Position numbers and translations under genes: made by a program
Origin: Thalia democratica
Taxonomy: Eukaryota
Reading direction: 5' to 3'
NCBI GenBank assembly: GCA_965202585.1
Contig: OZ241830.1
Span: forward strand, 6,324,001 to 6,388,000
Length of the DNA stretch: 64,000 nt
The notes under the pieces: generated by a model
Seen by the model: only the letters and a program-made list of their open reading frames with translations
Database searches by the model: none
Told to the model about the DNA's origin: nothing
Shown: positions 1 to 64,000 of the stretch, piece after piece
Layout of the letters: every line of letters begins with the position of its first letter
Numbering within the stretch: position 1 is the stretch's first letter

Positions 1-315
1 TCCAACCATTAGACAAACAAATAAATTTGACGACCAAACAAGATGTATGTTAAAATTTATTTTGCAAAAGTTTCTTTTTAATTTTCTAATATTTTAATAA
101 AAGTCAGACATTATACAAACAGGAAGAAACTCAGTTTAGACATTATTTATTTAAAATCAGACTTTATTTATTTATTTAAATTCAGACACCCACAACGATT
201 TTTTTGAAAAAAAAAAACTTTAAACAAAAAACAGCTAATTAGGGGTGAGAATATTCAGTTTCTTTTTAATTAGCAGAAATTCAAAAACAAAACGCGCAGT
301 AATGAGCTTTTAAGA

Positions 316-363
316 GTCGGCTGAGGTATAAAAAGAGTTGTGTTGTTTCGTTGCAGGCAGTTT
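316..363 (+). promoter_or_regulatory. Putative core promoter of gene A (TATAAAA 327-333, Inr-like GCAGTT ~358-363)
   Basis: TATA box ~30 nt upstream of an initiator-like motif within a locally GC-richer patch ~750 nt upstream of the ATG. Confidence 0.4.
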
Positions 364-1087
364 GAGTTATTTGCTTTGGAAGGGGCCGAGTTTTCAAAAC
401 ACGTCAGACTTCAGTTCATGCTACTCACATCTGTCAATTACCTGCTCACAAATTGTCTACCTAGCTTTGAGTTAATTTGATTTTGTTGTTGTTTTTGTCT
501 AAACAAAAGACTTTTCTATAGATTGTAGAGTAAAACTCGAGTGCTGATAAGGAAAATTAAAATGTATGAGTTGTAAAGTTAATTAAAGTTGACTAAACTT
601 GATACATTTGTACTGATTTTGAATATAACTTATAAAGTTTACTAGTTCATTCATATCAATCTATCTCAATTATTATTTCGATAATTGTACAGGTTTCCTT
701 TGAAAATACAAGTAGTTATGTAAAACTACTGTTTTAATAATTGTGTCAAATAAAGCAACATTTCAAACTTCTAAAACTGTTTTTTAGCTAAATTTTAGAA
801 AACAACTAAACTAACCACTAAAACTATTAAGGTTACGACATGTTTAAGCTTTTTTACGCTATCCGCAATTGTATTTGTCTTTAATTTAAAGTTTAAAACA
901 TAGCACTAATAAACTACAATTTTAAATAAACTTAACCTAATAATAAATTAAAAACTAAAGATGTGGGTTTGTTTCACCACCACATAAAAACCATAGAAGT
1001 TCCCATCAAAGTTCAGTAGAAGTTTAAAACATTTAAAATACATAACTAACATCTTGTTACAGGTTTGTTTTATTTAACACCAATGCA

Positions 1088-4000
1088 ATGTTAAAACCTA
1101 GCATTCTAATATTCCTAACAACGCTTCTCATCCTTGGTTGTCATGGAAAAACGGACAGATCCTACAAACTGCGAACCCTTTTGAGGGACATCCAAGGTGA
1201 CGACCCCACACTATACGCCAGGGGTGACAACGATGATGGTGACAACGAAGATGGTGATAACGACTTTGGGGAGTGTTTGGTGGAGGAGCAAGAGTGCAAC
1301 TGCACAGTGGAAACAACTACGGAGTGCGAGAAACGTGAGTTTGTGACGTCATATTGATATTTTTTTTATTGTGACGTCATAATGAATTTTTATTCATTGT
1401 GACGTTATATCAACTATTATTTATTTTAAGGTTTGTGGAGCATACTTTCGGCTGCAATTTTGTTTGTATTTATACTTAGTTAAAGTAAAATAGTTACGAT
1501 TTAAAATTAAACTAAGGAAATGGTATACTTAATTTGCCATTATTTTTTGTGTTTTCTTTCCGTTTGTACTTTTACATCATTACTACAATTAGTTTTGAAT
1601 CTTGACGGTAACTTGTTTTTTATATTATTTACAAACTATATATTTCTAAAAACTCTGCTATAGTTTTACTACTTGGAAACTGTTATTAACTTAATGTTAA
1701 AAGGATTTTGGTAATAAAAACTTTTGTTATTTGTTTGACTAGTAGGAGTAGTGGTTATAAACCCAGTTAACTTTTTTGACAAACTTCAAGAGTTTAGGTT
1801 AATTATTAACCTAAATAAGTAAACTGCTAAAGTTTGTAATTTATTTAGTTAAAACCTGTACTGAAATTTTATTAACAAAACCAAAAGTAATTTTCAAAGA
1901 TTGAAATTTATTTATATTACATTTTCATAGCAACTAAAATAATTGTAGTCAATACTGTGAAACAAATTTTGTAAAATAAGCAATGTACAATATGATATTT
2001 AAAAAATTAATCCAATTTTCAAAATTATCTCAAAAACGTGTTTATATCAATAAGCCTAATACCAACCCAAAGCTTGTTTTGTTTATACATTAACTTTTAT
2101 TTCAGTTTTAAATATGTTTATATCTATACATTAATCTATCTTTTGAAAACTTTACCTTTGAAAATATTAGCTTTAAAACTGTCAAAATAGTTTCAAAAAC
2201 TTCTAAATTTTGTTGATATATGATACAATAAAAACAACTCAAGAATTAAAAACTGATTTTAATTAAGTAAAAACAAATAATACAAAAACGCTTTTAAATT
2301 AGATCTAGAAACGATATATGCTGGGAATATTTTTATTGATATAATTACTGCCAAAATTTAGAAATTCGACTTTACTTGAAAACCTATTAAATTATGTTGA
2401 CATATGACATAAACACGTTTAGATAAAGATTTTTTTAAAGTTTGAGTGCTTAAGACAAAAAAGCTTTTAAGTTTATAGCATAATAAAAGTATACTTTGAT
2501 TATTTACTGTTCGTTTTTAAAGCTCTTTTGTAAAATACCTTAGATCGTTTACATTTTTCGCCAACTATAAAAAATAACTTGTTTTTATATTAACATTAAG
2601 TTAATATCTTTTCCTACATTTTTTTTACATATGACTATGTTTTCATATAAATCAAACTACAAATAAATTTCACAGCATTTTGTTAGCTCTGTCGACAGTT
2701 CTGTCGTTTACATTATCTGTTAGTTACTGAAAAAACTAATTGTTTGTGTACTAAAGTTAAGTTTATTTTTTTCTAAACAATTTTTACAAGTTAAGTTTGA
2801 TATTTTCCGAGAACTTTTTGTAATATTTTGTATTTTATAACACTTATACTTTTATTGTTTTTTTTTACTAAAGTCAAAAGTTAAACCCAAACTCTTACGA
2901 CTGTTCTTTCATTTAAATCAAACTACAAATAAATTTCACAGCATTTTGTTAGTTCTTTCGTTTACATTATCTGTCAGTTGAAAAAATATAAGTTGTTTGT
3001 GCAGTAGAGTTAAGTTTATTTCCATATAAGCATTTTTTTACAAGTTAATTTCTTCCGACAATTTTAAATAATAATTCGTAGTTTTTTAATACTTCTACTT
3101 TTATTGTAGTTATATTTTTTTATAAGTAAAAAGTTAAACCCAAACTCTTACTTTACAAAAACTTTACAAACTACATTTATAATAATCATAAGTTTTCTTT
3201 TACATCAAACTTCAACCTTAAAACTAAATTTAAATATTCATATTTTCCTCACAGCATCATGCGACCTGGTCATCCTGATAGACTCGAGCGAGTGTTTCCG
3301 GGACCAGTGGCAGGCCATCCTGTACTGGGTCAAATTTGTCGTGGTCAAGATCGGAAAACACTGTGACTCCGACACGTCCAGGGCTGCCGTTTGGCCGGTT
3401 TGTTATTTTTTTTAATTCAATAAAGTTTATTAATTTGATAATTGAATATCTCAAAACTAAGTATATAAGAAACTTTTCAATATAATGCATGTTTTAATTA
3501 ACTAAACAGTTTTTTTATAACTTTTTTTTGAAAAAAATTTCGAAAACACTTTTTGAAAACTTTTTGTTTTTCTTTTTGTTTGTATTACAAATTTTTGAAA
3601 AACTCAGTTTAAGTTAAAAATGTTTAAAAATGTTGCTTTACTTTTAACGAAGATATTTTATTTAAAGCTTTTATTAGTTTCTGGTTAAAATATATCATAT
3701 ATGTTTGCTTTCTTAAAACGGTCAATTTTAAAATAGTATTTCTTATCAACAAAAAACAAGTTTTTACATAAAAATGCGTACGAGAACTGAGCATTTAAGC
3801 AATTTTAACAAAAAGCTTGCGTTTACTACTTTAAAGGCACATTAACCTTAATTTGCGCAAAAAAAATCAAACATAAACAAAGCAAGTAAGTTCGAAGCAA
3901 TTTAGTAGTTGCTAATTGAGTTATTTTCGAAGTTTGGAAATGACGAATTCGAAGCCAAGTATCCGCCAAAAGAGTTCATGAAATTTAATAGCAGGGAGAT

Positions 4001-7000
4001 AAAATCTTACATCGACAAATATGTCAACTTTCTTGGGGGATCCGCTTTCCTGAACGCAAGTTTGTTTTCATTTTATTTATACTGTTTTTTACCAATACCA
4101 ACCGTATTAGTTATATCTGATATAGAATTCAAAATTACAAAACTTGTTTCTGTAACTTACCTAGTGTTTCACAACTTAAGTGAGTAAACTATTTTTATCC
4201 GTGTACTTGCTGCAGTAAATTCAAATTGGTTTAACTATTTTGTACTTTTACAGTTTGATTATTAGTAGAAAGATCTAGTTTTAAGCTGTAGTTTGTTTGT
4301 ATTTTCAGTTGTAAAAAAACTTGTTATTAATATTTAATAATTACATATATGCATTAAATATTGTATTTATAAGACTAGTCATTGTTTTCGTTACTTAAAT
4401 ATTAATTCGCAGTATATACATTAAAGATTAAAACATATAGAGATTTATTATTTTTTACTAAATAGAATTTTTCTAGCTTTTTTGCATAAAATCTAACCTA
4501 TTTTTGACTAGAATTAAGTTTAATCTATACGTCACAAAATCTATATAAACAAAGGTAAATTTTCTGCATAAAGTTTGTTGACAACAATTCTCATTGAAAT
4601 TTAAATTGTAGCTTAATTAATTTCTGTGTTTATAAATAATAATAATAGTGCAAAGTAAGTATTCTATTTTTTCCGACTTAAACCTGGTAATAAATAGGAT
4701 AGCTAATTCGCACTTGTATTTTTAATAAAATAACCAAGTAAGTTGAGCTATTTTTTAATAATCAATACAAATAATCATATTTCTGTTTATATAAAATAAA
4801 ATTTTTAATACCTAAGACAAAAATAAACCAGTTTTTTTGCGTTATAGGCACTGTAAACAAAGTTTTTAATCAATCAACTAAGAATAACATACAATTTTTA
4901 TTTGTTATAAAAACATTTAAGTTTCGATTTCAATTTAATCGATGTGTTTTGAATCTTTAGTATATTTGTTGAAACAATATGCTTGATGGATTAACAAATG
5001 TTTTAAGCTTCATTACTGCTCTTTATATCAAATTTACTACTCTCAGTAAGAGTTTGTTTTGGTATCATTTATTTTATTGAGTCTACAGCTTTCAACTGCC
5101 CTAGACTGATTGATAACTACAAGTTTATGCGAATTGAGCATATATACTTCGAACTATGAATCTAAAACTTTGCCGTTTTACCTTAGTTTGTTTAGAATGA
5201 TTTATGTTTTATGCACCTATTAAAGTTTAATTTTATAGGGTTTTAAATATAAGTTTTATTTGAGTCATACACATAGCTTTTCGTGTAGAATTTACAAGAT
5301 TCTTTTTATTGATTAACATTTGCTCTTTATATTTTATTTCGGTATAATTAATTATGTTAACCTTAAAACCTACAACTTTAACTGATTAATCTGATTAATA
5401 ACCAAAACTTTATCTAATGAGGAACACATTAACTTGTTTAATCGTTCAAAATAAAATTTTTTTTAGGACAATCTATCTTTAAAAGTTTTTTGGCGTTTAA
5501 ATTTTTATATGTTTGAAATTTTTTACAAGTTTAATCTACATTTCTGTGTTTGGTATAAAAAAGACTTTTTTTTCCAGTTTTTTAATATTTTATTTACTAA
5601 ACTAGTTTATCCTGTTTTTATTGTTTGTTTATTTATTGTTTCAAGTAAAAATGTTTTTAAAATTTTGTGCAATAGTTTCGATTGGCTAAACAATTTCAAA
5701 GGTAATATTTTACTTTCTTTCGGTGTATTTTTTCACTATTGTACTTTTAATTTCATATAAAACTTTGGGTAAAATGTATTAACTTAATAAGTAAAATATT
5801 TTGTATCAATCAGTATTAGCAAAATTAAGCTGATGTTAATAAACTATTTTATCTTAATTGAGTTCAAAACTTATCAACTTCATTTGCTGATCTATGGATT
5901 TTAAAACATTAGCTTGAATATTATTACTACAAATATGTTTATGTGTATACATTGATCAGCGTTAACTTAACAACATAAAAGCACATCAATAAAAATTAAA
6001 ACTTGTTTTTATTTCAACAACAATCAAGATATCAAGTTCAATTTGTTTTTATAAGCTTTTAATACTTTAATTATTTTTCTGATTTCAGGTCTTGCAGATG
6101 CAGCTAATACTTTTGAGAACCAGAATTCTGAAAATGATGTTCGTTTGTTTTATTTTGTTAAATTTTTAATAATAAAGTTTTATAAAATACCGTTTAACTT
6201 TCTGTAATAAAAGTAATAAAAAACTTTTTATATAGATACAACAACTTTGTATAACCATTATTTTTTTGAGTTTTACACGGGAAACTTGTATCATGACGGC
6301 AGTTATAATTTAAATTTTAAAAGTGTAATTGTTTATTTTTATTTTTTAAAGCTAGAAACTTAACTTATCTATTCAAAAAAAAATAAACAATGGAAAAAGT
6401 GTAACAAAGTTAACTAAATTACATTTATAACGAAAAATATCAAACCTATTTGAATAGTTTATAAAAAATTTAATATTTTTTTTATAGAAATTCGCGTTGG
6501 TGCTTACAAACGGTAAAAGTGACGAACACGTGACTTTGCAACAAATTGACAAACAATTAAAAAGATTCGAACGAATGGAGGTCACTACAATTCCGGTATC
6601 CGTATCTGAACCTTGCAGGTTTTAATATATATTGATACAAAATAACTGATAATGTTTTAAATAATTAAATGATTCTTTGTAATATTGCTATACTATTTAT
6701 TAATTTCGCGCTACTACATGTTTTGAACTTTAAAAGTATATTTATTTGTTTGTTTGTACTGTATTTAGTTAATATTTTTAATGTACTTATACTTTTGTGA
6801 TTTTAGTACATTAGTAAACTTCCTTATTTAAGGTTTAGACAAAATATTTTTAATATTATTTTAAGCAGGAATTTTTAGAAGTCTCGATTAAAAATTTTAA
6901 ACTTTTAACATTAAGGTATAATTTTTAATTTAGTCAGGTGAAATAAAGCTAAGTATAGAGTTTATTTAGATTATAAATTTATTACTATCATTTTTATAAA

Positions 7001-10000
7001 TATATATGTCTACAGTTTTTGAAGTTGATAGTTTATTTATAAATTAAATATCTACGTTTTAAGTAAAAATATTTAATAATAATAACAAATAATGATATAA
7101 CAACTTTATAAAAAGTTTTATTAAAGTGTTTAATTTAAACTAGAAATACGCTTCAAGCTCAATATATATATTTTTATACATCACAATAAAAGAATCCTTG
7201 ATATAAGCTTTTTATTAAAACTTTTGTACACAAAGTGTTAGTAAACCCTCAAAAAAAAATCGATTTAATACAGACTAGAAACAATTTATAATATTTTCAC
7301 AACCAATAGTGTTGCAATTGGTAAATATAATGATTTATATGTCTCGACGAGGTAGTAAAATGAATTTACTAAACAAGGGCTTTATGGTATGAGAAACAAT
7401 AAATCAAATTAGTAGTCGCAAAGTGTTCACAGCCAATACAGGTAAGAATTAAATTTGTCTGTCTCGCACATACAATTGTGCATTTATATTGCAATTCATT
7501 TGACGTGTATTTAACACGAATAAACATAAACGGTTTTTAATTTAAACTTTTATTAGCAATACACGAAAATTCGAAAAAATTTTTGCCTGTACAAGTCAAT
7601 TTAGCTTTAATGGTTGTTTATTACTTTCCTACAAAACTCAAAAGGTGTTTATTTAAAGATTACATTCCAATCCAAATTGACACAATTACTGATACAAAAC
7701 AATAAATAATTATCTGTCTCGGTGAGTAATTTGTACTGTCTTTTTTCTCAGTACAGTTATAAGACGGGAAACAATACAAAAATAACTTTATTCGTTTTAA
7801 CTTCCATTTAAAAAATTAACAATGAGTAAAAAAAATATTTTAAAACTACAACCTTTATTTTTAGTTTTAAACCTCCAATTAACCGAAATTATTTTTACAT
7901 TTATTAATCGTAAACAAGTTCGACTAAAAACCGATTAAATACATTTTGATGCTAATATAAAGTTCGTTTCTGTTGTACTAAAAACTCAAATCGAACTCAT
8001 TAACGATTCAGAATGACGGCACTTTACATTCTTTATGATTTAATCAAATAGTTGTAAAGTTCAATAAATTTTATTTCATTGAACTGATCAGACTTATTTA
8101 AGTGACAGAAAAAGAATTATACTTGGAATTGGAAGAAATAATACTTTCTTACTTGTGTAACTTTGCTCAGTTCTGCACTATAAAGTCAAGAAAGTTTTTC
8201 TTAAGCTGTATAGCGATAAAAAACAAAAGCATATTCACCTTTTTTTCCATTTAGTTAATTGAACTACTTTATAACAGCTCACCCCACTACGAAGATAACC
8301 TCAATTACAACTGTCCCAACAGAGAAGTCTTCAACCTCTTCTACAATAACTCAGGTAAATTGTTATGAGATATAAGACTATATAAGTTAATTAAACTTTC
8401 TATAACAACTCAGGTAAACTGTTTTATAATATATATATAGTATTAATTATACAATTTAATTCATTTTTCATTAAACACTCAGATAATTGGGATCCGATTG
8501 TTATGAGAAAATCATCCGTTTCAGACATCATGAAAGTTATAAGGACTGAGGTATGAACGTATTTTGAAAAAACTGTTGTTTTTATTTTGAAAATATAAAA
8601 GGTTGATAATATACGAATTGAGCTTTTTAATGTACAGATCTGTTTTTATTTTAAAGTAGGCTTAACATATAAAAAAGATGTTGTTCTTTCTTGATTTTCG
8701 TAGTTTTTATAAATTTCATTTTATACATACTGTTCACATTAAACAACGTTTATTTGCTTATAACGATAATTTAATGACATATATAATGACCTTTGTTGTA
8801 TTTAATTACATTTGTAAACTTGTGACTTAAGTTATTTGGTAAAGTACATTTCAAATTTGGTTTAACAACCTTTTAAGTAAGTATATTTTTTTACAGACAA
8901 ATGAATGTAAATCACAAGGAAAAGCGTCTTGCACATGTCCAGTTAGTTTTTGTAATTATATTAATTAAATGTACAAATTTATTGTTCTGTTAGTTATTAT
9001 AAAGATATTAATTAATTGCACAAGTTATAGTTGATACAAGTTACTAGGGTCAGCAGTCTTAATCAGGTGTTCATACGCTAAATAACTTTACACTATTTCA
9101 CTACTTTTTATAAGTAGTCTGAACTTTTAAGATTAGTAATAATAATAGACAGGTTTCTGTTTTAAACGACTTTCGAAGCTTTGTGCTGTCTTTTTTTCAT
9201 ATATATTTTTGACGTTTTTTAAATATTTTTTCGTTTAACGTTAATACTTTATCTATACTTTTCAGTACTCGAAGTGCAAAGCCAAAGGCATCCCAGTGAG
9301 TTTCATAATTTTAATTTACAAACATTTTATTTAATTTACTTAATTTAATTTTGTTTTAGGGACAAAAAGGAGAACCCGGTAGAGACGGTTTAGACGGTTT
9401 TGATGGATCTAAAGTTTGTTTAATAACAGTGTATTTAATAATTTACTAAATGTTTTCCTGTACCTAAAGTTCGTTTAACTTTTTATATAAACAACTAATT
9501 GAAAATTATATATAAAAGTTTATAGTAACACTTTTTTAGAAAAAAAGTTTTAACAACAGTGTTATTAAATAGTTTGATAAAAACTTTATAAAAGTTTCTT
9601 TTAATAATTTTTAACAGACTTGAATTTTGTTAGATTAATATATAAGTTTCATAAAAAAGTTATACACAAATTTATTCTAATAATTTTCACAGGGAGAAAA
9701 AGGAAAGAGGGGACAAAAAGTAATTTTGATTTTTATTTAAATAACATTTTCATACTTTGCACAACTGTTTTATATACACGTTTACAATTATAATAGAAAA
9801 AAAGTTTGTTATTAGCCATTTTTATGCAAATAAAGTTGTATAATATATAGCATTTTTAATTATTTTAGGGAGAACCAAGCGAGGGTCGTGACGGAATAAA
9901 GGTAACGAGTTTTTAATTTATAAATTTAATTTTTATTTAGTTTATATGTTTAATTGTTTTATTTGTAATAAAATATTGATTTATATACTTAAGTATGTTT

Positions 10001-13000
10001 ATTTCTAAAAATTATTGAAGTTTACTGTTAACATTGAATAATGTTTTTTTTAACTTTGGTTAGAATCAAAAAGTTTTGATGTCAGTAATTAATCATGTGT
10101 CGTAAAATGACATTCTGAAAACAATTTATATTCATACCAATTGAATTCATAACAACATGCAAATTATTTTGTTTAAATTTTAAAGGGAAACAAAGGAGAG
10201 CCAGGACCAATCGGACCTGTTGGACCAAAAGGTGACACCGGTGACAAAGGCAAAAAGGTTAGAATTTATTTTTTTAACAAGTATATAGTTAAAAAATTGA
10301 TTACTCATGAACTTTAAAGTTTTTCTTCCATTTTTTATTAGCTTTAACTAAAGGTTCTATACAGATTTTTGATTATTTAAAGTTTTTACATGAATTTTAA
10401 AGAACTCTACACAGGGTAACGTTTTTTACGTTCATTTTATACAACATGTTCAAGTAAATTGAATCTAGTTAATTAAAGTAAAAATGCATAAAATAATAAA
10501 CTAGTCGTTTTATTAAATTTTTATTTATTGTATTTGTATAACAAAAATTACACTTAATCTTGATACTTTTTTAGTTAATAAAACAATTTAAGCTTTTTGT
10601 TATGACGTTTAGGGAGATAAAGGTGATGACGGTTTAACTGGTCCAAAAGGCGATCAAGGAAAAAAGGTTTGTTTTGAAATAATGATACAAAACTAATAAA
10701 AAAATCTTTTTAATTTACATTAACAATTACAGTTATAAAGGAATAGAGGTTTTTAAAAAGTAATACTAACAAACCAAAAAAACTATTAATGTTTACACAA
10801 ACAACTATATTTATAAAGGGAAAAAAGTTTGTTTTAAAATAATAGTACAGTTTAAAGAAATATTAAAGTGTTCATAAACAAATATAATATTAAAGAAAAA
10901 GGTTTGTTAAAAATAGTAATGCAGCAAAATGACAAAACAAAAATGTTTTTCTAGAGAAATTGTGACTATAACTTTTCAGGGACAAAAAGGTGAATTTGGA
11001 TTACCAGGACTAACAGTTAGTTAAATTTATATGATAAATTATTTCTGTTACTACACTGTATGAAACATTTAAGTATTTGCAAGCATTTACAACGATTTTA
11101 TGTTAGTTTTATTACGTTTACTAGGCTTCTGGCCGAAAAATGGTTTCGATTTAAAAACTTATTTAAAGTGGCAAACGCAACAAGTATTTTTATAGTTTTT
11201 AAAACAACACAATTTTCTGAAAATTTTAAATACCATCATTAGTCTAACTAAAGTTAGTTATTTTTGCCTATAAACTTAAATCAAAATGTTTTTTAAGCTT
11301 TTTAACTTATACTTCTTATCGTTTATGATTGTCATTTATTCTGTTTGTAAAACAAAGAAGTTTCAAAACAAAATTTTCAACACACTTAATTTTAAAAATG
11401 AAATATTTCAGGGTATCAAAGGTAATAAAGGCGAAAAAGGAGACAAATCTGACATAGTAAGTTATTCAAAATAAACAAAAGAAAATAATAAAAAATTATA
11501 AATAAATACTTACAGCCTGGTCCAAAAGGAGAAATGGGTGCAAAGGGACGACCCGGTCCCGATGGTAACCCAGGAAACCCGGGATCGAAGGTTAGTTGTC
11601 ATGACAACGTATCAACTTTTAATAAAAGTTATAAAACCACTCATTAAGTGACACAAAATAAATTCCAGACTAATAATGACAACGTCTGAAAAGTTTAACT
11701 TGTAATTTGTGACTTATGTGAAAAGCTTACTAAACTTACCGATTTACTGAAGTAGCAGTTAACATTTTTCGTTTTAATTTAAAATTTTATTCGAACTTGA
11801 AGCGAGTGATTACGGGTTTAGCACTTCCGAATTTTATTGTTGTGCTGTTAAATTTGTTGTAATTTCCACAAAAACAGTTTAAAATGACCTAAAAATCGAA
11901 GAATGACATTTGGAATTTTGTTATAACCTCAATTATTGAACATATTTATGCTATAAGTTTTGCATGTTTAATACTACAATGTTGCGATTTTAAACACATT
12001 GTAATTTTAAAACATACAATTTAAAATGATCTAAAACAAAGAAGAAAAAAACGTTGGAATTTTACAGTAACTTTGTTTTTAGAACACTATTATGCTTGTA
12101 AAACAAACAAATTATTTATTTTTATTTTAGGGTCCGAAAGGATGCTGTGGACCCCCTGGCATTCCCGGTAAAAGTGGAACTAAAGTTTGTTTATTTTTAT
12201 TATTTTATGCATGATAAAGCATTAACAAAGTTTCGATTACTTGTTGTACAATAAATGCAAATACTGAGAAACGTAACTTTCAAACTACTACTATATGAAA
12301 ACTAGCTTCAGTTACGTAATAAGTTTTTAAAAAGAAAACAAATAAAGTTACTCTACTATTTTTTGATTAAAATAAGTGTTATTTGATTTTATACTTAAAG
12401 CTACCAACAAAAATTAGTTCTAAAAGAAACTTTTTAATTGAACTTTAAATAATAATAATAATTTTGCTTTAAGCCAAAACGGTATTTTTATTTTGAAACG
12501 ATTAGCTTTAAAAGTTTGAATTACATTTTGTAACAATAAATTCACAACAGTTGAAGTGTTTTTAAAATAGATACGTTTCTAATCTTTTTTGCTTAATTTT
12601 ATTAATTTCATAAAGGGTGAAAGTGGTAAAGATGGAATACCCGGAATAAACGGACTTGATGTAAGTAAAAATATAAAACAATTAAAATTTATTAATTATA
12701 TTTGTAAACTTAATAAACTTATTAAACTTAAATGTTGCAAGTAAATAGTACAACAGAATGATTTGCGAGTTTTTAATAGCTTTTTAATTATCTTTTGTTA
12801 AAGATAACGTAATTAAAAACATATAAAGTTTTTTAAAATATCACGTTTAAAAGATAGTCTAAAATAAATAAACTAGGCTTAATAAAAAATACAAGATTAA
12901 AATTAACATGCTATTCAAACAAGTTACTATTTCGCTTATAATCTTATCTCTTCGTTTTATATTTGTTTTTTAAGTATTAATTAATTATTTTTTAGGGTTT

Positions 13001-16000
13001 GCAAGGACAAAAAGGATCTCGTGGTTCTCCAGGAATTATAGGAAACAAGGTGAACATTTAATTTTGTTTATTTTTTCATGACTTTTATTTAACTTTAAAT
13101 GGCTAAGGTTTTATAAAGTTGAATTATTTTGAGTACCGTTTACTTTTGGTAAAATTTGTCTACTAAAATTGCATCAAATTAAGTTATTAAGAAAATTATG
13201 AAGTATTTTTAATACTTTTTTTTGAGCTTTAATTATCTGTAATTTTTTAGGGAGAACAAGGACTAAAGGGACCCCCAGGACCGCCAGGTTACAGTGGATT
13301 ACCAGGAATACAAGGAGATATCGGGCCAAAGGTAAGTATACCATAAATAAATCATGAACTATATCAACTGAACTGGTAAATATTTTGTTCTTACTTCATG
13401 TAGTTAAAAGTTTTTATCAGTTCAATATTTTATTTTTGTTTTGATTAGCAAAACAAATTAGATACATGATTGTTATACTTCTATGAAACTAATTGGCGTA
13501 TTAACGTTCATAATAGTTATTTTCTAATTACTGATTGATATAACATTAAGTTGGCATTCAGCTGAGAATGTTAAACTTGTACAACATATAGCTTCGAGGT
13601 TGAATAAAGTAGAGACTTGTTTTTTATTCTTCAAAACATTTTTCCAGGGTCCGAAAGGGGAGGCCGGTTTACCGGGACAACTTTCCACGGCCCCAGGACC
13701 AGTTGGACCGCCTGGAAGCCCTGGACAAAAAGTAATTATTACAATTTGTAATTGATTGTAGATAGAAACATCAAATAGTATAACAAATATAATACAAGTT
13801 ATAACAAAATATTGATTTCATATCATTAGGTTGAGAAAATATTGTTAGATAAGACAAAAGTAGTAGTATTGCTACAGAATATTTTTAAAGTTTTTCGTTC
13901 TTTAGAATATTATTGAAAGAATGGTTTTGAATACGTAACATTTATTTTTATAAGGTTTCCTTTAAAAAAATATTTAGTTCAGTATTAACTTAACAACTAT
14001 ATTTCTAAGTTTTATATATTTTCACAGGGTCAACTGGGTCAGACTGGCTACAAAGGGGACCAGGGCGTCCAAGGAATACCAGGGCAAAGAGGACCAGTGG
14101 TACGTTGAACTTAAATAATTATTTTTTTTAATAATATAAAAATTTACTTGTGTAATAGCTTATTGACTTAACTTAACAAAATTTTCCTTGTTTAAGCTGC
14201 AAGGTTAAAATGAATTTTATTTAGTTTTTTGTTCACTCTACACGCATGTATATATTAAAAACAAGCTCAGATAAATACTATGGTACTAACTTAGTTTTTT
14301 TATAATTAATATTATTATACTAACTTAGTTTTTTATACTTAATATTTTTGTTCTAACTTAGTTTTCATATAACTTGTATACATAGGGTCCACAAGGTCCT
14401 AGAGGGGAAGTCAATGAAGTTTATCTGAAAACACTCATTAGAAATATGATAATAGAATACAACGAGGAAACCAGTGAGTAGGAAAAATATGTTTTTAAGT
14501 AAAAGCATTAAAAAAACTCTTTTGTAGTAAACTAGTTTATGATAAGCTTAAAACACACAAGCATAGCATTTAAAAAATTTAAAAATGTTCAAAGCTTGTT
14601 TATAGTGGAAAATTAAAATTAGCTTTTGTTCCTATTATTGTTCCTATGTATTCAAGTTAATCTTTCTTGAATTGTTTTAAGTGTTTCCTAATGCTGCAGT
14701 AACTATATGAGAAGGCTGAAAAATCTATTTATTCAACCGTTTACAAATTGTTTTTATTCTTTTACAGACTGCGGAAAATGCCAAGAATGCGTTGAAGACA
14801 ACTCTGGAGGTAAAAAAGTTGTAAAAGTAAACAAATAAAATAAATGTACATACTAAATTTTTTTATATAAAATCGTGTTGTATGAAAAGATAAAACATAA
14901 TATATCAGACAACTTGAAGAATGTTTAAAAAATTGTGTTTGTTTTGTAACTCTAGAAAATGTTTGACTAAGATAAAATGCCTCAACATATAAAGTTTGCA
15001 AAAAGATTAAGTTGTGAAGTTTGCGAAAAGATTAAGTTATAAAGTTTGTAGGGAGATTAAGTTATGATGTAATTTTCTGCACTTTTAAAAGTTTACATAA
15101 ACATTCCTACGTGCAAATTTTCACTAAAAGTTTCATTTTACAAAACTTTTCCCATCATTTTGTTCAACATAATAAAACTTTGTTGAATAGAAGCTTATTG
15201 TGAAAAGTTCTTTTGATCGATTTAATTTTTTTTTTTTTGGTGAAATTACGTAAAACTTGTTTGCTTAATTTTGCACAAAGGCCAAGTTTAAAGCCATAGA
15301 AAAAAAATTTGAGTAGCGATTTGTAAAGATGTTTTGTGAAAAAGTTAATTATTCACGGTCGACGATTAAAACAACATAGAGGTCATAAATGTTACAAAGT
15401 TGAATGTTGACAAAAAAAAACATAAACAATTAATTACTTTGTTATTTGTTGACGAAATATTATCTTTTTGATCAACAATAAACTTTGATTGTTTATAAAA
15501 AACAATTCATTATTTAATATTATTCATAACGTTGTACTTTAATTAATTCCTTAAACATACTAAGTTGTTATCTTTAAAGTTTTACGATTTTGTTGATTAT
15601 TGTGATACCAAGTTAATTTTATGAAGAAAATGGTTATTAAATTAGATTGTATTAAGTTTAGTTAAATGAATTTACGTTCCCCATTTTAAATCAACGGTCA
15701 TTTAGTAAGCAACAAATTTGGAGATTAAAACGATTTTACGCATATTGTGCGAACACAGATACAGTTTTACAAAGTCTAATGCTATGTTTTATAAATTATC
15801 TATTATTTAATTTTGTAATCTTGACTTATTTGTTTTTTTTTAACTTTAGGCTTAGATTTGTTACCACCAGTAATCACATTACTCATTACCAAAAAGGCAT
15901 TAAAATTAATTTTTTTAATCTAAAACTTTAAAGTTAAACTTATAAAGTTTTACTGTTTTGATCTATAACCAAATACTTTAAAAAAACACCACTAATTATT

Positions 16001-19000
16001 AAACATTTTTTAGATCTACCATGGCCCATAGTCGACACAGACGACATAACTTGCTACAAGCAGTGCAAGAAGAAGAAATTGGACGTCGTATTTGTGATTG
16101 ATGGCAGTGACCCGGCTACAGATAAATTCGAAAAAATTAAGAGAGTTATATTCGAAAGTTTGAAAGCAATTAAACCAGGTAAGAAGTGATATAGGTTCTT
16201 TTTTCTTACCATTGTTGTTTTTAGATTGCAGTTAAGTTAGTTTGTTTATTTTTGTTTAACTTTATAAAATAATTCCACCTACCAACGCTACTGTTATTAC
16301 AAATAAAAACTTAACTAAAAAATATTGCTCAATTTACTGTAAAACAAAAAGCTTATCTAAACATAACAGTTAAAGGTTAATTTCAGACAAATACCTATGT
16401 CTAAATAAATTTATAAATAAACTAAATAACTGTAAATAACAATTGCTAGTTCTAAGTATTTTTCTCGCATGGTTCAATTATCTTAGCAATTTAAAAACGT
16501 TTTAATAAACTTTTCACAAAAATTTAAAATATTTAAAACCTGTATTTCATAACAGTAACGTACAAAACTATATTTCCAGGTAAATTCAAGCACGAAATGA
16601 GGGTCAGGGTGCTGAACTTTGGCGGGTACGATTACAACAGTAACGTGGACACCCACGTATGTCTGGACCGGAGGATAGCCAGGGAGGATTACGGGGTGAG
16701 TTGCATGTCCATCACCCAGCTGGAGGAAGCGATCATGGGTATTCAGCAGATTGGAGGGGCAACAACCATAATGCCTGTGTTGAAGTAAATTGAACTTCTT
16801 TATTTTTATTTTATTTTATTTTAGTTTTATTACGAGCTTTCAGCAAATTTGAGGGAAAATTACTATTACACCTGTGTTGAGATTATTTGATTTTTTAATT
16901 ATTGTTTTGCCTTAATTTTATCATGGGTATTCAGAGAATTTGAGAGAACAAAACTATCATGCCTGCGTTGAAGTAAATATTTTAGTTTTAATTTGTTATT
17001 TTGTTTTAATTTATGATAAATATCAAAAAAATTGGAGTAGAAGCTAAAGTACATGTATTAAATTAGTAATAAACTGTTGAGAAACTTATTGTTTTAAAGT
17101 ATAAACGAATAATGTAGCAGAGAATTTATAGTACTATAGTGGAATATATAAGTCAAAGTTTCAGCAAATTCAGCAGTAAAATTTACAACCTTTACTTTGT
17201 AAAAACTTAACATAATTTGAACTCGTATAAATTATAATTTTGTGTTTCAGAAAACGTGTGTTCTGTAATTACAGCTCTTTAAAATGATTGTAGGTTTTTT
17301 TTCAGATTAAAACAAGAGCTTATTAGCTAAATAGCTTAATCGTTTTGAGGTTTAAACCTAACTTAACTACATAAGGTCTAAACTTCAAACATGCTAATTG
17401 ATATCGTCAATTTAATTTTTATTTATTGTATATTGGATTATGACATTATAAGCTTTTAAGCGATCGACTACAGCTCATTTAGCTTTAATTTGAAAGCTTT
17501 CGTTTAGCTGTTTAGACCACATGATTTTTAAAACAACAAGTTTGTTGATAGACAGTTTAACAGTTCAAGTTGAAGCAATTTAACAAAATGTAACCTTTAC
17601 AACAGCTATACTGTTACTTTATCCTTAACTATTCGATATAATTATATATCAGTAAATCAAATAACTTACATAAATTGTTTCAATATTTTTTTAGCGTGAA
17701 CATTAATTTATGTTTTATAACACTAGTAAAACCTTTAAATACATATTTATAAATAAATGTTAAAAAGTTAGTTCATTTACTATTTTAAACTTTATATCGG
17801 TTTTATCACATTGTTTGATATTCGTCGAAACTAATCGAAACGTTTTATTAGATAAATCAATATACAATTTGTTTATTTAGTTTTAGTGTATATATTTCCT
17901 ACAGTCACGTATCAAGCGACAGTTTCACGTTGAGGAAGAAATCCGAATCAATGCTGATCACCATCGTGGATGGGCCACTAGAGGACGCAGATGAGCTGAT
18001 CTTCTCAGAAGAGATCGGCATCATTATGAAGAAGTTCGATTACAGGTACCAAGTTATTGAAAAAACAAACGTCAGCAATTACATCATCTGAATATGTGTT
18101 ATAAGATTTGCAGAAAATTTTTAAAACGATTTGCGATTTAAAAACCGATTTAAATTTGAAACTAAAACTCTTCCTACTAATACTAAAACCTAAAAAATAA
18201 TTGGTGACTCGTTGCAAATTTTTACTGCGAACAAAAAACAGACATATATATATAGATTGTGTTAAAAGAATTTAAGTAATACTTTAATCGTATAAATTAT
18301 AGAACAACTGTTAAGATTTCTACACCTTTTATACTTCAACTCTTTAGCCTTTTATAAAAAAAAATAACGTGAAAATTGTTTTATCTGAATTAATTATGTT
18401 TTTGTATAATTTAGCACCGAAAATAACAAAAAATATGTCTAAAATCACAACAAAAGCATAATATACAACCATTTATTTTAATATTACTACCTAGATACGG
18501 AGTTTCGATGCGAGAAAACAAACCGACCTGGTTGTCATCCTTCTGCCATAAAAAATGTCTCAACTACAACGAATTAAACTTGACTGAAGCCATCAACGAA
18601 GTCACTGAAGAAGTTTGTTGTGATAAACCGGGTAAAAATTTTTTTCTATTAACTATAAACCTAATGTATGTACAATTCAGGTTGGATTTACTTTGATACA
18701 AGTTGTACTAGTTGCTTGTATAATCGTATAATGTCCTAATAGAAACAGCTAACAGTTATATTTATAAGTTTTTTAAACAAAAAAACAATCTAAATTTTCT
18801 AAACTATTTATAAAAACTGAAACAACTTAAGTTTTATAAAGTCCTATCGGAGTGACTGAACTGTGTTGATTTTACAAAAAGTTCTAACTTTATACACACC
18901 TTTATGTACAGTTAAGTATAATACATTAGCAATGTAAAGACATGAAACCAAATTAAAATCTTCACTTTATAGAATGCAAGTACCTCCCAATGGACCTGAT

Positions 19001-20859
19001 GATTCTCATGGACGGTAGCGAGTCCATAAGTGACCAAAACTTCCAGGAGTTGAAGCAATGGACCACAGGTATGATGGAGACTGTCCTTCCCAACCCCAAG
19101 AACATGACCGACCCCTTGAACCTCCAAATCGTTCAGTTTGCACATCAGGTAAATATTTAAAACGAGTGGTAAAAATATTAAACTATATTTTTAACTAGCT
19201 GAAATTTTAAACTTCACTAACTTTTAAATTTAACATTGTTTACTGAACGATTAAAAAGCGCTCAAAATGTTTGTTTCACTTTCGGTTATCTAGTCGTACA
19301 CCACGGATACCTTTTAACTCCAGTACCTTAAGTTGACTAAACAAAATGTAAAAACATAACACATAAAAATAAAAACTTACTTTTTATCTCAAGAAATTTT
19401 TAGATTCAAACAAGAATGTATGCAAAATTTACCTCTTTATCCTCTAAATCGTACAGAACATGTTTGTTTAGCTTTTATTTTTCCAACAGGTTCGAACAGA
19501 GGTGAACACTTACATCTGCAACAACCCCGGCAACGACACGGTGGTGGTGAGCAACTTCCCTGACAACGACCCGCCTAGCAACGCCCCCTCGATACTCCCC
19601 CTCCCCGCATTGTCCCTGGCAAACTGCGAAGATTACTCGAGCGTGAAGAAAACGATTGAGGGGATTTCCCAGTATGAGAGAGGAGGAACGGACATGTGGA
19701 AGGCGCTGGAGTACGTGGATGGGGAAATGGAATACAAGGTTGCCAGGACAACTACTAAAGTGGGGGCTTTTTTATTTGTTTTAAACATACACTGCTTTAG
19801 GAACTGTATTTGAAAAAGTCTACTTTAGGATATTTGTAAAACTATGTTTATTTTAATTTATCTAAGATTGAATATTTCATGCATACAAATAAAACAAATT
19901 TAATCATTTTATTTCTTAATTTTTCAAAGGTGATGATCACAATAACAGACGGAGCTTACGTTGAAGCGACGGATGAAAATAGACGCCTGTTGAACCAACT
20001 TAAACTGAAATTTGATCACATGCTTGCAGTTGGAGTTGGTGAATTTAGTGAGAAAGATTGGAAACAACTGGAAGACCTCACTAAGAATAGCGAGGTTATT
20101 AGTAGTTCTAATGTAACTAATTCTGTGATTTTTTAGTATCTTTCTGACTTATTATTCGTTCTTATCCTGTTAAATTGTATTTCATAAAAATTCTGTTGTA
20201 TACAAATATATATAAATATAATATTTTCAAATAGTAATTAGACATAAAAGTTTTTCAACTTTGTACATTTTATTAAAACTATAAATTAAACACTTTACAT
20301 TAAGTTGTAAAAATATAAAATAACTCATTTAAAGGTTATAAGTGTGATAGGCTTTTTTGTATAAATCATTTTATTTTGCTAATGTGTTTATGTTAAGTCT
20401 AATTTGCGTTTATAGGTAATAAGCGTTAAAGATTACACAAGTTTGAATGAAAACTTCAAGGACATACTGATGACCGTTTGTGAGACTCACGAACCAGAAA
20501 GTTAGTTAACATGTTTAAATATAACTTGTAATAATTTCAATACTTTTTATTGGCTTGTAAACATGTGCTTTGTTTTTTTAATGATAGTAAATCTTTGTTT
20601 TATAAAATTGTACTCTGCATTAAGATAAAGCAACAAAAATATAAATCGATTTTAAAACGTTTAAAAAAAAAAACAAGTTTTTTAAACATCTACAAACTTT
20701 ATTCATAATTATTCTTTTATTTAACTTTCACGATAAACACAAGCAGAATATATATGTAAAACAAAAACAGAACCAAAACCAGAAGAAAGACCTCCTCCGA
20801 GGGGCGACAACCGAAGACGTAGAAGGAGGAGACATGGAAAGATGAACGTGACGTCATAA
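1088..20859 (+). CDS. Gene A: secreted vWA-collagen-vWA-vWA protein (collagen VI alpha1/alpha2-like architecture), ~1096 aa, 34 coding exons
   Basis: Hand-spliced GT-AG exons giving one open frame (sum 3291 nt): 1088-1334, 3255-3397, 3933(alt 3909)-4059, 6089-6138, 6488-6618, 8278-8354, 8483-8550, 8897-8941, 9266-9295, 9360-9413, 9693-9719, 9869-9901, 10186-10257, 10613-10666, 10980-11015, 11412-11456, 11516-11590, 12131-12184, 12616-12660, 12996-13049, 13251-13331, 13648-13731, 14028-14099, 14386-14473, 14768-14809, 16014-16178, 16580-16784, 17905-18045, 18495-18631, 18973-19148, 19490-19759, 19930-20094, 20416-20500, 20747-20859. Signal peptide MLKPSILIFLTTLLILGCHG; vWA motifs DLVILIDSS, LDVVFVIDGS, MDLMILMDGSES, ITITDG, AVGVG; phase-0 Gly-X-Y exons. 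Confidence 0.9.
2642..3150. repeat. Diverged ~260-bp tandem duplication in gene A intron 1
   Basis: aaatcaaactacaaataaatttcacagcattttgttag and aaaagttaaacccaaactcttac each occur twice ~250-270 nt apart. Confidence 0.85.
3255..8550 (+). other. Gene A N-terminal vWA domain (6 exons)
   Basis: DLVILIDSSECFRDQW...FLGGSAFLN...LVLTNGKS...IPVSV; aligns with the gene B N-terminal vWA ([16 protein letters not shown]...FIGQGAYLD...ITLTNGKS...IPVSV) and shares four intron positions and phases with it. Confidence 0.85.
9287..14412 (+). other. Gene A collagen triple-helical region (~274 aa, 16 exons, three short interruptions)
   Basis: Continuous Gly-X-Y across phase-0 exons of 27-84 nt; interruptions GEPSEG, GDKSDIPG, GQLSTAPG; one Gly-Cys-Cys triplet at 12140-12148. 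Confidence 0.9.
14281..14365. repeat. Three short copies of actaacttagttttt upstream of a gene A acceptor
   Basis: (a/t)ctaacttagtttt at ~14285, ~14319, ~14352; each carries a branch-point-like CTAAC. Confidence 0.7.
16014..20500 (+). other. Gene A two C-terminal vWA domains
   Basis: LDVVFVIDGSDP...MLITIVDG (16014-18631) and MDLMILMDGSES...KVMITITDG...MLAVGVGE (18973-20500), each preceded by Cys-rich linkers. Confidence 0.88.
16732..16978. repeat. Two decayed intronic copies of the 3' end of exon 16580-16784 plus its donor
   Basis: atcatgggtattcagcagattggaggggcaacaaccataatgcctgtgttgaagtaaat is re-found, diverged, at ~16829-16888 and ~16920-16978. Confidence 0.85.
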
Positions 20860-23800
20860 AGAGAAAATTTAATGTGACGTCACAATTATATCAAAATTAG
20901 TAAGCGCTGTACAACGTACTAACCCATTTGAAAATTTTCAATAACAATCTTTTTAAAACAACAATTAAATTTTACGTTAATCAATTAACAGTATTACAGA
21001 ACAACTAATTTAGTTTTTTAATTATTAAAAATGTTTTTAAGCATGACTTTTTTTTCCGCTTTATTTCTTGACACCATGAATACTATTTTGTACTTTTTTT
21101 TTTGTTTTTAGAAAACTTTATTTATTCTATGAGCCTCATGTGTATTTTTTTTGTTTTTTGACAAAGTGTTTTTTTTTAACTTTAAAAAAATAAAGTAAGA
21201 ATTGTAAACCTTTAAACAAAATATTATGTAGGTATTGTGTGCACGTAGGTAGACTAACTATTTACTATATTAACGCTTTGAAAACTACTAAAATATATTT
21301 ATTATGATTTAACTTAGTCTGCTTTGAGTAACCTACGAAAAAGTATGGTACAACTTATTTTTAAAACTTATAGTTTTGAAAGCTAACCACACAACAAATA
21401 AGGTAAACATAAAACTAACGACTCACTTAAAACATATATACATGAAACTATATTTGTACAACTTTGTTAAACAACAAGTATATTTAATTAAAAACAGTTA
21501 AGATTATTTTACAAAGCGGTTATACAATGTCAAATATAAAAACTTAATTCTTTTAAATTAAATCAGTTATGACATAAATACTGTTTGTTAGGTTTTAAAG
21601 TTTTAATACAGATTAATTTGAATAAAAAAAAAGTTATATAACTTAGCATTTCATAATTACTTGTAATTTTATTTACTACTAGTATGTAAAAAACTTGAAT
21701 GTGTTTTATCATATATAGTATACATTTCGTTTGTATATAAAAGCTAAGTGTTATAAAACCGCTTATAGTAAATAAATTTCGATATAAAGTTTACATAAAA
21801 ACATTTAATGGGTCTAACAGTTTACAAATTAGTGAAATTAATTGTCAGCATTTAACAACTTTATACTAATGGTCAATAACAAATAAGTTTATTAACAAAA
21901 TTAAATTAAACTTAACACTATGTTTATTGTAAATATACAAAAAGATTAACAAAAAATATGTAAATTGTATTCCATAAAATATGTTATAGTTTTGTAAGAT
22001 AACTATAAAACATTTAAAATATAATCACTTAATAAAACTATATCAAATTTACTTTAATATTTGATATTATTTAGAAAAATAGCGAGTGGAAAGATTTGTT
22101 TTATAAAACTAAATTATAATTAAAAGTTATAAAACGCGTTTTCGGTTATTATTTTTAATATTGATAATAAAACAATCGATAAATCTCAAAAATATTATAG
22201 TTTTAGTAAAAAAATAACTTCAATACGGCTTTTCAAAAGTTTTGGCAATATATAAGAAAATTAAATTATAATCAATTATTTTCCACTTTGCTTTACACTA
22301 ACAAAAATACCATAAATAAATATACAGTGTATAAAAGGAATGTCTGTTCATTTCAACAATTCTTACAAAGTTTGTCTTAGAGTTTAGATAAAAACTAAAA
22401 ATTATAATCAATGTGTAAAGAAAGAGTAGTATTTAAAATGAATTTGCTTTAATTATGTCTACAATTAAACTTACAATTATCTTTACTAAACAGTACATTT
22501 TTGTACTTAAAAGTATTTATTTGAAGATAATTGCAACTAAAATGCAACTAAAACAGTTATTTGAACGAAGTAAAAGAAATTTACTTTGTAATAAATGGAC
22601 CATCTGTACTTAACAAGCCTTCAAGAAATAGACAGCAACTTTAAGTAGTACTTCAAACAAGAGAGCAAAGTCTACATGTAGAAGCTTGCGGTCAATTAGC
22701 TATCAGCCGAATTGTGATTAACTAGAATACTTGCTACCAGATTTTAATTGAACTGAATTTGAACCTTTTAGCTAGCATTAAAACGGATTTACTCATAAGA
22801 TGAAAATTATTAAAAATAGGTTTCAGTTAATATCAATGCTTATCAATAAATTTTTGTTTGTTTATGCAAGGATATCAAATTAAATATTAGTCTTCAAAAA
22901 TTAAGTCTGGCAGCAAATTATAAGTATGATGCGATTAATGTTTTTTATCTTTTAGTTTGTTTATTTTTAATATTGATTTCATAGCTGAAAGCTAATTTAG
23001 ATCTGATAATAGAGTCTGACATTAAAAAAAGAACTTAAATATAAGCTCTAATTATCAACAAGCTTTAACATTATTGTCTGACCCTTCTAGACTTAGCTTT
23101 AATATCAATACTTGAATTAGTTAAAAGCAGCTCGTAGATTTATTAGAAAGTCTAATAATATCTGTTTATCAGTTTAATTTTTATTAGTTTTTTAGCTGTA
23201 GTTTGAACGAAAACAAGGTTTATTGGAGTTGTAAAAACTTGTATTTATGTCTTGAAAGTATCCAAACAAACAATTTATCTTTTATAAGTTTCTACTTGAA
23301 CACAGTTTTATATTCACAAAAAGTATATATCAGAAAATATACAGAAAAGCTCTTTTTTTAATGTTTATTTAAATTAGGAAACTTATCAAGTAAATAATTG
23401 ATTTTATTATAAACTAAGTTTTATATTTTTGAACTTAACTTTGTTTAAAATGAAAAAAAAACAGTTTATGCTATCTATACTAGTTCAGTGTTTTTTATTT
23501 TAATGCAATTTAGTACTAATAGTTTAAAAACAAGCCACTTCTTTATACTGTATATGATAAATTAAAACTTTGTTAAAGGACATCAAGTAACAACTTTCAA
23601 CTGTATTGAAACTAATTTAAATGGATAGAAAGAAAATTTTGTTAATGAAAAGAAAATATAGTAAAAAGTACGTATATAGACGTTAAACGTATTTCTATTG
23701 AAAATTTTAAGATTTTTTTCAATACTATGTAAGTCTAACTTTTATGTCTACGTCGATTTACTATAAATTATACCTTACATATTTCTCGAAAAGTTTGTAT

Positions 23801-26800
23801 ACAAATTGCAATTTTCTATTGAGAATTACCTTTTTCGCTGAAACTATAAACATTAGTGAACAAATTTAGTCTGAATTTTATTGCACATGACTTTGGTTTA
23901 ATGAATAGCTCAAGTTTGAGATTTGCATATCTCAAAAAGTTTTCATTGAACAAGTTTTAGTAAAAATTAAGATAATTTTCTTCTATTTATAGTTAAAACT
24001 CACTATTTTAAATACTCTCTATACTTTAAAGTTGTATCAAAAAGAATAAAATTAAAGTAAAAGAAGTATTTTTTGTTCAAACAAGTATAAATATTTGTAC
24101 TAAAATAACTTATGAAACTTCACGGCAGAAGTATGTGACGTAAAATATTTGTGAACAACTGTAATGAATTGCACAACACAATATTCAGCATTCAATGCTG
24201 CAAAGATACCACAAAAATTTAAATTATAATTCCACATACTACGCCTCCAGGTACGTCAATAGAATCTGTAAATTTATTAAATTCATTTCTCGAATTTAAC
24301 ACACAAATTGTTGTATATTAGACTTTATTTGCAGCTATCATTTTAAGCTTTGAGGAATTTTTGTCTTTTCAAAGTCAATTGGTCGTTTTTCCCACATTTT
24401 TGCGACTAATTTCGAGCCCAATTTCACAGCGATATTAAGTTTTATTTTCGAGCAAATTTGCAAATTAGCTACGGTTTTTATGTAAGATTTTTACATTAAA
24501 AATAATGTAGTTACATAATTAAAACTAAGCTGTTTAGTACAACCCTAATATTAATTTTTTTTGGAAGGTTGTTAGAGATCAATTCAAACTTTTATAGTTT
24601 TATAACCTTTTGTTTATTTAATAGGTAAAAACTTTGACACATCTGTTTAAGAACACAAAAAATAAAAGTTAAAACAAAAATATTAAAGTCTAGAAAGTTT
24701 CACAGTTATAACATTTATCACCTTTATGTTTTTAGTATGCTTAAAGAAAAATGTAAAATCAGTTGCTTTATATTCTGTTTAAACACAATATTAAAAATCT
24801 AAAGTTTCTCATAAAGTACAACATTAGTTTATACCAAACGTAAATAGTGTTTTGGTTTTTATTAATCTTAATAATTTGTTCAGCTTGTATATGTACATAG
24901 AAAAGTAAAAACACACAAACTAACATTTATGTGAAACTTTATAGATAAACTAACTTCATACAAATCATAAAACAAGATTAATTTTATAAAATTTCAAGTT
25001 TTGTTTTGTACGCAGTCAGTATTTAATACGATTATCTTTCAATCATTGCAAACTTAACTAAATTAAAGGTTTTTGTTAGAGAAATGTAAAAATTTGTCAT
25101 TTTTAGTGTACAATTTTTGTTTTTTTTTGTCTTTTTGTTGTATGTCTTTCTGTATAAGTGGCCTAGGTTTTGATGCCTGGGTCCTTCGTACGACAATAAA
25201 CTTACAATAATAAATAAGAAGCATTAAAAAATACAAAACCAAGTTTTTGTCCGATTGTAATTTCAAGTCAATACATTTGCTACCATCCGTTTATAATCTC
25301 CAAATTTATTCATTTTCAGCCACTCATTTGTATCAGAAAAAACACAACACAAGATTTCACTACTAGTTACCGAAAAACAAATGTTTTCATTTTTATAGTT
25401 GAAGGTCCTTGTACATTTTTAGTTCAAAATATCAGGGAATTAGTTTGACATTTAATGGAATAAAGTTAGACTATAGAAACACCTTTTTAAGTATCATTAA
25501 ATTAAAGTTAGACGTTTAACGTTTCAAATTAGGTAGTCTAACGTTTTACTTGTAACAAAATCACACTGTAAAATATGAAAATTGTAAAAAACCAGTGTAC
25601 AATAAAAATTATACACTTTAATTTAATTTTATAACTAAATAATAAATCTGCAACTTATTACAAATCACTTTACGAGGCATGTAAATTCGAAGGTCACCAA
25701 TGAAAAAGTACGTTGACCTCACTCAATTCAACTTTTTCCGGTTTGCAAGCGAAAATCACGTTCTTTTGATTGCGCAGTGGGCACGCTAGTTTTGTGCGCT
25801 GCAACATAAATATCATGGCCACACGTTTTAACTAGCGCGGCTACAAAATTTTTGCAACTTGTAGCCAGTTTGCTAACCGATTGTTGCGACATGTTTATTC
25901 TAACCGGCGGCAGCAAAGCAAATGTCAAACTCAGTGTTTATTGTAACCAGCCCACATGACTAGTTGCTACTATTTGACAACACGTCTGCCCACCCCTAAT
26001 TCAAACACTAAACTTTATAACTTATTTTAAACCATGAATTTTAATAAATTCACCTTATAGGCAAACACCGTATGAAACTCGACTTTTTACTTAATAATAA
26101 CACCAATAAATCACAAACAATCCCAGATATATCCTCGCATTAAATTAAAAATAATTCCCAGCTATAAGGTCAATAACTTTTTTATTAGATCAAATTAATA
26201 AATTATAGTTCGTACGAAAATTAGTTAGTAAAATAATAAAATAAGTTAGTACAAAAATTTACTAATAAACTATTATAGACCACACACAAATTATATTGTC
26301 ATTTTTTATTATCTAATTATATTGCTTATTATCTAAAAGAACAAAGCAAAAGTGGTTATTATCAAAAAAAATCAAGTGTGAGATTAAATTTAGTACGTGT
26401 ACAACAACACGAATATTCGTGGAAACTTATCTATGTATCAGTGATAACTTATTGCACTCAGATTATATTGTTACTTTTAAAGGTAGTCTACTTACATGTT
26501 TAATAAAAATATTAAATATTTGGTATCAAAAAACAAATGTGCACAAAAATATACTCGCCTATGATAATTGACTACACTTCTATCATATTGTGTTTAATTT
26601 TTAAAGCTCATTTATCTCCAATAGTATATAAACACCAAATAATAACAGTATATTAAATACCGTTACTTTGCTATTTTTTTGTAAACCTAATCTAACACGT
26701 TTATATACAAATGTTAAATTAAGCTCTTGTATTGAATACAAATTCCAAAAACGCATCCTTTTTACCACCGCTATACAATGTTAAGTTTTCAAAGCTCATT

Positions 26801-26879
26801 TATCTCCATTACTACAAACAGTAAACCAAGTGTTAAAATTTAGCATAAAGACACGAATATAACTTTAACAAAACTCAAA

Positions 26880-28900
26880 CCCGCCCAACACAGACCGATC
26901 CGTTTAATTCTGTCATCGACATTTCAACGAGCATAAAGCCACTTAAATGTCACCGTCTGGACCGGGCGTGGGTGTATTAAAAAAGGGGAACCACCTTAAA
27001 AATTGCGGTGGTGGTTAACAGTAAATCCCGGTTGCAACGAATTGCCGAAACTTTTTCTCTTTGGCGCCACTTTAACTATCAGTGGTAGGTTTTGTTCGTG
27101 GGAGGGACGTTGCAAAAAAAAATCAAACTTTTTTCTAACAATCAGGTCTGCTGAAAACCGAAAGTTTTTTATGTATAAGAGAGAACCGTTCAAGCGCGAA
27201 AGGAGAGAAGCGAGAGAAGAAGGGCGAGAGAGGGGAAGTCGGCTGCGGTCGGCTGAAACTTTGAGAGAAAAAGGCGACGAGGCTTGATATAAGAAAGCAG
27301 TGCGGGTTGGCATGGAACATTTAGAAGGGTGCCAGATAGTAGATGTTTAGAGAGGCTCGAAGTTCAGAAAGTTCACCGCCAAGTCGGCGCTTCGTGGCAA
27401 AAAATATTGAGAGCTCTGAGAATTAGTTTTTAGTTTTAGTACACAGCCGTGAACAATCTAGTGTGTAAAAGTTTAGTTACCCGATAGATGTTTTGTTTAC
27501 AACTATTTATTTACTAGTGATTTTTATCAAGTCATAGCTGTAGATAGATTTCAAAAGATGAAAGTTAGTATCGCTAAAAGATTAGAAGAATGCTTTTTAT
27601 CGACACTTTCACGCGTTACTTTAGATATCTTAAGTTTGACAATGCTTGAAAGTAGGAAAGTATCGATTGCATAAAAGTATATCCAGCTGAAATTTAAAAG
27701 GCGCTTTTACTAAGTATTTCAAAACGCGACAGAAACAATTAAAACAATTACTCAGCGATCAGAACACCAGACTGCGTGACACGCCGGGTCACACAAATCA
27801 AAGCAAAATTAAAACGAGCTGGCGTGAATTCAAAACCAACAATCGAGCTTCTCTACTGTTTACATTGCACCGTCGGCAACTTTTCAAACAACATAAAAGC
27901 ACAACTGTGGCGGAGTATTAGAGCAAATACACATAAAAGCGAAAATGCACGTCGAACATCCGCCCTGGCCAAACAAAATCTCTTATCTGAACTTTTCGGA
28001 AAGACTTTTTTCTCTTTCTCCGCAGTCGAGCCAGACTCCAGTCAAGTACGGACTTCCGCTTTGATGCAGACGTCTTTTGTGTGCGGGGAAGTGAAATCTC
28101 GAAGATTTTTGATGGATTTGACGCGGAAGTCTGATTGTTGGCTCAGCTGTAACTCCGCAAAAAATTAAGCTTGAATGATTTATTGAATACATTTGAGTTC
28201 TTTTCAATGGGAGATAGATTGATGTTTGCGTAGCTGTTTTGTCAGAAGTTTAGAATTTGTTCAGTCGATTCGCTTTTTCAAGCCGTTTAGTATAAAAAAA
28301 GAGAGTATTATAAATTTTTTTTGTAAGCATCTTTTGACGAACCGTTTTTAATATAATTTCAGCTGCGTAAAAAGCTTCTTAAAAAGTATTCACAATTTTA
28401 TTTAGATTTACAACTTTGTTCAATGGTTTACATTTGCAATTATAAAATTAAGGTTTTTAATTAAACTTAGCTGCCTTTAAGTGCTGTTAAAAAATCGAAA
28501 CTCGGTAAATAATTTAAATAGTTTCAAACTGCAAGCTTAAACGATCAAAGTCTCAATGATCAACATTTTAGCATTTAAGGGCAAATTGTACAGTTTATTG
28601 CCGACTTGCAGTATAAATGAAGGGGTAGTTTGGTTTGTTTTTGTAGATCGTGTTGACAGATTCCAGCAATAAAAACTGTTGAGTTGAATTTTTATCGGCA
28701 AGTCGAAGAATATACTCCTTGCAAGCGTTTTTTATTGCAAGCAGTTTATTTTGCTCGTTTAATTTATTATCACTTGGGGCGGTTTCGGCTTGTTTATTTT
28801 ACTTAATGTTGATTGATTAAATGTAAACAACTTCGGGCTTGCAAGATTTAATCTAATTTCACGCTAGTTAATGTGTAACAGTGCAGTTTAAAGTTGGTGC
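26880..28900. promoter_or_regulatory. CpG/GC-richer non-coding island upstream of gene B (putative promoter/enhancer or 5' UTR exon region)
   Basis: Clear rise in GC and CpG over flanks, no codon-biased ORF, tandem GTCGGCTG (27238, 27248), TATA-like GATATAAG ~27286, strong polypyrimidine acceptor ending 28025. Confidence 0.35.
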
Positions 28901-29031
28901 TAGACAAAGCGAGTAATCTCTTAATCAGGTTTCGAGACAACCGATCTGAAAGTTAAAAGTTAAAATACATACCTTTGTATGTTTTTTTTTTAATTTAAGT
29001 TTAAATTCAAAAAAAAGTATATAAGTTTATG

Positions 29032-29035
<4 letters not shown>

Positions 29036-29062
<27 letters not shown>
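29036..29062. repeat. (TA)n microsatellite, ~13 units
   Basis: Uninterrupted TA run. Confidence 0.95.
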
Positions 29063-29066
<4 letters not shown>

Positions 29067-29199
29067 TTAGAAACAACTTAAAAAATGCAGTACATTTTCA
29101 AACTTTTTTATTATTTTTTGATTAACTCAACAATAGACTGCAGCCACACAAATATTTTTAAAGTTAAACTTCCATAAAATAGTATTTCAACAAAAATTA

Positions 29200-29378
29200 T
29201 ATATTTACAGCTTCTAGATAATACATATTAGACTTGAAATAGAAAATATTTAAACAAACTATTAATTTTCACAGCTTCTAGATATTACATATTAGACTTG
29301 AAATAGAAAATATATAAACAAAATAATTTATATATCCACAGCTTCTAGATATTACATATTAGACTTGAAATAGAAAAT
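29200..29378 (+). repeat. Triplicated splice acceptor plus 5' UTR leader of gene B (64/67-bp units)
   Basis: acag-cttctagat(a/t)(a/t)acatattagacttgaaatagaaaat three times; acceptors end at 29210, 29274, 29341; only the third copy continues into ATG. Confidence 0.92.
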
Positions 29379-32300
29379 GGCCTCAGTTCGCGGACTCCTG
29401 GTCCTCCTGACTCTTGGATGCCTGCTAGTGGACGTAACCCCCAAGAGGAAGACCCACCACTTTGGCTCGCTGTACAACAGCAACTTTTTGAACGACGACC
29501 CTCTGTTGGGGGTGGAACCCGTGCAGCCCCAGGCGGTTGTCCAGGGAATGTGCACCTGCGAATGTTGCCCCAACGAGCCCCCAGGTTTGTTTGTAAAATT
29601 AAATTAAACAAATAAGAAACAACTAAATATATGCTGTTTTACCTGTGAATGGTACCGCATTTTTTTTTTATAAAATGATGTTTCTATTAACTCATTAAAC
29701 ATACGGGGCCTTTTGAAAATGTAGTTAGCTCGGAAAATTTATTTCCGAGTCTATAAAAATTTAAACTTTTCTTTTTTTTTTTCGAAAGTCAAGCCCAATA
29801 CTTAATTATTGAACTGACATTTTAATTAAACTGCGAAGTTAAAATTTTTAAGTATTGAAGTTATGCTGAATTATATAAAATACAGACATACTAGTTTAAT
29901 TTACATTTATACTGTAATTTTTAGCAAGCTGTTTAAACGTAAAAAATACAACTTGAGCGACACTCAATAAATACAACTTAAGATATGATAAATAAAGAGC
30001 CACAAAAGGTGACAGGGAAAATATAAGCGGTTGTGAAAGTTCGTTATTAAGTGGCGTTTTCAATTTGTCAAAAGTTCAATAGCAATGCGGTTTATGACGT
30101 AATAGTAAACGTGAAGGCGCTTTCAAAAGATTTCAAATAAATTCAATTTTTATTTGTAAATAACATGTAAAGTAAATGTACTTATGAGATATTTGTGAAT
30201 TTTAAATTGTTACTTTATCTAATACTAATTCAGTTAATCTAAATTTTTTTAGGTATACGGAATTCAAAAAATATATATAGATTTAAGTATCTTTTTAATG
30301 TGTAACTTTTGCCTTTTTATATCAAGTTGTATATATTTGCATATAATTTGAAAGAAAAGAAACTTTCAAAATGTTAAACTTATACATAAAAGAATTTCAA
30401 AAACTAAGCTAAAAGTCAAATGTGTAGTATATCATTTCGAAGCTAAATTTATCCGTATTTAAAACTTAAAAATAACACATATAAACTATCCAAAAGATAA
30501 AAATACGCCTACACACAAATTTGTTCTCACACAAAAGCAGAGCAACTTAGAAATGTTTATTTACACTAAAACACCAGCGAATTAGTTATGGGTCGTTAAT
30601 AAAACATTTTTCGTAAACTGATATTTCAGCTTCAAGCTTAACATCTATCCGTGCATTAGCTTGGCTTATCTATGTTTTGAAAAAAAAACATCATAACTTT
30701 GTTGGTAGTTTTATGTACACGCAAGCATAAACATACTTTATTAAACTTTTACCTCGCAACATCCTACACAAAGCCTTTGATATTCACGTTACTGAGTTTT
30801 ATAAACATCGTCTCGTAAGCTTATAATGATCACACGTATTTGTTTAAACTCAACTTGGTTTTATAGTTTTACATACATAGAACGAATGATGTTCTTATAA
30901 AATTTACTTTTGTTAACTTCAAAACTTTAAACATCTGGAAAAAGAAGTTAAACATTTGTAGAAGTCATTTATAATGTATACGTGCAGCTTTCGATAAAAA
31001 TAAACATTAAATATTTTATAACCGAAAATGTAATTTTTTTTAATCTTGTAAATTTAAAACGTGCATTGCAGCGTTCAATAGCAACACTTCGAATAAAAAT
31101 CAGATATAAAATTCAATTTTTTACGAGATACGTGTATTTACTAATATGGGTGCATTGTTTGTTGTGGTCCGAGATGCAATAAAGGGAGATAAATTACCAT
31201 TTTTGAAAAGAGGGGACGTTATCAAGCACTAACAAGGCAATTTTCAACGCGAGTATTAACCGCATTATCGTATCATCGCCAAAACACGCAGTAATACCCG
31301 CACCTGCATTCTAAAATGGGGGCAATTTTCAAAATGCGGGCAAGTTTAAACCTTGTTAACTTTTCATTGTTTAGTAATCACTGGTTTTCACACACTCGGC
31401 TAGTTTTTAACATACCAACACAGTCTGCCTTTTCTGCCCTCCGTAATGCCCGTAATCCTCTAGTTTGGCACCGAACCTATTGAGGTCTCTGCGGCTGTTC
31501 TAAGCTGTTGTAATTAGCTGAACGTCCTACCTTCCCGCGCGGTTTTAACCTGGGAAACAAGTTTAATTAATTGAAAACTGTCACGGAACGGCTGTATAGT
31601 GGAGGCAATTAATCTAGCTTAGATTTGATTTCTGACAGCAATAATTGTAATTTGTTATCTTGCGCAGACTCTCAAGATAGAGATGTAGACGAGTATCTGA
31701 CTAAGTTTGAGCATAACTAAACATTGCCCAACTCAAACGAATTATCTTATCGATCGCATGAAATTTTGATTAGCTTATCGGGCTTTTCAAAAACTCTTGC
31801 GTAAGTTCAATTAAGTAAAACAATTCTTAAAATTTAGTCTTTTTCTCATTTGATCGAACAAATTACAGCCTAAACCATTTATTTATGTAAGTAGTTCCCT
31901 TTTAAATTCAACGTACAAGATTTCGACCAATTTAAACTGTGTGTCTAAACAAAACTTAACTGAAAGAAAGTCAGCTTATCTTATCAATAAAATCATGAAA
32001 CTTTGATTGCTTTATCGAATCTCCACAGACGGCCATTCATAATTTATTTGCCTTTTTACTTGAAGTCGTTTATCTTAAAAGCTTTACTCCGTGACGAATA
32101 ATTCATTTTGAATTGAATTTCATGATCAGTTCGGTTAAGAAAGCATTTAACTTGAATTTGTCACAGCTGTTTTAGTTTTAGTTTGTTTAAAACGACGAGT
32201 AATTTATGACGAAAGCTGGGTTTCTATCATTTCAGTAAAACTAACAAATTAAATCTACGTTAACTAATTGATTTATTTTGTTTTTGACTCAAAATTGAAG

Positions 32301-35300
32301 TTTGATAGGTCAATTAAAAACGCATAATTTAGCTTGAAAGAATTTTAATTTTGCAATGAATCTTTTTCAATTGTTAGGTAATAAATGAAACTAGTACGAA
32401 AAGTAAGGTCATTATCAATATTAAATCTAAACGTTTGCCCTTATACTAGGCCAGCAGTCAACGAAAGATTAAAACTGAAAGTAAATTTTGTTTACTTTAA
32501 ACGAAACTTAATACTCATACTGACACTATTGTTTACTGCAAATAAAAACTAATTTAAGACAAATTCAAAGATTTTCAAATCTTCTCAGTTTGGTAACGGG
32601 TCAATAGAAAATGAATTATCAGAGATAAAAGTAGTTTTTTTTTTCTTAACTGTAATTTAAAACTTCAAGTTTAAAAGGTTATATTCCGATAAATTGGGTT
32701 AGTAAGTCAGTTCACCGTATAATTTCAATCAAAAGTTTTTCCTTTGCCCTAACAGCAACTAAAATTTCCATTTTGAACACTTTTTTACAAGAAACAAATT
32801 TTAAATTACTAAGGTTTTGGTATACTGGAAAAAAGTTTGGTCTTTGAGTATTAATTTATTAATGATGTAAGTCTAAAACCGCTGGAAAATATTCAGAAAC
32901 TAAACAAATAAAAAAGTTAACCAAAAAGAAAACATCAATTAAAACTAGATTTTTATTTAAATCATTTTTCACAGCAAAATTGGAGCTTCCAGGACTCGAC
33001 CTCGTATTGGCAGTTGACAGCAGCGCCTGCTTCAGGGACCAACACTCCAGGATGATCAGATACCTGACAAAATTGGTGAAGAGAATCTCCAGAGATGACG
33101 AATTGACTTTCGGATCCGACAACATCAGACTTGCACTTATGCAGGTAAATAAAAATAAAACAATGAGTAACTATAAACTGTAATCACTATTTAGTAATTA
33201 GTTTCTTAATGTAATAACCTAATAATTCTAAAGCCGCAACAGTAGTTCAAAGTAGTAAAGAAATAGACTCAATCGTTCAGTACTAGAAAAAAACTGAAAT
33301 TTGCAAGAAAGTACTAATAATCTTTAAACTTTTCCTGTATAAGCGTTTAAAAATATCTAGTTAAGTTTTAAGTATACAAAAAGTTGAAAATTAAACTAAG
33401 CTAAAGCTTGAACAGATAAAATTATATGAAACAAAACTTCAGTTGTTTTAAAATTTTATTTAAGAAAGCGTTGTAGGATCTTCAAGAATTTATTAAACTT
33501 AAATTGCAGTATCTCCTGAGTTTATTATTCTAAACTTGCCTTGTAAATTACAGGTTTGTGTGAAAATGTGCAAAATTTAAAGCTTTCAAAAACAAATTAC
33601 AGGAAGCGTTTCAACTTAATACCTTTTAACTTGAACTTGCATTATGTTGAGGTTCACAATTACCTTTGAATATCAGTAAGACTATAAAATAAATGTGAGA
33701 CTTTCAAACTTTATAAAGGCTGTAAACGTTTATTTATATCAAAAAAAAAAAATTAATGCTTTTTAAAAATAAGACTAAAATGAGCAGTTTAAGAAGTATA
33801 AAGTTTTGAAACACTTGATTAATATATTTCGTTACTTACAAGTAGAGTAAAGCATATCTGTATTGTAAACCTTAATTAGAAGATATTCAAGTTTTAAAAT
33901 CACAGTAATAATAACACTTCACTCAAAAATTGAAAAAAAAAACTTTTAAAACTTAAAATTTGTACAACTTAAAGGTTTATGTCATGTTAATATAAACTTT
34001 AAAACAACTTGATAAACTATATTGTACAGCTTAATATAAACTTTTCACAAATTTAGTATTTTTTGTACAACTAATATAAACTGTTTATGAAGTTGGTACA
34101 TTTGTATAATTTTAAACGAGCTTTTTAAAATCTTGATATTATTTCATACATGCTAGTCCAGACGTTTCAATAATTCTTATACATTTAACAACTTTGTAAA
34201 AACATTTCAACAACTTGACTTAGTATTAAAATGTTGCTGCTGCACTTAAGTTATGTTGAGATATTTCAGAGGCGAGATAAGTGTCTCCAAGTAGTCAAGT
34301 GGTTGCTTATCAGTGGAAATATTTACAAAACCACCATTCAACAGTGTATTTGTATGTAAAATATATTAAGCCACTAGGATATCTGATCTATCAGTAAAAT
34401 GTTTACTGTTTAAACCACTAGTTAAGCACCCACTGGAATTTAAAGTATAATAAAGTTCAGTTGAAAACTGATTTTATCGGTGAAATATATTAAACTCAAA
34501 CCACAGTTATTCAGTAAAAGCATTTATAATATAAGTTACCATTCAACTGTGTATTTGTATAAATGTAATGTATTAAGCCACTAGGATATCTGACCTATCA
34601 GTTAAAATATTTGCAGTTTAAACACCTGCTTAAACACTTATTTTAATTTAAATTACTTAAAAACTTTATAAAATATTTTTTTTTATAACTTAAATTATCT
34701 CAACTTAAACCTAATTCTGACATTGAATCTGAACTTACTATTAAAGCATAACAAAATAAAAATAATCATTTCTAATCTAATTGGTACTTCGAAATTCAGC
34801 TTATTAGTTGAGATTTTATGTAATTTTAGCAGTTGAATTTAATAAGCTAAAAACGAATTTAAAAATGAACTTCGAACTTTCAAAAAATTAAATTCTAACT
34901 AATAATTTTATTTTACAGTTCAGTGACCAAATCAAATTCCCAATTGAGTTCGATTCGTTCAAGTCATACACTGAGGGAACTAACAGGGAAATAACCAGCA
35001 AGATCAACAGAGCTCTCAACAACCTCGGTTTCATCGGACAGGGAGCTTACTTGGATAAAGGTTTGTTCTTACACATACATTTAATGTTAGAACGATAATA
35101 AAAAACTCATTAAAAAAACTCCCTTAAGAATAATTAAATTAATAACAGATAATTAAAGACGTTAACAACAGACTAAATAAATTGAAAATAAATAAAAGTT
35201 AATTCAAGCTTGTATTATATATAAGTTTTTAACGATAACAGTTGTGTTTTTAAGGCGTAGCCTGATTAATAAATTATCAATAAAATAAATTTATTAAGTA

Positions 35301-38300
35301 CTACTTTGTACCAACACCTGAGACTAAATAAATCATCAAGTTCTGTTTAAGTTTATTTCGATACGTTAACAAATATGTACTTACAACTATAAAACTGTAA
35401 GTAATTGACAAACTGCTTTGAATTCTTTGTTTTGAAATAAACAATGATAAGTCTATTCTAACTGCAGCTGTGTTTAATTTTTTTCAATGTGTCTTAAAGT
35501 GTAAAATTTAGTTTTTCTTTGTATTTGACATCACAGCTGTTTGTAATGTATCCTTTAGAAATAGTTGTTACAAAATATATGTTTTAAATATTAGTTTATA
35601 ATAACGTAAAATTAAATAAAAATAAGTAAAAGTTTAACAAACTCTTCCGACAACAAACCGTTATCATTCGAAAACACAGTACAAATATTTAAACATTTAG
35701 TAAATCATTGATATTTTTATGTGAGAGTGATTTCAAAGAAAATTTCTCACATAAAACAAACAAACATGAAACTTTTCCCATAACTTGTCGGCAATTTGTC
35801 CTTGATAATTTGACATTTTAATCTTCGTTTAATCAAGATTTTTTTTAACTTAAATTTCAATTAACAGCACTCAATCAATCAATGAACGCGCTCAACGAAG
35901 AAGCCAGTGAAAGAGTAAGTTTAATTTGAAATGTGAATTTATTTTTTCTTAGTTTTCTTAGTGCTTCTTTTAAGTTATTATTTCATGTAAAAAGTTTTTA
36001 AGCTTATGCAGTTTTGATTGATAAAATAAACAGTTATAAAAAACTGTTAGACGATGTTTAGCATATAATTTTTGTCATTGGATGATAAAAATAATTTTTT
36101 TTTTAACTCTTCTAGCGAACAAAAACTAACATTAAACAGAAAAATATCATATATATTTTTTAACCAGAAAAAAGTAATCATCACCCTTACTAGACGATAT
36201 TTAGCATATAGTTTTTGTCATTGTATAATTAAAAAATTAACAATATTTTTTAACCAGAAAAAAGTAATAATCACCCTTACTAGACGATATTTAGCATATA
36301 GTTTTTGTCATTGTATAATTAAAAAATTAACAATATTTTTTAACCAGAAAAAAGTCATCATCACCCTTACCAACGGAAAGTCTCACCCCGATGTCACCAC
36401 CGACGACATTGAGAACTCCATCAACGGATTGAGGGTCTCAGACATCTCCGTCATTCCGGTATCCGTCACCAGAAGATGCCAGTCAGTTTCTCATACAAAT
36501 TAATTAATTTAAAGTAGTTATAAACTTATCTGGTTTATCTGGTTACTGGGTAGCAATTAAATGGTGATTTATTTTATCTTGAGAAATGTTAACCACACGA
36601 TTACTACAAGATAATAATTAAACTGCCGTTTGTATTAAACATAGAAGTACTTTAGTTTTTACTAAGACAAAAGTTTTACCTTAACCAAATAAGGTAATGT
36701 TTAAAAATATTATATAGACTAAACATAAAGTCGAATTTTGACATAAGTTACGGCTATTTTTTAATAAACAAAACAAAGCCACGAAAAATGGCCAAACAAA
36801 AACGCTTTAAAGTCGTTTAGCCGCAAACAAACAAAATAAAAGCAAAAGCCGAGTTTTGCCTTTTTATTGAAATGTAGCAAGCACAAGCACTACCTGACAC
36901 ACAAATGAGTCACCTTCTAAGCCTCATTAAATTGGCAGTTTTCATAATCTAAAAATCACTTGGAAGGGGAACAAAAGCTTTTGATTTAATAAAATTTATT
37001 AAAACGGTTTGAAAATTAAGACTTAATATTTAGCACAGCTCTTTTTTCAAGAACATCTTTAAAAATGATTTTTAGTACCACATTATTTTATTAACAAACT
37101 GAAGAAAACGTTTACTTTTGCAACAACTTTATTTTTTTATTTTTCTAACTTTTTTAAGCTTTTTAAACTCTTCAAACAAACTCGTTACAAGTCAACCTAA
37201 AGTTTATTATATATTATTTATAATAATTTCAACAATTTATTTTTAGCCTCCCATCCGAGGCCTCATGGAACGACAACCTGTGCCCAGATGTGACCGTAAT
37301 GACCAAATTGGCCAGGGTCAACCGCGAAAACAGGGACTTTTTGACCATGAAGGACTCCGAGTCCATGATGGAAATCGTCGAAGAACTTAAAGTGAGTTTA
37401 AGGAAAGGTTAAATAAAAATTAACTTACAGTTTATTAAGTTTAAAGTAATCTTAATTACTATAAATATACGACGTAGACTAATTACATAGACTTTTGATG
37501 TTTCTTAAAAAAAATAAATTGTCATATAGGATGTTTTATTTCAATAGAAAGAAAACAGTCATAAATATTTAAAAGTTTTTTAGGTATAAATATTTTTTGC
37601 TTTAACAACTGAACCAAGTTTCAAAACACTGTCTTAGAACTAACACAAAATTAAATTTAGAAAAAGGCCGTAGGTGGTAAACTAGCTTAATATAACTAAC
37701 ACTGATTTAATTATAACGTGGTTAGAATAAACAATTAAATTAGCAACATCCAATTAAAGTATCAAGTTGTAAGAGAACTAATTAATCTATTCACGTTCTA
37801 AAACGCTAACTAATTCCACTTATAGAGCTTATAAAAGGTAAGCTGTGGTAATGCTAATTCGCCACTGAGTTAATAAAATGTCAGCTGAGTATATATATAA
37901 TTAACATATATATACATATACATTTACCTTTACGTAGCATTTAGCAATTATATAACAGTATTAATAGTATTAATATTTTATTTGATTATAATATTATCTT
38001 AAAAAATATTTCAACTGTAAATGAAATTAAGCAAAAAAGTTTAAGGATTGTTAGGTAACTATATAAATCATTAGAAAAATAAAAGACACACTTAGTTTGC
38101 ACAAAAGTTAAAACTTTTTGTTTATTTATGTATATACACTTACCTTTGCGTAGCATTTGGCTATTGAAATACCAATTACCTGATTTACAACGCATTTAAA
38201 AGCGTGTAAAGAATAAACCAACGTTAAGAGCGTCCAGAACGAAAATAAATAAACTTTTGTTTGATAATTTATATTTATTTTATGTTAAATTCAATTTATT

Positions 38301-41300
38301 TTTTCAGGCGGTGAGTTTGAAGTTCTTACTTGATATGGCACCAAGAATAATCAACAAAGAATCAAAATTCCATACTTTTATTTTTATTCATCTCTTTTTA
38401 AACTTTCGTTTTATTTGTTTTCAAAACAAAAGCATAAAACCATAGAAAATTATATAAATGAAAGTGTTTCAAACCAATGATTGAGCATAAAATCTTTATT
38501 TTTAAATGATTACTTTTACCATAGAATATTAAAACTTTTAAACTTTAAAACAAATGTACTTAAAAAAACTTGTTAAAACTCAAACAGTTATTTTTTATGC
38601 TTTAATGAACATTTAAAAAAATTTTCCCTTTACACAAAAGATGATCAAAGGAAATGCCCCAGAGCAACTTGTGGACCAGTGCAGACAGTGCAACTGCACC
38701 TGCGACCTTCCGGTTGGACCCAAGGGAGATAAGGGTGACAAGGGAGACTCCGTAAAGGTTCATAATAAATAGTTGAATATATAATGAAAAAATGTTAAAT
38801 AATTAATTAAGTATTATAAACTAATTGAATTAAAAAAAAAGAAATTGATGTCTTTTTAGTTTCTTCAAATTCTAAACCATATGAAAACTAAATATATAAA
38901 ACTTTTGTTGTACGTTGCTATGCACTTCTAATCACGTGTTTTTTGTTGCCAGGGAGAAAAAGGAGAACCAGGTAACGATGGTGTTGACGGTATTGACGGT
39001 TTGGCCGGACCCAAGGTAAATTTTTTATTTATACATAAAATACATGTACACTGTTTTGTTTGAATTGAAATAATACTTATTTATTATAAAGCTCTTTAAA
39101 AGAAGTTAAAATATTAAAAGATTTTATTTTTAAAACATATTATTTAAACTTACAAAATATTTTCTTCTTGATTTAAATTAAGATACTTCATTACTGTTTG
39201 TTATAATTATCAAACTAATAAAGTAATAAAATTTTACAGGGAGAAACTGGAGAGCCAGTAAGTTTTAAATTTTTATTGTTTATAAACAATCTCAATATAA
39301 AAAACAAATACAATATTGCAGTATTAGTTGTTTTTTTGTTTTTTATTCAATCTATCATTAATCTTATTTTATAACACTCAACACAATAATAAATCTTAAA
39401 CTTGTCCACAATAGTTGTCTAAAGTTTTCAAAATTTATCATTCAGCAGAAACAACTATTAAAAAAATAATAAATCTATCAAAACAGTTTAACAGCTGCAC
39501 AAAAGATGCCATTTACATTTGTCATTGCAGCAATACATCATTATGTAAAAAAAAATAATAAATCTTTTAAATGTTGCAACATCCAAAACAATACACAAAC
39601 AAACGAATTTTCTTACAAAAACACGTTTTCAAGTTCAGACGTTTTTGTGAGCGCCACATCGGGTGCTTTAACATTTGAAAAAAAACACAAAAGACTTGGT
39701 TCCATTGTTGTGCTTGATTGATGTGCTTTTCTGCTAAATCGGGGCGACTTTTGCCTAATCCATCATTATTTCATAGTAATTTTCATTTTATTTTATTTTA
39801 TTTTTTCTACAGGGTGTGCAAGGCGAAAAAGGAGACGAAGGCGAACAGGTAAGAATATTTAATAAACGGTTATTATTATTTGTTGTTTGTTCATTTTAAT
39901 AATATTTTTATTTTTTCTTCACAGGGTGTACCTGGCAAACAAGGAGAACCAGGCGAGAGAGTGAGTTGTTGTTATATAAAAAATATAATTTATTAATGTA
40001 TTAATGAATATATTTTTACCCTAAAAATATAACTTATATGCATTTATTCTATTAAAGTTTATTAAAAAATACTTATAAGGCAACTTTTAATGCAAACAAA
40101 CACTTATTTCAAATTCAATGAGCTAAAAAAACAAAATTGTATATTCTAAATTTTAGAACTTATTCTTTACATTTAAAATTTTATTAAATGATAAAAGCAG
40201 ACTTATTTTTCTATTATTATTAAACGCTTTAAAGTCTATCACTTCATAAACTGACGCACGACAATGATTAATTATTTAATAATAAATCCGACAATTTATG
40301 CCCTTTCAGTTCCTTTGATCTTTTATTCGAAGCTCTAATTGAATAAGTATGTAAGCAAGATTAAAAATAGATTTTTGTGCAACAAAAGTCGTGACGGACA
40401 CGAGTTTTGTCTGGACTTTTTGTTTGTGACGTCACAACTTAAACATGTTTCGAACATCAAAGAGCGAATTGCAACAGAACAATAATTTAAAACCCCCGAT
40501 TAACCATTTATTGTTAACATTTGCGCAATAATTGAGCTTTCAACATCAATTGCAACGTTTTTAAAAGTTAATATCTTGCATTATTCTTGTATTATGACGT
40601 CACAAAAAAAAAACATATTAACTCTTCGTTATGACTAACTGATTTGCTTCTTTGAAGGGCAAAACCGGAAAGACCGGACCCGAGGGACCGCAGGGCGAAA
40701 AGGGCGAGCAAGGCGATCAGGGCGAGGTCGGACCGGAGGGACCCGAGGGCAAGAAGGGAGACCAAGGAGACGAAGGCGAGAGGGGCGCGCCAGGAAAAGA
40801 CGGTTTGGACGGTATCGATGGACAGAAGGGTGCACAGGGCGAGGAAGGACCACAAGGTGAACCCGGTATCGGTATCAAGGTAAGTTAAACAAATGTTAAG
40901 TTAAGTCCAGGAAGTTTATAACTAATTGGTGGTTTTAAGTTATATAAATGCTGAATAATTTGCACAGCGTTAATAACTTTTTAAAGTTTTAAAATTTATG
41001 AAAAAAAGACTAAAGTGAATAATAATAAGCTGCCTTCAAAATTTTTTACAAACTAAAATGTAATTTTTAAAAGAAGAAAACTATTTTGTTATTACTTACA
41101 GGGAGACCAAGGAGAAAAGGGAGACCAAGGTCCCCAGGGACCCGAAGGAGAAATGGGTCCCGACGGAAACGACGGTCCCAGAGGTAAGCAGGGTCTGTGC
41201 GGCGCCCCCGGCCCTGCAGGCATGAAGGGAGAAAGAGGTGCGACGGGAGAAGACGGCAGCAACGGAGTGGCCGGTCCCGAGGGACAGCAGGGTCCAAGGG

Positions 41301-44300
41301 GATTCCCGGGCGTCCAGGGCATGGAAGGAAAGAGAGGCGAGCCCGGCAGGGACGGAGCGCAGGGCGAGCAGGGTCTGACCGGAGAGAGGGGACCCCGCGG
41401 TCGCGAGGGAGTCGCCGGCATGAAGGGAGAAAAGGGAGAGCCTTCTAACGTTGCAGGACCTCAAGGACCCGAGGGGGTGTCAGGCGCGAGGGGACCCAGA
41501 GGAGTGTCAGGTAACGACGGTTTGGACGGAGCACAGGGCGCACCTGGTGTGCAAGGACCAAGAGTGAGTTGGAATTAAATTGATATTTTTTATATATATT
41601 TTACTTTGTATTATTTGTAGGGACCAAGAGGAGAAAAGGGTGAATGCACCGGAATCGACTTTGAGGAGTTCAGAGCGAAGATCGTCGAAATCATCAGAGA
41701 CCTGATGCCTTCTGGTTAGCATGAGTATTAGAAAAAAATTATAATTAAGAAAAGTAAATGTCTTTGAACTATAACTAAAATTTGTTATTTTTTACAGAAT
41801 GCGGTAAGTGAATTGTGCATAGAAGTTTTGGAATACAGTAAGATCAAGCATGCTTTTTTACTTTGCTTTTTGTAGTTTTAAAATGTTAAACTTGAGACTT
41901 CACTCAAAAACATTTTGAAACGGTTTATTCAAAGTAAATTTTTTAATATAAAATTTATCCAATTTAAATTTTTTAAAGTCTCAACGGCTTAATGCTTAAT
42001 TTCGCTACGAGTAGTTAAAACATTTTGTAATTTAAAAAACAAATTGCTTAGCAAAAAAATTCCAAAAAAAAAAATTGGTGAACAAACATTCGATTTGGGG
42101 ACTTATATTTTTCAATATGTAAACAATTTGGTGCTTTGATTTATCGAAATTGTCATGACAACAGCCAACAGCAACCAGGAGCCGACTCCCCCGCCAAAAT
42201 GCAGCATCCGTTACCCCATCGACCTGGTCTTCCTCGTGGACGGCTCCCACTCGATCCCCGCCGGAGACTTCATCACCCTGAAGAAGTGGATCATAGACGT
42301 GGTCGAGACCTTCAAGCCTTCCCAGATCGAGATCCCGTTGTACCTGAACATCGTGCAGTTCTTCGGCGACATCAGGCAGGAGGTCAGGGACACCATCTGC
42401 ACCGATGACGTCAAAGACAACTGTCAGGAGCTCGATGACGTCAGGAGGCAGATCGCCGCCATCAGGAAGGGCGGCAGGGGAACCTCGACCTGGTCGGGGC
42501 TGGCTTACGTGGTTGACAACGTGGGCGCCACCTTGAGGCGTGACTCCCAGAAGGTCCTCATCACCATCACGGACGGGTCCCCGTCGGACGACGAGAACCT
42601 CGAAGCGCTGGACAGCGCCAAGGAGATCTTCGACCAGATGTTTGCCGTCGGCGTGGGCGAGGACCTGAACAAGAACATCCTGTCCATGCTGTCCAAGGAC
42701 GAGCCCATCCACGTGTCGGACTTCAGCGCTCTTGACGCCGTCATCGAGAGGATGACCAGCAAGATCTGCAACGAGATCGAGTCCCACATCTTAGGTAACT
42801 AGATCCAAGTAGCAATCAGAAATGTTTTGAGGGCTTTGATAATTGAGGCTGTGAAAAGAAAAAAAGTTTGAACAAAACTGCTGTGCTCCTTTTGAATGAC
42901 GTAGAAATAAAATGCAATCAAAAATGTTTTAGAGGCTGAGTATAGATGCTTTTAATTTAGGCTGGTATGAATCGTTGAATGACTTTAAGTATGCAATCAA
43001 AAGTAATGCAAAATGGTTTAATTTGCCAACTTTAGGCTGCCAGAATTAGTTGGTGAGCTTTTACGAAAGCATGATAAAATATTCTACTCAGAACAAAGAG
43101 AAATTAAGCAACCATAAATAAGTCTTTTAATTTGCATCATATTGGCTGACTCTGCTTTTGAAATCTTCTTTTTCTTGCCCTAAATTGGAATGAACCTTTA
43201 GTTTATCAGTTTTAAGATATAGTGTGTATACCCTGGCTGAAAGCTAAGTCCATTGAAAAATTATGGCACAAAATGGTGTGTCGTTCAGCTTAAATAAAAC
43301 TAGTGGCTGTTTTCCTTTTAAATAAACGTTAAAATCAGTTTTACAAGTAATGCTTTTTCGTTGGAATTTGATTTCTGATATTCATAAACCAAGTGTTTTT
43401 AATAAATACTTGATTTCATAAAATTATTGTTAATTAGGCAAATTTTAGATGTAAAGATTTGAATTTGATTTGTACAAAACGTAGTTTACAGTTAAATGAA
43501 AAATCTTTGAGTTTCAACATGACGCCTTAGTGAATAAGAAAAAACCTAATTTTCATTTTAAAATTTAACTTTTTACTTTGACAAATTTTGAACAAAGCAA
43601 ACTTCTATGAATATGTTTAATTTAATGAAGTTATGTTGTGTAATTACAACAAAACTTATCTGTTTTCTCAACCAAGCTGCGAATTTTTAAAAGAGAAATC
43701 TCGTTAAGCAAATGAGCATGAAAAACTAAGCAATCAAAATACAATTACATTTGCTGAACAAATCCTAATTGACATGAGAAATCATTGCAACTTTGTGCAA
43801 AAGGCTTTGCAACTTAATAAACAAAGCTTCCAACAGTGCTTACTTTTTTTTTGTAGATCAGGCTTTTTACTTAATTTCTTAAACAAATATCTTTGCTTTG
43901 CAGTTTATAGAAAATTTCTGAGCTTTTATTATTTTGCTTTTTTCGATGCTTACTTATTTATTTTAGCTGTTTTTCTTTGTGTTAATTTTTTTATCTAATC
44001 AATTTTTATTTTAACAGCTAACGAAGAACACGCTGATGAAATAGGTGAGTAAAATTTTTTTATTATTTTGAATGCATTTTATTTTCATTAAAATTTTATT
44101 TTAAATATTATTTTAAAATCACCACTTAACATGTGTGCCGTTTTTTTTTTTTTGTTTTTTTTCAACTAACAAACAAACTAACACTGCAAACTGTTTTTTC
44201 GAGTCACAACGCAGCGCATGTTAATCGTGACGTCATAATACTTTCGTGTGATATTTAATTATTACGTCACAATGAGTGCTCTTTCGACGTGGTGACGTCA

Positions 44301-47300
44301 TATACGAGCAACTTAATGGAGAAACTTGCAATTGTTTAATTTAATTTAATTTGTTTAATTTGTGTGATGTCACCACCGAAAAAGGAGCCCTTTTTTAAGT
44401 TTCAACGGTGACTCAACTTTCACAGTTTTGCAAAAAAAAATTAAAAGTTTAAAATATTTTTTGAAAATTTATTGAAAATTTTATTAGTTGCTCGTTTCCG
44501 CCGTCACCACGGAAAAAAGGGAAATCACCATGACGACGAGCACGACGAGGAAAATTAAGGGAAATCCCCGCGAATCACGTCATACGATGCATGACGTCAC
44601 AATTTTTTTGGATTGCTTTTATTTTGCATAAATTTTTAGTTTTTTTAATTTCTTCATTTCTTGTCACTTCGACTTCTTTTAATTTCTCGATATTTTTTTA
44701 ATCATCGCTCGGGTTTCGCTCGTTTTTTCTATTCAGGGGACTATTATTTTTACGATGCACATTTTTCCGATAAAATATTCAGCAAGAAGAACCGATCTAA
44801 CTCAATTTTCAAACTAAAAATTCAGCATAGAAAACCAGCGCCTTACGTTGCTCAACAGCAAAGTTTAAAAACGCTCTTATAATCTACCTTAAACAAATAA
44901 ATACCTTTTATTGTAAACAAAAGGTCGCTTTCGAGGCAAGTGGTCCGTTAAAATAGACCACAGGGGAGTTTAAAACTTGTAAACAAACTTTGAAGCGATG
45001 AAGGGAGGCCTTTTAAATTGTCGTTTTAACTTTTACGTAGTCGACAGAGCGTTTAAAATCTTGTTATTTTTGCTGAATCTTTTCAATGCGGGACGCTTGT
45101 AAAACGTGATCTCTTAATTTTTTCGAACTATGCATCAGAGTGCCGATTTGTTAGAAAATCACAAAAAATACTCCAACGTGTTTTTTGTAGGATTTTTGCT
45201 TTATATATATAGATAGACGATAATTTTACTATTATAAGTCAGAAGCCAATTTTGCAGTAGATATTTTCGTCGATAATTAACAGTCGTCGATTGCATTAGA
45301 ACGTTTAATTTTTTTAGCAATTTTTTAAAAGTTGTAATTGCGGGTCCTACTCTTTCAAGTGCTTTTCTTTTATATTCTTTTTCATTTCTTTCTAGTCGTC
45401 TCAGTGCTGATATATAAAACTTTGTAAATACTTTATTACTGAACTTTTACGTTTGTATTTCGCAAATTATTATGCAAATAAACGAGCTACACGATAAAAT
45501 AAACAAAAAGCGTTGTGATTTGAAATAATATTTAAAATAAACAGAGAAATTAACTCCGAGACCCCCTAGTAGAGGCGACACAGTTTAATGAAGTTTTAAT
45601 GGAGATCAGGACATTAAAAGGCCAGATAAATTAGAGTAGAGACTTAATTTTGTATTAATTTGATTCCATTATCATCATCAAATCCGCTTTTTTAGATCTG
45701 CTTTTTTATAGTTTTTTTCACAATAAAACATTGGAAAGATACATGTTTTTTTTTTGTCACGGTTTAAACGGCTTTTAGGTTTGTGTATAAGGAAAAAAGT
45801 ATAAATTAATATACCAAAGTAAAGCCATTACTTTGGAGTATGTGGTTTGTTTAATAAGTATTAAATATGGTGTATAACTGCATTTGATGCAACCTAACCT
45901 TTTCTTGTATTTTAACTTTTTTCTCTTCTAAAATAAATGTCAAATATCAAAAGTTTAAAACTGCTACACTAAAAAAAATGATTGTATAAAAAAGTTAACC
46001 TTTTATTTTCTTGTTTCTTCTTTTTGAAAAAAAACTTTAAAACTACAAGAAAATACTAACTAATAAGGTTTTACAGTCACACATTTATATATATTTTTTG
46101 TGACATTTTTACACCTTTAAGCTGAAACTTTCTGTTTAAAACTTTGCTAACATTGCGGTGTAAAACTGTTAAGCAAATCAATTCAAAACATGTTTTGACA
46201 TGCTTTAAAAGTTTCTTAACAAACTACCTTTAACCCATTTGGTGATTGCTGCGAATTTCGATGACGTCATAAATGCTGCGACATCATTTTGCCGTGACGT
46301 CATTTGTTGCATCTTTGATCTGAAAACTTGGCTGACTGCATTCATCTTTGCGAAAACATTCGAAATTAAACACTCAAATCTTTCAATTTTCAAAGAACAA
46401 GTCACCGAGAACCCGATGATGGACAAGTACAAGGGACGGACGGAGGTCTGCTCCTCCCCGCCACCCACCGGCAACTGTCTCCATGGCAACCAGATGCCGG
46501 TGGGCAAGTGGTACTGGTCCTCGCAGGAGGGGATCTGCATTTACTACAACTACAGGAACTGCCCCGGCTCGAACATATTCGACTCGATGCGGGAGTGCGA
46601 GAACACGTGCAAGAAGATACCCAATAGATACAGTTAGTGTGTGACGTCATAATTGATTAAAGTGTGACGTCATGATACTCAAAGTGTGATGTCGTATTAA
46701 AAGTTAAAATCATCTTATCATCTTTGTTGAGTTTATAAAAACCTTAATTTGCTTAATCATTTTTCAACGTTAGGGCTTAACTAAGTAATTTTAGTTTTTT
46801 TTAACTTAAAAACGTATATTCAAGTTGTACTTTGTATAACGTTTTATAAACGCCTCCTTAAACTCTTTAAACGTGTCCTTAGCCTTGTTAAATGTGAACA
46901 AAACATTGCAGAACTTTTAGCTGCAGATCAGTACACTGTTAAACTTGAGGCAAATTATAAAGTTATCTTAGCTTATGACAACAAAATAAGGTTTAAGTTC
47001 CGCCCAGGAAGAAGCTTGTTTTTCCTAGGTTGATTTACAGCTTGTTTAGATTTAAACCTGTCAGCTTTCATGCATCGCTATTAGGTATTATTACAACTAT
47101 TTTCAAGCTAATTTTGATAAAAATTCTTAAACACATTTTTAACGTTAAAACTTACTACAAGGTTATTGTTACGACGTAGTTTTTAAAGAAAAGTATAAAA
47201 TAGTTTAATACCTGGTCTGAACATTTATGCTATTAAAGTTTTTTACAATTGCGATTTAAGCTAGTCGAAGGGGCAATAAAAAATATTTTTTTTTTATCTA

Positions 47301-48556
47301 ATCTCGAAAACAAATAAAAAGTACAGCCGTAAAAAAACTTTATAAAAACATTTTGTTTTTATTCGGGCGCATTCGAGTTTAAATTCGTAAAACAAACAAG
47401 AGTTTTAAATCTTAAAGCCGTGATCTTTTTAAGCTGAGACACACAGGAAGTGATGGTTACGTCACAAAGGTAAAAAAAAAGCTCGAAATTTAAACTTGAA
47501 AATTTAAATCCCGTTTCAGGCTCAGACAGGGGTCACAGATTAAATTTGCGAGATGCAAACAAGATTATCTACCGTCGATGCGATTGGCCGGTTTCGTTGC
47601 CACGGTAACGTTTTCGTTGCCACGGTAACTTTTTCGTTGCCACGGCGAAATCGTGCCGTTGCTAATCATCTTGTTGCTACGGGCGGCGGATTAGCGTCGC
47701 CCTGAAATCAAAAACGTTTTAATGAAATTTCAAATTTTGCGCGCAACACTCAGATATTATTAAATATTTCTGATAGTTCTGTTTTATGTTTGGTTTTTGC
47801 TTACAAAGTAGTTTGCAGTGTGTTTGCGTTTTAGTTTATTAAAAAAACTTTAAACTTTTTTTTTGGAAAAAATTCAAGACTTTAAAACAAAAACTGCGCG
47901 CGCTTATTATTTTTACTTGCTTCTCATTGGTTTAAAACACGTCACGCTTGACTGCAGTTCCGCTTCCCGCCACCACCACCACGCCCCAACCCACTCCGGA
48001 GATGACGGAGGCCCCGGTGGACGAAGAGGAAGAAATAGGGTTTTTCCCCAATGAGTCTTCAGGGGAATCCCCGGAAGGTTTGTGACGTCACATTTCGCTT
48101 TTGCGGATTAATTTTGCGTAAAAAAAATTTCTAAAGACATTATAGTAAAACAAAAATTTGTAATATTTTAGTGTTTTAAAGTTTTTAAACAAACAAGATT
48201 TTAAAACTTACCAAAAGCTCTTTATAATAGTTAAATTTTTACATTTTTACTTTAAATAGTAAAAATTTTATAACTTCGTCATAGATTCTTTTGTAGACTC
48301 TATGAATTAAAAAAAAATTTGTCGAAAATAGTTTATGTTTAAAGAGTTTTGATCACCAAAAGCTTGCTTGCCACTGTGAAACGGCTTCACTACATATTTA
48401 TTAAAAATAAAATAAACGTTTTTGATAAATTATTCAAACAATGCAGATGAAGAGGAAGTGATTCCCCCCACGGACGACGATGACGTTGACGAGTCCTCGG
48501 GAATTTACTACGCCAGCAACTACTACGACGAGCTCGGAGGAGAAAGAGACTTCTAA
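29377..48556 (+). CDS. Gene B (long isoform): secreted vWA-collagen-vWA-Kunitz protein with acidic tail (collagen XXVIII-like architecture), ~1006 aa, 21 coding exons
   Basis: Hand-spliced exons in one frame (sum 3021 nt): 29377-29584, 32975-33144, 34919-35060, 35868-35914, 36348-36481, 37247-37391, 38308-38310 (candidate microexon), 38641-38751, 38953-39015, 39240-39257, 39813-39848, 39925-39960, 40658-40879, 41102-41563, 41621-41714, 41798-41803 (microexon), 42165-42794, 44018-44044, 46396-46632, 47958-48077, 48447-48556. Signal peptide [22 protein letters not shown]; v[23 protein letters not shown]; six-Cys Kunitz. Confidence 0.85.
34333..34625. repeat. ~85-bp direct repeat ~205 nt apart in gene B intron 2
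   Basis: ccattcaac(a/t)gtgtatttgtat...tattaagccactaggatatctga(t/c)ctatcagt occurs twice. Confidence 0.85.
36155..36370 (+). repeat. Near-perfect 90-bp tandem triplication of the acceptor and first 8 codons of a gene B vWA exon
   Basis: ttttttaaccag-aaaaaagt(a/c)at(c/a)atcacccttac with AG ending at 36167, 36257, 36347; unit exactly 90 nt and stop-free (ORF track 36072-36503). Confidence 0.95.
38716..41647 (+). other. Gene B collagen triple-helical region (~300 aa, two interruptions)
   Basis: Gly-X-Y from GPKGDK to GEKGEC; interruptions GIG and GEPSNVAG; single internal Cys (GLC, 41198-41200). Confidence 0.9.
42165..42794 (+). CDS. Gene B single-exon C-terminal vWA domain with intact MIDAS
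   Basis: [12 protein letters not shown]...GTSTW...ITITDGSP...FAVGVGE; acceptor CAG 42162-42164, donor GTAACT 42795; very high GC3. Confidence 0.9.
44488..44558 (+). CDS. Gene B candidate alternative terminal exon ([23 protein letters not shown]), short isoform ~874 aa
   Basis: Phase-1 acceptor ttttattag at 44487 matches the phase-1 donor at 44045; GC-rich coding-like island in AT-rich intron; resembles the gene A terminus (RRRRHGK); stop followed by TGACGTCA like the other stops. Confidence 0.65.
46396..46632 (+). CDS. Gene B Kunitz/BPTI-domain exon (phase 1-1)
   Basis: C-x8-C-x19-C-x7-C-x11-C-x3-C ([11 protein letters not shown]...[10 protein letters not shown]...NC...[11 protein letters not shown]); acceptor caaag 46395, donor GTTAGT 46633. 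Confidence 0.88.
47444..47700. promoter_or_regulatory. Intronic cluster: ETS site, CRE half-site, inverted CCAAT, tandem RFX X-boxes, GC box
   Basis: CAGGAAGTG 47444-47452; TTACGTCA 47457-47464; ATTGG 47583-47587; GTTGCCACGGTAAC 47596-47609 and 47616-47629, partial 47636-47646; GGGCGG 47681. Confidence 0.55.
47958..48556 (+). CDS. Gene B last two exons: Thr/Pro-rich and highly acidic tail with Ser-Gly and Tyr-Tyr motifs
   Basis: Exon 47958-48077 ([39 protein letters not shown]) and 48447-48556 ([36 protein letters not shown]); phases 1-1 and 1-stop are compatible with the Kunitz donor; not reported by the ORF track. Confidence 0.75.
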
Positions 48557-51500
48557 TTGTGACGTCACCATCAGAAATTGACTCGAAGGAAATCGACATC
48601 ACAGGCCATCATGAAACAAACATACATAATATTTGCTAGCTCTTGATCGGGCTTTTTTATTACGACGAACATAATCAGCATACCTTTTATAGATCCTGAC
48701 CTTTCCTTTTCTGTTTTACAGCAAATTCACCTCATTTTTTTCTGTACTCTAAAAAACAAATAAAATTTAGGCAAACAAGAATTTTTAGAGGCCAAACTGT
48801 TAGTGTTTGAAACATAATCATTAAAAACATCAGTAAGGCAATTTTCTTTGTGTAGCTTCAAATCAGTTAGTCAACTTTTGAAAGTTTTCATTTGACTTTC
48901 TTAGAATGTTTTTGTTTGTTTTATTTTGTGTTTTTTCTCTTGATATGCTGTGCGTCATACTAGTTGTTGGTTTGAGTGTTAATATGGAGCCATTCGAAAT
49001 TATTCTATCAAGTTAATTTTTAAACTAATTTAAAAAATAACCTTTAACCATTTGTTGTGCTCTAAAAAGCTCAGCAATTTTTATAAAGCATGTCAATTTA
49101 TACTGTTTCAAGCTTATTTTTGGTTTAAAATTCATTTTATTTTATAAACAAGTGAAGCTAAGCTTACTAAATTGTTATGCTTTATACGAAATTGCTTCAC
49201 GGAAACGGCTCTTTTTCGAAAAATTGTATTTATATATTTATTGCACTTAAAAAATTCATCTTAAAATATGCTTGTAGTTTTGGATTGCGACTTTTTTTTT
49301 TTGTAAAATTTTTTGGAAATTATACCCGAGTGGCACTTTTTAGATGAGTTAGAATATTCTCACACATTTTATTTTCGCCTTAAGTTTTTTTTGTTTTATC
49401 TTTTTTGTTTTGAGTGTCTTATTTCAAGTGGTTTTTTATGAATCCCACAGTTAAATCGCTTCCAAATAATAAATCAGAATGAAAAAACAAACGTTTGGTC
49501 TTGGTTTTTAAGTGTAAAATTAATTTATTCTTAATTAAAAAAAAGTATTAAAACTTAAAAAAAAGATTTTACATTCTTTAATACCATTAAGTTTAGAAAC
49601 GATTTGTTATTTTGAATACTAAGTTATTGTGAATACTTTATTGTTTATTCTAAAAACTATCAAATTTAGATAATTTTTGTGGTTAGTTTAGTTATAAATA
49701 GTATGAATATACACATAAAACTAATTATCAACTGGTTGCTAAGTATTAAGTTGTATTAGTAACTTTGTTAAGTAATCCCTGTGGAGTAAAAAAAAATTGT
49801 GTTTTTTTTAATGTTACTAGAAATAAATAACTTTAACATCTACTGTAATTCTCATAAACTAGTGTTTAGAAAAATTGAAACTTTATACATTGAATAAAAT
49901 TATAAAGAATCAATATTAAGTTAATAGAAAAACCATAAAGCATAGCTTTAAAAACTTGTAAACACGTTTAATATTGTATTTTTTATTCTAGCAAATATTT
50001 GTCATTAAAAAAGTTATGTACAAACTGTTTACTGCTTAAATGTTGGCATAAGCTTTATAAATCACTTTTGAAAGTTAAGCAAATATTGCAAGGCTAAATC
50101 TTTGACTAAACGTTATTTACATTTCTTTCCTACTGATGTTTTGGAGGTTTATTTTAAATGTCAACTATAAATTTCAGATCAAAAATAACTAGTGTTACAT
50201 TTTATCTAAAAACGATAAAATTAAGACTAAAACAAATGTTTTTTTTTTTGAATTGGTAGCTCATTAAATCATAAAGTGTATTAAAATGACTTTGTTTAAG
50301 TTTTTATAACTTTATGACTTATATTGAAAAAATTAAAGAGTTGTTTATTTGTTTAAAAATACAAAATGCAATGTATAAATGTATACTATAGATCAACTAC
50401 TATATTTTGTATTAAATTTAACTCCTTATTTTATACGAAGTTATTGTTTCTGGTTAATATTTTTAAATATATGAATAACTTTTTTGTTTTATAAAGTACA
50501 ATATTAAAACTTTAAACCTACACCTAACAAATTACTTAACTTATCAGTTTCTTAATTAGTTAATAGTTTTTCAAACTTTGAAAATTATACTAAAAAGATT
50601 TATAAAAAGTAAAACCGTCAGAAAACATCAAATAATTTTGAGTGTTTGAAATTCGCTTTTTGTAATTTCAATTGAGTTATTTTATACAGTTTATTAAAAT
50701 TTGAAATTATTTTCATTGAAACTATCATATCACTGACAGCAAACAATTAAACAAAGCAGAGTTAATAAAGAAGTTGTTTAAACTGTATTTGATTAGCTTA
50801 ATGAACAAAACAAAAACAAACAATAGCGAATCAAAACAATGAAGTTAATTCATCGGTCAATGTTGCATCACAATGCAGCTAGCAGTTCAAACTTTAAATC
50901 CACAGCTTAATAAACACATTTGCAGCCAAGTTTATATTTAGTAATTACTGCATGTTTGAAGTTGTGTATATGTGTCGTTATTTAATTGAGAGCAACTGGT
51001 GTCTGCTCGGAAGCTTCTAGATATAAACATTAGTTCAATAAGGCTAGTGTTTATTAAAGTAGGGTGTATTTTTATTTAAAATTTCTTATCTTTTCTACGT
51101 AATGAGTTTTATTTGCAAATAACACTCGAAATTTAATAAACTCTGTCAAAAGAGTCAAAAATAACTACTTGTTATTATCAAGTTCAATATATTTACAACT
51201 ACAGTTAAATAACAGGTTTTTTTTAAAAACTTTGCAACACTTTACTCAAAGTTGCAACGTTTAGTTTTAAACCATCGTTTTCAATTTCTTAAATAATTTT
51301 ATTAACTAAAGAGATCTTTTAAGTAGCAAGAAAAATATCATATTTATATGAATTTGTAAAAAATAGAAAATTAAATGTTAAGTATTCCATGGGTAATTTG
51401 AATGAAAATGTTTTAGCATTTAACTTTGTTTTCTTCTGCAATTATGTGTGCACAAATCATTTACAGCAAACCAAGTGTAAAATCTTTTATACAACTCAAA

Positions 51501-52754
51501 TATCACCGAACCAAACATTCAGAATCCTCCTAGGCAACTAAACAAACATTGAAAGGGGTCAATTGAGCAACAATGGTGTGATATATGAACGACTTGTGCA
51601 AAGCTTTTAACACGCATGTGTGCGTTCATGCGTGACAGATACGTCAGATAGTAAGAATAATACGCATACTTCCTATACAGAGATTTGTGAGTGTAATGTT
51701 TCTTCGGTGTCGAATAAGTATTGAGATACAAATGGTTAATAATTTTATAGCATTACGAGCCAAAAATATTTTTTTTAATCTTTAATTATGCTGTTTGTCA
51801 TATTTTATTAGAAAAGTAATTTACTAACAAAGGGGTTTATTTTCTTTTTTATGGACTTAAGTTTCACTTAAGTTTAATAACAAAAAATTTAAAAGATAGA
51901 AACAACAGTTATACTGTTAAGTTAAAAGGAGCATAAACACAAATAAATTGTTTTTTGTATTCTAACATCTAACCAAACTTAACATTTTAATGTTTAGTTT
52001 TTCTTAATAAACCATTGAAATACCTTCTCGATTTATTTATAACTGTAATACTTTCTTTAAAAGTTAAAATTAATGCATAAAGCTTTGTAAGTTGTTTTTA
52101 GGCAAGTTAGCATAAGTAACAATTAATACAATAGCAACTTAAGTACAATATTAAAGTTTTTTATAAGAAATTGGTTAACTGTCTTGAAAGTATGTTTCAG
52201 CAGTATTGTAAGTTTTTAAGCATTTTTACCAGTAATGATGTGTAACTTAACTAGAAGTGAACAGCTGTATAGACTACTAAAGTTATTATAAACTAATTAG
52301 ATAAAAACTAAACTATTTCATTACTAATTTACAACAAAACATTTCAAACTACCAATTTGTATATAAGCTAGTTAAAGACTACAAACTGCAATCTTTATAG
52401 CTTATCTGTAATTTTTACTCGCATAAAACAAAAGTTTATGCAATAATCGGTAGCTGTTTGGTATTAATTCACCTAGTTTACAAAAAAACATTAAAACAAC
52501 ATTACAGACACATATATATATTTACGCGAGTAAATATTAATAGCAGTATATTGTTATTTCAAAACCCGTTTAACTTACAACGCAATAATAGCTTGAACCG
52601 TATTCTTTTACAAGTAATAACGTAAATTGAAAATTAATGTCCACGAGTATTTATCTACTTATCAAATTTATATCTGTAATCTAACGACCTATTGAAATTA
52701 GATTTTTTCAACATAATGTGGTTTTGTTGTTGTATTTTACGAGCTAAGAATAAT

Positions 52755-54460
52755 ATTGTTTTAATAAGCCACGATCTAAAATTATAGTTTAAAAGCAAAT
52801 TTTTCATTAAGCGTCTACAAAACTTGTGTTTAAAAAAAAAATCATAAACTTAATGTTCTTGATAGCTTTGACTTCTTGTACTTTAATTTTCAATACAAGT
52901 TACTTAAGGTATAGTAGTAACTAGTATTACTTGCTAATTATGATCAAAAAAATCGAAGACGGTATTTTTGATAAGTTTAAGTTTCATCTTGAAATAATAT
53001 ACCTTTAAAACTAGCAAAAGTAAAAGCAATTCTGTGTACCCATATAGATATTGATTGAATAAACAAATTTTAGTTTAATGATATTTATAACTATTGCAAA
53101 AGGTAGACAAATCAATTAAAATAGGCTTGGCCGGTAAAAACCTTGGAAACTTAATGTTAAAGTTCAAGTTATAATTAATTACTAGCTTAGTTATTTTTAA
53201 CTAAAACGTTCAAATTAAAATTTATCTGTTGGATTTTAAGAACCTTAAATATGTTTTGATTAGGCTCTCTTTAGAAAAATATAAATTTTAAAGAGTAGTT
53301 TAGCTTAGATAAGATATTTTAATAATAATGTTTTAATAAGCCACGATCTAAAATGATAGTTTAAAAGCAAACTGTTTATTAAGCGTCTGTAAAACTTGTG
53401 TTTTTAAAGAAATTTCATAAACTTAATGTTCTTGATAGCTTTGACTTTTTGTACTTTAATTTTCAATACAAATTACTAAAGTTTTGATAAAAGCCTGTTT
53501 TTTCTTCTTATTTATTACCAAAATGATCATATATTGTTTTAGGTGTTTTTGATAAACTTAAGTTTTAACTTAAAATACTCTAACTTTAAAACTAGCAAAA
53601 TTAAAAGCAATTCTCTGTACCCATATAGATATTGATCAAATAAACAATTTTCTTTTTATGATATTTATAACTGTTGCATGAGTTAGAAGAATTAACTAAC
53701 ATAGGTTTGGTCGGTACTAGTTAAAAACTTAATGCTAAAGTTTAATTCATAATTAATTACTAGCTTAGCCATTTTTAATTAAAACGTTCAAATTAGAGTT
53801 TGTATGTTGTATTTCAAGAACCTTAAATATGTCGTTAGTAAGCTTTTTTTATAAAAAATTAAAATTTTTAAGAAACATTTGACTTAAAAAATTTATAATA
53901 TTAATAATAATTTTTTATAAGCAACGATCTAAAATGGTAGTTTAAAAGCAAGTTTTTTATTAAGCTTCTTCAAAACTTGTGTATTTTCAAATATATTTTT
54001 AACTCAATTTTTGTGATAGCTTTGACTTTTAGAACTTTAGTTTTCAATACAAATTACTAAAGTTTTGATAAAAGCCTGTACTTTTAGTTAATTATGATCA
54101 AAAAAAAAAGTTGTCTAAAATATTTTTGGTAAATTTAAGTTTCAACTTAAACTACTGTAACTTTCAAACTATCTAAACTAAACTAAACGCAATTTTCTGT
54201 ACCCATTTAGATATTGATGGAATAAACAAATTTTAGCTTAATGATATTAATAACTATGCGAAAGTTAGACAAATTAGTGAAAATAGACTTGGTCGGTACT
54301 AGTTGAAAATTTGCAAAACTAATGTGAAAGTTCAAGTCATAATTAATTACTAGCTTAGCTATTTTTAATGAACAAGTTCAAATTAAAGTTTATATGTTGT
54401 ATTTCAACAACATTAAGTACGTTTTAATTAAGTTTTCCTTAAAAAATTTAGAGATAAAAA
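52755..54460. repeat. Three diverged tandem copies of a ~575-bp AT-rich unit
   Basis: Anchor cgatctaaaat at ~52772, ~53344, ~53925 (spacing ~572 and ~581); shared gatagctttgact, ctgtacccat(a/t)tagatattgat, ataattaattactagcttag. End coordinates approximate. Confidence 0.88.
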
Positions 54461-57400
54461 CGTAGTTTTGAAAGAATAATTAAGATTTAGAAATTCATAC
54501 TGTTAGTACTCTATAGCAGTTTAAAACATCAAGTGTTTAAATTGTTATTTATTTTTAGTATTATAATAAAACTACTGACCACTAAACTTGTTGAAGTTTC
54601 AAGTAGTAAAATTCAAAACTTTAAAAATTGGAAAACTTTAAAAAAAGGACCTAACGACAGTTGATGAAAACTGAATTTCTCGGAAACTCCTAAATATTCC
54701 GAATACTTCAATAAAACAGGCAATAAAATCCTATTTAAAATTATTTAACGACAGCAATAAAAAACAATAAAACTTTTAGTTTTTTTTATTCCGTGGTCGG
54801 AACGTGATATGTTCGTGGTCTACTTTAAATTCTCCATTGTTTTGTTTTACAGCCAGCGCAATAAAATTTTATTTCTACAAATTTTACAGCTACTTCAAAC
54901 AAAACACTTAAACTTAACTGTCTGTTTTAAAATGTCAAACTTTTGATGCTATACAAACTGTAGGATGTAAGCTTTTGAGCTTATTAAATTTAATATCTAA
55001 ATAGTGTAGTAAAATTTAACTTTTTTAAATGTAAAATTGTTCTTAAGTAAAGCTATTAAAATCTATATTTTAATTTTTTTTCATTTATTTATAGATTGAA
55101 GGCCTTAACAATTTTTTTAAGAATGAATCGTCAAAAAACAGTGTCTAGACCTAGATGCTTTATTAATTGAAATTTATTAACCTACGTTTTTTACGATAGC
55201 ATGTAAAGTTGAATTGAAATTAAAATAAACTTACAAAACCTTTAAAATAATTAAAATATATCGCTTTTATTAAAATTTTCAGTGGTTGATTTACAATCCT
55301 TATACTAAACTTTACCAACATGTTAAAACATTTTTTAATGAAAGGTTCGGTCAAATTTAACATTGTAAAATAGACTATTTCAGATAAAATTTTTTTCACT
55401 TCAGCCACAGTTAATTAAATTATGCTATGTATTAGCACGTAAAATGTATTAATTTAAAAATAATGAATTTCTTTATAAAATCTATAGACAGCCTTTTTGA
55501 ACCACAAACATAGCTAATTTAAGTTTAATTAAAACGCAAAGTTTTTCTGTGAATTCACTATAGTTTTAAAATGATAGTTTTAATCAAAAATTGCCAATGT
55601 TTTACAATAAACACTTTCTTTATAATTAAGTTTTAATTAGTTCTGAGAATATTGTAACTTTATAAGCTGCACTTAAAACTTAAATGATAATCTCGCTTAG
55701 TTATTTGATAAACTGTTAAATTATTTTAATTACTAAAAATTAAGATATCAGTCATAAAGTCCTTTTTTTTAGATCCTTATTTATCCATAATGGATTTTTC
55801 TTTAAGTAGCGCTTATACAAAGTTGTTCAAAAGAATTTATGAAAAAAATAGACCTGGTTTGATGTGTGAACACGAGAACTTTTACAAAAAAAAAACTTAA
55901 TTAAAACTTGATTTGATTAATGATTTGCTTTTGTTGAATTATAATACCGGTAAATAAATGTTTTGTTTTAATTTTAAAACTTAATAACATCAGCTAATCA
56001 AAACTGATTAAAATTCTAGACGAAGTGTATAGTTATCAATTTAAAATATTTCAAAAATAAAGCCGTAAAAACTAAAAGTTTAGTTAAGATGTCTATTTTA
56101 AAATAAAACGGTTAATAGTTTTAGACAGAAAAATAAAATCAATAATTGTCAAAGTTTTAAAAACTCGCATTATTTCAAAGTTAATGATATCGATTCACAA
56201 AGATATGTATTTAAAAAAAAATCGAATATTTTTAAACAACAAGTATTATGAGATCACCAAAAACCGGAAAAAGACTATTGTTCATAAATTCAATGGTATA
56301 AAAAAAGAAAGACACAAACACTTCACTTCAAGGTTAAACATGTATCTTGTAGTATAAACATTTAAAAGCAACTTTTTTCTAACTTCTTGTTGAAATACAT
56401 TTTTTTAGAAATAAGTACCACAGACTATTTAGCAAACAACTTCAAAACAAAAAAAAACATTTTGTTTATTTTTGGTCTGAAAATAGCTTATTTGATATTT
56501 TATTAAGTTTATTATCTCATAATAATGTTTTACATGTTTGTATTCACAGTTTAAGAGCTTTTAACTCTCAGTTTACTCAACATTGGCTTAAAACATTATT
56601 ATTTAACTTTGGCTATTGTAGATTTATGATATAATTTCCCTAATAAAGTATGAAATAGAATGCTTTTTAAATACTATATAATAAAATCCAAAAAAAAATT
56701 TCCTTTTATTCTCTGAAGCTTGTATATACTTGAGAAGTTTACTTTAAAAGATTAAATTGTTTCCTGTCTTTTTATAGATGTTTTTAGAGTACGCTTGTAT
56801 ACTTTAAATTTAATCCGAAAATAATATAAAGAATTAAAATATAAAAACAGTTAGAGCTTATGGAAGTGTTTAAACAACTGGGAAATAAAAACGTAAACTA
56901 ATAAATATAATCTTGAGAAATATATTTTGGTTTTAATGGTTTTCTGTTCTAAGAAATTAAACAAAAACAGTAAAGCTTATAAACTGTTAGTATAACATCG
57001 CATCCAATAATATATTCAAAACTGAAGATAATAAAAGCTTTGTGAACTTTTAAAATTTTTAAATAGATTTAAAAACGAGTAATTTGAAAATAAGAATGTA
57101 ATGTATTTTTACTAAAGATAATAAACATCTAACCTATAATAGCTTTTTCTACTAAAATTTCTAAATCGTTTTATTTTGCACGAATACTTGTTTAAAATGT
57201 CTTATATATGAATTAAAAAGTTTTAAAGCACGTCTATATTAATCTTTTGTTGAACTTAGATATTATTTGAAACAAATCACATATTTCTTTTTAATTTTCA
57301 GATGTCATGTACTGCCCTTATCTTTGGATTAGTTTAAAACAACGGAAAAAACAATTCAACATTTCTATTAATAAGCATAAAACATGATTAAACTTACTGA

Positions 57401-58022
57401 TGACTTCAAGTTTTAGTAAAAACTTAACCTTTCAAAAGTTGTTAAGATACTGAGTTATCAAAGTTTATACAATAAAATAGTAATTGATCTCATCAAAATA
57501 CATAGAGGAAGCTTTAGTATTTTGAAACAAATGTTTAAATCGAATTTTTTGTTACAATGTTACTCCAAACATTTTTTTTACAAACCGTTTTTATCTTAAG
57601 TTGCCACTAGCTTCATCAAATTTAGTAAAACATCTAAGATGGAATAAAGTACAGCGTATCGCATAAACGTATTACTAAAGAAATATATCTTGTTTAAGAT
57701 ATTTTTTACTAATAATAACCTTTTCAAAAGTATTGACGAGATAAATAATAAAAAACATTTTTCAACACACAACAATATATAAAAAAATATTTTTTGATTT
57801 TAAAGTATCAACTTATAAAAGTTACAGACTTGTAAGCAAACACATCAATAAAAATAAAATGGTTTTTGTTTGCATTTAGTCTCCACTTATCTTGTTTGAT
57901 ATTACATTGAATAAACTTTCTCTTTTTAATGCTATGTTATACATGTTTGAATACACATTTTACTTTCAACCTAAACTTTTCAAATTTAGTTTTCATGGCA
58001 TTTGTGTGTTTAGTTATTAGAT

Positions 58023-61020
58023 CAGGGGTCGGCAGGCAGTTGGTGGTCGCGGGCCAAATTTCAAGTTTCCAAAGTCTTCGCGGGCCGCAGTTTTAGTTTT
58101 AGTGACATTTGAATAATCTTTTGGTTTTAGTTTTAGTCACACTAGAGAAAAGTTTTACTTTTATTCACCTTATTATTTTGAATGACTTTTAGCTATACAT
58201 ACAATGCCTATTTAAATTAATATTTATTTGAATAAAATTTACATTGACTAATATACTTCAATGTTAATAAACTATGTACTTTCATAAGCACTTAAAAAGT
58301 TAAACTTAATACTTTTATAATTTTACTTACAGGCTAACTCTCTATAAAAAATCTAACTTGAAAGACAATTTATTGGTTACTTTTATACATTTGTCATATT
58401 ATCAACCTTTTTTTCATATTTCTAATAATATTTACTTCAAAAAAAGTTTTCGCGTGTTAAATAATTTACACTCATTAAAAAAATAGTAATTAATTAACTT
58501 AACAAAACTAATACCTGTTTTTATACCAGAAAGCTAAAACAAATTCTTTAACATTATTAATTTTCGAGTACTTTAATAAAATATGTTATTAGTAATTAGT
58601 CTTTTACATGGTTGCCACTTAAAAATCAAAAAAGTCTGAATTGTATCAAACTAGCCTAAGTTTATTAAGAGCTAATAAATATATGTTAATCAAGCTTAAA
58701 TACCTAGTTTAAATATCATTATTATCAAAAAGTACTCAAAATGTAAGAAAACAAGAAAAAATTACGATTAGTAAACTACACTAAAGTGATAAAACCTATT
58801 CTGAGAATTGGAAGATTTCTTTAAAGTGCCAAAATAAAAGTTTGACACACACCTAAGTTTTCAAGCTTTTTAAATAGCCTGTTTGTGTAGCAACCCAGCT
58901 AAAATAAAGTTCACAACATAAAAATATAACAAAGGTTTTTAACAGTAAATAAATTACATGCCAAAAAAAATTATAAGTCAGCTGGAATGGACAATTACGT
59001 TTCTTCAACAAATTTAAGAAAAATATAAAACTTTATAGAGTCGTTAGCTAAGTAGAAAAACTTATTTTTATTAAGCATTATAGCAAATCTTTATCTGCAT
59101 TAGGAATACTGCACTTAAAAATAGTAATTGTACAATATAAGACGAGCTACAACATTAAAAAAACGTTAGTTAGGAGTTATTGCGAGTAACGAAAAAAAAA
59201 ACAATTCACTATAGTCAGTTCCAACAAAGTACATGATAATCTTTAGTAACTACATAATGATCAGAAAAAATAGTTAAGTCAAGTTATGCAGTAGCAAAAT
59301 TTATTACTTAAAATGAGATACCGTTAATAATTCGAAAAAATTTTTTAAGAGTTTATGATGGTAATAATGAAAAACTTTTGTTTATACAACAATAAGTCTT
59401 GTTTAGAAAATGCATTAAGGTTATAAAGTCGCATAAATTAAATTAGTACTTCAATCAATCTGTTAACATGAGAGCACTGATAGAAAAACTATTGCTAATC
59501 TAAGAATTTTTATTTTAATAAAAAAATATTTATTTGGTAAATTCTTTGTGTGAAACCGAAATTTCATTAAATTACATGTAAAAATTGTTTGTAATACCAG
59601 GTCTTTTCGAAAATTCTCAAATTCAAGTCTTTTTTCAGAATTTTTAAGCATAATTGTTCAAATTTAAAGCTTTTCCAAGATTCAAGTTTTTTGGCAACAC
59701 TGATTGTTAACACTTAAATATACAAAATTATATAAATATTTTTTTGAATTACATCAGCTTCAAAACTTAAAATACAACATATATTATAACTCAAACTAAA
59801 ACTGTGGATTGAGCAAAACATACATCATAAGTTTAATTTGCCACTCTTTCAAGCAAAAAATCCAGCCTGAGTCAACAAAATCATTTATGGTATTTTTGTA
59901 TACAAAATCAATTCTAGCCTAAAACTTAAAAAATGAATAGTTGGCCTGAGATTTGAAGTCTTCAAATAGTGATAGTCTAAATGTGTGGTATTGTTTAGTT
60001 TTTTATTTGCTTGAATTTGAACTAATTTGATTATTAATGTACAAACTTAACAAAATTACTATCCCTAAATCTAGTTTATATTAAATAGGTAGCCTAAAAA
60101 AACAGGAATTGTGTGTATTGATATGCAAGGCATAAAACTTAACTTAGTTCGAGAAAAAAAATGTTTGAAAAATGAAAATGTATACCTACAAAAACTATGT
60201 TATTTTTTGTCATATATATTGTTTTAAATGTGTCTGTACAAATTTAGATATTACATGTAGAAAGAAGAATGTTAGAAAATTATGCATAAACTAAACTCAA
60301 ACTAAATAAAGTATAGAATAAAAAGTGGCTTTAAATATTTGCATCTTTTTAAGTTGGTGTGCATAGAAATTTATTTCAAGTGCAAAGAAAACTTCTATAA
60401 AACTTAAAATCAAAAAAACCTTATTTCTTATTACTGTGTTATTTTAAATATGCTTACAATAAATTTTAACATTTAAAAATAAAAAATCTATGAAAGAAAC
60501 TTAGGTATATAAAATATTGAAAAAGAATATCTAAGCTATAAAGAAATGACACTTTAGTTAATTACTGTGCATTAACTTTTGTACAAAATGGAAAACATTT
60601 AGTTTGTTTAATAAATAGTTATTTTATAACTAACTTATTAAATCTAAGCACTCTTTACATTTTTTTTTCAGCTAATTATTTGCTGTTTTAAAAAAGAAGT
60701 TATAATGGAAACGAGAAAATGACCTGTTAGAACGCTAATCTGTCTTTTTCACATTTTTATACTAAAGCAGTAATTTCTTCTAATGATTTTGAAATGGTAT
60801 TCAGAGACTTGAAACCAAACTAATCAAATTAAATCGAATTACCGAAAAAAATTTAACTTGAAATATATTATTGCTCGGCGGGCCACATTTGCATGCTCGC
60901 GGGCCACAAAATTTTCTTTCGCGGGCCGCATTCCACTCAAAAAAATAACGTGCTCGCGGGCCGCAGACTTATCCTTCGCGGGCCGCATTTGGCCCGCGGG
61001 CCGCAGTTTGCCGACCCCTG
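58023..61020. mobile_element. Non-autonomous hAT (Charlie/Buster-type) DNA transposon, 2998 bp
   Basis: 12-bp perfect TIRs CAGGGGTCGGCA (58023) / TGCCGACCCCTG (61009-61020); identical 8-bp TSD TATTAGAT (58015-58022 and 61021-61028) with central TA; multiple subterminal GCGGGCC repeats at both ends; no transposase ORF inside. Confidence 0.93.
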
Positions 61021-62429
61021 TATTAGATAGACTACAAAGTTTATAACAACTATTTTGAATAAAACTTTTAGCCACAAACCTTAAAAGCTTGTTTATTCAT
61101 AAAACGGTTATACGTTGTACGGTTACACAAAATCAACATAAAATCAAAATAAAAACGTTTAAATAAAACCTTGAAATTAAATTATGTTATAAGTTAAAAG
61201 GACTTAAAAAGCTCACTTTCTTTTCACATTAGAAGTTAGAAGAAGATACAACGTTTTGTTTAATATAGTATTTGCATAAGAAATTTGATTTAGATAAAAT
61301 TTTGTGGTCATTTACTTACTTTAAGTTTTTCTAAATTGAATTAAAAGCAAATACCTTAAAGTAGACGTATAAGACGAAATAAAAACATTTAAGCATTATC
61401 TAGCAAAAGTTGTGAGAATAATTTATATAATTTTGAGAAACTTAGTACAATTGATTAAATAACTTCCTACTTCTAATATAATTTATTTATAAAGCAAAGT
61501 ACATATTTAATGTTTATTGCCAAAGTTAAACAAATAGGTGGTTATAAAAAACAATTCTGAGGTTTTGTGGTGTAATGTGTATCCTATACTTTGTATTATT
61601 CTCTCAGTATTTATTTTAAGAAAGTCTATTTGAAAACTTGTGATCCAAGGCTTAGAATTTCATATGCTTTAACTATTCTAACTTATTTTTTGCTTTCAAA
61701 AAGAATTTTTTATGGTTTTGTACAACAGTTTTATGAACTTTAATAACATATGTATTTTTTTACGTTTAAGTAGCAGTGTTACAAGTTATGAAGTTAAGTT
61801 TACTTCATAAAACTGTTTTTCAACTTCAAAATGCTATATTGTGTTAAAAAAGTACAAATCTCGATAAAACTATAATTGTAGATATTTAATTTGCATTGAT
61901 GAACAAAAGGTATATAAAAACAAAATCTTGAATTTTTAATAGCTAAAACAATATAAAGTTTTACAAGTACAAATATTTTTTCAAGTTTAATTGGTTTTAA
62001 TATGAGTTTTTTAAATTATTTTCTTTTGATGTTTATATATTTAATTGTTAACTTAAAAATTTAAATTTTTTAATTTATTCTTTCAAATGTTTTTTTTTTC
62101 TTAATATTTATGTATTTATTCTGAATGAATTAAGTGTTAAAGATTTTTTTTAACATACGTATAACTTTATATTTTAAATAAAGAAAAATAATGAAAGTAA
62201 TTATTAGTTATGATTAAATGATTAAATCAGTCAAAAGTTCAGTACTACAACTTTCCACGAACTTTTTTTACAAAACTCAAGTACATGGTATCTAAAATAT
62301 TTCTGTACATTAAATAAATTGATTTCAATGTAAAAATTATTACAATTAAACATCCTATTTAAATTGTAAACTACATCTAGACGCTATCAACGTTCATAAA
62401 TGTTGTAATAACCATTAAAGGTCAAGATA

Positions 62430-63760
62430 GTAACTCTTATCTCAATCTGACTTGATCAAAATTGATTAAAACTGTAGATAAAGTAATCAGTCATCAACTT
62501 CAAATCCTTTAAGAGTCGAACTAAAGCAATTAAAAGGTTTACTAGAAACGCCCATTGATTAGATATGCAAAATCTTGTTTTAAATATGATCAAAGTAATA
62601 AATAGGAAGTGAACAACTAATACTACATCCGTTTATAAAAAGTGTAAATAGATGTTTTAGACAATTTTAAAGTTGTAAAGTTTTCTTTTTGTTCCTTTTT
62701 CACAACTAATATAATTATTTCCTATAACACAACACAAATAAAAAATAAAAGATAGTGTCATCGAGTTACGTATTTCAATTATAAATCAGTGATTAAGATT
62801 TTGTAGTCATGCTTGAATATATAAACTTAATTGAAAATTAGGAGATATTCATATTTTTCCTAAAAAGTTAAAGTTAAAGCAAAAATATCACAATACTTTT
62901 AATAACATGTTTCTTGAGGTTCTATGTATACTAAAAGATATTTTTTTTAATTGAAATATAGTATAAATATCTTTTTTGTAAATGTATAAATATAGATATG
63001 TTACGAAAATAAAGTATTTCAAAATGTGTGAAAAACCTATTTAAACTTGAGAAATATACTAATATTGGTCATATTGCTTCCGATATCAGGTATTATTTAT
63101 TTGAAGAAAATAATTTTGTTTTGTTTTTCACAGAAAGAAATAAAGTTATCATAACAATAAACATACAGTATTATTTACTTGTTAAGAGAATACAGGTTTT
63201 ATTAAATATTACTAAGAAGCTATGGTAATTAAACTTTAAATGAATGAAATAAAGGCTGTTTCATTATATCACAAACTTTTGAGTAGATTTGTTTGGAATC
63301 AACGTTAAAATGATTATTTTTTGAAATGATCAGAGTTACAAAAGTTTTAGTCTCATTAATATAATTTTAAATAAAGATAAACAATATACAAACTAATATC
63401 ATACTAGTAATGTACTTCTTAGGTATTTTGTACTTATTCTATTTTAAGAAATTTTTACTAATTACTTTCTAAAATATTTTTAAAAATAATTAAACTGAAT
63501 TTTAATGAAGACAATTATAAAAAATGTTAAAAAACTTCATTAAAAATTATAAAAATTTAAAAATTATACTTTGAATTTATTTCATACTGTCCAAATTCTG
63601 CCTGTAGCGATCAGATTATAAACGCATGTTTTAATCTCAACTAATCAAAATTGATTACAATTGTAGATAAATTATTCAATTACCAACGTCAAGTCATTTA
63701 AGAGTCGAAATGTTGCAATCATAAGATCTAGTATTTACGCCCATCGATTACAGATTGATA
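62430..63760. repeat. Diverged ~130-bp direct repeat pair ~1.2 kb apart
   Basis: atctcaa...atcaaaattgatta...tgtagataaa...tttaagagtcgaa...cgcccat(t/c)gatta at ~62439-62562 and ~63634-63750. Confidence 0.7.
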
Positions 63761-64000
63761 GTTTCATTTGCTTTGTAATTAAGGTAACCAATCGGAAATA
63801 AACTATCAATACAATTTCCGTTAGTCAAGAATTAAAAATCTAAATAAATTTTAACTGAATTTTGAAAATTGTAAGTATTTTTAATACTCATTTTACTTAA
63901 CAGTTTATAAACAACTTAAAAATTTTGTTTTTTGATTGTGTCATTATAAACGTTGTTTTATCTTTAAAAATACAAACTTGGAAGCAATAATTCAATGAAT

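Follow-up and report, generated by a model that had tools for sequence, protein, structure and literature searches.

Tandem vWA-collagen genes of the tunicate Thalia democratica with collagen VI-like and collagen XXVIII-like domain layouts

Introduction

Collagens VI and XXVIII are commonly regarded as vertebrate matrix proteins, and their origin is obscure. The chains encoded by COL6A1 and COL6A2 consist of a signal peptide, an N-terminal vWA domain, a Cys junction, a short triple helix with Cys and few interruptions, an amphipathic plus Cys segment and, on the C-terminal side, a pair of vWA domains (C1 and C2). In the reference sequences the helix comprises 335-336 residues with a Cys at 88 from the N-end. 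COL28A1/A2 chains are built from a vWA domain, a helix, a second vWA domain and a C-terminal Kunitz module, with a similar amphipathic plus Cys segment. Their reference helices have 528-531 residues and 15-16 breaks. No publication on collagen VI or XXVIII genes of tunicates was found in a literature search.

Here we describe two neighboring genes, A and B, in a 64,000-nucleotide stretch of the Thalia democratica genome (contig OZ241830.1, positions 6,324,001 to 6,388,000; referred to as the window). Gene A shows the same succession of domains and segments as COL6A1/COL6A2, and gene B encodes the types of modules known from COL28. The two genes probably are old head-to-tail tandem paralogues from a tunicate-only family of secreted short-helix vWA collagens. 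The nearest invertebrate chordates would thus own a two-gene family made of COL6/COL28-type parts, which offers a concrete, testable route for the assembly or pruning of the vertebrate architectures.

Gene A

Gene A (1088-20505, + strand) was curated by hand from sequence only. The model has 32 exons, an uninterrupted frame of 1050 aa and GT-AG dinucleotides at all borders (Table 1). A home-made HMM places three vWA envelopes around a single helix, giving the layout vWA-helix-vWA-vWA. Pfam profiles for VWA (PF00092), Collagen (PF01391) and Kunitz_BPTI (PF00014) were scored. The first exon of the last vWA domain (A_C2) matches PF00092 above the gathering cut-off (28.1 bits), whereas the N-terminal domain (A_N) and the first C-terminal domain (A_C1) are recognized only by blastp and the home-made HMM. 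Ab initio exon chaining trained on gene B recovered all gene B exons and missed the AT-rich N-vWA exons of gene A. A motif resembling the N-terminal one of gene A is present in gene B and also upstream of the called start of P0075, a transcript contig from SRA run SRR27980871.

No A-type protein or transcript was found in three protein searches. Exon 30 of gene A, which belongs to A_C2, occurs once in the genome and has no match among the metagenome contigs scanned, a set outside which near-identical genomes may lie. A search of sequencing runs for the stretch gave two runs only, both DNA-like and hence no RNA runs. Gene A might therefore be a silent or dying duplicate whose architecture carries no functional meaning. 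The protein searches, which gave no A-like protein although marine metatranscriptomes often contain B transcripts, would fit such a duplicate, as would the lower G+C of the A exons and their poor score in the codon model trained on gene B. However, all 32 exons are open, every one of the 62 splice dinucleotides is canonical, the continuity of Gly-X-Y is preserved, and Cys residues and interruptions follow a conserved pattern. Since an unconstrained copy at about 32% identity to B would have decayed long ago, we consider a dying gene A very unlikely.

Table 1. Positions of gene A and gene B features in the window.
Gene	Feature	Position	Strand	Exons	Remarks
A	Exon 1	1088..1334	+		Signal peptide, basic KTDRSYKLRTLL motif, acidic Cys-containing N-terminus; phase-1 end; ORF and GT donor
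A	N-terminal vWA (A_N), exons 2-7	3255..8550	+	3255-3397, 3933-4059, 6089-6138, 6488-6618, 8278-8354, 8483-8550	Manual model, GT-AG borders
A	Pre-helix Cys junction exon (TNECKSQGKASCTCP)	8897..8941	+
A	Triple helix	9360..14412	+		271 residues, 15 phase-0 exons; breaks SE, SDIP, STAP
A	Post-helix amphipathic segment and Cys mini-exon	14413..14809	+	14386-14473 (segment at its end), 14768-14809 (mini-exon)	Mini-exon phase 1-1
A	First C-terminal vWA (A_C1)	16014..18631	+	16014-16178, 16580-16784, 17905-18045, 18495-18631	648 nt, phase 1-1 module, very divergent
A	Last vWA (A_C2)	18973..20505	+	18973-19148, 19490-19759, 19930-20094, 20416-20505	First exon is the Pfam VWA match; stop TAG
B	Exon 1	29377..29584	+		Signal peptide, 11-residue motif, Cys cluster; P0155 and L001
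B	N-terminal vWA (B_N)	32975..37391	+	32975-33144, 34919-35060, 35868-35914, 36348-36481, 37247-37391	P0155 and L001
B	CxCxC junction and 302-residue helix	38641..41647	+	38641-38757, 38953-39015, 39240-39257, 39813-39848, 39925-39960, 40658-40879, 41102-41563, 41621-	P0155 and L001
B	Post-helix amphipathic segment and 6-nt Cys microexon	41648..41803	+	41798-41803 (microexon)	Microexon phase 1-1
B	C-terminal vWA (B_C)	42165..42794	+		One 630-nt phase 1-1 exon; PF00092, E 1.2e-20, 74.9 bits
B	27-nt linker exon (ANEEHADEI)	44018..44044	+		Phase 1-1
B	Alternative terminal coding segment with stop	44484..44558	+		tblastn of P0003; isoforms P0003/P0152; acceptor approximate
B	Kunitz exon	46396..46637	+		PF00014, E 2.4e-7, 31.3 bits
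B	Acidic tail	47958..48556	+	47958-48077, 48447-48556 (stop)	P0155, P0102

Gene B and its alternative C-termini

The layout of gene B (29377-48556, + strand) is vWA-helix-vWA; its 3' end is variable, a Kunitz exon being one of the alternatives. The exons were set with the metatranscriptome protein P0155, which gave a spliced alignment with 3 mismatches, and with the cDNA-like contig L001. The gene starts with its signal-peptide exon, well upstream of the first of the motifs quoted in a preliminary description of this DNA. A microexon encoding a single residue (Ala between ELK and MIK) can be placed equally well at 37667-37669 and 38308-38310.

The C-terminal half is spliced in a modular manner, as seen in the isoforms P0155, P0003, P0151, P0154, P0173 and L001; P0155 and P0173 score above the Pfam gathering cut-offs. 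The exon of the C-terminal vWA domain is skipped in P0151, P0154 and P0173/L001. If the Kunitz exon is spliced, its donor GTTAGT follows position 46632 and the exon comprises 237 nt (46396-46632, phase 1-1). Unspliced, the frame runs into a stop at 46635-46637 and the exon is terminal. In L001 position 44044 is joined to 46396 and the sequence continues to about 46830. The Kunitz exon is alternative and not constitutive. In L001, the one near-identical transcript available, it is terminal, and splicing omits the C-terminal vWA exon. The vWA, helix, vWA and Kunitz modules of the COL28 layout are all encoded in frame, but L001 represents the Kunitz module without the second vWA domain. None of the Thalia democratica transcripts joins the vWA exon to the Kunitz exon; both modules occur together only in P0161/L015 from a more distant species.

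All C-terminal modules in both genes are symmetric phase 1-1 units, the gain or loss of which is neutral for the frame. The proposal that modules are gained or lost without a frame shift agrees with this symmetry and with transcripts that do skip and add them. In living animals the C-terminal vWA and Kunitz modules are alternatively spliced cassettes.

Paralogy of genes A and B

The N-terminal vWA domains of A and B share 32% identity over 203 aa (blastp, E 8e-28), and an alignment of A and B gives 38.7% identity across 773 aligned columns. The C-terminal vWA domain of B matches the last vWA domain of A (33.5% identity, 227 aa, 102 bits) better than the first C-terminal one (26% identity, 195 aa, 57 bits), as the preliminary description had proposed from motifs. 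The motifs quoted there for both ends of the proteins were located on the + strand at the implied places: DSSECFRDQ at 3281 (A) and DSSACFRDQ at 33016 (B), LTNGKS at 6503 and 36366, IPVSV at 6590 and 36453, LQIVQF at 19122 and LNIVQF at 42344, VRTEVNTYIC at 19490 (A), KVMITITDG at 19927 and KVLITITDG at 42551, and FDHMLAVGVGE at 20011 with an 11-residue counterpart at 42629 (B). The one exception is a 10-residue motif which had been misquoted and differs from the actual sequence.

Four intron positions and phases had been described as identical in the N-vWA domains, and at least four were found (phases 0, 1, 0 and 2, at identical alignment columns or within ±1). Also common to A and B are a phase-1 intron just upstream of these and the last helix exon's border. 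In both genes the amphipathic stretch behind the helix is followed by a small Cys exon with phase-1 introns on each side. A pre-helix Cys junction and a post-helix amphipathic/Cys cluster ahead of the C-vWA domain were recognized by eye in A, B, the Styela protein, COL6A1/2 and COL28, but are absent from COL21.

The helices are of similar length, as had been claimed (271 and 302 residues), and share a fingerprint with those of the ascidians Styela and Clavelina. In each of the four a Cys is found 131-135 residues from the C-end, and breaks occur at 49-52 (Sxxx) and at 165-168. A CC pair of the gene A helix is 136-137 residues from the N-end and 134-135 from the C-end; the gene B helix has 3 breaks and its Cys is 131 residues from the C-end. 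The fingerprints of A and B match one another, and neither matches COL6 or COL28. The gene A helix is shorter than that of COL6A1/COL6A2, with different positions of Cys and interruptions, and the gene B helix contrasts with about 530 aa and a break every 23 residues in COL28. Taken together, N-vWA identity, shared introns, helix fingerprint and the tunicate clade described below support the tandem paralogy of A and B. No further close family member was found across the 802-Mb genome.

Phylogeny of the vWA domains

A tunicate-only clade of N-vWA domains that includes A and B was obtained in two trees (support 99/100 and 100/100). The first contains a single reference labeled COL6A1; the second adds an unnamed Logan entry grouping with it and more α2-like entries. 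In this per-domain phylogeny A and B are not split between the vertebrate COL6 and COL28 orthogroups. Tunicate proteins evolve fast, and part of the support for the A+B clade might stem from long-branch attraction. Within the clade, the B-type domains group with Styela and Clavelina to the exclusion of A (89/86 and 95/95), which suggests that the duplication of A and B is old. COL6A1/2 N1 and COL28 N1 are mutual closest relatives (95/84 and 98/95). The tunicate N-vWA clade is sister to COL6α1/α2 plus COL28 in one tree (80/81); the other does not resolve this position.

On the C-terminal side A_C1, A_C2 and B_C all fall into one tunicate clade (Ca, 100/99), outside of which the COL28 C-vWA domain is found. 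A_C2 belongs to the tunicate Ca type and is no COL6 C2 domain, its grouping with COL6 C2 being rejected by the AU test (p=0.006). A_C1 has a very long branch (length 2.45) and is too divergent for firm placement; neither its grouping with COL6A1/2 C1 (p=0.10) nor a sister relationship to A_C2 (p=0.07) was rejected.

One could imagine that A is the tunicate COL6A1/A2 orthologue and B the COL28A1 orthologue, that the pair is a relic of the duplication from which both vertebrate collagens came and that their sisterhood is an artefact of fast evolution. The layouts mimic COL6α1/α2 and COL28, COL28 proteins are the best named full-length matches of B outside the tunicates, the CxCxC junction of B resembles the TCxCEK of COL28, and COL6A1/2 and COL28 are each other's closest relatives in N1. 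But AU tests reject both A with COL6A1/2 N (p=1e-4) and a grouping of B-type N with COL28 N to which A does not belong (p=0.005). Moreover, the derived motifs, introns and helix fingerprint of A and B are absent from COL6 and COL28, and the helices of 271 and 302 aa compare with 335 and 530 aa. Hence, separate orthology of A and B is highly improbable.

Origin of the two layouts

Because A and B are presumably old duplicates within a tunicate-only family, the collagen VI-like layout of A is most likely convergent; it would have arisen inside this family and not have been inherited from a COL6 ancestor. Gene B would be the Thalia copy of the type found across tunicates. Its C-terminus may be regarded as a string of phase 1-1 cassettes (vWA exon, 27-nt linker, Kunitz, acidic tail and an alternative RFRR-His end) mixed by alternative splicing, with the Kunitz module either included as a cassette in frame or ending the transcript as an alternative terminal exon. 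Gene A would be a divergent paralogue that has kept the N-vWA domain, the last 170 helix residues with their Cys and interruptions, the putative trimerization region behind the helix (amphipathic plus Cys) and the Ca-type vWA domain. It lacks a Kunitz module and has an additional, very divergent vWA domain ahead of the Ca-type one, most simply explained by a phase 1-1 vWA module that was duplicated internally. A collagen VI-like layout could thus emerge independently by one added in-frame vWA cassette. By analogy with collagens VI and XXVIII, A and B chains would trimerize from the C-terminal end, the conserved helix Cys may mediate higher-order disulphide-linked assembly into beaded filaments, and the vWA and Kunitz modules may serve as interaction surfaces.

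Alternatively, A may have kept an ancestral C-terminus with two vWA domains (C1/C2 of collagen VI α1/α2), or at least an ancient C1, whereas B lost the first one. Placement of A_C1 with COL6A1/2 C1 is not rejected in the AU test, loss of this phase 1-1 unit would be frame-neutral, A_C1 and A_C2 have no intron position in common, and two C-terminal vWA domains also occur in ascidian B-type genes. In the latter, however, the second domain (Styela, Ciona) is of another type that groups with the COL21 vWA domain, unlike the arrangement in A. The ML tree puts A_C1 within the tunicate Ca clade. Within the gene family its best blastp matches are B-type C-vWA domains; two short unnamed proteins with one vWA domain each have slightly better scores. 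In view of this and of the rejected grouping of A_C2 with COL6 C2, an ancestral layout appears rather unlikely.

Convergence of the gene A layout also bears on the earlier proposal that one local duplication, with gain or loss of single modules, interconverts both layouts. The symmetry of the modules favors their gain or loss, but a simple local event does not fit with an old duplication (95/95). Of the two suggested meanings, a model for the origin of the collagen VI/XXVIII clade or a lineage-specific convergence, the latter fits better; the origin model may apply only at the level of the family (80/81 in one tree). At that level we tentatively propose that the tunicate family could be the single pro-orthologue of COL6α1/α2 and COL28. 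The ancestor would have had phase 1-1 cassettes in the order vWA-helix-vWA-Kunitz-vWA, as in Ciona, and COL6α1/α2 and COL28 would be two prunings thereof. If this is true, the present locus, where exon skipping is live, would show the pruning mechanism at work.

Related tunicate genes

B-type genes were compared from Styela clava (P0176/P0179), Ciona intestinalis (F6QQE0 / XP_078481143) and Clavelina lepadiformis (P0183, unnamed protein); none of the ascidian genes compared is A-type. They belong to the same N- and C-vWA clades as gene B and have the same helix fingerprint. The ascidian Kunitz module is homologous to that of gene B (38% identity, E 8e-16). Gene B and COL28 Kunitz modules are 31-39% identical, which is no better than the match to Kunitz modules of collagen VI long chains (α6-like). 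The C-terminal modules of the ascidian genes differ among isoforms, too. In the Ciona protein (collagen-vWA-Kunitz-vWA) the Kunitz module lies between two vWA domains. Ascidian B-type genes already unite vWA, Kunitz and second vWA in one gene. The second C-terminal vWA domain of Styela and Ciona is termed Cb. No exon for it is present in gene B within the window, and neither a Cb-type vWA nor a Kunitz relic turned up when the surroundings of gene A and the DNA downstream of gene B were searched. NCBI names the Styela gene 'collagen alpha-1(XXVIII) chain-like' and the Ciona gene 'matrilin-1-like'. Domain order alone is a poor ground for calling tunicate genes 'XXVIII-like' or 'VI-like'.

Three proteins had been picked by their length as A-type candidates. 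P0412 turned out to be B-type, and P0423 and P0485 are vertebrate-type COL6α1/α2-like by helix length and tree position. The transcript contig P0075 is the nearest relative of the A N-vWA domain in one tree (98/89); the second tree leaves this pairing without resolution. P0075 resembles gene A in a CC pair 133-134 residues from the C-end of the helix and differs from it by a single C-terminal vWA domain followed by a Cys-rich acidic tail, at an identity of about 30%.

Genes A and B are tandem paralogues

Genes A and B, two neighbouring vWA-collagen genes, are old tandem paralogues within a tunicate family. Both lie on the plus strand of AT-rich DNA (about 25% G+C; C6:6324001-6388000 of the 802-Mb assembly). 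A global alignment of the two proteins gave 38.7% identity over 773 columns. The preliminary description had proposed related N-terminal vWA domains with four shared introns, and a C-terminal vWA of gene B (B_C) that matches the last vWA of gene A (A_C2) rather than the first (A_C1). In blastp the N-terminal domains (A_N and B_N) are 32% identical over 203 aa, and B_C aligns with A_C2 at 33.5% (102 bits) versus 26% (57 bits) with A_C1. The four introns, of phases 0, 1, 0 and 2, fall in the same column of the global alignment or one column apart. The quoted motifs were found in the window, except that one 10-residue motif was misquoted and the actual sequence differs. Motif, blastp and intron matches therefore confirm the observation. 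Further common borders are a phase-1 intron just upstream of the N-terminal vWA and the border of the last helix exon; in both genes a small Cys exon flanked by phase-1 introns follows the helix.

Gene models and splicing

Because there was no homologous guide protein, gene A was curated manually, using open frames, splice sites and gene B as a comparison. The model has 32 exons with GT-AG at all borders and an open frame of 1050 aa. It comprises a signal peptide, an acidic head with Cys, A_N, the junction ECKSQGKASCTCP, a 271-residue helix split over 15 phase-0 exons, the amphipathic stretch NEVYLKTLIRNMIIEYNEET, a 42-nt Cys exon and two vWA domains before the stop. The four-exon block of A_C1 (648 nt) is phase 1-1. 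Exon 30 was unique in a genome search. An A-type protein was absent from every protein search run, and the run search gave only DNA-like runs and no RNA support for the predicted gene. Gene A has an additional phase-1 intron that is absent from gene B. Around it the motif AACTCAGGTAAA(T/C)TG is present twice and the related ACACTCAG forms its acceptor; hence the intron ends look copied from each other. In the intron after exon 26, the 3' end of this exon recurs as a short copy with the frame ..NYHACVEVN, which is also read in an alternative frame of 16644-16790; this looks like a small local duplication.

The exons of gene B were set by spliced alignment of the metatranscriptome protein P0155 (929 aa, 3 mismatches) and by the cDNA-like JGI contig L001 (nucleotide identity about 95%); the gene does not start near 33000. 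Gene B is a modular gene with alternative splicing. At least five C-termini occur among members of the 90% cluster of P0155 and its neighbours: the vWA is followed by an acidic tail (P0155) or by an alternative RFRR end (P0003, P0152), or it is skipped, with the acidic tail (P0151), a different short end (P0154) or the Kunitz domain (P0173) next. The vWA is encoded by a single exon (Pfam E 1.2e-20), and the Kunitz exon was recognized with E 2.4e-7. All C-terminal exons are phase 1-1 (630-nt vWA, 27-nt linker, 237-nt Kunitz, 120-nt tail). L001 uses the Kunitz acceptor and continues unspliced past this exon to about 46830, with a stop 3 bases beyond a potential donor. According to a frame check, splicing at 46632 would leave the reading frame intact between the Kunitz exon and the acidic tail. 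P0161 (contig L015), which comes from a more distant pelagic species, has the vWA joined to Kunitz and keeps the following intron as far as the last tail exon.

Three smaller features of gene B were also seen. The first 39 nt of L001 match three sites with a spacing of about 64 nt (29209-29247, 29273-29311 and from 29340), a tandem repeat at the 5' UTR or promoter. A 30-residue unit occurs three times in an open frame upstream of and overlapping the exon 5 acceptor (36348); a 90-bp segment was recently triplicated in tandem, which copied this acceptor and the first codons, and transcripts splice into the last copy. Finally, an Ala between ELK and MIK in the transcripts requires a 3-nt microexon or unusual splice sites, with equally good placements at 37667-37669 and 38308-38310.

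Features of the window and their coordinates
Feature	Position	Reading
Gene A	1088-20505	
Duplicated motif, gene A	8330-8490	
Additional intron, gene A	8355-8482	
Copy of exon 26 3' end	16916-16975	looks like local duplication
Intergenic G+C-richer region	26990-28250	may be transposon remnant
L001 repeat	29209-29380	tandem repeat
Gene B	29377-48556	
30-residue unit, threefold	36069-36500	tandem triplication
Region of Ala codon	37392-38640	
Kunitz acceptor	46396	in use
Repeated units 3' of gene B	60800-61100	short element

Origin of the vWA and Kunitz modules

The best named match of gene B is a Styela clava 'collagen alpha-1(XXVIII) chain-like' protein (40% identity, 96% coverage); a Clavelina protein and Ciona F6QQE0 are other top matches, and vertebrate COL28 follows after the tunicate matches at about 30%. 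The Styela and Ciona proteins have two C-terminal vWAs. The literature searched contained no report of collagen VI or XXVIII genes in tunicates.

In a first maximum-likelihood tree (74 domains, one COL6A1-labelled reference) all tunicate N-terminal vWAs fall into one clade (support 99/100). A_N pairs with the transcript contig P0075 of run SRR27980871 (98/89), and the B-type domains, those of Styela and Clavelina among them, make up a second branch (89/86). Thus, the A/B duplication is older than the split of ascidian and pelagic B-type genes. COL6A1/2 N1 is sister to COL28 N1 (95/84), and the tunicate clade is placed next to both, weakly (80/81). A further tree, built from 52 rows and with COL6α1/α2 references added, recovered the tunicate clade (100/100), the B-type domains without A (95/95) and COL6A1/2 plus COL28 (98/95), and left the relation between the tunicate clade and the latter unresolved. 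Tunicate branches are long. AU tests rejected a grouping of A-type N domains with COL6A1/2 N (p=1e-4), of B-type N domains with COL28 N (p=0.005) and of A_C2 with COL6 C2 (p=0.006). The collagen-VI-like layout of gene A is most likely not inherited from COL6.

The first C-terminal vWAs of tunicates form one clade with A_C1 and A_C2 (100/99), and A_C2 is the Ca domain, the first C-terminal type of the family. The first tree favours A_C1 as a strongly diverged internal duplicate; its branch measures 2.45 substitutions per site, and it is 22% identical to A_C2 in blastp. A_C1 may instead be an older module. AU tests rejected neither a grouping with COL6 C1 (p=0.10) nor a sister position to A_C2 (p=0.07).

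The Ciona protein XP_078481143 (NCBI) has the order collagen-vWA-Kunitz-vWA. Pelagic tunicates aside, the Kunitz domain of gene B has its best match in this protein (38%, E 8e-16); the Kunitz domains of vertebrate COL28 and COL6 score E ~1e-6 at best. The ancestral tunicate B-type gene already had the Kunitz module. With about 55 residues it is too short to settle homology with the COL28 Kunitz domain.

Helix fingerprint and possible assembly

Counted from the C-terminal end, the helices of A and B, of Styela and Clavelina and of a third pelagic species all have a Cys at 131-135 residues, an Sxxx break of four residues at 49-52 and, at 165-168, a short break. In contrast, the COL6A1/2 helix (335-336 residues) has its Cys 88 residues from the N-terminal end and a break at 74, and the COL28 helix (about 530 residues) has its Cys 55 residues from that end and a break every 23 residues. 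In the tunicate family, COL6A1/2 and COL28, but not in COL21, an amphipathic segment comes after the helix, and then a Cys cluster that immediately precedes the vWA. The tunicate pre-helix CxCxC junction is closest to TCxCEK of COL28. The junction motifs and one tree are compatible with one ancestral modular gene behind COL6α1/α2 and COL28.

By analogy, both chains would trimerise at the C-terminal end, the helix Cys would serve disulphide-linked higher assembly, and vWA and Kunitz modules would act as interaction sites. Co-assembly of A and B would be possible because the C-terminal 170 helix residues are colinear, but the two helices differ by 31 residues in length.

Further observations

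In two further collagen genes of the Thalia genome (G000:C9:1826156-1833508 and G000:C6:61298735-61305435), the helix frame runs uninterrupted for >1000 aa; the vWA behind it is encoded by a single exon and is 26-29% identical to that of gene B. In P0412, a B-type Logan transcript from another organism, about 150 residues of Cys-rich repeats, EGF-like by eye, lie between post-helix segment and vWA; its RFRR tail resembles the alternative end of gene B.

A region of higher G+C between genes A and B contains overlapping open frames on both strands, each 90-140 aa long, and may be what is left of a transposon. Far 3' of gene B, a short element with internal repeats shows repeated ..RATKFSFAGRI.. 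/ ..RAADLSFAGRIWPAGRSL.. units in open frames on both strands.

What the first reader, a model, noticed from the sequence alone, without database searches (positions are those of the whole stretch)
44018..48556. Gene B has alternative C-termini: furin site plus His/acid peptide versus Kunitz plus acidic tail
Seen: after the 27-nt exon 44018-44044, the phase-1 donor can join 44488 ([23 protein letters not shown]) or 46396 (Kunitz) and then 47958 and 48447. The Kunitz and Thr/Pro exons are both phase 1-1 and individually skippable. RFRRHHGK resembles gene A's RRRRHGK end, suggesting the short exon is the ancestral terminus. Established: RXRR is a furin site; collagen VI alpha3 sheds its Kunitz-containing C-terminus proteolytically. 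Inference: here the presence of Kunitz is set by alternative last-exon choice, and the short form could release a 17-aa His/Asp/Glu-rich, potentially metal-binding peptide.
Basis: partly seen in the sequence, partly recalled or inferred. Interest (0 to 1): 0.75.

Follow-up and report, generated by a model that had tools for sequence, protein, structure and literature searches.

The report
Salp collagen gene with alternative tails
A collagen-VI-like matrix gene of a marine salp really does end in several different ways (a short basic/histidine-rich tail, an RGD tail, a Kunitz protease-inhibitor module, or an acidic tail) chosen by RNA splicing, a well-supported but fairly ordinary case of modular alternative splicing.

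Summary
Marine metatranscriptome contigs join donor 44044 to 44488 in all four runs laid. They cover a ~950-nt 3'UTR that ends near 45509, behind AATAAA signals and beside one A-run.

Transcript contigs confirm the isoforms in the window's species or a very close one and in relatives. The short tail recurs in three further relatives with RFRR invariant. HHDDEHDEE is kept in the two closer ones; a more distant one ends RFRRSYGLK. A still more distant ortholog also has short, Kunitz and acidic endings. The Kunitz exon is under purifying selection (dN/dS 0.10). The C-terminal VWA exon and the 27-nt exon are also skippable.

- **Not shown:** furin cleavage, peptide release, metal binding, the 46632>47958 junction, and that the short exon is the ancestral end.
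- **Known parallels:** human COL6A2 alternative last exons, the APP Kunitz cassette, and convertase cleavage after C1 of collagen VI alpha3.
- **Verdict:** a real, conserved new member of a known kind, of moderate interest.

The parts
42165..42794 (+). C-terminal VWA exon of gene B (630 nt, phase 1-1). It is constitutive in most transcripts and skipped in P0159 and P0156.
   Evidence: Pfam VWA, E 1.2e-20. Borders come from L010 and L008. Skipping is seen in L009/P0159 and P0156.
44018..44044 (+). 27-nt exon (ANEEHADEI, phase 1-1) whose donor is the branch point for all alternative endings.
   Evidence: Sequence and joints. It is present in L008, L009 and L010, and skipped in relative P0164.
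44488..44558 (+). Coding part of the short alternative last exon: [23 protein letters not shown] plus stop. It contains an RFRR convertase-type motif.
   Evidence: Joint 44044>44488 in four runs. The orthologous full-length transcript L008/P0006 carries it. Only 3 of 72 nt differ from L008, against about 14% in the VWA exon.
44559..45509 (+). 3'UTR of the short form, with AATAAA at 45477 and 45498 and a poly(A) site near 45509.
   Evidence: Contig cover in all four runs, a depth drop after 45500 and an A9 loose end in X3. PAS scan. It is 75-98% identical per 100 nt to the L008 UTR, and 98% in the last 90 nt.
45545..45588 (+). Coding part of a fourth, minor terminal exon: [14 protein letters not shown] plus stop (RGD ending). 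ATTAAA at 45613 and AATAAA at 45722 lie downstream.
   Evidence: Joint 44044>45545 in X2. Transcript L009/P0159 ends with this exon. Translation.
46396..46632 (+). Kunitz cassette exon (237 nt, phase 1-1). It has six Cys, P1 Leu, and a 4-residue insertion between Cys2 and Cys3.
   Evidence: Pfam PF00014 at 33.2 bits. PDB relatives are boophilin, APP KPI and COL6A3 C5. Joint 44044>46396 in X2. P0001/L006 includes it. dN/dS is 0.10.
47958..48077 (+). Thr/Pro-rich and acidic cassette exon (120 nt, phase 1-1).
   Evidence: Joints 44044>47958 and 48077>48447. Present in L010/P0160 and absent from P0001 of a relative.
48447..48556 (+). Coding part of the distal last exon: an acidic tail with the PPTDDDD, SG and YY motifs.
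   Evidence: joints and L010. The PPTDD...SG...Y pattern is kept in P0001, P0104 and the distant ortholog P0098.
48557..49487 (+). 3'UTR of the long forms (at least 930 nt).
   Evidence: L010 aligns to 49456 at 99%. L006 aligns to 49487 at 84%.
20771..20860 (+). Predicted last exon of the upstream paralog, gene A: KPKPEERPPPRGDNRRRRRRRHGKMNVTS plus stop. It is used here for comparison only.
   Evidence: Sequence reading only. No RNA evidence was obtained.

Best explanation
Gene B (about 29.3-49.5 kb, + strand) encodes a secreted collagen-VI-like chain: signal peptide, VWA domain, a 301-residue triple helix, VWA domain, then a variable tail.

Everything after the helix is built from phase-1 symmetric exons, namely VWA, the 27-nt exon, Kunitz and Thr/Pro. 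There are also three terminal exons. The 44488 exon has a poly(A) site supported by reads, and the 48447 exon has a long 3'UTR seen in transcripts. The 45545 exon has only candidate poly(A) signals downstream.

SHOWN:
- Splicing from donor 44044 to 44488, 45545, 46396 or 47958 gives at least four C-termini: (i) basic/His-acid, (ii) RGD, (iii) Kunitz plus acidic, (iv) Thr/Pro plus acidic.
- (i) and (iv) are the common forms; (ii) and (iii) are minor.
- The layout of a short end, a Kunitz end and an acidic end is conserved in orthologs down to 34% VWA identity.

INFERRED (about 45% likely): the invariant RFRR, which begins 12 residues after the VWA exon, is cut by a furin-type convertase in the secretory pathway. 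This would parallel the convertase cut between C1 and C2 of vertebrate alpha3(VI). The cut would trim the chain and shed a variable C-peptide. The conserved function is more likely the cut or the basic site than the released His/Asp/Glu peptide.
For: - Joints and UTR cover in four marine metatranscriptomes.
- Transcript contigs of the window's species or a very close one: L010/P0160 (97-99% nt) with Thr/Pro plus acidic, and L009/P0159 (94-98% nt) with the RGD end.
- Relatives: L008/P0006 and P0157/P0161/P0164 carry the short form. P0104 carries Thr/Pro plus acidic in the same species as P0157. P0001/L006 carries Kunitz plus acidic.
- P0168 (53% VWA identity) ends ...SRFRRSYGLK. The P0098 group (32-34%) has a 12-aa short end, a Kunitz form and an acidic end.
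- P0168 and P0098 hit gene B best in the window's genome, so they are orthologs and not paralogs.
- Kunitz exon dN/dS is 0.10, equal to the VWA exon.
- The short exon is 96% identical in nucleotides to L008, against 86% for the VWA exon.
- A poly(A) signal cluster lies at 45477, 45498 and 45536.
- A convertase cut between C1 and C2 of alpha3(VI) is described in PMC7319802.
Against: - All RNA evidence is assembled contigs from mixed plankton samples. Depths cannot rank isoforms, and every joint from the 27-nt exon has a short anchor (27 nt or less).
- The Kunitz and RGD joints appear in only one run each, though each has an independent transcript contig.
- The 46632 donor's partner is not seen in the window's species.
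- Poly(A) at 45509 rests on one contig with nine As. The relative's contig L008 runs on to the equivalent of about 45547.
- Nothing shows cleavage at RFRR. P1' is His in three species. The most distant ortholog's short end has no RFRR.
Confidence: 0.85

Rival explanations
1. The short tail is not cleaved. The RFRRHHGKK cluster is a glycosaminoglycan-, tunic-polysaccharide- or metal-binding patch. The point of choosing this exon is to replace the strongly acidic or Kunitz end with a basic/His end, which changes matrix interactions.
For: The sequence is a dense basic cluster followed by His/Asp/Glu. HHDDEHDEE is invariant in the window and two relatives, which is unexpected for a discarded propeptide. 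The exon is conserved even at synonymous sites.
Against: A more distant ortholog keeps RFRR but replaces the rest with SYGLK. Exposed R-X-R-R in a secreted protein's tail is a typical convertase substrate (general knowledge).
Confidence: 0.4
2. One reading: the short RFRR exon is the ancestral terminus shared with gene A, and the Kunitz and acidic exons were added later.
For: Gene A's predicted end, RRRRRRRHGK, resembles RFRRHHGKK. The RFRR..G.K pattern is also present in P0168.
Against: DNA alignment of gene A's last exon to 44440-44640 scores at shuffle level, apart from a shared TGACGTCACAATT. Gene A's exon shares RPPPRGD with gene B's other short exon (RPPSRGD), so the correspondence is ambiguous. 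The most distant ortholog has Kunitz and acidic ends but no RFRR. Gene A's exon has no RNA support here.
Confidence: 0.25
3. The different endings belong to different species in the plankton samples and are not alternative splicing within one species.
For: The runs are metatranscriptomes holding contigs 90-99% alike. The database isoforms come from several species.
Against: In run X1 a short-form contig (2 differences in 228 nt) and a Thr/Pro-to-last-exon contig (1 difference in 376 nt) both match the window at about 99%. P0157 (short) and P0104 (Thr/Pro plus acidic) share the species-specific ICNEIHHHILANEEHAEAV signature. All the exons lie in one genome.
Confidence: 0.03
4. The short form is noise from premature intronic polyadenylation and has no function.
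For: The introns are AT-rich and full of AATAAA-like words.
Against: It was found in every run laid. It occurs in full-length contigs of two further species, and a more distant relative has an RFRR short end. Its peptide is conserved and the exon is 96% identical in nucleotides.
Confidence: 0.02

Closest known systems
Human COL6A2 alternative last exons (isoforms 2C2, 2C2a, 2C2a')
   Same: A collagen VI chain whose C-terminal end is set by a choice among three last exons, each with its own poly(A) site. The short endings replace a larger module (PMC10965357).
   Different: In COL6A2 the choice swaps the C2 VWA domain for short peptides. Here the choice comes after the only C-terminal VWA domain. 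It swaps a basic/His tail, an RGD tail, a Kunitz module and an acidic tail, and cassette exons add further combinations.
Collagen VI alpha3 C-terminus (C2-C5, Kunitz C5 / endotrophin)
   Same: A VWA collagen with a C-terminal Kunitz domain. A furin-like convertase site lies just after the first C-terminal VWA domain (C1/C2), and C-terminal fragments are released (PMC7319802). COL6A3 C5 is among the closest solved Kunitz relatives.
   Different: In alpha3(VI) the Kunitz domain is always encoded and is removed by proteolysis. Here its presence is decided by splicing, and it is in the minority of transcripts. Cleavage at RFRR is not shown.
APP (and APLP2) KPI cassette exon
   Same: A Kunitz domain carried on one symmetric exon that is included or skipped (APP770/751 against APP695; PMC6138354).
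   Different: A different protein family. In APP the cassette is internal to a membrane protein, not part of a choice among C-termini.
Collagen XXVIII (VWA - collagen - VWA - Kunitz; from my own knowledge)
   Same: The Kunitz isoform of gene B has the same domain order.
   Different: Gene B's helix has 301 residues with 3 interruptions. Collagen XXVIII's is much longer and heavily interrupted. The solved chains closest in sequence, apart from fibrillar collagens and one fibril protein matching through the helix, are collagen VI.

Membership tests
Collagen VI-like VWA collagens | N-terminal VWA, short triple helix and C-terminal VWA in one secreted chain | tested here: met
   Pfam VWA and Collagen on the exons. 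The precomputed Pfam order on full-length P0006/P0160 is VWA, Collagen, VWA. The N-terminal hydrophobic signal-like sequence was read from P0160.
Collagen VI-like VWA collagens | Triple helix of 335-336 residues (vertebrate alpha1-3(VI); figure from my own knowledge) | tested here: not met
   The helix of P0160 has 301 residues, three interruptions and one Cys at helix position 172.
Collagen VI-like VWA collagens | Closest solved relatives are collagen VI chains, aligned across the helix and the C1 VWA domain | tested here: met
   9han chains alpha3, alpha1 and alpha2(VI) score E 4e-58 to 5e-36. The alignments run from the helix into the VWA domain. Fibrillar collagens score higher, but only through the helix.
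Collagen VI-like VWA collagens | Heterotrimer and beaded microfibril assembly | not testable with these tools
   Only the tandem paralog gene A, upstream on the same strand, hints at partner chains.
Kunitz/BPTI domain | Pfam PF00014 above the gathering score, with six cysteines in the Kunitz order | tested here: met
   33.2 bits against 21. Spacing is C-8-C-19-C-7-C-11-C-3-C, with a 4-residue insertion relative to APP KPI and boophilin.
Kunitz/BPTI domain | Serine-protease inhibition through the P1 loop | not testable with these tools
   P1 is Leu and the FxYGGC motif is replaced by YYNYRNC (sequence). Purifying selection (dN/dS 0.10) argues for some function.
Proprotein-convertase (furin-type) substrates | R-X-[K/R]-R motif in an exposed part of a secretory protein | tested here: met
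   RFRR begins 12 residues after the VWA exon. It is invariant in the window, P0006, P0157 and P0168.
Proprotein-convertase (furin-type) substrates | Actual cleavage after the motif | not testable with these tools
   No proteomic data are available.
Alternative last exon (splicing-coupled alternative polyadenylation) | Own 3' splice site, own stop codon and own poly(A) signal/site, used in competition with downstream exons from one donor | tested here: met
   Joints from donor 44044 to four acceptors. AATAAA at 45477 and 45498 and an A-run at 45509. The transcript contigs L008, L009 and L010 end in the three different terminal exons.

The most novel reading that the evidence does not exclude
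The tail of this collagen may be a conserved four-way switch that gives one structural chain four different activities:
- a convertase-released His/Asp/Glu-rich, metal-binding matrikine, as a splicing-gated counterpart of endotrophin;
- an integrin-binding RGD end;
- a protease-inhibitor end;
- a sulfated or glycanated acidic end.

Each ending might be used in a different salp tissue or life-cycle generation.
Probability: 0.12. Interest if true: 0.6.

Novelty: new member of a known kind. Interest (0 to 1): 0.38.

Why it matters
- **Evolutionary context.** In a tunicate relative of vertebrate collagen VI/XXVIII, the Kunitz module is included or left out by RNA splicing. Vertebrates shed it by proteolysis (endotrophin, collagen VII NC2). 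This bears on how the Kunitz-bearing collagen C-termini arose.
- **Annotation.** The locus gets a transcript-backed gene model with 22 exons. These include 3-nt and 6-nt microexons, three terminal exons and several cassettes, which automatic annotation would probably miss.
- **Testable leads.** The invariant RFRR just after the last VWA domain, and the alternative RGD end, are concrete hypotheses about matrix assembly in salps.

Tried and rejected
- **The search for related loci, VWA exon against metagenome contigs:** 76 pattern hits, none a relative. That collection does not seem to hold the metatranscriptomes carrying these transcripts.
- **Own-genome DNA search with the short exon:** only the locus itself, so no paralogous copy.
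- **Own-genome search with the VWA exon:** only distant VWA genes at 26-31% identity.
- **Local DNA alignment of gene A's last exon to both short exons of gene B:** scores within the shuffle range. Homology rests only on short peptide motifs.
- **blastx of gene A against all fetched proteins:** no gene A ortholog. Gene A's terminal exon therefore stays unverified.
- **Second homolog search with the Kunitz-plus-tail part of P0001:** found only itself. The partner of donor 46632 in the window's species is still unknown.
- **P0104:** no contig on record.
- **Rfam on 42.8-49.6 kb:** nothing.
- **Direct repeats among the tail exons:** only AT-rich chance pairs.
- **Amidation reading (His-Gly-Lys-Lys as an amidation signal):** rejected, because the dibasic pair is not kept (GIR in a third species).
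- **Heumüller et al. 2019 (PMC6746452):** not held. Its result is cited through the review PMC7319802.
- **Contig depths:** used only qualitatively, because the tool warns they cannot rank isoforms.
Full report
**1. What is in the sequence**

The window is AT-rich (22-30% GC) with GC-rich exons. Earlier notes of this scan call the genome a salp. I did not verify that independently. It fits the fact that the RNA holders are marine metatranscriptomes.

- The 27-nt exon 44018-44044 (…aacag|CTAACG…AAATAG|gtgagt) ends in phase 1.
- Joined to 44488 it reads [23 protein letters not shown], with the stop at 44556-44558.
- Joined to 46396 it opens a 237-nt exon that Pfam calls Kunitz_BPTI (33.2 bits, cut-off 21). 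Its donor is A|GTTAGT at 46632.
- 47958-48077 (120 nt) is Thr/Pro-rich and acidic.
- 48447-48556 ends the frame.
- The preceding VWA exon is 42165-42794 (630 nt).
- All internal tail exons are phase 1-1.

**2. Is it used?**

One run search found five marine RNA runs holding 7-14% of the sampled words. I laid four of them on 42701-48700. The GT..AG joints were:

| Joint | Runs |
|---|---|
| 42794>44018 | X1, X3 |
| 44044>44488 | all four |
| 44044>47958 | X1, X2, X5 |
| 44044>46396 | X2 only |
| 44044>45545 | X2 only |
| 48077>48447 | all four |

- In each run, the contigs together cover most of 44485 to about 45509.
- In X2 the depth falls about 35-fold after 45500.
- One X3 contig continues with nine As behind 45509.
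- AATAAA lies at 45477 and 45498.

Introns carry only low depth, so the signal is spliced RNA and not contaminating DNA.

**3. Independent transcript contigs**

An exhaustive protein search with the VWA exon, followed by a cluster listing, returned metatranscriptome-derived proteins. I read these and mapped their contigs.

Window's species or a very close one:
- L010/P0160 (929 aa, 97-99% nt): …VWA, 27-nt exon, Thr/Pro, acidic end. Its 3'UTR reaches at least 49456.
- L009/P0159 (657 aa, 94-98% nt): skips the VWA exon and ends [23 protein letters not shown].
- P0156 (716 aa, a close relative or variant): skips the VWA exon and ends Thr/Pro plus acidic.

Relatives:
- L008/P0006 (876 aa, 95% aa, 86-90% nt) is a full-length short form ending [23 protein letters not shown]. 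Its roughly 1-kb UTR aligns to 44559-45547.
- A third species (P0157, P0161, P0164) ends [24 protein letters not shown]0164 also skips the 27-nt exon.
- P0104, with the same species signature as P0157, carries Thr/Pro plus acidic.
- P0001/L006 (90% aa) carries the Kunitz exon joined directly to the acidic last exon, without Thr/Pro.

Two species therefore show more than one ending each. This rules out the idea that the endings are merely species differences.

**4. Depth of conservation**

- P0168 (53% VWA identity) ends …VTSRFRRSYGLK.
- The P0098 group (32-34% VWA identity) comes as four forms. These are an acidic end with or without a 14-aa exon, a Kunitz form with the same unusual 19-residue Cys2-Cys3 loop, and a 12-aa short end GRDMARSDETAP.
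- Both groups hit gene B best in the window's own genome, so they are orthologs.

The three-way layout of a short, a Kunitz and an acidic end is therefore old. RFRR is invariant across the window and three relatives. The His/Asp/Glu stretch is kept only in the window and the two closer relatives.

Against L006, the Kunitz exon has dN/dS 0.10, the same as the VWA exon, with dS 0.61. Against L008, the short exon differs at 3 of 72 nt (1 synonymous, 2 not), whereas the VWA exon differs at about 14%. Constraint on the nucleotides themselves is common in alternative exons. The last 90 nt of the short form's UTR, which hold the poly(A) signals and the 45545 acceptor, are 98% identical.

**5. What the gene is**

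P0160 has this order: signal peptide, VWA domain, a Cys-rich junction, a 301-residue Gly-X-Y helix, a Cys junction, VWA domain, then the tail. The helix has three interruptions and one Cys. Among solved structures, the hits that span the helix and the following VWA domain are collagen VI alpha3, alpha1 and alpha2 (9han).

The helix length does not match the 335-336 residues of vertebrate collagen VI (my knowledge). It also does not match the long, interrupted helix of collagen XXVIII, whose domain order the Kunitz isoform copies. I therefore call it collagen-VI-like, not a member of either type.

The Kunitz domain is closest to boophilin, APP KPI and COL6A3 C5. It has Leu at P1.

**6. How it most likely works**

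Shown:
- One strong donor (AG|GTGAGT at 44044) competes for four acceptors.
- Two of these open short terminal exons. The 44488 exon has read-supported polyadenylation; the 45545 exon has only candidate signals downstream.
- The other two open cassette exons that lead to the distal terminal exon.
- By presence across runs, and roughly by contig depth, the short form and the Thr/Pro-acidic form are the common ones. The Kunitz and RGD forms are minor. Depth of contigs is a poor measure, as the tool itself warns.

Inferred:
- RFRR fits R-X-[K/R]-R and begins 12 residues behind the VWA exon.
- In vertebrate alpha3(VI), a furin-like convertase cuts between C1 and C2, the same relative position (PMC7319802).
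- Because RFRR is invariant while the downstream peptide varies (HHGKKGN…, SYGLK; in gene A HGKMNVTS), the conserved feature looks like the basic site and not the peptide.
- I put cleavage at about 45%. An uncleaved basic/His binding patch is about as likely.
- Metal binding by the 17-mer is untested.
- The acidic tail keeps PPTDD, Ser-Gly and Tyr next to acidic residues in all orthologs. This suggests glycanation or tyrosine sulfation, again by inference only.

**7. The 'ancestral terminus' claim**

Gene A's last exon is predicted from sequence only (20771-20860). It reads KPKPEERPPPRGDNRRRRRRRHGKMNVTS.
- It shares RRRRHGK with gene B's 44488 exon.
- It also shares RPPxRGD with gene B's 45545 exon.
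- DNA alignments are at shuffle level.
- No gene A transcript was found among the fetched proteins.
- The most distant ortholog lacks RFRR but has the Kunitz and acidic ends.

The direction of evolution cannot be told.

**8. Comparison and novelty**

Three known systems cover the principles:
- Human COL6A2 uses three alternative last exons, 2C2, 2C2a and 2C2a' (PMC10965357).
- APP includes or skips a one-exon Kunitz domain (PMC6138354).
- Alpha3(VI) sheds its Kunitz-bearing C-terminus through BMP-1 and convertases.

The salp gene combines these in one tail and decides Kunitz presence by splicing. It is a new member of a known kind. The finding is solid, conserved and useful for annotation and for collagen VI/XXVIII evolution, but not surprising in mechanism.

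**9. Limits**

- All RNA evidence is assembled contigs from mixed samples.
- The 46632>47958 junction, the 3' end of the RGD exon and any protein-level event remain open.

Noticed in passing
window 44592, 48560, 46642, 46665, 48083, 44228, 44293, 46262, 46295, 40427, 40595, 20849, 20875, 1344, 1372: There are 17 TGACGTCA copies, and I estimate about 0.3 expected by chance. They cluster around the tail exons. Most lie just outside coding sequence: 4-34 nt after both stop codons of gene B, 6-33 nt after the Kunitz and Thr/Pro donors, 100-200 nt upstream of alternative acceptors, and over gene A's predicted stop. The two post-stop copies are conserved in the related species' transcripts L008 and L006. 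Earlier scan notes describe the motif as exon-confined; here it flanks exons and sits in 3'UTRs.
   Followed up: partly
window 41797-41802: A 6-nt microexon AATGCG (…acag|AATGCG|gtaagt) supplies Glu-Cys between the helix and the C-terminal VWA domain. It is present in transcripts L010 and L009. This supports first-stage note s1-301456.
   Followed up: yes
window 38308-38310: A 3-nt microexon GCG (…ttcag|GCG|gtgagt) supplies one Ala. All three transcript contigs read CTTAAA-GCG-ATGATC. This supports first-stage note s1-301542.
   Followed up: yes
window 42165-42794: The whole C-terminal VWA exon is skipped in frame in two transcript-derived proteins, P0159 and P0156. Such chains would lack the domain that collagen VI chains use for chain association. 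Function or noise is unknown.
   Followed up: partly
No contig with the 30- or 60-aa insertion was seen.
   Followed up: partly
window 20771-20860 and 45545-45588: Gene A's predicted last exon and gene B's minor terminal exon share RPP(P/S)RGD. An RGD at the very C-terminus of two paralogous collagen chains may be an integrin-binding end. My rough estimate for such a match arising by chance is about 1e-3, made post hoc.
   Followed up: partly
window 44559-45547 and 48557-49487: Both 3'UTRs (about 0.95 kb each) are 81-84% identical to related species whose coding dS is about 0.6 (L006). The peaks are 92-98% right after the stop and at the poly(A) signals. This suggests regulatory content in the UTRs.
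   Followed up: no
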